Below, piece after piece: positions 1 through 34,628 of a stretch of 34,628 nucleotides of DNA. A program made the translations under genes and the position numbers. The DNA is taken from positions 372,001 through 406,628 of the forward strand of contig VRMN01000013.1 in NCBI GenBank assembly GCA_008690995.1, written 5' to 3'. Below the pieces are notes generated by a model that searched no databases, was not told where the DNA came from, and saw only the letters and a program-made list of their open reading frames with translations. Source of the stretch: Porphyridium purpureum (taxonomy: Eukaryota). Every line of letters starts with the position of its first letter. Position 1 is the first letter of the stretch.

Positions 1-233
1 AATACTACTGAAAGAAAACCTCAAAAAAACCAATGGAAAGCTATATTTCCCGCTTTCACTAGATTTCGAGTGGCTACGAGCTTTTCCAAAAGTTTATCAA
101 GAGCGTTTCCTGAGTTTTCATAGCACTCAATCATTCCAAGCGTCCGAAGCTCCTTTGAAAGCCGTTGCCTGCTTTCCTGGTTCACGCGCGGGGTAATGTC
201 GAATTTGGCAATTAGAATCTGTATCGTGCTACC

Positions 234-252
234 TTTTTTTTTTTTTTTTTTT
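234..252. repeat. poly(T) tract (19 nt)
   Basis: Run of 19 T read directly. Confidence 0.9.
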
Positions 253-1851
253 CTGAAAGCAGAATTATAGCATGTAAATTGGCTCGGCAGATGTCGTCAC
301 CGTTAAATCCGTTATCTTTCTCTTTCCGCAGCGAAGTTTCCAGGTCCTGTTTGTTGACGGATGTTCACTCAAGGAATTTCGCCCGAGTTTTTGTTTTTCT
401 TGTTTCCTTTCTGCCTGTCCGAGCACGACATGACCGGCAATTCCAGTAAGGTCCATCGCATTTTGTGGTTTTCCCTCCCGTTGGGGACAGCAAAGCACTC
501 CGAGAATGGCAATGCAAATTATCGTCAGTTTCCCACGTCTAGAGGTTCCTATGAACATGGACTTTTCTAGAATCCCGAGCCAAATACTAGAAACCTTTAG
601 AAGTGGTTCAGCAGTTTCGCGAAGAAAGTGGACTTGTAGAGACACGGAGTCGAAAAAATAAAAGCACATCTTTCCACGACTTGAAATTGCGCGACAAGTC
701 ATGAGGCTTCCTGAACCATGTGATGAGACCGGTACCATTGAGTGACTCATCTTATCCATCTACGCGGCGTGCAAGCGATCTGGGGCATCCAAATTGAACT
801 ATTCCCAACTGAAAAAGAAACAAATTCCACGTTTCACCGCACGCTGTATGTGCTCGGGCCGAATCACCTTCTCGAATCTTTCAGTCGACCGTCAAGGGGG
901 AACTCTACGGGCCGCGCAGGAAGGAGAATTGGGTGAATTTTGTTCCAGATTCTACTCAATGAATCGATTATCTTTGCCCTGCGTAGAAACAGATTCGTCG
1001 GAACCGAGAGCGCTGCATAAAACTGTCCCGGCCTTGCACCTCTAGTGATCTTTTTCTTAACCTGCTGGCGTGAGCTTCAATGGGTTGTCTGAGGTGTCGT
1101 TCGAGCCGTATGTGTCAGAATCCGCTAAACGGCGGCGAATTGCGTTACAGGATTGGTATAAGAGCCAAATTGGAAATAAGCAGCCACTGGCTACCTTACG
1201 GACAGTTGACTGGCCTCTTCTTTGCGCCACGAGAGTCCGGTTTTGCATCGTATAGCATTTGAATGGTTGAGTTGGTAACGGGTGCGCACAATAATCGAAC
1301 AGTCTGTTTCCTGTCCACGCTCAACCTCGGACTGTCGCCAACCCCCTTCCCCGGTCCTCTGCTCTTCGCGGGCTCTTCTCACTTTCAACCTTTCGGCGAA
1401 CACTCACGCGCACCTTCAAACCATCGAATGTACTACCAACACCGGCATGCCAGGCTCAGGTCCTGTTCCACTTCTTCGCATTTTCAGTTCTGATTTTGCG
1501 ATTTTTCGAGTGCATGCTCCCCGGCTGCGGTCGAGTGGTGCGTTTTCGGCCTGTTGCAGCATTTCGTGTCCGAATTCAACGGCAAATCCGGCGTTTTTCT
1601 GACGGAATGACGGTGTTGACGCGTGCGCGATGAGCCCTGTGGAGCACAGTGTGGGTTGGAGCTGCGAATCGAGGAACCCGGCCGGCCTTGGCGACTACGG
1701 ACGTCACCAGTGAACGCGCGTCTGTAGCTGAAGCGCGGCAAGAAAAAAAGACCGGCGGTGGTGTGTGTGCGTGGGCGGGCGGGTGGGTGTGCGGGGTTCG
1801 CAAACGGCGCGAAGCGGGTATCCGGAGGGAGGCGCGGACGGCAAGGGAGTG

Positions 1852-3960
1852 ATGGCGGCCGTGCTGACTCTGACGGCGCATCGCCTTGGGGTGACTGCGG
1901 TGCAGTTCTCGCACGATAGCCGGTTCATCAAGTCCGGCAGCTGGGACAAGACAGTCAAGGTATGGGACTCACGTACCGGCGCACAGGTGCGCACTATGAC
2001 CGGGCACGCAAGTGTGGTGCGGGCGGTGGATATTTCGCACGATGACCGGTTCATTGTGTCCGGCAGCAAGGACAAGATGGTCATGGTGTGGGACACACAA
2101 ACCGGCACGTGCGTGCGCACCATGATGGAGCGCTCAGATGACGTGCGCGCGGTTAGCTTTTCGCCCGATGGTCGGTTCATCGCGTCTGCGAGCAAGGATA
2201 AGACGGTCAAGGTCTGGGACGCAAGCACCGGGGCGTGCGTGCGCACCATGATGGAGCACTCAGATGAAGTACGTGCGGTGCGCTTTTCGCCGGATGGCCG
2301 GCTTATCGCGTCCGGCAGCAATGATTGCACGGTCAAGGTCTGGGACGTAAGCACCGGGACGTGCGTGCGCACTGTGACGGGGCATTCAAATTTGGTATGG
2401 GCGGTGGACTTTTCGCCCGATGGCCGGTTCATCGCGTCCGGCAGCTGTGACGACACGATCAAGTTGTGGGACGCAAAGACCGGCGAGTGCATGCTCACCA
2501 TGGTGGGGCATTCCAGTTCTGTGCGGACGGTGCAATTCTCGCCCAATGGCCGTTTGATTGCATCTGGAAGCGACGACGAGACGGTCAAGGTGTGGGACGC
2601 ACAAACCGGCACGTGCGTGCGCACGATGACGGGGCATTCAGACCAGGTGAACGCGGTGCACTTCTCACCCGACGGCCAGTTCATTGCGTCCAGCAGCGAG
2701 GACAAGACGATCAAGGTATGGGACACAAGCGACCTGAAGTGCGGCTCCGCAAGCGTGTCAAGTGCAGCCGACGAGGAACAGTATTGCAGGGCGTACTGGG
2801 CGGTTGCCGTTTCAGAGAATAGCGGAGCGCTGGACGCTCAGGAGGCGCAGGCGTTTTTCTCAAATGCGCAGCTGTCGGCGTCGGTGCTTTATCAGATGTG
2901 GAATGAGATTGTGACAGCTCGCCGCAAGCGCGCGCTGAGCTATGACGATTTTGTGCTCGCGCTGCGGTGGGTTGCGCTGGCGCAGAACGGCGAGGAGGCT
3001 AGCCTTGCGCGTGTGGAGAAAGGTTCGTCTTCACTGCGGGCCAAGATAGACGTGCCGGAGCGGAACCCGTTTGTCAAGGGCGTGCGTTCGCAGTTGGAGA
3101 CATCACGGTTCGACGAGTACTGGAAGGTGGCCGACGCGGACGGAAGCGGTGAGGTGGACGTGCAGAAAGCGGTTGCGTTTTTGTCCAAGTCTGGCCTGCG
3201 GAACCGCGTGCTGAATGAGATCTGGGGCCTTGCGACCAGCCAGGGGGTGTATTCGTCGCTGGACATGGAGCGGTTTAAGACAGTGCTGCGGCTGGTGGCG
3301 ATGGCACAGAAGGGAATGAAGCTGGATTTGAACGAGGCGGAGAGCGGGGAGATGGAACTGATTGCGGATATCAAGGTCGAGTCCGCAAAGCCTGTGCCAG
3401 AGCATGCAGCAGAGCCTGCACCAGTGCCTGCACCAGTGCCTGCACCAGAGCCTGCGCCAAAGCCTGTGATTCCGGTCGGGCTGTCTTCAGACGACGAGTC
3501 GGACACCGAATTGGACAGTATGCTTACGGAAACCCCCCTTGATGATATGACTTGTGAGCAGCTGGCCCGAGTTCTGGAAAAGGTCTTGCAGGTTGACCTG
3601 GAATCGGTGAAAAATGTGAGGGAGCGCAAGGTGAACGGGGAGGCGCTGCACGATATGAAGGAGTTTCAAGAGTTTGTGCAGCTGTCGTTCCCGGACAAGA
3701 GGAAAATTGAAAAATGGGTGGCAGGGCGGAAATCGTACGAAGGCTTCGAGGAGTATTTGAAGGGTGTCCTCGGTGGCGACTCGGAGCGTGCTGAGCATGC
3801 TTGTGCGTTGCTTTTAGAATCCCATGCTGTGTCGAATTTGGACGAGTGGTTGTGGTTCCGGAAGCAGCCTAGCAAGCGAACAAATATGAGGGCGATTGTG
3901 CGGCTTTTCCCGGAGCTTGGCACGTGGCCGGGAGGACCAGACGCAAAGGAGTTGAAGTAG
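1852..3960 (+). CDS. WD40 beta-propeller (7 repeats) + two EH (Eps15-homology) domains + Pro/Ala linker + SAM-like domain protein
   Basis: ORF 1765..3960, first ATG at 1852. Seven 42-aa repeats (GH..V.AV.FSPDG..IASGS.D.TVKVWD). Two EH-like units (YWKVADADGSGEV...AVAFLSKSGL...VLNEIWGLA...LDMERFKTVLRLVAMAQ and a similar upstream copy). PAPVPAPEP linker. C-terminal MTCEQLARVL...KVNGEALHDM resembles a SAM domain (weaker call). Confidence 0.88.
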   Translation: MAAVLTLTAHRLGVTAVQFSHDSRFIKSGSWDKTVKVWDSRTGAQVRTMTGHASVVRAVDISHDDRFIVSGSKDKMVMVWDTQTGTCVRTMMERSDDVRAVSFSPDGRFIASASKDKTVKVWDASTGACVRTMMEHSDEVRAVRFSPDGRLIASGSNDCTVKVWDVSTGTCVRTVTGHSNLVWAVDFSPDGRFIASGSCDDTIKLWDAKTGECMLTMVGHSSSVRTVQFSPNGRLIASGSDDETVKVWDAQTGTCVRTMTGHSDQVNAVHFSPDGQFIASSSEDKTIKVWDTSDLKCGSASVSSAADEEQYCRAYWAVAVSENSGALDAQEAQAFFSNAQLSASVLYQMWNEIVTARRKRALSYDDFVLALRWVALAQNGEEASLARVEKGSSSLRAKIDVPERNPFVKGVRSQLETSRFDEYWKVADADGSGEVDVQKAVAFLSKSGLRNRVLNEIWGLATSQGVYSSLDMERFKTVLRLVAMAQKGMKLDLNEAESGEMELIADIKVESAKPVPEHAAEPAPVPAPVPAPEPAPKPVIPVGLSSDDESDTELDSMLTETPLDDMTCEQLARVLEKVLQVDLESVKNVRERKVNGEALHDMKEFQEFVQLSFPDKRKIEKWVAGRKSYEGFEEYLKGVLGGDSERAEHACALLLESHAVSNLDEWLWFRKQPSKRTNMRAIVRLFPELGTWPGGPDAKELK

Positions 3961-6778
3961 GCCGAAGCTGGTGTCTTTGCCTTTTGGTGAGATCGCACAT
4001 TAACTCGGGGCCGCACCGGTCGCTCGACAATGCTGGTCGTGCACACGCGAGAGGGGGGAAGAGACTTATTAGACGCTGTGAAGGTCGAAGGAATTGCCGA
4101 GCCTGGGGTGGTGGGTTTGGCTTGCCGGCGAAATGCTAGAATGTCTTGTCAAACTGCGGACCGCCTGGAAGCCGCGCCCAAGTGGCCAGGCCTGGGGAAT
4201 GGTATACTGACCGTGGCTGATACGTCCCAGCACTTGCGCCTTTTTCAAACTCAGCAATCGCTTGAGCTGCGGTTTGGAAGCCACGCGCCGCGCTTTTCCT
4301 GGTACGCGATGAATGTGCGCTCGCGCCCACGCGCTGGGGAGACGATTACGAAGCGACGATTGAGAGAAAGGACTCAACGCAAACGTGCGCCATCAATCAG
4401 CAAGCCGCGCCTGGCCAAGTGGGTAAGGGTCTGCGTGTGGTGTGAGGCCGCCAAGACAGACGTGTAAACTTTAAACGGCATTTTCAGAAAAAAATGGCTG
4501 ATGACAGGAAAAGCTGCCGAGGATGACCTTGTTGAGATCATGTGTATGTACCTTGCAAATGCCATGCACACGGACACGTTCCTCGAGTAACTTTGCCACT
4601 CGGCAATTTCCGCCGTGCCCGCCCTATGCAAAGTATTTCCTCAACCACAAATATGCACACAGGCACACTAGACATTCTCACGCCTTTTGCCCACACATGA
4701 CCACTGTTCCATCTGACACTGCCACACGCACCTGCTCTTGCTCACGGAACTACCGACATCTAGCAAGCAGATACCGGGTCGGCTGTGCTTGCTTTTCCCC
4801 TTTCACCAAGCCGACATCTCGCTGTGCATTCTCGGGCAAGTTCCAGAAGCCGGCCTTGCACGCATGCTTCAGACATGGTACGTGTGGGGACTGTCAGAAT
4901 ATTTGCCATGTATTTGTCGGAGCGCACGTCATCGCCAGACAGCAACGTTGAGCCACGTCCAGACAAACAGTCGAGCCAGCATTTCCAACACTAGGCTGAG
5001 CATTTTCCGAGGTACCAGTACTTCGAGATAACCGACCAGAAGGATGCCGATATGCGTGTGCGCCTGTCCACCAGGACTTTTCTGCAACTTTCACATCAAC
5101 TTGCGGCGCTGCTGCCAAGGTTGGGAGCCGGTTGTGGCGCAGTGTAGCATGGAAAGAGCGTCAAAATGGAGCGACAAGAGAGCCTGTGAAAACAAGCAGA
5201 GGCGTGGTCTATTCGCGCGCTGTCTGGAGAGGAGCTACACGGCAGTGAGACATTCCTCTGCGACCTTGGAGGAAGCGGCTTCCGCACGGGCAGACCTTGC
5301 GGCTGGAGATGGAGAAAAAACCAAGAGCATGTATACCTCAACATGCGCATGGTGAACATAACGGATAGAGTGGGAGCTTAGAGGATTCGTATGCAATACA
5401 TGGAAACAGTGGATGCCGTGCTCATTCTCAATTCAAGCAATTGATGGCAACTCGGTCAATCCTGTCAATTCGTGATAATGCAATCTTTGTGTCTGACATG
5501 TTGGATCTTTTCACACCGCGTCTCTCAAAGACCACGACCTGTGAGATTTTGTGAGTGAAAGTTACGCGCTTTTTATGCGTTTGTATTGTCGAGCCAAATA
5601 TGCGTCTCACGAATTGAAGCTTTCACGACGGCTGTTTTCATCACTCGTTTTGCCCAAAGTGTGCATCTGCGTTGCGTGTGCCACAATGGTTTGACTGCCA
5701 TGGGGCAAGGTATACCACATCTGTCGTATCTGCTGGCCTGCTGTCCCGCCAACACGATCCACAGCGTGCCATCGAAGGCGCAGCCCTTTCACTTTAGCAT
5801 CTGCGCGGCTTGGTTGTTCTGCGAACAGCCCATGGCCATGGCTTGCTCTTTACGACGTAAACTGCAAAACCGAATTCACGTCCGGCGCTTGAGATACTAC
5901 CACATAAATACTTTGTTCGAGGCAATTTCAGCCACGGCTACATTTTGAGCCAAGTTCATGTGCACACAAAACCACTCTCACCGCATCGCTCACGGCACAA
6001 GCGCGCGCCACGTCGAACAGTAGCACTGTGTGAATCAAACCTGTGCTGGTTTATCGCACCCGTGCGCGCTTCTCGCGCCCGCTCGCCACGGCGCCGCGCT
6101 GTACCTCGAATGTTTGCGAGAATCGCAAATCGGCGCTGCGTTGACACGTGCCACTCGCGCGCACCGGCTCGCACACCGCCGCGTAGTATTAAATCAGCGC
6201 GTTTTGGAATGATCAATTGTGGCGGCGTCCGGTCGAATTTCAACAGCGCTGCCACAGCAGGCGTTGTGTGCGCGCGTAGAAAAAGCGCCCAATTTCGACG
6301 TGGGTTTCGCGGGAGGGAATGAAAGAACGGCGGGAATAGAAGTTTAAGTGTCGTCGATTGTACATGAGGAATGAGCAGCTTGACGAGTCAGACGCGCGCA
6401 GCTGGTTTCTCGGACAGCACGCCGTTTGTCGGGCACGCAACTATGGATTGATTTGTGAAGTGTCTCTCTCGCGGCACAGAACTGCGATGGAGTGTTTCTG
6501 CGCGGACTGCGTTGCATTCATAGACAGGCACGGCGGGATAAGCACAACGGGCACTTAAGCGGGTCTACTCTGATCGGGTGTTCCGGCAGTTACGAGAGAA
6601 GAGGCGAACGGGAAAAAGGCAGGGACGCTCGTGTGGGTGGACAAGTTGGAGTCGGCTTTCGTCGGTGGCATAGGTCGTGGCGTCGTGGGTTGTTGATGTA
6701 AATTCCTGGCGGTGGGTTACGCGCGGGTGTATTTTGACGTGGTCAAGCCGGTGAGGCAAGCAAGCTGACGGAATTGCG

Positions 6779-8530
6779 ATGGCGACGGGTAATCGAACCG
6801 AGTGGAGGGAGGACCTCAAAGCAGATGGCGCAAGTTCCGACGACGGTAGGGAACTGATTCCGTTTGTACATACCATTCACACGGTGACCAAAATCATTGG
6901 AGAATATGCGCGGGCTGCGCAGACGAATCAAGTATCTTGTGAAATGCTTGCCGAGCGGGCCTCGAGCATCTCGAACACCCTGCGTACATATTTTGGCACC
7001 AAAGACGAAATATGTATCAATGGTGCACATGATGTGAAGGACTCTAGCATGATTGAGTGTATAAGCGAGCTGGAGTCTGAACTGCAGTCTGCGTGTGCCC
7101 TGGTGAAGCGATTTTCCAGTCCAGAGAAGTGGATCGAAAAAGCGCTTCGCGCCTTGAAGGCACAAAGCTATCAGCGCGAGTTCCTGACGTGCGAAGCACG
7201 CCTCGTCGAGCTTGAGGCGCGAGTGTCGCGGATTCTCCTTTTCAAAGTTGCGCACGAACAGAGGCAGAAAAACGAAGTTATGATTGGGAAATTGGAAGCC
7301 GCTCTGCGCAATTTGGAAGCTGTTCCACACGAAATGGTTCGCGCTCTTGAAGCAGACGGACCGCGCGACCCAGTTGAATTTGAGACTGAGCTTCGATCTC
7401 ATCCTGAATCAGGCGCTGTGCCGGGCGTGCACGGCATAGAAGTGAAAAGCACCTGTTCGTTCTTACGCACGGCGAATTCTGGGCGTCCATCAAATGAGCC
7501 CGAAGGAAGTGAACCTTGGTATGTTGAGGCGGCGTCCGCTGAAAAGTACCAGACTCTTGTTGACGGCAAGTGTGTATCATTTGTTTCCCTTGGTGGCGGT
7601 GGCTACGGGAACGTTTTTCACGGCAAGTTTTTGGGACAGGAAGTAGCCATCAAAGAGATGAGGTCGACAGGCAACGAGGCGCTGGCTGTGCTGAGGAACG
7701 AGATGGGTATTATGTGGAGGCTTTCACACGAAAACGTCGTACGTACGCACGGCGGGTTTTACCCACAGACGGGGGTGCAACCGCATAAAATTATGAGCCC
7801 ATTTATTCTGCTCGAGTACGCCCCAAAGGGTTCATTAGAAAAGTACATGTTCCATGACAGCAGAAACAGCTTGCTATCACGTGAAGAGCTACTCAGAATC
7901 TTTCGATGCATTATAGATGGCTTGAAGTACTTGCACATGAACGAGATCATTCATCGCGATATGAAACCCCAGAATGTCCTCCTGATGGGTGACTGGACTC
8001 CGAAGATTAGCGATTTCAGGCTGGCTACCGAGATGAATTCGCATTCACTTGCGAACACAAGGCCTTTTACCAGCGGGTACATGGCACCGGAGGTTATCCG
8101 TGGCGACCAGTACGACTGCTCCTGCGACGTGTGGTCGTACGGCGTCATGTTGTTTGAAATGATGCTCGGCGAGACGATGTTTGGGAGCCAGCACACGGAT
8201 TTCCAAATTTTGGAGATTCTCGAAGATCCGAAGCGTGGTGTGCCATGGGACAGACTGAACAAGTCGGAGTACGCAAACCAATGGCCGGCCTGGGTTAAGG
8301 AAATAGCTAGGGCGTGTCTGCAGACCACGCCCGAGAAGCGCCCTACTGTGTCGGATATCTTGGTGGAGTTTTATGACAGTATGGGTTCGAAGGGGGCCAC
8401 TGCCGCTGCAAAGTCTTCGACCGCTCATCATGCTGCGTCCCTGTTTGGCTCCAGCACGGCAAGGGATGATGGATTGGCAGCAAACTCTTCGCAGGGCACA
8501 ATGGCATCTGATAGGTCGGCAGTCCCATGA
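6779..8530 (+). CDS. Protein kinase with N-terminal MLKL-like four-helix bundle; DFG changed to DFR; truncated before its Sel1 tail
   Basis: GGGGYGNV, VAIK, HRDMKPQN, DFR, APE and DVWSYG motifs. N-terminal ARAAQTNQVSCEMLAERASSI...WIEKALRALKAQSYQREF resembles MLKL-type N-terminal domains. Confidence 0.85.
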   Translation: MATGNRTEWREDLKADGASSDDGRELIPFVHTIHTVTKIIGEYARAAQTNQVSCEMLAERASSISNTLRTYFGTKDEICINGAHDVKDSSMIECISELESELQSACALVKRFSSPEKWIEKALRALKAQSYQREFLTCEARLVELEARVSRILLFKVAHEQRQKNEVMIGKLEAALRNLEAVPHEMVRALEADGPRDPVEFETELRSHPESGAVPGVHGIEVKSTCSFLRTANSGRPSNEPEGSEPWYVEAASAEKYQTLVDGKCVSFVSLGGGGYGNVFHGKFLGQEVAIKEMRSTGNEALAVLRNEMGIMWRLSHENVVRTHGGFYPQTGVQPHKIMSPFILLEYAPKGSLEKYMFHDSRNSLLSREELLRIFRCIIDGLKYLHMNEIIHRDMKPQNVLLMGDWTPKISDFRLATEMNSHSLANTRPFTSGYMAPEVIRGDQYDCSCDVWSYGVMLFEMMLGETMFGSQHTDFQILEILEDPKRGVPWDRLNKSEYANQWPAWVKEIARACLQTTPEKRPTVSDILVEFYDSMGSKGATAAAKSSTAHHAASLFGSSTARDDGLAANSSQGTMASDRSAVP

Positions 8531-9261
8531 TCAAGCACCGGAGGTGGCGCAGCGGGGCCGGGTGGATCCCGGGCGGCGAAAACGCTGAATGTAGATGATA
8601 AGCTATGCTTCGCAGAATAGTGGGAGAAAGTCGGGAACATGGAGTACGCGTACGGGTATTTCAAGCTAGCAGCGGAAGCAGGCGTCGCAGTAGGCCAGTT
8701 CCAATAGGGCCAAATTTTGCTCGACGGCTCGCATGACACAAGCCAGCACTTGGAACATGGCGCCGGTTGCATACGCGCAGCTGCTGAGAAAGGACGCACG
8801 GACGCCATGATTGAGTATGGCCGCTGCCACCACTCTGGGCGGGGGTGCCGCAAAACTGGAGCCTTGCGAAGGAGTGGTATACAAAGGCCACGAAGCTCGG
8901 CAGTTCGGCGGAGTCCGAATGATTCAAGGCGTTGGAGACCGAAGAGCAAACGGCGCTTCGAAGTAGGCAGCTTGAGGACGAGAAGAAGAGAATGCAGCGT
9001 GCGCGTAAAGCTGAGTAGCACGCGGCCGCTGGACACCAGGCGGCTGCAGAGAAGCTAGATCGCCTCGAGAAGGTGGCGCAAGATCTGGCGGAGCAAGCGC
9101 GCCGCGCGAGGGAGGCGCGAGATCTGGCCGAATATCGCGCCGCTGCCGAATATCGCGCCGGTGCCGAGCAACCGCGCCGCGACGCCGCAGACTGGCAGCA
9201 ACGTGGCCAGACGGAGCAATTCAATAACAACAATCTCACGGAGGCGCTGTTGTGGAACTAA
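8531..9261 (+). pseudogene. Decayed Sel1-like repeats and Ala/Glu/Arg coiled-coil tail of the kinase gene
   Basis: The kinase frame continues past TGA 8528 into YGYFKLAAEAGVAVGQFQ*G and IRAAAEKGRTDAMIEYGRCHHSGRG, with TAG at 8618 and 8705. After a frameshift near 8855 it reads AKEWYTKATKLG, then DLAEQARRAREARDLAEYRAAAE with further stops. Confidence 0.78.
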
Positions 9262-9434
9262 GGGAAGAGTATCGGCTGAAAGTCCCGCGGATCGAGCTGC
9301 AGCTCTGATGCCGGGACGTCGCCTCATCAACGCACACAGATCTGTGGCTTGTCGACACGGTAAATCAGATAGTGACTCGAGCACTACTGTCACACTATGG
9401 TAGAGTAATGGCCAGACATGTGCCGTGTCGCCAG

Positions 9435-9503
9435 TCCCTTTTGACCTCCTCACCATTCCCTTTTGACCTCCTCACCATTCCCTTTTCACCGGACCTCCAT
9501 CAT
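9435..9503. repeat. 22-bp tandem repeat (TCCCTTTTGACCTCCTCACCAT x2 + degenerate third copy)
   Basis: Units start at 9435, 9457 and 9479. Confidence 0.85.
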
Positions 9504-9662
9504 TTTATAGTCAAATGGATCATTTTACCGGTAAAACTGAACAAACGGTACTGTCCCTGTCTGTTTCGATCGCACTCTCCGTTCTGGGTCTGCACAAGGA
9601 CTTTGGGTGCGCAGGTGCTGAAGCAGAGATGCTCGGCGAAGGTTTGCTTGAGAAGCTGGATC

Positions 9663-11108
9663 ATGGAAGACCGGTTCAGTGAGACGGACCGTGACGGAGA
9701 GGCGACCGTGAATTTTGGATACGCACGGAGGCGAGTTGCGTTCGTTGTGGTCGGAGCTGTGATTGGGTTGTTCGTTTCAACGGGGGCGGTGGCACTCTGG
9801 TGGCCAGGCCACGACGTGGCGTCGGCGTGGAGGCCAGGTGGAACGAAGTACGCCGACGCAACGTCCATTGCATCGAGGCTGCTGGATCGCCCGAAAGCGC
9901 CGCCATCGATACACAGAGACAGCACAGTGACGCGATCGAGGCCGTCGGATCCGTCACGTCGCACGGTTTCGCCGTCATCAAACCGATCACAGAATGTGGC
10001 GACTTCGCTCAAGCTGTCGGACGGCCTGATATGTCAAAAAATCCTGAAGTCCAACGCATACGGCAGGCATGGTGCCCACGCGTGCTTCCAGCGCCAAGTG
10101 CTTCCACAGCTCAAGGAACCATGCGGGCTTGTTCCTGGAAAGACCGTGTTCCACACGTTGAGCACCTATTTTCCAGAGCGGCTCGAGAATGAGAGCAGGG
10201 TCGCGCTACGTACGCAGCTCGATGCGTTTGCCGTCACGCAAAATCTGGCGCACAGCGTCATGTACGTGTGGTGCCTCGAATGGATGCCAGAGCTCGCGAC
10301 CGATATCCAAGCGCGCTACGAAAGTGCGGTGCAACTCCGATTGCTCGAGTACGAGACGCTTGTCCGCAGCACAGTGCTGCGCGACTCGTTCTATGATCAG
10401 CCACCGCACGCTCTGGCAGCGTACGTGCAAAAGAAGATTGGTAACGTCGTCACCTTTGTGGACCTGCTCAAGTACTTGCTACTACACGAGCACGGAGGCA
10501 TTTGGCTCGACGTAGACGCAATTCCCATGCGTGATTTCAAGCCCCTGGTCGCGCTAGGTGTGCAAATCTTTCCTCACACCGGCCGAATAGGCAACAACCA
10601 CATGCTTTTGTTCCACAGGCGGTCGGCTCTGATGGAGCGCTTACTGTGGATCATCCGGGCGTGCGACGTGAGCAATCGGGACTCGTGCCGTGAGCACACG
10701 AGAAACGAGTCACTCACGAAGCTTGCGCACTGGGTTTTGAACGATGCTGTAGAGAGCAAGCTGCGTGAGGATGTGCGGCTGCGCCCAACAGATGATGTAG
10801 AAGATCAGTACTCGCGATTCTCGATCAATGCGTTCGACCCTCTGTGGGGCTGCTCCGGTATGTTCCAGCCGCTGGCCGACATCATTGCGACGCGAAAGCT
10901 GGAGGAGGCTTTCGCGGCTGGTACAATCACCGCGGAGTCGCTGCTGTCCCGTCACTTTTTGCACTTTTTCACTCTGCATTCTCGGTTTCCCAAGCTTGAA
11001 AAATACGCGGCGTACGTAGATGTGGTCCGGAGGATAACAAACGACGTCTGGCTGGCGCATGGCCGGCACTTTCCGCAGGCAGCCATCAACCTCAGCGATC
11101 GGCCCTAA
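9663..11108 (+). CDS. Type II membrane DXD-motif glycosyltransferase (GT32 / Gly_transf_sug-like)
   Basis: ATG 9663 is followed by RRR and a TM helix (VAFVVVGAVIGLFVSTGAVALWW), a Ser/Pro/Arg stem, and VDLLKYLLLHEHGGIWLDVDAIPMRDF. Confidence 0.82.
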   Translation: MEDRFSETDRDGEATVNFGYARRRVAFVVVGAVIGLFVSTGAVALWWPGHDVASAWRPGGTKYADATSIASRLLDRPKAPPSIHRDSTVTRSRPSDPSRRTVSPSSNRSQNVATSLKLSDGLICQKILKSNAYGRHGAHACFQRQVLPQLKEPCGLVPGKTVFHTLSTYFPERLENESRVALRTQLDAFAVTQNLAHSVMYVWCLEWMPELATDIQARYESAVQLRLLEYETLVRSTVLRDSFYDQPPHALAAYVQKKIGNVVTFVDLLKYLLLHEHGGIWLDVDAIPMRDFKPLVALGVQIFPHTGRIGNNHMLLFHRRSALMERLLWIIRACDVSNRDSCREHTRNESLTKLAHWVLNDAVESKLREDVRLRPTDDVEDQYSRFSINAFDPLWGCSGMFQPLADIIATRKLEEAFAAGTITAESLLSRHFLHFFTLHSRFPKLEKYAAYVDVVRRITNDVWLAHGRHFPQAAINLSDRP

Positions 11109-11876
11109 TACATAGATGGAGATACATTACGGAGCTCGGGTGCAAAGGGTAGCATTGACGCCTGCGCCGTGACTAGAAGCGCTTTGAAAGGACTGCGGCC
11201 GCGCTTAAAAGCCTTGACTGGGGGACTCGACGAGCATTGGGCCCATTGCAAGCGGCTCATGATACGCTGCTACGTCCGCGGATGGGACGCTAAAGTGAGC
11301 GCTTAGCGCAGTGAGCAAAGCCAGTAGACGGTCAACGGTGCCCTAACTCTTTCGCCGCGAGCTCTGTCGATCATGCGCTCAGCTCACTCCAGCGCTCCGG
11401 AATGGGAAGACGGTTTTAAGGCTGGGAGTTCCCAGGCCACCGTACTTCCCCTAACAGACGTCGGAGACCTTGTGGATGTTGTGGTCAGCGAACGCAGTGA
11501 GCCATGCGAACCAGGCGAACTTACGCATGTCGCATTTTTGCCCTCATCGGCGAAAACCAAGATGGTACCGTTCCGCCGATCATGGAGGCCTCGGTCTCGG
11601 CCGCGGGTGCCCGCTTGACTTCAGCCTCCCAGTCACAAGCCGACGCCGCGTTTTCCGGTGGCGCGGGAGTCCGCCAGCAACTCATCTCTGGTAGCTACGG
11701 CTCTGCAGTGCTGACACCAGTCGGCACGACTTTTCACCATGGCAGATGACTCGTGGACGGGAGGGGGCTTTCTACACCAACCTGCTCGTGCAACTCCGTT
11801 CCCGGTCGTTGCTGGTCTTGTTTTATGAATACAGCGCGCCGGGTGAACCAGCGGATTGCCGACTTTCGGGTGTCAC

Positions 11877-12370
11877 CATATGGTAGGTTGATGTTAAAAA
11901 ACATTAAAAAATTGTTTACTCAAGTATGCTACAAATGTGTCATTCAAGATGGATATGGAATGATAGCCCTTGCTCACGCGCTCACAACGATGTGCTTTGC
12001 ATGTGAAACGGTGATTGTATGGCTGAGATATCTGACTGTAAGTACCTTTGCAGTGGGTACGCCATTCGCAATGGTGGGTACATGATCCGCAGCCATAGGT
12101 CCGGCATCCGCATATGCTGAACCCCTCAAATCACGGGTGCCAGCAGAACTTCTACCCTAGAGGTACAGTATCTTCATACTGGGGACGCGGTATCCGCTTA
12201 TGATGGGCGTGCCAGCCGCAGCATGTGTACAGTCACGCGAAACATGGTGGAAACGTGATTTGCAGGGTGGGTACGTGATCCGCAAGGTGGGGACGCCAGC
12301 CGCAAGGTTGGTACGCGAGCCGTAAAGTGGGTACGTGATCCGCATGTTGGGTCGAGTTAAAAAGTGTACC
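11877..12370 (+). repeat. Module A copy 1 (494 bp) with internal 20-bp periodic GTGGGTACGTGATCCGCA motifs
   Basis: Aligns ungapped to 18698..19191 with about 19 mismatches by manual count (about 96%). Confidence 0.95.
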
Positions 12371-12613
12371 CCTAGTATCCATTTTACTACTGAAACCGAA
12401 GTGTGCTTAATCGCGTTGCGTAGGACCGAGCCAATCACAGCAAAAGTTTTCTTATTACATACACCTACATGATTGCATTCGTATTTTTACCAGAGCGGAG
12501 TAGTTTTCGCGCCACAACAAACAGAAGTTTTGTCGGGAGTGGGATGTGGGTATCCGGCCGTACGAAGTGCGCGGATGGCGGAAGCGAGCGTGGGGCCATT
12601 TTGATCAGGTCGG

Positions 12614-15600
12614 ATGGTATTTGCTTGTTCCAAGGGATGCGCGGCCGTTTTTGTTCGTGCCAGCGATTGCCGCCTCCACGAGCAGAAGTGTGTCCAACTT
12701 GACGAGTTAGTGTGGGGCTTAGTGTGCCCTCAATGCTCTCTCGCAAAACGATTTCCGAAAAACAGCGAGCCCGACAATGGACAAAGCAGAAAGGCTAAGA
12801 AGGCTCTCAAACGACACATAACACGGGTACACAAAGTCAAGGCGGACGGTTTGGAAGAGGCGTTTTTGAAAACATTTCAAGCTTATTGTACCCAGTACGG
12901 TGTCGAAAGGACCGCAGCGACCGCGCAGACTCGGCTGGTCTATGCGGTATTACACACGGCGAATAGAGAAACGCTTACGCATTCTTCGCTGCAGTCCGTG
13001 ACGCAAGAAATGGAAGACGCAAACCGAAGTGCTGGTGAGAGCGAGGTGGGCATGCGGGTGCTGTGTGGAACTGCGACAGGAGAGGCCATCGTCAAGCTAC
13101 GATGGTTTGAATCCGAGGCGGACATGCAGGATGCGTTTTCAAGGCAGGTTGGCGATGTGACAGACTGTGCGCGTGCGGCCGTGAAGTCGTGGTTGAACAT
13201 TGCCCGGTATTCAATCAATCAAGTGTTGAAAACACGTGCCGACGTGCTGAGACTACCGATACAGGGGAAAAGTACGATTGAATATACTGATGATATCTTC
13301 AAGTATCGTTTACTACCCGCGCTGGAGAAGAGCACAATTTCAAACGCGCTACAGACTTTCACTCAGGTCGTTGAGTTTTACGCGCTGCACGCGCTCAACA
13401 AGTCATTTGAAACCTTTGCGGAGGAGTACAGAGCAAATAATCCGACCGGAGACGAAAGCGACGCGCACGCGGTGCAAGCGCTTATCGTGCGGAACGGCTT
13501 GGAGGATTGTCCGGATGGCCGGACAAAACGCTTTCGTGCGATTGAGTTTCTCCGGTCGCATGCTTTGCATAAAGACTCGTGTGGCCGCCTTGGTCTCAAC
13601 TCGCTTTACAAGCTGGCGAAGCTGTCAAGCTATCAGTTGTGGATGTTGCGAGCCACAGCAGTGACAGAGTTGTACAAGAAGAGTCAAGCATTCCAGCTTG
13701 TCGCGGATCGCGGTTTTGATCTACTCGCTCTGAACGGGTCTCGGCTAAGTGGCCCTCTGTACATGACGCAGAGCATTCTGTGCGCGTCAAAGCCGTGCGG
13801 TGACGATCACGCCGAGTGGCTACTGATTGTGCGGACAGATACAAGTTTGGATACCGGGAATGACAGTGGAAGGTATTTCTTACAGCACCGTGCAAGCGGA
13901 GTACCGGTTCTCCCGTCCGTATTCGGTGTTCTTTACTACAGGTGCGTGCATAGAGCGCGGGACATTCTGGCCAAATTGTTTCCTGAGATGGACGGCGCTC
14001 TGGGTATTCATCTTGACGGCGGTCAAGTGGAAAATGTTATTCAAGGATACTTGTATTGCAAGGCACGGTCGCGCGGGATTAAACGTGTGACGGCATCAGA
14101 GGTCGCGCAAAAAGTTTGCGGTGCCTCGCGCGAGATTAGAAATGAGCTCAGTATATGCTCGCTTCTCGCACTACAAGCAGCGTGCATGCCTCTGCGGTCA
14201 TCATCTTCTCAGCAGGGAATTGTTCTTTCGAGCAGACATCAAGGGCATTCGCTCAAAAACTTGGGTGAAAACGTCGTCAGTGTTGTGGAAGTGGTGGTGA
14301 AAAACAGGCACAAAGCATTTGGAGTACCGCTTGTGGAACGGTTGCCGACGACGGCGGTATCTGATTTGTTCGTGATCTTGCATTGGACGGCGGATTTCTT
14401 CCTGCGCCACTGTGAAAAGGAGCATTTGGAATTCATCACCCCACTGAATTTTGCGTCAGCTACGCAAGTGAGCAAAGATGTAGATGTGTCTGAGCAAGCC
14501 TCGGACATGATGGGGCGCAAAGCTCAGGAAAAAACGCTCTTTGCACTTACCGGGGTGCCAATGACGGTTGGAGAATTTCGCAAGCTAGCATCGCACGTCC
14601 TGAAGCGCGAACCAGCGGCATTCGCAGACGTCCTTGGGCTTGACACCATGGCGCTTCACAGCGAAGCTCAGAAGGCGCTCGCTCTGAAGTTAGGACACAC
14701 CGTTTCTACAGACGAAGTATGGTACAATTTGGCTCTGAATGTTGACGAGTGCCTCTGGTTCGAAAGAGACACGCGCAATGCGTGGCTGACTTTAGTTGGT
14801 ATCGAAGACGAGCGTCTCCCTTTGGAGCTTCAGAACATGTGTTTCGCAGAGGTGGTTCGAGCAGTTCCAGATCTTGGTACCCCACACAAGGCTCTGCAAA
14901 GTGTGTTCGGTATTGATGCAGCATTTCAGACAGAGGGTCAAGAGCAGCTGCTTCGTTCTGTCTGGGAAGGACATGATACAGCAGCCCAGCTGCGCTGCGG
15001 TGCCGGCAAGAGTGCCTCTTTTCTGTGTGCGGGCCGTCTAGCTGAACGCGTGGGCCGCATTGTTCTTGTATTGACACCCATGCGTGCTGCAAGTGACGCA
15101 GCTATCGCGCAGGCAAGATCTTGTGGTATTGAATGCTTCGATATCGAAGATCTGCGTGCTGGCAGCGCCGCGCATCGGGGTGGTATTGTGGTCTTGTCTT
15201 TCGATCAAGTTCAGACGGGTAGAAATGTACTGAGTGTGCTGGAAAAGATTGTGGCAAGAGTCATTCTTGCAGTAGTTGATGAGGCTCACATTGTTTGCGA
15301 GCATACGAGCTTTCGCGCGTCGATGCAGGCAGGACTGCTTGGTATGCGCCTTGCTGGAATTCAGCGCGTATACTTGAGTGCCACGTTGACGATGGACGTA
15401 GCTGACTATGTTGCGAAAGTTCTGTGGTCTCCAGAACCGCAATTTGTAACAGACTCTGAGGTTCTGCCTCCGATCTCCAAGTTGTCTGTGTCCCCACTGA
15501 ACGATGAGTCAAGGCTTGCCCTGCACGTGCGCGTGGAAAAGGCTTCAGTGGAGGGAACAAGAGTTCTCATTGTTGTGCCAACCAAAAAACTGGTCGAAGA

Positions 15601-16819
15601 TGAGTATTTGCGGCTTGTGGATAATTTCCCCCAGCTGGGCGACAGAATTGGTATGATCACAGCAGATACTGAAAGCGTCGCGCGTGAGAGAGCCAAATTA
15701 TGCACAGTCATCGTCGGAACGTCCACCGTCGGATTAGCCCTAAACCTCGAAAATACTTGCGTAGTCGCAGTGCTTTATGCTACATTCTCGATTGCGCAGT
15801 TGGTCCAAGCGTGGGGCCGTACCGGCCGGCGGACAAGTCTCTCGCATACGCCAGAGTGCTTTTTCTGGTTTGACCCGAACGTAGCCAGCGCACTGCAGAG
15901 GAGCACTATTGCGCAAGATGTGCATCGACCGGCGTGCTTGACACACCCCATGTACTCGATGCAAGCTGTGGAAAAGTTTTACGACGAATGCCGAAGCAGG
16001 CCGAACGCTGTAATTCGTGAGCAGCTAGTGAAATTGTGCATCGAGCGTGCGGACAGGTATTCAAGTCTTGTGTCAAGTGAAAGCAGCCTGCCGAATGTAT
16101 CCAACTCTGAGAATGTGCAGATGACTCCGGTTCGCAAAGTGCACACGGCTACGCGCGACGAGCAATTAACGGCGAGCATCTCGAACTCAGAGCGTCCTTT
16201 TATGACGCTTCTGCAAGCAGACCTTAGCAGTGTACACGGGCTGAACGGGTCACGGGAGGACGCAACGGAAGGTGTGCGTTCGTTGAAAAGGGCACGAGTA
16301 CACGCACCGGAAGGTGTGCGTTCTGTATCATTAGCCGTGGTTTGTGCGACGAGTAAGGGATGGCAGCGGATATGGTCCACGGCTGTGGAGCGCTGTCCAT
16401 TCTGTGGTTTAGCAGCGTGCTCCGGTAGTTGCTATCGGCCTGTGACTTGCATGCAGTGTGGCAAGATTGGGAACATGCACAAGCACACTGCTCATGCGTA
16501 TATCAGATTGCATATACCTCCCAGAGCCCCTTCGAGTGGACTCTTTTGTGTGGCGTGCCTAGCTCCCAATCATTGGACTGCCGGTGTCTTCATCGACAAG
16601 GAGTTGCACGCGTCTCTGACGCGAGCGCAATCAAGCACTGGGATTCAGCGTCCAGGCCTTCTCAAAGCACGAATAGAGCATCTGTATTTGGCTCATCGCC
16701 ATCGGCAGTATCCTCATCTTGCCCTGGATGCTTATTTTAAGTGGCTTGTAGAGGTTGACACTGCAGGGATAACAAACGCAATGAAGGCGTTAGCGCAGAT
16801 GGACTCTGTCTTGTCGTAA
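12614..16819 (+). CDS. Zn-finger / tyrosine-recombinase-like / RecQ-like SF2 (DEAH) helicase / Cys-rich Zn-finger fusion protein (telomere-linked-helicase-like architecture)
   Basis: Helicase motifs CGAGKS, LTPMRA, VVDEAH, LSATL, VGTSTVG and QAWGRTGR. Upstream MPLR(528)...EFRK(R656)...LGH(695)TVSTDEVWY(704). N-terminal CPQC...HITRVH. C-terminal CPFC...CMQC...CVAC. Confidence 0.88.
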   Translation: MVFACSKGCAAVFVRASDCRLHEQKCVQLDELVWGLVCPQCSLAKRFPKNSEPDNGQSRKAKKALKRHITRVHKVKADGLEEAFLKTFQAYCTQYGVERTAATAQTRLVYAVLHTANRETLTHSSLQSVTQEMEDANRSAGESEVGMRVLCGTATGEAIVKLRWFESEADMQDAFSRQVGDVTDCARAAVKSWLNIARYSINQVLKTRADVLRLPIQGKSTIEYTDDIFKYRLLPALEKSTISNALQTFTQVVEFYALHALNKSFETFAEEYRANNPTGDESDAHAVQALIVRNGLEDCPDGRTKRFRAIEFLRSHALHKDSCGRLGLNSLYKLAKLSSYQLWMLRATAVTELYKKSQAFQLVADRGFDLLALNGSRLSGPLYMTQSILCASKPCGDDHAEWLLIVRTDTSLDTGNDSGRYFLQHRASGVPVLPSVFGVLYYRCVHRARDILAKLFPEMDGALGIHLDGGQVENVIQGYLYCKARSRGIKRVTASEVAQKVCGASREIRNELSICSLLALQAACMPLRSSSSQQGIVLSSRHQGHSLKNLGENVVSVVEVVVKNRHKAFGVPLVERLPTTAVSDLFVILHWTADFFLRHCEKEHLEFITPLNFASATQVSKDVDVSEQASDMMGRKAQEKTLFALTGVPMTVGEFRKLASHVLKREPAAFADVLGLDTMALHSEAQKALALKLGHTVSTDEVWYNLALNVDECLWFERDTRNAWLTLVGIEDERLPLELQNMCFAEVVRAVPDLGTPHKALQSVFGIDAAFQTEGQEQLLRSVWEGHDTAAQLRCGAGKSASFLCAGRLAERVGRIVLVLTPMRAASDAAIAQARSCGIECFDIEDLRAGSAAHRGGIVVLSFDQVQTGRNVLSVLEKIVARVILAVVDEAHIVCEHTSFRASMQAGLLGMRLAGIQRVYLSATLTMDVADYVAKVLWSPEPQFVTDSEVLPPISKLSVSPLNDESRLALHVRVEKASVEGTRVLIVVPTKKLVEDEYLRLVDNFPQLGDRIGMITADTESVARERAKLCTVIVGTSTVGLALNLENTCVVAVLYATFSIAQLVQAWGRTGRRTSLSHTPECFFWFDPNVASALQRSTIAQDVHRPACLTHPMYSMQAVEKFYDECRSRPNAVIREQLVKLCIERADRYSSLVSSESSLPNVSNSENVQMTPVRKVHTATRDEQLTASISNSERPFMTLLQADLSSVHGLNGSREDATEGVRSLKRARVHAPEGVRSVSLAVVCATSKGWQRIWSTAVERCPFCGLAACSGSCYRPVTCMQCGKIGNMHKHTAHAYIRLHIPPRAPSSGLFCVACLAPNHWTAGVFIDKELHASLTRAQSSTGIQRPGLLKARIEHLYLAHRHRQYPHLALDAYFKWLVEVDTAGITNAMKALAQMDSVLS

Positions 16820-17567
16820 GCACGGACCGCTGGGAATGATGCTCATCAGTGAAAGACACGACTCTACGGCGCTTCACCGTACACTGAAGTTGCTGCGCTT
16901 CACTTTGGGTTGCTTGCAGTGGGATACTGGTCAGCATCGCTGCATTGTTACACGTGCAATGAACGCCATCAAAACCATTTTGACATTGTGCAAGAGTGCT
17001 AGATTTCAGTGCGCGACCAGTGCGTGGGCGACCATTTGGAGCTTGCTAGCTTGGACGATTCCGTTCATGAAATGGCTGAAACGTGCGAGGCTTGTGTATG
17101 AAGAGACCTTCTGCTCGACCCTTTAGTCTGTATGTGTGGGCGACATTACAGCACTTGGAGCAAGTGCGGTGGCCCGAAGATAAGCCTTGACTGGTGCGCG
17201 AGAACTTGTTTATTGCTTGCTCTCACGAAGACATCTTTCTGCGTACGACTTGGAGTCACGCTCCGGCAACTGTCGCATGTGAGTACGATATTCGCAGCAG
17301 TGTGCGATTGCGTTCTGACACGACCCGCCGTGCAGAACATGCCAAGCTCATCACTTTCGGCATGGAGCTGTCAGAAAGCCGGTCAACCAGGTACGAGAAG
17401 CGCAATTTGATGTTCCCGCTGCTTGAACACTCTTCGTCTGCTCTGTAGGTCCGTCACCATCATCAGACCCACTGTCAAGTCATGGCAATACGCAAACCGT
17501 TCTCCAGTCTCTCAGAACACCCATCTCCAGCGGTCATGCATGCCCGAGCAGGCGGTGCTCCGAGCCG

Positions 17568-17773
17568 GCAGTGCCTCTGCTCTGGCCGCTATGCAGCGTC
17601 GCAGTGCCTCTGCCCTGGTCGCTATGCAGCGTCGCACTGCCGGTGCCCTGACCGCGATGCAGCGTCGCACTGCCGGTGCCCTGACCGCGATGCAGCGTTG
17701 CACTGCCGGTGCCCTGACCGCTACGCAGCGTCGCACTGCCGGTGCCCTGACCGCTACGCAGCGTCGCACTGCC
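17568..17773. repeat. 33-bp minisatellite, 6 full copies + partial
   Basis: GCACTGCCGGTGCCCTGACCGCTATGCAGCGTC-like units at 17568, 17601, 17634, 17667, 17700, 17733 and 17766. Confidence 0.92.
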
Positions 17774-17878
17774 TCAATCGCTGGTTCCCACACGACGTGC
17801 AGCCGCTCGCGCGAACACTCCACTCAGCTCGTCCACTGCTTGCGATAGATCACCACCAGGTTACTCGCGAGTGATGCG

Positions 17879-18140
17879 GGTGAAAAGTAAAGTAGAGTAG
17901 ATTGTCCGAAGTCCGAAGTTGTGCTGAGTTACTGTAAAATGATGCTGTTTTAATGTGAAAACATTTTACTGTCGAATTTTGTGTCCAAAGTTGACTTTTC
18001 ATGGGTAAATGGCAGTGTTTTAGGATGAGGAATTTAGCATAGAAAAACGAATCCTAGAGCATAGTAAAACAGTAGTATTTTGATAGTGTGTTTGAGCATA
18101 GAAAAAAGGCATTGAAATGTGATAAAGTGCGTGTTCAGTT
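17879..18140 (+). repeat. Module B leader copy 1 (AT-rich, 5'-shortened), followed by a GC-rich tract
   Basis: Shares GAGTAGATTGTCC..., GTTGACTTTTCAT.GGT.AATGGCA.TGTTTTAG and GCATAGTAAAACAGTA..ATTTTGATA...GCATTGAAATGTGATAAA with the copies at 19190, 20405 and 28436. Confidence 0.8.
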
Positions 18141-18425
18141 GGCGCTGAAACCAATTACCCGATTAGAGCGGATCAGCGCTAATGCGGGCGTAGAGCGAAG
18201 TGCTGGCGTGGGGCGAAGGCGCGCGGGCGCAGTGGGGCGGCGTGAGTGGGCGCGGCGTGCGCAGCGCGCACCCGAACGCGCAGTAATTAGGTACGATGGA
18301 GCGCGCGGTGGGCGCGGTGGAGCGCGACGTGCGCGGCCAGCGCTCGCGGGCACGGGTGGTGGGTGGGGATGGGCGCGGACGGGCGCAAGTGGTGGGACTC
18401 GATGGGATCCGGTAAAGCGTGCTTG

Positions 18426-18700
18426 AGCGCGGCGGCGTGAAGAAGAGGCCGCCGCTGCCGAGCACGCTCGACACGAGAACGCGTGAGCTTTGGCCGCACA
18501 ATACGCCGACGCTGCCGAGCACGCTCGACACGAGAACGCGCGAGCTTTGGCCACACTTTGCGCCGCTGCCGCCGAGCAAGCGCGCCGTACGGGTGAGTGT
18601 CGAGATCTTGCTGGATAACGCGCCGTTGCCGCGGAGCACACGCGCCATGAGCAGGTGCGAGATGTTGTCCAACAACGCGCCACTGCTACGGAGCAGGCAT
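18426..18700 (+). pseudogene. Fragment of AAEQARR-type coiled-coil repeats (cargo 1)
   Basis: Reads ARRREEEAAAAEHARHENA*...AAAAEQARRTGECRDLAG*; resembles 9080..9180. Confidence 0.6.
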
Positions 18701-19191
18701 ATAGTAGGTTGATGTTAAAAAACATTAAAAAATTGTTTACTCAAGTATGCTACAAATTTGTCATTCAAATTGGATATTGAATGATAGCCCTTGCTCACGC
18801 GCTCACAAAGATGTGCTTTGCATGTGAAACGGTGCTTGTATCGCTGAGATATATGACTGTAAGTACCTTTGCAGTGGGTACGCCATTCGCAATGGTGGGT
18901 ACATGATCCGCAGCCATGGGTCCGGCATCCGCATATGCTGAACCCCTCGAATCACGGGTGCCAGCAGAACTTCTACCCTAGAGGTACAGTATCTTCATAC
19001 TGGGGACGCGGTATCCGCTTATGATGGGCATGCCAGCCGCAGCATGTGTACAGTCACGCGAAACATGGTGGATACGTGATTTGCAGGGTGGGTACGTGAT
19101 CCGCAAGGTGGGGACGCGAGCCGCAAGGTGGGTACGCGAGCCGTAAAGTGGGTACGTGATCCGCACGTTGGGTCAAGTTAATAAGTGCACC
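18698..19191 (+). repeat. Module A copy 2 (494 bp)
   Basis: Direct repeat of 11877..12370, offset 6821 bp. Confidence 0.95.
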
Positions 19192-19565
19192 ATAATAAAA
19201 TGGTGTTGATTTGCTACAAGTGAGTACAACAACGATACTGTACAGTTGCACAGGGGAAAAGAAGAGTAGATTGTCCATAGTCCAACGTTGCGTTCTGCAT
19301 AGTACCACGGTATCGTTTTAATATGAAAATAATTTACCATAGCGGTTCGTGTCCATAGTTGCCTTTTTTATAGGTGAATGGCATTGTTTTAGGCTGAAAG
19401 ATTTAGCATAGAAAGACGACCCCCAAAATGGGTGGTAATGCATTACATAGGCATCCCGAATTCGCGGTGAATAAGCATAGTAAAACAGTATCATTTTGAT
19501 ATGATACCCGAGCATAGCAAATTACCATTGAAATGTCATAAAATGCGCATCAAGCTGGACTCAGG
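19190..19565 (+). repeat. Module B leader copy 2, followed by a GC-rich tract
   Basis: Starts CCATAATAAAATGGTGTTGATTTGCTA; collinear with 20405..20785. Confidence 0.88.
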
Positions 19566-19852
19566 ACAAAGTGCCTGTTGCGCGATCAGCGGGTGGTGCG
19601 GGCGGCGGGGTGAGAGACGTGGAGCGCGAACGGTTGGGCGCGGGCGCGGGCGCAGGCGCGGGGCGCAGTCAGGCAATGGAGCGCGGGCACTTAGCGGGCG
19701 GGCGTGGGCGCGGGCGCGGGCGAGCCTGGGGCGCGGGCGCGCGGGCAGGCGATATGGGCGCAGGTGGTCGGGCGGTGGGGCGCGTTGGGGCGTGGGCCGG
19801 CAAGGAGAAATGGGATTGTCTTGGGAAGTAGAGTGGGATCGCGAAGTGCGAA

Positions 19853-20129
19853 ATGGACCTCGCTGCAGCGCAGCAGGGTGAAGGAGAGGCCGCTTTCACG
19901 GAGCATGCGAGCGGCGAGAAGGAGAAGCAAGATTTGCGGCGTACTGCGCCGCCGCCGCCGAGCAAGCGTGCCGAAAGGAGGCGCAAAATTCGCCGGACAA
20001 TGTGCCGGTGCCGTGGAGCATGTGCGGCGCGAGGAGGTGCGAGGTGATGTTGCACAACGCGATGGCGCAGCCGCCGCCGAGCAAGCGCGCCACAAGGAGG
20101 CACGGGATTCGCCGCACAACGGGCCATAG
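19853..20129 (+). pseudogene. Fragment of AAEQARR-type coiled-coil repeats (cargo 2)
   Basis: Frameshifted AAAAEQAC...AVEHVRREEVRGDV...AAAAEQARHKEARD; similar to cargo 1 and 9080..9180. Confidence 0.55.
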
Positions 20130-20215
20130 ACGTGGTGAATGACGAGTGTCTTATTTATTACATATCTCGGCTTCTATGCGTCTTGAAAACATGTTTCACT
20201 TATCGTTCGATGCAG
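20124..20215 (+). repeat. Module C copy 1 (92 bp, starts CCATAG)
   Basis: Identical to 22230..22321. Confidence 0.95.
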
Positions 20216-20297
20216 CTTGTCCCTCTGTGCCCGCTCCAATCATTACGTGCTCGATACCTTCCTCCGTTCTAGAGATATTTGAAATTTTCTATTTTTT

Positions 20298-20402
20298 GAG
20301 GGGGGCCTCGAAGAGCTATGAGGGGGGCCTCGCGGAGCTATGGAGGGGGCCTCGAGGAGCTATGGAGGGGGCCTCGCCAAAATTTTGGGGGCCTCGAAGA
20401 GC
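20298..20402 (+). repeat. 22-bp periodic GGGGGCCTCG motif, 5 copies
   Basis: GAGGGGGCCTCG..GAGCTATG-like units ending just before GCATAG at 20405. Confidence 0.9.
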
Positions 20403-20404
20403 AA

Positions 20405-20785
20405 GCATAGTAAAATGATGCTGATTTGCTATGAGTCAGTACAGCAACGATACTGTACAGTTACAGAGGTGAAAAGAAGAGTAGATTGACCATAATCCGA
20501 CGTTGCGTTTTGCACAATAGAGTGGTATCGTTTTAATATGAAAATATTTTACTATAGACGCTTGTGTCGATAGTTGACTTTTCATAGGTGAATGGCACTG
20601 TTTTAGCATAGATGCTGCAGCATGGAAAAACGACCCCAAAAAAATGACAGGTAATGCATTACAAAGGCATCCCGCGTTGGTTGTGAATGAGTATAGTAAA
20701 ACAGTATCATTTTGATAGTGTACCAGAGTATAGCAAATTGGCGTCGAAATGTGATAAAATGCGCATCAAGCTGGACTGAGGACGC
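20405..20785 (+). repeat. Module B leader copy 3, followed by a GC-rich tract
   Basis: Starts GCATAGTAAAATGATGCTGATTTGCTA; collinear with copy 2. Confidence 0.88.
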
Positions 20786-20940
20786 AGTGCCCGTTGAGGG
20801 ATCGACCGGCGGTGGGGGGCGGTGGGGCGAAGGAGGAGCGCGGGCGGTAGTGGGGCGGGGTGGGCGCAGGCGCGGGCAGGCGCGGGCGGGCGCTGGGGTG
20901 CGGCGGTACGCGAGTGGTGTCGGGCGGTGGCGTCGCGCGC

Positions 20941-21709
20941 GTCGGCCAGTGACGACTGGGCAAGATTTTGGCTGGCGGCTCGCACGGCACGAGCCAGCAC
21001 TTTGAGCAATGCGCGAGATTGGGGCGCGCAGCAGCTGAGAAATGACACACGGAAGCCATGATTCAGCTTGTCCGCGATAACCACCATTAGCGTTGGCGCT
21101 GAGCGCCAAGGCGCAGACGGCGCTGGACGCCACGGAGCAGACGGCGCTGGACGCCACGGAGCAGACGGCGCTGGGAACCATGGAGCAGACGGCGCTGGGC
21201 GCCACGGAGCAGACGGCGCTGGGCGCCACGGAGCAGACGGCGCTGGGCGCCACGGAGCAGACGGCGCTGGGCGCCACGGAGCAGACGGCGCTGGGCGCCA
21301 CGGAGCAGACGGCGCTGAGCGGCAAGCGGTTTGTCGATGAGAATTAGGTGGAGCACGAGTGTGGGGCTCAGGCATTTGCGGGTTACGCCCGTGAGGCAGC
21401 CATCGAAGAGCAGGCTCGTCTCGTCGCGAAGACCACGCAAACGGTCGACGCCTGTTTGCAGCGCGAATTACGCTATTTTTGTCGAGAGGATGTGGGCGGG
21501 CTGCCGCACCCCATGTGCAAAGAAGTCGGGTGGTTGCGCAAGGCCGCAGAGGACGGCAACGCGTGGGCACCGTTTTATCTGAGCGATTGCTACGTCAGCG
21601 GGCTGGGCGATCTGCCGGAGGTCGAGTTCGCGGCGACCGAGAGGTTGCGCAAGGTCGCGGAATAGGGAGGCGCAAAGGTGCAGTGCAGTTTGGGCGCTTT
21701 GCAACTTGA
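20941..21709 (+). pseudogene. Sel1-like repeat gene fragment (cargo 3), paralogous to the kinase tail
   Basis: 20941..21076 aligns at nucleotide level with 8689..8824. Later it reads WLRKAAEDGNAWAPFYLSDCYVSGLG...LRKVAE*G. Confidence 0.75.
21111..21317. repeat. 24-bp minisatellite (EQTALGAT), about 8.6 copies
   Basis: GAGCAGACGGCGCTGGGCGCCACG units; a single-copy counterpart (ALETEEQTAL) lies near 8929..8958. Confidence 0.92.
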
Positions 21710-21947
21710 GCGCTTCTCATTAAGGTGGGCACGGCAGTCCGCGCGAGAGCGAGCTCGTAACAGGCGAGTGGTGGCGCAAGGACGCGGAGCAAGAAACAGC
21801 TACAGAGCTATAAAATTTACACGCTTGTAAACGTAGTCTTGAAGACAGTCTGCCCAAATACAGGCGCGACAGCTGCGAAAGGGGTGAGAGCAGGTGCGCA
21901 TGAACACTCGTGAGCACAACTGAGCGCAGGTGAGCATGAGCATGAGT

Positions 21948-22230
21948 GAGCACGAGTGAGCACGGATGAAAGCACAGAACACTACTGAGCACGAGTGAGC
22001 ACGGATGAAAGCACAGAACACTACTGAGCACCAGTGAGCACGGGTGAGAGCACAGAACACTACTGAGAATGATAGAACACTACTGAAGACTACAGAACAC
22101 TACTGAAGACCACAGAACACTACTGAAGACTACAGAACACTACTGAAGACCACAGAACACTACTGAAGACCACAGAACACTACTGAAGACCACAGAACAC
22201 TACTGAAGACCACAGAACACTACTGAAGAC
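21948..22230. repeat. Compound minisatellite: 39-bp unit x3, then 20-bp ACTACTGAAGACCACAGAAC units
   Basis: 39-bp units at 21948, 21987 and 22026; the 20-bp array ends abruptly at CCATAG 22230. Confidence 0.92.
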
Positions 22231-22321
22231 CATAGACGTGGTGAATGACGAGTGTCTTATTTATTACATATCTCGGCTTCTATGCGTCTTGAAAACATGT
22301 TTCACTTATCGTTCGATGCAG
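22230..22321 (+). repeat. Module C copy 2 (92 bp)
   Basis: Identical to 20124..20215. Confidence 0.95.
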
Positions 22322-22427
22322 GGTTAGAGGCGTTTTTCAGGTAGGGTGGGCCCTGCGGTTCGGCCATACCATAGTACAGTTGCTTCGGGCTACAGTACAG
22401 TTGCGTTGGACTATAGTACATGGTTAT

Positions 22428-23236
22428 CTTTAAATTCTCGCACGCTTGATGATGACAAGCGCACGAACCCGGATGACACAACCCTTCTCAGATGACCGAA
22501 CCCCAGCAACACGACGCACACAGCACAGAGAACACAACCACACGACGCACACAACACAGACGACGAATACCCGGGGCGTGGAAAATCCAGCGTATAGGGC
22601 CTCTACTATTGCCTTTCGCGTCGGCACAGACAGCACCGGTCTCGACAGGGGCAGGGTGTCGTAACGGACAAAGCCGCCGTCTGCCTTCAGTGCTCCAAGA
22701 GCACCGAAACCCCCCAGACACGATGTGCTGCTGGCTCTGCTACACAGGCTCAGCAAAAGGCCCCACGCCTTCCGACGGCCACGCCCAGGCACCCGACACC
22801 AAAGAACAACTCTTCCTTTATTCTCTGTGTCGTACTCCCTTGCCTCTACTTCTTCCGCTCTAAAGAAAATCCGGGGAACCGCACAGGCCCGCGCCCATTA
22901 TATACCCCGCCGTCCTTGCTGTCCTTGACGCGGAAGGGAGAAATTATTTCTCCCAAAAGGCTGGGCTTTCCTCCGTTCGTTCCACAGAACGAAGCCACAG
23001 CCAGCCACGTCAGCAAGCGGCTCAATGGGTGCTGGCCGGCCGCCAAGCGGCTCCTGCTTCCCTCGGACACGCGACTGCGGCTCCTCGGGGCGAAAGACAA
23101 CAATACACAAAACCAGAGGTACAGGGTAAAAAACCACGCGGGCGAAAAAGCCCCTGTACCTCAAACAATTCCGAGACGCCGTACCTCCGGGTGTACACCC
23201 AGGGCGTCTCTCGGACCGGAACACTTTTAATCCATG
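22428..23236 (-). repeat. 3' LTR (809 bp)
   Basis: Matches 27622..28430 with about 9 substitutions and two 1-bp indels by manual count. Confidence 0.95.
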
Positions 23237-26200
23237 CTCCTCCTTCCGATCTGAGGGACGCGTAACATAGTCCAACACCTGATATGACCTTCCGGAAACA
23301 AAGGTTTTGTCATCAAGTCGGACACGTTTTCCCCCGTCCTCACATATTCCAATCTCACCAGCTTTTGCTTCTCGCAAACTTGGTGTATCCACGCCAAGTC
23401 CGTGGCTCTGGTCACTGCCATGTGATGCAACTTTGGCGAGTAGCCCATCTCGACCGCACGGAGAACAACTTGACTATCACAAAGCAGGGTCAACGCATAA
23501 TCCCCCTCTTGCACGCTTCGAAGAAACGACAATGCCGGAAACAAAGATAACTGCACCGCTTCTTCCAGAGCGGCCATCTCAGACTCAGAGGTCGAAGAGC
23601 TCACAAAGCGTTGCCTTCTGGAGCTCCAATCGACCAGATACTTGTTTCCACCCGCGACCAAGTACGTCACTCTCCCAGACGTTGACTTGCGCGTTTCCGG
23701 GCATCCAGCAAAGTCGGCATCAGCATAGCCCAAGACGCTTACGTCGCCGATCTTCAATGACGTCATCTGCAAATACTCAAGTGGCTCACGAGGCACCTTC
23801 AAGTATTGCATGACGCGAACCAGGAGTCTCTCAGCTGCGACGTTCCAGCTATCCACATACCGAGCCACCACTCCAACTGCATAGGAGATATCCGGTCTGA
23901 CCGTCCTGGCCAACCACAGCAGCCGCCCGACATGCTCGCGTATTTTCAGATGTCCATGTTCGACTTGAACATCCAATACAGCGTCAGCATTCATCTTCTC
24001 ACCTGGTGATTTCACCGCTCGCAGCACCTGCCCAAGTTCTTCTTCGAATTCCTTCACCACCAAAGCTTGGTAGTGATCATGACCCAACGAAAACCGTGTC
24101 GCCGACTCCGAGATCGTGAGTCCTAGGAACCTTAACGGGGCTCCTTCCGAGAGGACTTCCGGCTCCTTCTCAATGAGGAACTCTGACCTCAACTCTCGAA
24201 ATATCTCACCCCGATCCTTCTCGACACACGCGAGCAGACCATCGTCGACATACAAGGCTAGGAGTGCAACAGATGCACTTCCCGCCATCTTTTTCACGTA
24301 TACGTTCTTCTCGCCGTGAATCAAATCCCACCCGAACTTTTGAAGTCTTCTGCGGGCATCCTGGGAAAAGTCAGACCCGCTTCTTGGCAAGCCATAAAGC
24401 GCCCTCCTCAAGCGAACGACAAGTCCATCACCTCCTCCTGGAACGTGTCGGGGCAACATGGCAAACGTCGGTGGTCCTGACAAGTCAGCGTGTAAGTACG
24501 CCGACGTCACATCGAACGATACGATCTTCAATCCTAGGATAGCGGCCAAAGCTATCAGCATTCTGATCGCAGACAGGCCCGCGGGCACCTCATAGTCAAA
24601 CACATCCTGAGTGACCTTCCCTGAGGCATCCCAAATCCTATTTCCACCAGCAACAAGCCGACACTTGACCTTGCGAAACTCCTCCGGAAGCTCAGCGAAC
24701 TTCAATCCGAATATAAAGTGTGTCCGCACAAATCGTGCGCCTGGGACCTTGAGAGCTTCTTCCCTTGAAATAGGTTGCTCATCCCATACCTTGAATCGGA
24801 TCATCAAGTCCACTTCTTTTTGCATGGCTTCTCTTCCAGCCGAAGAAGCCAGAGCTTGGCTCGTCTGCAACAAAGTTGTCAAGTTCAATTGCGGTGTTTC
24901 TGGAGCAACTCCTGCGCGTTGCCTCCAATTTTCCTCCGAGAGGCCCATATTATGAGCCCGGGCTCGCACATCCTTTCCGTTTCTTGAATCGCGGAACACT
25001 GCCTTATATTCTTGCAGAGTTCTTTCCCACTTCCCCCAGCCAAAGAGCCGTAAGCCATCCATGATGGCCTGATCCTCTTCCCGGCTCCAAGATACCCTGG
25101 GTTTTCGTTTCCCCCTTCTTCCAATAGGTAGGGGAACATCCTCCTTCAAGTTCCCGGATACACGCGCCTCGGCCGTATTCGTAGGCAACACCATAGTCTC
25201 TTGACTATCCGGTTCTTCCTGCCTAGAGTGAAAGTCGATTTCACCCTCACGTGCCGAGACCTCCTCGTCATCCCTTGTTTCCAAAGTCCGCATTGGAAAC
25301 ACTTCAGGGAACGCCTTGAAGTCCTGAGTGCGAGTCAGCTTCGGTGCCGCACTCGTCCACTCCTCCTGAGGAAGGACCCAGATTGCCAGCGGATGCTCCG
25401 CAACTCCAACAAGGACTCCAATCTTTCCTCTGGGTGCATACTTGTTCTCCGGTTGATCATTCTTGAAAACCACCTTGCACCCAAATGGTACTGCTACCTT
25501 CCCCCGCTTCCATCTCTCACCGTACCTCATTTCATACGGAGACTTCCCAGACTTCTTGTCTGGGTGCAGCCGATTGAACATGAATACGAAATGCTGAGCG
25601 GCATGCAAAAACCACCGCTTTCCCAGCCCAGACTGCAGGAGATTTGCTCGTACCCCCTGATTCAAAGTATGATGGAAACGTTCCTGTTCAGCGTGGCTAT
25701 TCGGTCTATGTGGGACCCCAATCTCATGCTTCACGAGATTCTCCCGTACCAAATTGCTCACATTTCCCCTGAACTCGTTTCCATCATCTGTCCTCAGTAC
25801 CTTTGGCCATCCTCGCCCGGCTTGCACGCTTGTCCAAGCTTCAGCAACCGCCGTATGCGTTTTGGCTCTCAATCCTGCCAGTGTGGCCCACCTCGTCGCT
25901 CTATCGATGTGCGTCAGCATGTGCTTCGCTCCATCGATGGCTTCCACGTTACGTCCGGGCTCCACCAGGTCGATCCCAACTTCGTCATTGAACGACAAAG
26001 TGGACAAGTCCTTCTCCAGCCTTCTTGCTGGTCGGCTCTTGATCTTGGCCACAGCACACGTCTCACAATCATCCCGCATCGGCATGTGAGTCAACGCATG
26101 TTCCATCCCGGCCATCTTTCCTTCGACCTCTTCACTGGCACTCTCCTCTTCTCCATCGTACGCTTGATTTCCGCTTGACTCGGAAAGAGCGTCCACGACA

Positions 26201-26652
26201 TTTACCATCGCACAATCTTCCACATTTTCAAGTTCCAAGTCCATCGAACCCCTCTGCCAATCAATCCTCGGGTTCACGCGACTCAGCCAGTCCCACCCGA
26301 GAATTGCATCCATTTGCAGAGGTCCGACATAAAACTTGACCGGCCCTTTCCAGAACCCAAGATCAACATGCTGCAACACCGGGCCATGCACTAAGACACT
26401 TTGCCCACCCGCAAGCTTGACCATTCCGTTCTCGCGCCCTTCAAATCTGCCGACAAAGCGAGATCCAAGAAAATTGTGCGATGCTCCGCTGTCCACCAGA
26501 AATTGGACAGACTCGCCATCTAAAGTTCCACGCTTGTAGAGCAACCTCGACGCCGCATCAGCGCGCCAGACCTCACCTACAAAGCCCATCCCGGGAGGTT
26601 CCGTTCCCCTCGAGTGCACCTCCCAGCTTCTCCCTCGAGGTTTTAGTTTTCC
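23227..26652 (-). CDS. pol: Pol polyprotein: aspartic protease, integrase, Myb-like domain, Copia-type reverse transcriptase, RNase H (entered by -1 frameshift)
   Basis: Protease FLVDSGASHNF. Integrase HALTH...CETC, VGIDL, LRTDDGNEF, AEQER and PFGCKV. RT KCRLVAGG, FDVTSAYL, RALYGLPRSG and LYVDD. Then RPDISYAV and RNase H YADADFAG..RKSTSG, SSSTSESE. The frame is open upstream at least to 26727; the stop codon lies inside the 3' LTR. Confidence 0.93.
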   Translation of the reverse strand, partial: GKLKPRGRSWEVHSRGTEPPGMGFVGEVWRADAASRLLYKRGTLDGESVQFLVDSGASHNFLGSRFVGRFEGRENGMVKLAGGQSVLVHGPVLQHVDLGFWKGPVKFYVGPLQMDAILGWDWLSRVNPRIDWQRGSMDLELENVEDCAMVNVVDALSESSGNQAYDGEEESASEEVEGKMAGMEHALTHMPMRDDCETCAVAKIKSRPARRLEKDLSTLSFNDEVGIDLVEPGRNVEAIDGAKHMLTHIDRATRWATLAGLRAKTHTAVAEAWTSVQAGRGWPKVLRTDDGNEFRGNVSNLVRENLVKHEIGVPHRPNSHAEQERFHHTLNQGVRANLLQSGLGKRWFLHAAQHFVFMFNRLHPDKKSGKSPYEMRYGERWKRGKVAVPFGCKVVFKNDQPENKYAPRGKIGVLVGVAEHPLAIWVLPQEEWTSAAPKLTRTQDFKAFPEVFPMRTLETRDDEEVSAREGEIDFHSRQEEPDSQETMVLPTNTAEARVSGNLKEDVPLPIGRRGKRKPRVSWSREEDQAIMDGLRLFGWGKWERTLQEYKAVFRDSRNGKDVRARAHNMGLSEENWRQRAGVAPETPQLNLTTLLQTSQALASSAGREAMQKEVDLMIRFKVWDEQPISREEALKVPGARFVRTHFIFGLKFAELPEEFRKVKCRLVAGGNRIWDASGKVTQDVFDYEVPAGLSAIRMLIALAAILGLKIVSFDVTSAYLHADLSGPPTFAMLPRHVPGGGDGLVVRLRRALYGLPRSGSDFSQDARRRLQKFGWDLIHGEKNVYVKKMAGSASVALLALYVDDGLLACVEKDRGEIFRELRSEFLIEKEPEVLSEGAPLRFLGLTISESATRFSLGHDHYQALVVKEFEEELGQVLRAVKSPGEKMNADAVLDVQVEHGHLKIREHVGRLLWLARTVRPDISYAVGVVARYVDSWNVAAERLLVRVMQYLKVPREPLEYLQMTSLKIGDVSVLGYADADFAGCPETRKSTSGRVTYLVAGGNKYLVDWSSRRQRFVSSSTSESEMAALEEAVQLSLFPALSFLRSVQEGDYALTLLCDSQVVLRAVEMGYSPKLHHMAVTRATDLAWIHQVCEKQKLVRLEYVRTGENVSDLMTKPLFPEGHIRCWTMLRVPQIGRRSMD
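23237..23247 (-). other. Polypurine tract GGAAGGAGGAG
   Basis: 11 purines abutting the 3' LTR on the element sense strand. Confidence 0.85.
26591..26652 (-). promoter_or_regulatory. Predicted -1 ribosomal frameshift signal (G_GAA_AAC + H-type pseudoknot)
   Basis: Heptamer 26652..26646 directly before the gag stop, 5-nt spacer, stem 1 CCTCGAG/CTCGAGG, stem 2 CTGGGAGGT/ACCTCCCGG; pol is in the -1 frame. Confidence 0.78.
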
Positions 26653-27599
26653 GGGCCTCCCGCCAAGTGCCCATTCCGCTTTGGGCAATTGGGTTTGATG
26701 TGGCCGCGCTGCCCGCAATGGTAGCATCTGACTTTGCCCATGTCCGCACGCTTGCGCTTCTCCGGCTGGCGTTTCTCCACGACGCCCAAATCCATTGGCG
26801 CCGTCCCGGCATACGACGAGCTGTTCCGGTAGTTTGGACTCGAGGCGCCATGAAAAGCCTCCCTCATGTCTCCTCCAAACCTACCAACCTGCTCCGCAGC
26901 CAACGCCGCCCTCAGCGACTCTTCCAGCGTCTTCGTGTCCTGACGCGCCACCTCAAGGCGAAGCTTCTCCTTCAGGCCGAGAGTGAAGATGGTGTTGAGC
27001 TCGGCATCCGTCACACTATCCACGGATAGAGCCACCATCCTCAGGCGCTGCTCAAACTCAGCAACAGTCATCTTGCCCTGCTTCAGCTGATACAAGTTCG
27101 TTCGAGCAGTCAGGTATGCCTGCGGCGGCTCAAATGCCGTCCGCACGAAGTTCGCGAACGCATTCCAACCGGACTCGGCCAATGCCATCCTCTGTTCCTC
27201 AGGGCGAGCTGCCCACAGGAGCGCGGCATCCTTCTCAAAGAAGCGCGACGCTACGATCACCTTCTGCGACTCCAGCGCTCCAGCTGGCATGCACATGTCC
27301 AAGTCTTGCTTCATCCTCGACAACCACTCGTTCACAACGAGTTTGTCGCGCTGTCCGTCGTATTTTCTCAAGCTGCGTCCAATCAGCGATGCAACGGTCC
27401 TTTCCGTTTCGCCGGGACCAGCTGACACAGATGCCTGATGCATCACATTCTGCAGCATCTCCTGCAAGAGGCGGTTTCCCTCCTGCAGCTGCACAATCAT
27501 CATTTCTTGTCCTCCGATACGAGCATGAAGCTGGTTGAAAGCTTCAATCCACGACGCGCCGCCCTGCAGGCCCTGCACGTCCATTCCCTCAGAATCCAT
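26643..27599 (-). CDS. gag: Gag (Ty3/Gypsy-type capsid + CCHC zinc knuckle)
   Basis: YDGQRD...EWL, LYQLKQGKMTVAEFEQR, FTLGLK and PMDLG followed by CYHCGQRGHIKPNC. Confidence 0.92.
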   Translation of the reverse strand: MDSEGMDVQGLQGGASWIEAFNQLHARIGGQEMMIVQLQEGNRLLQEMLQNVMHQASVSAGPGETERTVASLIGRSLRKYDGQRDKLVVNEWLSRMKQDLDMCMPAGALESQKVIVASRFFEKDAALLWAARPEEQRMALAESGWNAFANFVRTAFEPPQAYLTARTNLYQLKQGKMTVAEFEQRLRMVALSVDSVTDAELNTIFTLGLKEKLRLEVARQDTKTLEESLRAALAAEQVGRFGGDMREAFHGASSPNYRNSSSYAGTAPMDLGVVEKRQPEKRKRADMGKVRCYHCGQRGHIKPNCPKRNGHLAGGPEN

Positions 27600-27609
27600 C
27601 TTCGCCGAT

Positions 27610-27621
27610 GCGATGATACCA
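27610..27621 (-). other. Primer-binding site TGGTATCA(TCGC), initiator-Met-tRNA type
   Basis: Immediately follows the 5' LTR; the first 8 nt match the common TGGTATCAGAGC PBS. Confidence 0.75.
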
Positions 27622-28430
27622 CTTTAAATTCTCGCACGCTTGGTGATGACAAGCGCACGAACCCGGATGACACAACCCTTCTCAGATGACCGAACCCCAG
27701 CAACACGACGCACACAGCACAGAGAACACAACCACACGACGCACACAACACAGACGACGAATACCCGGGGCGTGGAAAATCCAGCGTATAGGGCCTCTAC
27801 TATTGCCTTTCGCGTCGGCACAGACAGCACCGGTCTCGACAGGGGCAGGGTGTCGTAACGGACAAAGCCGCCGTCTGCCTTCAGTGCTCTAAGAGCACCG
27901 AAACCCCCAGACACGATGTGCTGCTGGCTCTGCTACACAGGCTCAGCAAAAGGCCCCACGCCTTCCGACGACCACGCCCAGGCACCCGACACCAAAGAAC
28001 AACTCTTCCTTTTATTCTCTGTGTCCTACTCCCTTGCCTCTTCTTCTTCCGCTCTAAAGAAAATCCGGGGAACCGCACAGGCCCGCGCCCATTATATACC
28101 CCGCCGTCCTTGCTGTCCTTGACGCGGAAGGGAGAAATTATTTCTCCCAAAAGGCTGGGCTTTCCCCCGTTCGTTCCACGGAACGAAGCCACAGCCAGCC
28201 ACGTCAGCAAGCGGCTCAATGGGTGCCGGCCGGCCGCCAAGCGGCTCCTGCTTCCCTCGGACACGCGACTCCGGCTCCTCGGGGCGAAAGACAACAATAC
28301 ACAAAACCAGAGGTACAGGGTAAAAAACCACGCGGGCGAAAAAGCCCCTGTACCTCAAACAATTCCGAGACGCCGTACCTCCGGGTGTACACCCAGGGCG
28401 TCTCTCGGACCGGAACACTTTTAATCCATG
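27622..28430 (-). repeat. 5' LTR (809 bp)
   Basis: Direct repeat of 22428..23236; contains TATATAA on the sense strand near 28092..28098. Confidence 0.95.
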
Positions 28431-28435
28431 GTTAT

Positions 28436-28755
28436 ACATGTGTAAAAACAAGTAGACCAGATCGTCCAAAGTCCAAAATTACGATGTGTATAGTAAAAAG
28501 ATATCGTTGTCATATGAAAATACTTGGAGGTTGGTGTCCAAAGTTGGCTTTTTCATAGGTAAATGCCAGTGTGTTAGTATGAGAAATCGAGCATAGAAGA
28601 ACGAACCCAAAATAATTGATGGTCATGCATTACATGGGCATCCCATGTTGGTTGTGAAGAAGCATAGTAAAACAGTAGCATTTTGTTAGTATGCATGAGC
28701 ATAGAAAATTGGCATTGAAATATGATGAAGTGCGGGCTCAAGTCGACCTGAGGAC
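28436..28755 (+). repeat. Module B leader copy 4 (its 5' part, 22369..22427, lies on the other side of the LTR element)
   Basis: Shares GTGTCCAAAGTTGGCTTTTTCATAGGTAAATG, ATGCATTAC..GGCATCCC and GCATAGTAAAACAGTAGCATTTTG with the other B copies; followed by a GC-rich tract. Confidence 0.85.
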
Positions 28756-29479
28756 GCCGTGCGCATTGAGCGATTGGCGGGTTGTGCGGCCGGCGAGGGA
28801 GCGAAGAGTGGCGCCGGCGTGGGGCGAGAGACGAGGGGCGCGAATGATGGGGCGAGGTTGGGCGGGCGCGGGCATGAGCGCAGGCGCGAGCGCGGGCGCA
28901 GGCGCAGTCGGGCGGTGGAGCGCGGTGGGGCGCGGGCGGCGGGAAGATAGTTTCGGACGGACGACAGGGAGTGAGGTGGGAAATGGCTGGGAGCGATGGG
29001 CTAGGGACAGCCGGAGATGAGCTGGGGTTAGTCGACAAGAGGCACAAGCGACGCAAAGCGCCCGCATGTGCGCGTGTTCGCCTTGCGCTTCAGTGACTCC
29101 GCTACTTGCCGCAGAAGCTCTCGGAAGACGAATGCACGCGCGTTGATCTCGTAGCCGCGGCGAGGACCAGGGCCGCGGATGTCCGGCAGCGCTTTGCAGG
29201 ATGGGAACGGTATCGAATCTCGTGTCGTGGCTGTGGCTCAAGTCCGCGCGGTTCGGCTGATAGCGTCGGTGATGCATTGAGTCCGAACCAAGCGGCATGC
29301 CCTGCGTGGCATGCCAATGCACCATGTTGAGCGTGTCGTTCTGGATCGCGATCACGCAGTGTGCCAAGCGCCGTTGGATCGTATTGTGGCTGTGCAAGTG
29401 GCAGCGCGAATGTATGGAAAGGTGAAATCGAAGAAGCTTGTGTGCTGTCATGATGGAGGAGCTGTGCATGGAGCCCGCG

Positions 29480-30030
29480 GTTGAGGGCGCTCGGAAACTG
29501 CTGAAAAGTCGCGTGGATCTCAAGGAGGTTGTGGCCGCAGTATCTCCAGCCGCCTTCAGCGCTTGTGTGTGTAATACAAGCGCTACCGTGATTGTTGTTT
29601 GCACCGCGAAGCGGTCGGCTCCGGGTTTTGCTTCTCACAGAAGGAAGTTCGCTGCGCTACAACAGTAGTGTCGGCAGCATGCACGTGCTAGCCGGTGCGA
29701 GTGAATGAGCGTTTCGCTGCGCGTCGCACGCGCATTGCACGAAGCTTGGAGTTGCGATGTGGTGTGTTCCGGTGATCGAATCGCTGATTGGCCCGCGTGG
29801 TGAAGACATCGAGCATTCGCGGTAAAGCCGCAATGAGCTGTGACGTCGTACTCTGGGGTTACTTTGCGCGAACCGCACATCGCGATGGTCGCAGTGTATT
29901 GTGTGCAGGGCATGGCGGAGAACGTGGTGTATTGTGTGCAGGGCATGGCGGAGAACGTGGTGTATTGTGTGCAGGGCATGGCGGAGAACATGGTGAAAGC
30001 GAGCGACTTTGAACCGCCCAATCGGTTAGT
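29480..30030 (+). pseudogene. Possible heavily decayed protein-kinase remnant (cargo 4)
   Basis: Across frames and in kinase order: VDLKE, LLLTEGSSLRY, RIAD/LARVVKT, IRGK..SCDV/YSGVTLRE, EPPNR. Confidence 0.3.
29894..29995. repeat. 33-bp tandem repeat x3
   Basis: GTGTATTGTGTGCAGGGCATGGCGGAGAACGTG at 29894, 29927 and 29960. Confidence 0.92.
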
Positions 30031-30536
30031 CCGCGTGAGTAAGAGGCAAGAAAATCTTTCTGCTGTGGAACGGCTCCAGGCCATGCTCATGCGCCGTGTC
30101 GCGCACTGACAGGCTCTGGCCAGTGTATTGGAGTACGTTCGCACTTTTGCAGTGTCTCTGTAGGCACGGGCAGCGCACTGCAAGCCGCCTGGCAAAACCG
30201 TGATGATGAGGTTGGAAAGCGCGCCGATGATCGTGTGCTGTGGACGCTGGTACAAAATGTGGATTGAAGCATTGAGCTCACTGCGAAAGTGCGTCGCAAA
30301 TCAACAAAGGATGCTGGTCGATATGTATGCAGGCACGTGTGATACGTGTTTGCGGATGGTGCGAGCTCGCAATCGCAATTATAGGAACCAGTGGTTGGCG
30401 CTGGCGTGTCGTCGTGCGTTCGTGCTCCCCAATTGCGTCCGCATGCTAAGGCTTTCGTAAAATGAAAGTGTATGGGTTGCCGGCGTTGAACAAGTCATTC
30501 GAGAAGCTGGCGCGTGATTTACGTGCAGTACGCGCG

Positions 30537-30634
30537 AGCAAGGGCGCGTAAGCAAGGGCGCGCAAGCAAGGGCGCGCAAGCAAGGACGCGCAAGCAAGGG
30601 CGCGCAAGCAAGGGCGCGCAAGCAAGGACGCGCA
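30537..30634. repeat. 14-bp tandem repeat x7
   Basis: AGCAAGGGCGCGCA units. Confidence 0.92.
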
Positions 30635-31110
30635 CACTGTGTGTGTGAGTAGCGTCATTGTAGGATGCTTTGCGACAGGCACGAGCCACGATGGATGGTG
30701 CACACGTCGTTGAAAGCGTGGACTAAGTGATCGGCGTGGTAATGAAGCTGCACGCTTGGACGCGCGCCGTGCTTGTACTGCCGGCGGTTGGAAAGCAAAG
30801 ACAAGCTAACAATAGTATGCGACCAAAGTCACGGCGCGCGAGTATACCGTGTACATCGGCACTCGCTTTGGCGCGGGTACATGCTGAAGGTCGGAGACTC
30901 CGCGCTGTCAAGCTAAGACACTATGTGGTGGGAAGTCCCTAATAGCAATTCGCGTTAGGGTTTCCTTTTCCTAGTGTAGCTCATTAATGGAAAGTGCATT
31001 GCCCAGTGTCTTCACAGGCAAATGTGGAGCCAGAGAAGAGCTACCCGCAGACGTTTTCGCCTTTCTCAAACGCCTCCTACTTCGAGCCAGTCCTTCGATT
31101 TAATGGTTTT

Positions 31111-31459
31111 GAGGGGTAGTCACTATCTGCTATATTAGTGGTTTTCAAATGCTACGGGGTGGTCACCATCTGCTACAAAAATTGCATTGAAATGCTTATG
31201 CAAAACTCAGTACAAATTTAGCTTTTTTCAGAAGGAAATTTCGTGGTAAAATCGTCTTGTTTGAGGGGGTAGTCACCAAACGTAAGGGGGTAGTCACCGT
31301 GTGAAAGCGTATGAAAGTATCTCATTTTCATAGAGACGTGTTGTATCTAAATGATTGTTTCCTGAGGGGGTAGTCACCATATGCAAGTGTATAAAAATGC
31401 TCCAGTTACTTATACACATTCTGTACTTAAATGGCATCAATCTGAGGGGGTGGTCACCA
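31111..31459 (+). repeat. Cluster of six GGGGTRGTCACY motifs in AT-rich DNA
   Basis: Copies near 31111, 31156, 31263, 31285, 31364 and 31444. Confidence 0.88.
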
Positions 31460-31938
31460 AAAGGAAGCGTGTCTTTAGTTAAACAGGCGGCAACTACATG
31501 AGCGCATGGATTTTACTAGTGAAATCTAGCTTTCCAAAGTCAAATCATACAGCGAGGCCACTTTGCCACGAAAACTCGCCATGGCAAGCGCATATGCGGA
31601 ACCCCCATGTTTACAACTTTTCCTGATCAGAATGAGCGTTTTGGTACAGAAGCCTCTGGTTTCTATGTGGGAGAATTATTTTAGTAAGAGTAATCATCGT
31701 ACTAAAACGATCGCATTTGACGGGTCGATGTTCATTTCAATGTCATCCCTACAGTGTTCGTGGGCAAGCCTTTAGCCGTGGAGTGTGAGCGAGGTTGGTC
31801 GTCGGGTTCGAGGCGGTCGAGGAGTGGTCTAGAGAAGTTTGAGGACGGGGCGGCGGGTTGTGGGCAATGGGCAGCAGCGTACCACAGTGTTTTTACTCAT
31901 GAGGCAATCACACATGCAGAGTGGAGCTAGTGTCGGTT

Positions 31939-34626
31939 TTATATTTTCTGAAGGCTCCATTCATTCGCCATGAGCTTTGTCGCTCGCTTGTACAACTCGA
32001 AGCCTTCCCAGCTCACGAGTTCGCACAGCTTGTGTGTGTAGAAGATGGTCAACTCTTCTGCTCCACCAGATCCGGGAGTGCCCATCAAGGAGAAAGCTTT
32101 TCGATACACGGCTTCCATTCTGTGCTTTAAGGCGCTTGGAGCCTTTTCGCATTTCTTTTCGCACACTTCGGTGGGGGCCAGACAACGGAAACACATGCCC
32201 AAGTTTGGCGCGAGTCTTGGTCTGATGATATTTCCGGCCGACCGTTTGCTGCAGGAGACGTGGGCCGCTGCAGATGACCGTGAGTATCGAAACCCACAGT
32301 ATGGGCAGGTGTTGGGAAACCTGTTCGGATTCTGGCATGTGCCAAGACATGTGACACCACTGCACCAGATGCATTTGTACATTGCAGTATTCCATGTCGC
32401 TCTTGCTTGTCTGATCGTCTGTAATTGCTCGCCCAGCGCGCGCGCTGGTGCAGAGCTAGCCAGTGGCGTCGCCTCGTGCTGCTGCGAGCTGGCCTGCGCG
32501 AGCAAGTGCAAAGTTGGTTGCTCCGGCACGTGCGAAGTGGGCTGCGCCATTACGTGCGAGCTTGGCGCTGCAACCGTGTGCGAGCTTGGCGCTGCAACCG
32601 TGTGCGAGCTTGGCGCTGCGACCGTGTGCGAGCTTGGCGCTGCAACCGTGTGCGAGCTTGGCTGTGCCAGCATGTACGACGTCGGTTGCGCTATCATGCC
32701 CGAACTTGGTTCTGCAACCACGTGCGTACTTGGCCGCACCATCTCGTGCAAGCTTGGCTGCGGCACCGTCACTGGGTTGGCTGTCTGAGTCACCATGGAG
32801 CGAGTGGTTAAAAGGTTGAGCACGCTGTGAACTTCGTGAGAGGATAAGTCAAGTGCACTCTCAACGAAGCGCCGTAGACCGGCTTTACTATGCCAAGGGT
32901 CGCGCTCAAAACCTGGAACCTGGCGAATGCTCGGGCTGTCACGCTGGTCCAATGCGTTCTGGAAATTTCTGTCGAAGAAAAATTCGCAGCGGGCGTGCTC
33001 ACCGTCGCGACCAACTCTGCCCCATGCTTGGACCACTTGGCTGAGTGAATGTGCTCCGCGCATCACGGCGCAGTACAAAACAGATTTGCAATTCAGCGAT
33101 GAGCTCACAGCGGATGTGCCAACGATTACCCGCGCTTGCTGCAATGCCTCAGCGTCGAGAGCTTCACGTGCTGTCAGTTTGTAACATGCATCTGAGTAAG
33201 ACTTTCTCATTTCGTCAAACCATGTGTCGGCTTCTGCATGAGTAGCACACATTATCAGTGCACGCCCACCACGAGCAAGCGCATTTTCCTGGATGGCGGC
33301 CGTAATCTGTTGAGTGCAGATTGCGCTCGTGCCAAACTCTGTCACGCTGATGTTCAATGATTCTCGAAGTGGTCGTGCACGCAAAAAGGAGTCGATGGTC
33401 ACACCAAACTCTTTAGCAACGAACGCAGCAGCATCTTCACTTATCGTCGCACTGAGAAATACAAAGCAGGATTTCGTCAAAAGCGACGCGCTCAGCTTGA
33501 CGGACATTGACTCGCGGAACGAGCTATGTTCTAGTACGACGTGACTCTCGTCCACGACAACGAGTGCGATGCGTTCTGCAATGCGTCTAAGAGCTGCACG
33601 TTGTGATGCAAGTGCATCCATGCTGGTGACGACGAGGCCGCCATGCGAACGCTCGGTACATGAGTACAAGTCAACGGCTTCAATCCTTCTACTTCTTGCC
33701 TCCTGCAATGCAGCAAACATGGAAACGCGAAGCGGTACCAAAAGCAGAACAAAGGCACCTTGCAAGCGAACGACTTTCTCCATGCACAAGTATGATGCTG
33801 ACTTACCACTTCCGCAAGGATACTGTACGCAAACGTTCTTGTCCATCAGAATTTCGTTCAGCATTTCAAGCTGCTTCCTTGCTTGCGGGCTGGCGACGGA
33901 AGCGCTACCATATACATCACGGAGCAATGTGTCTGGCGTCAAACCCGCCAGTGCGGCCCATTCTCCGAGCGAACGCTCTCTCGGATGCACGGAGCCCATC
34001 CGTGACGAAGCGTGAGTTTCCGCGCCAATCAGTGCAAGCCATGCGTCGCGACATTCCACTGTGAATGCAAACCAGTCTTCGTCTTTTACTGAAGCCAGGT
34101 AGAATGCGGCGTCTGTCGCAAGCGAGTGACCTGCGCCGCGGATCTTGTACTTTTGCGCAGGTGTGTCTACGGGCTGTATCCCTTGCGGGGCGGCAATTCC
34201 TCGGAAAGCGTCAGCGTTGTCTCGTACGCAATGCAAGTAAAGATTGCGCAAGTCCCGTAAGGTCATGGGCACGGCGCAGAACTGCCCAACAGCACATTCT
34301 ACTTGTGCAATCCACTCCTCCGGATTAAGTGCTGCACAAGTCGTTCTGCTGGCGCAGGCCCCAAAGTTTCGAAAGTCAATGCTCTCAGGTACATTTTGCC
34401 CCTGATTTTGCTGGCCGAGTATCTCGTCAATATATGCACTTGCAATCCAATGCATGATAAGCAGCACTTCTGCGACTTCCTCAGTTGGAAGATGCTCAAC
34501 AGTTTCAGTTGCAAGCGCGCGACCCAATTTCTTCTCAACAACCTCGACAACTCTCACTACACGAGTATTTAAAACAGGTCTAAGTGAATTTCCAACACTT
34601 CGGCTAGCGAGAACAAAAGTTTCCAT
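31939..34626 (-). CDS. Second YR-like / RecQ-like SF2 helicase / Zn-finger fusion protein, 5'-truncated by the window edge
   Basis: DLRN...AGHSLATDAAFY; CGSGKS, LVPLR, VVDESH, LSATI, VGTSAVS and QAWGRVGR; 8-aa HTVAAPSS repeats; CIWC...CPYC...CFRC. Its first residues align to about aa 535 of the 1401-aa protein, so the true start is probably outside the window. Confidence 0.86.
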   Translation of the reverse strand: METFVLASRSVGNSLRPVLNTRVVRVVEVVEKKLGRALATETVEHLPTEEVAEVLLIMHWIASAYIDEILGQQNQGQNVPESIDFRNFGACASRTTCAALNPEEWIAQVECAVGQFCAVPMTLRDLRNLYLHCVRDNADAFRGIAAPQGIQPVDTPAQKYKIRGAGHSLATDAAFYLASVKDEDWFAFTVECRDAWLALIGAETHASSRMGSVHPRERSLGEWAALAGLTPDTLLRDVYGSASVASPQARKQLEMLNEILMDKNVCVQYPCGSGKSASYLCMEKVVRLQGAFVLLLVPLRVSMFAALQEARSRRIEAVDLYSCTERSHGGLVVTSMDALASQRAALRRIAERIALVVVDESHVVLEHSSFRESMSVKLSASLLTKSCFVFLSATISEDAAAFVAKEFGVTIDSFLRARPLRESLNISVTEFGTSAICTQQITAAIQENALARGGRALIMCATHAEADTWFDEMRKSYSDACYKLTAREALDAEALQQARVIVGTSAVSSSLNCKSVLYCAVMRGAHSLSQVVQAWGRVGRDGEHARCEFFFDRNFQNALDQRDSPSIRQVPGFERDPWHSKAGLRRFVESALDLSSHEVHSVLNLLTTRSMVTQTANPVTVPQPSLHEMVRPSTHVVAEPSSGMIAQPTSYMLAQPSSHTVAAPSSHTVAAPSSHTVAAPSSHTVAAPSSHVMAQPTSHVPEQPTLHLLAQASSQQHEATPLASSAPARALGEQLQTIRQARATWNTAMYKCIWCSGVTCLGTCQNPNRFPNTCPYCGFRYSRSSAAAHVSCSKRSAGNIIRPRLAPNLGMCFRCLAPTEVCEKKCEKAPSALKHRMEAVYRKAFSLMGTPGSGGAEELTIFYTHKLCELVSWEGFELYKRATKLMANEWSLQKI

Positions 34627-34628
34627 AG

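What the first reader, a model, noticed from the sequence alone, without database searches (positions are those of the whole stretch)
11876..28755. Head-to-tail array of modules joined at CCATA(G)-like cores: candidate eukaryotic integron-like or Crypton cassette system
Seen: the order is A1 | helicase+B1+cargo | A2 | B2+cargo | C1 | B3+cargo | C2 | B4+cargo. The junctions read CCATAT 11876, CCCTAG 12370, GCATAT 18697, CCATAA 19190, CCATAG 20124, GCATAG 20405, CCATAG 22230 and CCATACCATAG 22364..22374. Cargo is cut at these words and does not resume after the next module. Known (from memory, verify): CryptonS YR transposons of oomycetes and diatoms have TATGG termini, the reverse complement of CCATA. 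Inference: site-specific recombination by the neighbouring YR-helicases stacked these units. Caveats: CATAG also recurs inside module B, and three of the eight words carry a mismatch in CCATA.
Basis: partly seen in the sequence, partly recalled or inferred. Interest (0 to 1): 0.85.

Follow-up and report, generated by a model that had tools for sequence, protein, structure and literature searches.

The report
Recombinase-helicase element grafting DNA modules together
The window holds a stack of repeated DNA modules that start at a fixed CC|ATA-type end, one of them present at this spot in some samples and absent in another, next to an intact telomere-linked-helicase-type gene predicted to carry a tyrosine recombinase that likely grafts these ends onto loosely matching sites, which would make such chromosome-end genes self-spreading elements, not an integron.

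Summary
The junction words are real. Module A's left end is fixed: contigs from three runs show other A copies starting at the same CC|ATAT with different left flanks. Sample X4 has the leftmost site empty (CACC|GCGG) while X1 and X3 have it filled. But 0 of 5 inferred target sites carry a full CCATA; they share only [C/G]C before the cut. So CCATA is the module's own end, not a shared core, and the cargo is decayed gene fragments. The integron reading and CryptonS membership fail. The neighbouring 1401-aa gene is an intact telomere-linked-helicase (TLH)-like protein. It keeps R528/K563/R656/H695/Y704 (41-44 of 44 aligned sequences), and its model matches XerA/Cre weakly (Z 7.8). A is welded to this gene in several copies. 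Best reading (0.5): one-ended recombinase grafting that carries distal DNA along, like the sharp C/CC boundary of Magnaporthe TLH ends. The scan had already noted TLH-as-recombinase in fungal windows; new here are element ends, an empty/filled site and a target rule. The three unit-to-unit junctions inside the stack were not seen bridged in short reads.

The parts
11878..12370 (+). Module A1: fixed left end (CC|ATAT), 20-bp internal repeats at 12253-12352; left arm of the H1 unit
   Evidence: other A copies start at the same point with other flanks; empty allele in X4 leaves at 11877
12614..16819 (+). H1: intact 1401-aa TLH-like protein (N-terminal C2H2-like motif, YR-like domain, RecQ-like SF2 helicase, C-terminal Cys motifs)
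   Evidence: identical protein on 4 contigs
14132..14806 (+). YR-like catalytic domain of H1 (about aa 507-731; R528, K563, R656, H695, Y704 with its codon at 14723)
   Evidence: model pLDDT 61
14930..15832 (+). RecQ-like helicase core of H1 (aa 773-1073)
   Evidence: Pfam DEAD E 7e-15, Helicase_C E 5.8e-07; family profile hits BLM/RecQ
17889..18140 (+). Module B1, eroded left end
18250..18698 (+). GC-rich tract and decayed coiled-coil gene fragment, cut at GC|ATAT
   Evidence: paralogous contigs run on past 18698
18699..19191 (+). Module A2 (GC|ATAT ... GCACC), 96% identical to A1
   Evidence: A2-B2-type junction bridged by an X6 contig with 13 differences
19192..20125 (+). Module B2 (CC|ATAA) with GC-rich tract and decayed coiled-coil cargo
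   Evidence: an X1 contig identical over 19893-20126 runs on without C1
20126..20406 (+). Module C1 (CC|ATAG), 22-bp internal repeats at 20297-20376
20407..21900 (+). Module B3 (GC|ATAG) with decayed SEL1-like cargo; in X3 an A copy sits in DNA like 21031-21057
21973..22231 (+). 20-bp satellite, cut at GACC|ATAG; also the left flank of an A copy in X4
22232..22370 (+). Module C2 (identical to C1 up to 22321) plus a ~45-bp piece from 22320 and the ATACC pentamer
22371..28925 (+). Module B4 (CC|ATAG), in two pieces 22371-22427 and 28431-28925
22428..28430 (-). LTR retrotransposon with copia-type gene order inserted in B4; LTRs 799 of 810 identical; GTTAT target duplication
31939..34628 (-). H2: second TLH-like YR-helicase gene, cut by the window end; family of 6 database proteins 96-100% identical

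Best explanation
The stack is likely the product of a telomere-linked-helicase (TLH)-type element whose predicted tyrosine recombinase joins a fixed module end (CC|ATA) to loosely matching [C/G]C|purine-pyrimidine sites, likely at one end only, so that each graft would bring along the DNA behind the module and cut off what lay beyond the target. Shown: the fixed left end of A, an empty and a filled state of the leftmost site, targets without CCATA, A welded to the intact H1 gene in several copies, and no return of the cut DNA inside the window. Inferred: that H1 (or H2) is the enzyme; that the join is a recombinase half-crossover or a junction then copied onward with help of the RecQ domain; that A, B and C are end modules of different ages whose short internal repeats are binding sites; and that the region is subtelomeric. 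Existing module ends are good targets themselves, which explains A2|B2 and C1|B3. The cargo is passenger DNA, not selected cassettes.
For: Fixed end: loose ends 'before' 11874 (X1), 11875 (X4, 2 contigs), 11876 (X4) and 11876 (X3), each with a different flank. Empty allele: a 4170-bp X4 contig follows the window to 11877 and continues GCGG..., while X1 and X3 contigs run into A. Targets: CC|GC (X4 allele), CC|AT (B3-type cargo), CC|AC (satellite), CC|A then not T (20126), GC|GC (paralogues at 18698). The X4 continuation and the cut cargo are absent from the window. A-H1 linkage is bridged in X1, X3 and X10; H1 is deeper than the left flank (253 vs 97.5 in X1; 1440-1536 vs 153 in X3; depth is only a hint); the identical protein is on 4 contigs. 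Recombinase: R/K/R/H/Y kept in 42, 43, 44, 41 and 43 of 44 sequences; best fold match XerA Z 7.8, 150 residues, rmsd 4.0; every row with more than 130 aligned residues is a YR or topoisomerase-IB fold. Parallels in print: Magnaporthe TLH regions have a sharp upstream boundary at the first or second C of a repeat unit, short helicase-associated repeats inside, and run on to the telomere (PMC1635262); CryptonF-1_cRei makes translocations between an element and a remote CAYCG target (PMC9977147).
Against: No recombination or movement was observed directly. The fold match is below Z 8 and Foldseek gave no E <= 0.001. A profile of the 40 non-window homologues scores H1 at only 7.3 bits (best of 300 shuffles 4.6) and the full-length H2 relative at 3.2, below that shuffle. 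No telomere repeat array is in the window, and H2 lies to the right in the opposite orientation. The cut DNA could resume beyond the window. A1 and A2 end at the same ACC, as a two-ended element would. Loose-end tables were cut (10 rows hidden, 123), so flanks that break the rule may be hidden. Four of the five targets are read from paralogues or repeat units, not from proven alleles. Junctions 18698, 20126 and 22232 were not seen bridged.
Confidence: 0.5

Rival explanations
1. A, B and C are ordinary two-ended Crypton-like non-autonomous elements that move as circles using the same recombinase and have nested into each other; the cut-off remainders lie beyond the window or were deleted later.
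For: A2 is flanked by GCATA and CCATA, and C1 by CCATA and GCATA. A1 and A2 share a right end at ACC that resembles the CACC/ACC left flanks of other A copies. Crypton insertion by short donor/target similarity is documented (PMC9977147).
Against: None of the four cut sequences (native flank, B1 cargo, B2 cargo, satellite) resumes in the window. No loose end with a native flank behind 12370 was among the 12 rows shown (10 hidden). The right neighbours of A seen here are always another module or the H1 block.
Confidence: 0.2
2. Ordinary subtelomeric or segmental patchwork: breaks repaired through 2-4 bases of microhomology, with the helicase genes as passengers.
For: Shared letters at the joins are only CC, CCA, CCAT or CACC, the size usual in microhomology repair (own knowledge). 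CCATA is not enriched in bulk. The region is repeat-rich, with a satellite, pseudogenes and a retrotransposon.
Against: Repair would not put at least six independent joins on the same base of module A (two in the window, four loose-end rows), nor give three unrelated families the same [C/G]C|ATA edge. The linked gene keeps a full catalytic set in an intact frame.
Confidence: 0.15
3. Part of the stack is an assembly artefact: separately located units were stitched together at repeats near a contig end.
For: An X1 contig identical to 19893-20126 runs on without C1; a single contig should not cross a real branch (own knowledge of graph assembly), so that junction seems absent from X1. No contig bridging 18698, 20126 or 22232 was shown. 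The window seems to be the last 34,628 bases of a 406,628-base contig (arithmetic).
Against: The joins fall on element ends defined by other copies, not inside a shared repeat. A-H1, A-B and C-B junctions are bridged by short-read contigs (X1, X3, X10; X6; X10). The leftmost join is entered by X1 (30 letters) and X3 (11 letters), both short of the tool's 31-letter rule.
Confidence: 0.1
4. A eukaryotic integron-like system: a recombinase loads gene cassettes in order at one site through a shared CCATA core.
For: Head-to-tail order in one orientation, a neighbouring recombinase-like gene, and presence/absence between samples.
Against: 0 of 5 targets hold CCATA; A also sits at unrelated sites elsewhere; the cargo has stop codons in its coding frame and includes a satellite; no hairpin at module ends (7 of 7 folds within 1 SD of shuffles); no joint that cleanly removes a module among those shown.
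Confidence: 0.05

Closest known systems
Telomere-linked RecQ helicase (TLH) regions of fungi and a choanoflagellate (Magnaporthe TLH1 region I; Fusarium oxysporum TLHcr)
   Same: Domain order C2H2 / conserved domain before the helicase / RecQ / C-terminal Cys motifs; multicopy; sharp upstream boundary at C/CC with short repeats inside; arrays (PMC1635262 sections 13 and 24; bioRxiv 10.1101/2024.02.27.582403 passages). One cluster-mate of an aligned homologue is named 'telomere-associated RecQ helicase'.
   Different: H1 is very distant (about 12-21% identity to these homologues). No telomere repeats flank the units here. Those papers assign the TLH domain no function ('recombinase' occurs 0 times in the Fusarium preprint). 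Several different end modules (A, B, C) are stacked here.
Crypton YR transposons (CryptonS; CryptonF-1_cRei of Chlamydomonas)
   Same: YR enzyme, no terminal inverted repeats on A, short terminal word (CCATA is the reverse complement of CryptonS TATGG), relaxed target match, rearrangements at remote targets.
   Different: CryptonS has 5-6 bp direct repeats with TATGG also in the target; here the target lacks it. The Crypton papers read name no helicase fusion ('helicase' 0 times in PMC3212892 and PMC13465315). The flank does not resume.
Helitron / IS91-type one-ended elements
   Same: Nuclease fused to a helicase, one well-defined end, capture of neighbouring gene fragments, tandem arrays (PMC6431247 passage; the one-ended behaviour is recalled).
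   Different: The nuclease is YR-like, not HUH; the helicase is SF2 RecQ-like; no terminal hairpin; ends are not TC...CTRR in an AT site (rule recalled).
Bacterial integrons (IntI, attI, attC)
   Same: Head-to-tail units beside a YR gene.
   Different: No single loading site, no folded attC-like sites, no intact cassette ORFs.

Membership tests
CryptonS | 5-6 bp terminal direct repeat, TATGG at both termini with one copy from the target | tested here: not met
   Empty allele reads CC|GC; 0 of 5 inferred targets hold CCATA; definition from PMC3212892 and PMC13565253
CryptonS | Encodes a YR with catalytic R-H-R-Y-type residues | tested here: met
   R528, K563, R656, H695, Y704 conserved; YR-type fold rows. 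Met as 'a YR-like domain', at moderate confidence
CryptonS | YR groups with the CryptonS clade and has its conserved C-terminal region | not tested
   No Crypton sequences were on hand. H1 instead has a RecQ-like helicase after the YR; nearest named Atlas clusters were Phage_integrase 0.83, Integrase_2 0.82, NDC10_II 0.81, all lead level
TLH family | RecQ-like helicase | tested here: met
TLH family | Conserved ~250-aa TLH domain just upstream of the helicase | tested here: inconclusive
   Five motif residues align with fungal-type homologues, but overall similarity is weak (7.3 bits vs 4.6 for the best of 300 shuffles); no named reference TLH was compared directly
TLH family | N- and C-terminal zinc-binding motifs | tested here: met
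   CPQC...H...H near the H1 N-terminus (read); C1261, C1264, C1273, C1312, C1340 nearly invariant; homologues carry OrsD/PF12013
TLH family | Copies lie next to telomere repeats | not testable with these tools
   No genome is held; one TTAGGG and no array in the window
Integron | One attI-like site where cassettes enter | tested here: not met
   A copies flank satellite, cargo and other DNA at different sites
Integron | Cassettes carry intact ORFs bounded by folded attC-type sites | tested here: not met
   Cargo frames hold stops; no end hairpins
Integron | Excision as circles and reordering | not testable with these tools
   Only assembled short-read contigs were laid; no clean module-skipping joint among those shown
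Helitron | HUH Rep domain and 3' terminal hairpin | tested here: not met
   No Rep family on H1 or H2 at E <= 0.1; 7 of 7 end folds no better than shuffles

The most novel reading that the evidence does not exclude
TLH genes are the engines of an unrecognised class of eukaryotic mobile DNA: a tyrosine recombinase-RecQ fusion grafts one fixed element end onto a 2-4 base target and carries everything distal with it, building and swapping chromosome-end mosaics. This window would be a living example, with an intact multicopy enzyme gene, non-autonomous end modules, an empty/filled site and a readable target rule.
Probability: 0.4. Interest if true: 0.85.

Novelty: new variant of a known kind. Interest (0 to 1): 0.66.

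Why it matters
The function of telomere-linked helicases is stated as unknown in the TLH papers read (PMC1635262; bioRxiv 10.1101/2024.02.27.582403). A recombinase domain alone suggests they could be mobile but gives no substrate. This locus supplies a candidate substrate: a fixed DNA end, several target sites, an empty allele and an intact gene. That makes a direct wild-type versus Y704F test possible. If right, the sharp boundaries and arrays of fungal TLH subtelomeres would be recombinase footprints, and subtelomere turnover in these organisms would be partly driven by a selfish element. It is not a eukaryotic integron.

Tried and rejected
No whole genome is held, so genome-wide breakpoint mapping was replaced by two read lays. 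Bulk CCATA enrichment: none. Word-based homologue search with H1 residues 280-1100 found only H1 itself; the glycosyltransferase search found only itself, so the host lineage was not determined. Metagenome scan with H1: 19 pattern matches, 0 confirmed relatives. First fold (aa 160-750, 22 sequences): pLDDT 44.5; its Foldseek search had no E <= 0.001 and is not used. Foldseek on the second model: no E <= 0.001; XerD and Cre were ranks 1-3 at E 1.4-1.8. Pfam finds no YR family on H1 or H2 at E <= 0.1. A Pfam scan of the 44-member alignment was not obtained. Helitron-type hairpins: none. Long terminal inverted repeats on A: none. Telomere arrays: none. Rfam 11000-34628: 0 matches. Resumption of cargo, satellite or the X4 flank: not found. 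The part of X4 without cover at 12399-12431 is not taken as absence. Literature: 'TLH domain' plus 'recombinase' 0 papers; searches listed no title or abstract start describing a YR-RecQ element. Repbase Reports and subscription papers are outside the library, and the supplement of PMC3212892 (list of Crypton termini) and Figure 3 of PMC1635262 (junction alignments) were not seen; both may bear on the comparison.


Full report
Setting. The window is eukaryotic DNA of about 55% G+C with long unbroken frames: a WD40 protein, a kinase, a broken SEL1/coiled-coil gene and a glycosyltransferase on the left, then the repeat stack. No genome is held and the host was not identified. The glycosyltransferase and the cut H2 protein are on record on a 406,628-base contig; 406,628 minus 34,628 is 372,000, so the window is probably that contig's end (inference).

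The observation. A1 and A2 are 474 of 493 identical, B1-B4 are 72-80% alike, and C1/C2 share 92 identical bases. Cut before ATA, the joins read CACC|ATAT (11878), AGGC|ATAT (18699), CACC|ATAA (19192), GGCC|ATAG (20126), AAGC|ATAG (20407), GACC|ATAG (22232), GGCC|ATAC (22366), TACC|ATAG (22371) and ACCC|CTAG (12372). CCATA is not enriched in bulk (15 against 15.6 expected). What is beyond chance is its place at the homology edge of three unrelated families (about 2e-7 with one base of slack; motif chosen after the fact). The cargo translates as stop-broken SEL1 and coiled-coil fragments like the broken gene at 8520-9260, plus a 20-bp satellite.

Other samples. Of 24 runs listed, five were laid: X1, X4, X6 and X10 on 11200-22420, and X4 and X3 on 11640-12600. 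All are assembled contigs, and the loose-end tables show 24 of 147 and 12 of 22 rows. X1 may be the window's own source. Four results follow. (a) A has a fixed left end: four rows (five contigs; X1, X3, X4) show A starting at 11874-11876, so through CC|ATAT, behind four different flanks. One flank is the same satellite that C2 cuts in the window; one matches B3 cargo at 21039-21055. (b) The leftmost site is polymorphic: a 4170-base X4 contig follows the window to 11877 and goes on GCGG..., while X1 and X3 contigs run 30 and 11 letters into A. (c) Targets do not carry the word. Five can be read: CC|GC (X4 allele), CC|AT (B3-type cargo), CC|AC (satellite unit), CC|A then not T (an X1 contig identical over 19893-20126 that runs on without C1), and GC|GC (paralogous contigs at 18698). 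That is 0 of 5 with CCATA and 5 of 5 with [C/G]C; only the first is a proven allele. Whether CC belongs to the module or is matched in the target cannot be told apart. (d) A and the helicase block travel together: single contigs bridge 12372 in X1, X3 and X10, at depths above the left flank (253 against 97.5 in X1; 1440 against 153 in X3; the tool warns that depth is no copy number), and the H1 protein is on record, identical, on 4 contigs. The X4 continuation, the cut cargo and the satellite do not resume in the window. Against the array as assembled: no contig bridging 18698, 20126 or 22232 was shown, and the X1 contig through 20126 suggests that this join is absent from X1. It is either newer than X1 or an assembly error.

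The enzyme. H1 (12614-16819, 1401 aa, intact) and H2 (cut by the window end; 27% identical) have a DEAD/Helicase_C core; a family profile hits BLM, RECQL5, WRN and RecQ. A search of 1.84 billion representatives gave H2's full-length relative at E 3e-61 and then RecQ-like hits. I took the long ones among them and, through P0027, 62 more proteins, mostly with OrsD (PF12013) plus helicase and with fungal names where named. A cluster-mate of one is named 'telomere-associated RecQ helicase'. In an alignment of 44 sequences (H1 aa 450-745, three H2-family proteins and 40 others, chosen from the larger set after a 79-sequence alignment failed) R528, K563, R656, H695 and Y704 are kept in 42, 43, 44, 41 and 43 of 44. 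This is the spacing of the tyrosine-recombinase catalytic set (own knowledge). The model of that stretch has pLDDT 61 and pTM 0.55. Its best match among 48,161 chains is archaeal XerA (Z 7.8, 150 residues, rmsd 4.0). All rows with more than 130 aligned residues are XerA, Cre, IntI, Flp, XerD, TelK, a staphylococcal integrase or topoisomerase IB. The support is moderate: Z is under 8, Foldseek has no E <= 0.001, and a profile of the 40 other proteins scores H1 at 7.3 bits against 4.6 for the best of 300 shuffles and H2 at 3.2. The Atlas gave unnamed eukaryotic clusters at 0.94 and integrase families at 0.81-0.83, lead level only. H2's cluster has 6 proteins at 96-100% identity on contigs of five lengths.

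How it most likely works. Shown: fixed end, relaxed targets, empty and filled states, A-H1 linkage, no return of cut DNA in the window. Inferred: H1 or H2 binds the short repeats inside the modules (20-bp in A, 22-bp in C1, the AGCATAG-type motif in B), cuts at the module end and joins it to a [C/G]C|purine-pyrimidine site. The other end is not resolved, so the target's far side is lost or moved and whatever lies behind the module comes along. A half-crossover or copying onward from the junction would both do this, and I cannot tell them apart. Repeating the step gives units of 6821, 1427 and 2106 bases, each cut by the next module's left end. Module ends are good targets themselves, which gives A2|B2 and C1|B3 and makes A2 look flanked by direct repeats. 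Confidence 0.5. Rivals: nested two-ended Crypton-like elements 0.2, repair patchwork 0.15, partial misassembly 0.1, integron 0.05.

Comparison with print. PMC3212892 (passages) and PMC13565253 (passages): CryptonS has 5-6 bp direct repeats, mostly TATGG, one copy from the target; 'helicase' occurs 0 times in either. The word matches; the target rule does not. PMC9977147 (passages): CryptonF-1_cRei ends in CACCG, targets CAYCG, and makes inversions and translocations with a bare target at one breakpoint. [quoted passage not shown] PMC13465315, PMC3627910 and PMC6431247, passages only, name no YR-RecQ element. Searches found no such description in the held library; Repbase Reports and subscription papers were not searchable. 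So it works like a Crypton in chemistry and like a TLH region in anatomy. It is not a CryptonS or an integron, and TLH membership is likely but telomere linkage is untested.

Novelty. The scan had already noted a recombinase fold in fungal TLH genes, mostly in broken copies. I had reached that reading, and those notes are not independent evidence. One further look-up found no note on TLH element ends or empty sites. What this window adds is the DNA side: an intact multicopy gene, its end modules, a polymorphic site and a target rule. Verdict: new variant of a known kind, interest 0.66.

Noticed in passing
window 22428-28430 (-): LTR retrotransposon with copia-type gene order, gag and pol in separate frames, a Myb-like domain inside pol before the RT, LTRs 98.6% identical that do not end TG...CA, 5-bp GTTAT duplication.
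   Followed up: partly
window 20412-20432 and 20693-20713: Module B holds an imperfect inverted repeat (21 nt, 86%) between its left end and an internal site; each arm looks like two short inverted halves around an 8-base spacer, as recombinase sites do (resemblance by eye).
   Followed up: partly
window 21973-22236: 20-bp satellite, extremely deep in X4 and X10 contigs; elsewhere it runs on into another fixed sequence in X1, X6 and X10. Hit by C2 here and by A in X4 at the same GACC.
   Followed up: partly
window 22320-22365: A ~45-bp piece starting AGGGTTAG (telomere-like) is joined to other left flanks at 22320/22321 in X4 and X10: a further module boundary without ATA.
   Followed up: no
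window 22230-22243 and 12291: An X10 contig shares the first 14 bases of C and then goes into another sequence; an X4 contig leaves A at 12291 into a similar sequence. Probably a fourth end-module family.
   Followed up: no
window 34623-34628: The window, probably the contig, ends exactly at CCATAG inside the H2 frame; chance, or a further junction where the assembly stopped.
   Followed up: no
window 31100-31470: Spaced GAGGGG(G)TAGTCACC-type repeats in AT-rich DNA downstream of H2, similar in style to the repeats in A and C1 and to helicase-associated repeats.
   Followed up: no
window 6779-9260: Kinase with a weak MLKL-N-like N-terminal domain (E 0.034) followed by a stop-broken SEL1/coiled-coil gene that resembles the cargo of B1-B3.
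   Followed up: partly
window 1852-3960: Young WD40 repeat protein: 6.6 copies of a 126-bp unit at 75% match.
   Followed up: no

Follow-up and report, generated by a model that had tools for sequence, protein, structure and literature searches.

A likely tyrosine recombinase fused to a RecQ-like helicase in a multi-copy unit of Porphyridium purpureum with one mapped end

The gene P0001 encodes a candidate tyrosine recombinase fused to a RecQ-like helicase and belongs to a multi-copy unit with a sharp upstream end. We give a probability of roughly one half to the reading that this unit is a mobile element of the telomere-linked helicase (TLH) type, which joins one fixed end, CCATA, to a C or CC target. 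The intact, multi-copy fusion gene lies behind a sharp end whose neighbours differ among samples, and for this reason the unit is probably self-moving DNA and not a host gene. That it is moved by its own protein is judged quite likely, and the chances of a one-ended route of movement are about even.

Passages of two studies (PMC1635262; bioRxiv 2024.02.27.582403) treat TLH genes as part of the host's telomere machinery and leave one of their domains unexplained. Should this domain prove to be a tyrosine recombinase, and the unit to be self-moving, TLH genes would be selfish DNA that transposes by a route for which no eukaryotic case is described. Since the frame is intact and the end, mapped to the base, differs among samples, a single protein and a substrate of 500 bp would suffice to test the proposal. 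The features discussed here lie in one stretch of 34,628 nucleotides, referred to as the window (Table 1).

Table 1. Features of the window, with coordinates counted from its first base.
Feature	Coordinates	Strand	Evidence or remark
Fixed upstream end A, begins CCATA	11876..12370	+	Repeat match, read joints
20-bp G-rich tandem repeats within end A	12253..12352	+	Finish ~260 bp before start codon
Intact single-frame ORF P0001	12614..16819	+	1401 aa, zero internal stops
Zn-finger-like motif pair, P0001 N-terminus	12626..12832	+	Motif scan
Likely tyrosine-recombinase catalytic domain, aa 490-737	14081..14824	+	Residues, spacing, profile matches
RecQ-like SF2 helicase core, aa 773-1073	14930..15832	+	Pfam, structure matches, motifs
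Cys/His cluster in tail, aa 1261-1300	16394..16513	+	Cys pairs align with the paralog
33-bp tandem repeat 3' of ORF	17578..17773	+	Repeat scan
Downstream region B0	17889..18698	+	72-86% like parts of B1-B3
Gene-less derivative: second end A (18698-19191), then directly B1	18698..20124	+	Self-comparison, reads
Third stacked unit: end C (CCATAG, 92 bp), 22-bp repeats, B2, tandem arrays	20124..22229	+	
Fourth stacked unit: end C, then B3 (28450-28925), inserted LTR retrotransposon (22428-28430)	22230..28925	+	28925 is the end of B3, not a mapped right limit of the unit
Spaced G-rich short repeats, downstream of second-family ORF	31110..31460	+	Repeat scan
Second-family gene P0002, partial (full form P0003, 1353 aa)	31939..34626	-	ORF, protein match

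Protein layout and candidate catalytic residues

The ORF singled out by an earlier note on this DNA is genuine, and its product consists of a Zn-finger-like N-terminus, a recombinase-like domain, a RecQ-like helicase and a Cys/His-rich tail, in this order. The first N-terminal motif is C-x3-C-x12-H-x3-C (C2HC, aa 5-26) and the second is C-x2-C-x26-H-x4-H (C2H2 with a long spacer, aa 38-73); neither is an exact copy of the published TLH N-terminal C2H2 patterns, i.e. they are variants, and none is present in P0003. An identical protein is encoded on four contigs. RNA of the gene was low, from the sense strand and seen in one of three RNA runs, and splice joints were absent. The complete SF2 motif set that the note had reported behind the candidate residues was found (GAGKS at 796, DEAH at 889, LSAT at 921 and QAWGRTGR at 1065). 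Its RecQ-like character was borne out by the top solved-structure matches, which are RECQL5, and by the top NCBIfam match, recQ_fam, with a score far under the family cut-off; Pfam matched DEAD and Helicase_C.

In the upstream domain, R528 (14195), R656 (14579), H695 (14696) and Y704 (14723) stand where the note had placed them, and the Lys-rich turn VKNRHK begins at V562, with K563 (14300) as the candidate catalytic Lys. The order R, K, R, H/W, Y is thus present, with the H/W 9 residues ahead of Y, and the homologues agree. The note had staked its proposal on conservation across homologues, and this was found: all five residues are retained in the 30%-identical paralog P0003 (R455, K490, R585, H625, Y634) and in fungal-like metagenome proteins of the same layout, whose domain is 12-20% identical. 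In an unguided MAFFT alignment the five residues coincide with columns that are invariant, or nearly so, among the fungal-like rows, namely R(GTE), Y-x-K, WR, GH and Y, and helicase motifs were present in 20 of the 27 fungal-like loci having at least 2 kb downstream.

As to the spacings, R to K is 35 residues in P0001 and P0003 and 34-35 in 18 of 19 fungal-like rows (52 in the other one); K to R is 93 and 95, respectively, and 90-91 in 17 of the 19 rows, the remaining two having been mis-picked by the regular expression; R to H is 39 and 40, and 33-34 in the same 17 rows; H to Y is 9 throughout. The corresponding values in Cre are 28, 91, 23 and 9. The spacing pattern occurred in 7 of 5000 shuffles of P0001 aa 1-760, a test that is post hoc because the pattern, fitted to the fungal-like family together with P0001 and P0003, had its windows widened to admit P0001. 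The His of H-x-x-R is absent, being G653 in P0001, Arg in P0003 and, in most fungal-like rows, Asn, Ser or Ala. This His varies in some tyrosine recombinases.

Profile comparisons were carried out with hhalign. For the catalytic-domain segment, P0001 and P0003 matched the fungal-like profile with a score of 31.7 (E 6.5e-4), which none of 40 column shuffles attained; longer segments gave E 0.005 over 70 columns and the global mode gave no match. The fungal-like profile in turn matched 69 XerD-like sequences weakly (E 0.034, reached by 0 of 40 shuffles), with R, R, GH and Y aligned in register; the GH...Y share of this match is built in because the fungal-like set was picked with that motif. P0001 and P0003 were likewise in register with the XerD-like profile at a non-significant E of 0.071, a score equalled or exceeded by 5 of 40 shuffles. 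The merged alignment A5 was out of register. The fetched Cre relatives were 99-100% identical and were left out of the comparisons. In the Atlas, an Ascomycota cluster (378 aa, 60 members) had the same descriptors for P0001 aa 300-760 (0.91) and L001 (0.95); the closest Pfam-bearing clusters, Phage_integrase, Integrase_2 and, for L001 only, NDC10_II, lay at 0.79-0.86 and serve as leads only.

The claim of a tyrosine-recombinase-like domain stood as to residues and spacing, and the fold searches added no significant match. AlphaFold models of the domain had pLDDT values of 36 and 43 (alignments of 2 and 24 sequences). With the low-confidence model, Foldseek found nothing in the PDB at E 0.001 and no significant viral match; rank 4 of the viral search was the nudivirus VLF-1 (E 1.1, with the top TM-score, 0.30, among the 50 matches listed), a tyrosine recombinase that we regard as a lead only. 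VIA-align gave only small helical matches, with a best Z of 6.5. Zero matches on the candidate domain came from the recombinase models of Pfam, PHROGs and NCBIfam. P0001 and P0003 were the sole matches of a full HMMER search, word-index protein searches returned the query alone (and no match in the 2369-5000 aa class, which is the wrong length), locus scans with two-sequence alignments found no relative, and the ascomycete-style motif pattern had 0 matches among viral contigs. On the strength of the order and spacing of the residues, and of profile matches that are weak but in register, the domain upstream of the helicase is very probably a tyrosine recombinase, as judged from sequence.

The fixed end and the stacked units

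End A is 494 bp long and 96% identical to 18698-19191. A contig of sample X4 matches the flank to 11877 and then continues with 1749 unlike bases, i.e. it represents the flank without end A; this allele was compared with 9000-21000 only, so that a right end may lie farther on. The loose read ends ahead of 11875/11876 carry three different sequences, i.e. three further flanks, which may stem from gene-less copies of end A and not from gene-bearing ones. End A has C, CC or CCA in common with its targets. We considered CAT as a target triplet and rejected it, as the X4 allele and the run-ons at 18698 have only C or CC in common. CCATA itself occurs at 18 sites on the + strand of the window.

The single-contig depth was 253 over 12315-17653 in X1 (97.5 for the flank), 908-1212 for the gene unit in X3 (153 for the flank) and 670-1340 in X4 (412 for the flank). 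In other words, the gene is multi-copy and its apparent copy number varies between samples; read runs X16-X21, with small word shares, were left out. Multiple copies, a sharp end with several flanks and one sample flank lacking the end agree with the mobile-element behaviour expected in the earlier note.

On the other side of the gene, B0 stops at 18698, whereas other copies continue past that point: loose ends occur behind 18698 in X22, X23, X24 and X4, and a joint from 18698 to 20054 is seen in X1, X3 and X7. Because of these continuing copies, and because the second repeat opens its own unit, a reading of the 494-bp repeats as the LTR-like termini of a single element was rejected. Of the run-ons at 18698, two motifs were looked for, and neither resumes downstream in the window, apart from a 5-mismatch hit in the paralogous B1. 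The gene-less derivative is covered over 18854-19646 by a contig of X7 with 13 differences, and in X4 it reaches ~12000 against 412 for the flank, a summed depth and not a copy number. The two copies of end C (20124-20215 and 22230-22321) are identical, and record 5 of X1 matches to 20126 and is unlike thereafter. All units start on one strand and are stacked head to tail, with CCATA at 11876, 20124 and 22230 and GCATA at 18697. The reverse transcriptase of the window sits in the separate LTR element, outside P0001. Neither a second end or terminal direct repeat of the Crypton type (4-6 bp) nor a TTAGGG-type array was located in the window. To judge by the length of the contig alone, the window may lie near a chromosome end (406,628 less 34,628 leaves the round figure of 372,000).

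The second family is 30% identical to P0001, multi-copy and has 6 cluster members. P0002 is cut by the window end just past the first catalytic Arg and is oriented opposite to the P0001 gene, an orientation that a strict one-ended stack would fit only if the fixed end of this family is 3' of the gene.

Proposed mechanism, rival explanations and known systems

In the preferred one-ended reading, Y704 would nick the strand whose 3' end is at the fixed end and stay bound to it as a 3'-phosphotyrosine. The fused helicase, moving 3' to 5', would start from the nick and unwind the strand along the length of the element, the tyrosine would pass its end to a 5'-OH at the target, for which only 1-3 shared bases would be needed, and copying would continue to a break or to the chromosome tip. 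Within this proposal the far end would therefore be variable and distal DNA would be replaced. More tentatively, and somewhat short of an even chance, TLH-type genes at large may be widespread unrecognised eukaryotic transposons that combine recombinase nicking with RecQ strand peeling and have one fixed end; the window would then hold an intact, recently moving member whose cis end is placed to the exact base, together with gene-less derivatives.

The TLH proteins of fungi and Monosiga (M. oryzae TLH1, S. pombe tlh, F. oxysporum TLHcr) are described with N-terminal Zn-finger-like motifs and a conserved ~250-aa domain ahead of the RecQ core, to which no function is assigned there (bioRxiv 2024.02.27.582403). 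P0001 shares this layout; for the domain itself the likeness runs through the fungal-like metagenome proteins, the published TLH being known by description. The regions are also alike in being multi-copy, with short upstream tandem repeats, a sharp upstream boundary at C or CC, and arrays of full and truncated units. In M. oryzae the gene's 3' end points toward the variably truncated tip, the tandem repeats are upstream and the boundary is at 'the first or second cytosine' (PMC1635262). Our locus differs in its variant Zn motifs, in the TTAGGG-type array absent from the window, in its gene-less derivatives and in the presence of two divergent families next to each other. The earlier claim of a new DNA element is to be toned down, since the architecture agrees with that of published telomere-linked helicases.

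A two-ended element of the Crypton-like kind that the earlier note suggested is the main rival and a live one, though less favoured and less likely than not. It would excise as a circle and integrate by tyrosine recombination via a short overlap with some mismatches. The stack would consist of nested insertions, their right remainders lying past the end of the contig, and the helicase would help to replicate the circle or to migrate junctions. The integrase IntDOT, which needs only ~2 bp of matching overlap, counts in its favour. CryptonS and CryptonF are likewise DNA elements with a tyrosine recombinase (here a likely one) and no inverted repeats, and the other strand of our end reads TATGG, the terminus of most CryptonS (PMC3212892). 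Nesting would also explain the X4 allele and the run-ons that do not rejoin within the window, and it tolerates the opposite orientation of the second-family gene. However, CCATA is frequent (18 + strand sites), four nested insertions in the same orientation would be required, and targets and end have only C, CC or CCA in common. The fused RecQ helicase sets P0001 apart from Cryptons, the word helicase has 0 occurrences in the main text of the Crypton paper, P0001 has no Pfam match to GCR1_C or DUF3504, and published TLH regions are described as fixed on one side and truncated on the other. The Crypton-like reading is not the best fit, as the window yielded no second end bearing a direct repeat.

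We consider it improbable that P0001 is a host subtelomeric gene for telomere maintenance, passively copied by host recombination or break-induced replication, with a recombinase-like domain that resolves telomeric structures or merely binds DNA. The intact frame, the weak transcription in one run and the discussion of TLH genes in passages of PMC1635262 and bioRxiv 2024.02.27.582403 agree with such a role. Against it, a base-precise end abuts unrelated flanks with which it has 1-3 bases in common, one sample lacks the end, gene-less derivatives keep it, and there is a second, 30%-identical multi-copy family; enzyme-made joints thus fit better than homology-driven copying. Least probable, with only a slim chance, is that the domain ahead of the helicase is something other than a tyrosine recombinase, its residues being conserved for another reason and another enzyme moving the unit. 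The missing H-x-x-R His and the lack of a significant recombinase from family models or structure searches would suit this, but they are opposed by five ordered residues with near-constant spacing across sequences 12-20% identical, by the in-register alignments to XerD-like proteins and by the Atlas neighbours.

Helitrons and IS91 move by one-ended rolling-circle transposition with an HUH nuclease, a 5'-phosphotyrosine and a 5'-to-3' helicase. The likeness to our unit lies in a nicking enzyme fused to a helicase and, as we infer here, in one fixed and one variable end; P0001 instead pairs a RecQ-like helicase with what is likely a tyrosine recombinase, so that the proposed route would be the polarity mirror of theirs. 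An HUH Rep domain with a Pif1-type helicase is absent from P0001, in which Pfam gives an SF2 core alone, RecQ-like by its structure matches, and Pfam found in it no reverse transcriptase, a feature of DIRS and Ngaro. Starships are eukaryotic DNA elements with a tyrosine recombinase (DUF3435), a model without a Pfam match in P0001, and we know of no fused helicase in Starship captains. Targeted literature searches found no description of a recombinase-RecQ helicase fusion. Academ elements use a DDE transposase; they are also eukaryotic DNA elements, and are described with a RecQ helicase (PMC3627910). MobK, a tyrosine-recombinase-like relaxase, is described as having a recombinase fold that nicks a fixed origin in the course of strand transfer (PMC8152469); it differs from P0001 in being bacterial, in having no fused helicase and in serving conjugation.

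Residues, profiles and relatives of the P0001 domain

The ORF at 12614-16819 translates to 1401 amino acids (P0001); R528, R656, H695 and Y704, the residues that had suggested a tyrosine recombinase in the earlier note, are correctly placed on this translation, and the Lys-rich turn supplies K563. The SF2 helicase motif set is complete as described there, and DEAD and Helicase_C are the only Pfam matches. That the helicase is RecQ-like is borne out by the closest solved structures (RECQL5) and by the top NCBIfam model, recQ_fam, though the latter is far under the cut-off. The base composition is about 55% G+C and the frames are long and unbroken, which gives the impression of a compact eukaryotic source; the exact P0001 sequence is present on 4 contigs. 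RNA depth over the ORF, judged from 20-25% of each run, is low: the sense-consistent mate reaches about 2-7 in X23, and values in X22 and X24 are mostly 0-1; no splice joints over the ORF were found in this portion of the three runs.

No recombinase family model in the Pfam, PHROGs and NCBIfam libraries matched the upstream domain. To gather relatives, a short pattern of motifs from fungal helicase-linked proteins was run against metagenome contigs, which gave 37 loci. We note that the pattern itself selected GH and Y only, and that the label "fungal-like" rests solely on the neighbours of one metagenome locus, L001, in the Atlas protein cluster map. Helicase motifs occur in 20 of the 27 fungal-like loci having at least 2 kb downstream. 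After long open frames were kept and near-duplicates removed, 19 of the 37 loci were used for spacings; the merged alignment A5 contains 22 and alignment A6 contains 18.

When 1.84 billion representatives were searched with HMMER, two proteins came back, the query itself and P0003 (E 1.5e-19), the full form of a second family, in which all five residues (R, K, R, H, Y) are retained. In an unguided MAFFT alignment R528, K563, R656, H695 and Y704 fall on the R(GTE), Y-x-K, WR, GH and Y columns of the fungal-like sequences, at an identity of 12-20%. The R-K spacing is 35 in P0001 and P0003 vs 34-35 in 18 of the 19 fungal-like rows, and the K-R spacing is 93 and 95 vs 90-91 in 17 of the 19 (the regex mis-picked the other two). 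The R-H spacing is 39 and 40 vs 33-34, and the H-Y spacing is 9 in both proteins and in all fungal-like rows.

The P0001/P0003 pair matched the fungal-like profile with a score of 31.7 (E 6.5e-4), which none of 40 column shuffles reached. Against 69 XerD-like sequences the fungal-like profile gave a weak match (E 0.034), in register and higher than 40 of 40 shuffles; the pair was also in register, at a level that is not significant (E 0.071; 5 of 40 shuffles equally high), and A5 aligned out of register with the XerD-like profile. In the Atlas, P0001 aa 300-760 and L001 have clusters with identical descriptors, and the nearest named clusters are integrase or Ndc10, below 0.9. Two AlphaFold models of the domain have a pLDDT of 36 and 43, so three fold searches were given no weight. 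The residues, their spacings and their conservation in homologues support the proposed tyrosine recombinase, whereas the models are too poor to speak for its fold; on residues and profiles rather than structure, we put the probability that the domain is a tyrosine recombinase at about 0.85.

Clustered at 90%, P0003 belongs to a group of 6 proteins, whose contigs measure 28 to 1003 kb; two of these contigs are equally long (28,441). All six retain the same C-terminus, and the N-terminal part is missing in three (P0002 and P0005 begin at aa 459, whereas the joining point of P0004 is aa 269), which hints that the fixed end of this family may lie 3' of its gene.

Features of the window (positions in the window; empty cells, none given)
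Feature	Position	Strand	Remarks
Stacked unit A-gene-B0		same as other units	starts CCATA
Stacked unit A'-B1		same as other units	starts GCATA
Stacked unit C-B2		same as other units	starts CCATA
Stacked unit C'-B3		same as other units	starts CCATA
WD40-repeat protein	1852-3960
Protein kinase	6779-8530		weak MLKL-N-like N-terminus (E 0.034)
DXD glycosyltransferase-like ORF	9408-11108
LTR retrotransposon, intact-looking	22428-28430	-	LTRs 98.6% identical; 5-bp target duplication GTTAT
Second-family paralog P0002	31939-34626	-	30% identical to P0001

Fixed end, copy number and stacked units

The fixed upstream end of the unit (end A) belongs to a 494-bp repeat found at 11877-12370 and 18698-19191 (96% identical). 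Read runs were compared for 8 of the 24 listed; run assemblies amount to 20-31 million letters. In X1, which may be the source, the gene contig (12315-17653) has a depth of 253 vs 97.5 for the flank contig (9202-11907); the corresponding depths are 908-1212 vs 153 in X3 and 670-1340 vs 412 in X4. These ratios suggest that the P0001 gene is present in more copies than its flank, to an extent that differs by sample; they come from single contigs and do not give exact copy numbers.

A 4170-bp contig of X4 matches 9457-11877; the 1749 bases that follow are unlike the window and do not rejoin it anywhere in 9000-21000. Loose ends ahead of 11875/11876 revealed three further flanks (X22 = X24, X23 and X4), one of which is the 20-bp array of 21973-22236. 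Together with the two junctions of the window this makes five flanks, every one ending in C; those seen in reads may belong to gene-less copies. Where readable, the bases common to the end and the target side are C, CC or CCA.

In X4 and X5 one copy of end A continues at 19089 into a short TTAGGG-like stretch; no TTAGGG-type array is found in the window. The flank directly before end A (11868-11877) is similar to the unit of the short G-rich repeats that lie beyond the 3' end of the second-family gene (31110-31460), a single case that may be due to chance. X7 has no cover over 9502-11505 and covers the element itself, but a hole in cover proves nothing.

Other copies continue past 18698 (X22, X23, X24 and X4; the joint is seen in X1, X3 and X7) and past 20126 (X1 record 5). 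For 18698, neither of the two run-on motifs tested reappears in the window, except for one 5-mismatch match in the paralogous region B1. The window thus contains a same-strand stack of units. It probably represents the end of a contig.

Possible mode of movement and related systems

At a nick, tyrosine recombinases become attached on the 3' side. RecQ helicases travel 3' to 5' (bioRxiv 2024.02.27.582403). If the nick fell on the strand that has its 3' end at CCATA, the helicase would be placed to peel off this strand along the element. Passing the strand to a target 5'-OH would then leave a single precise junction, with the far side varying. Nested two-ended insertions with their remainders beyond the contig fit all the window data as well; they account more simply for the second family pointing the opposite way, and they gain from the CryptonS terminus TATGG, listed among Crypton features in PMC3212892.

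The architecture resembles that of the telomere-linked RecQ-like helicases (TLH) of fungi, in which C2H2 motifs at the N-terminus are accompanied by a "TLH domain" of 250 residues and a RecQ core (bioRxiv 2024.02.27.582403) and whose regions form arrays of full and truncated units (PMC1635262); the word "recombinase" does not occur in the available portions of either source. MobK is described as a tyrosine-recombinase-like relaxase (PMC8152469) and Academ elements as containing RecQ (PMC3627910). Among the papers listed in literature searches, judged mostly by title and abstract start, no description of a recombinase-RecQ helicase fusion was seen; Rehmeyer 2009, Robertson 2009, the TLH preprint supplements and Repbase lay outside this scope and may bear on novelty. 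The Crypton-like element proposed earlier is partly supported: the unit behaves like a mobile element driven by a recombinase and has the architecture of TLH, and we assign it strictly to neither TLH nor Crypton.

The neighbouring LTR retrotransposon has copia gene order and RT, yet a Ty3-like gag by Pfam. It carries a Myb-like insert ahead of RT, and its LTR ends are CA...AG rather than TG...CA. Its depth is very high in X1 and X3. RNA reads from another sample also connect its end to 17957 and to 18070.
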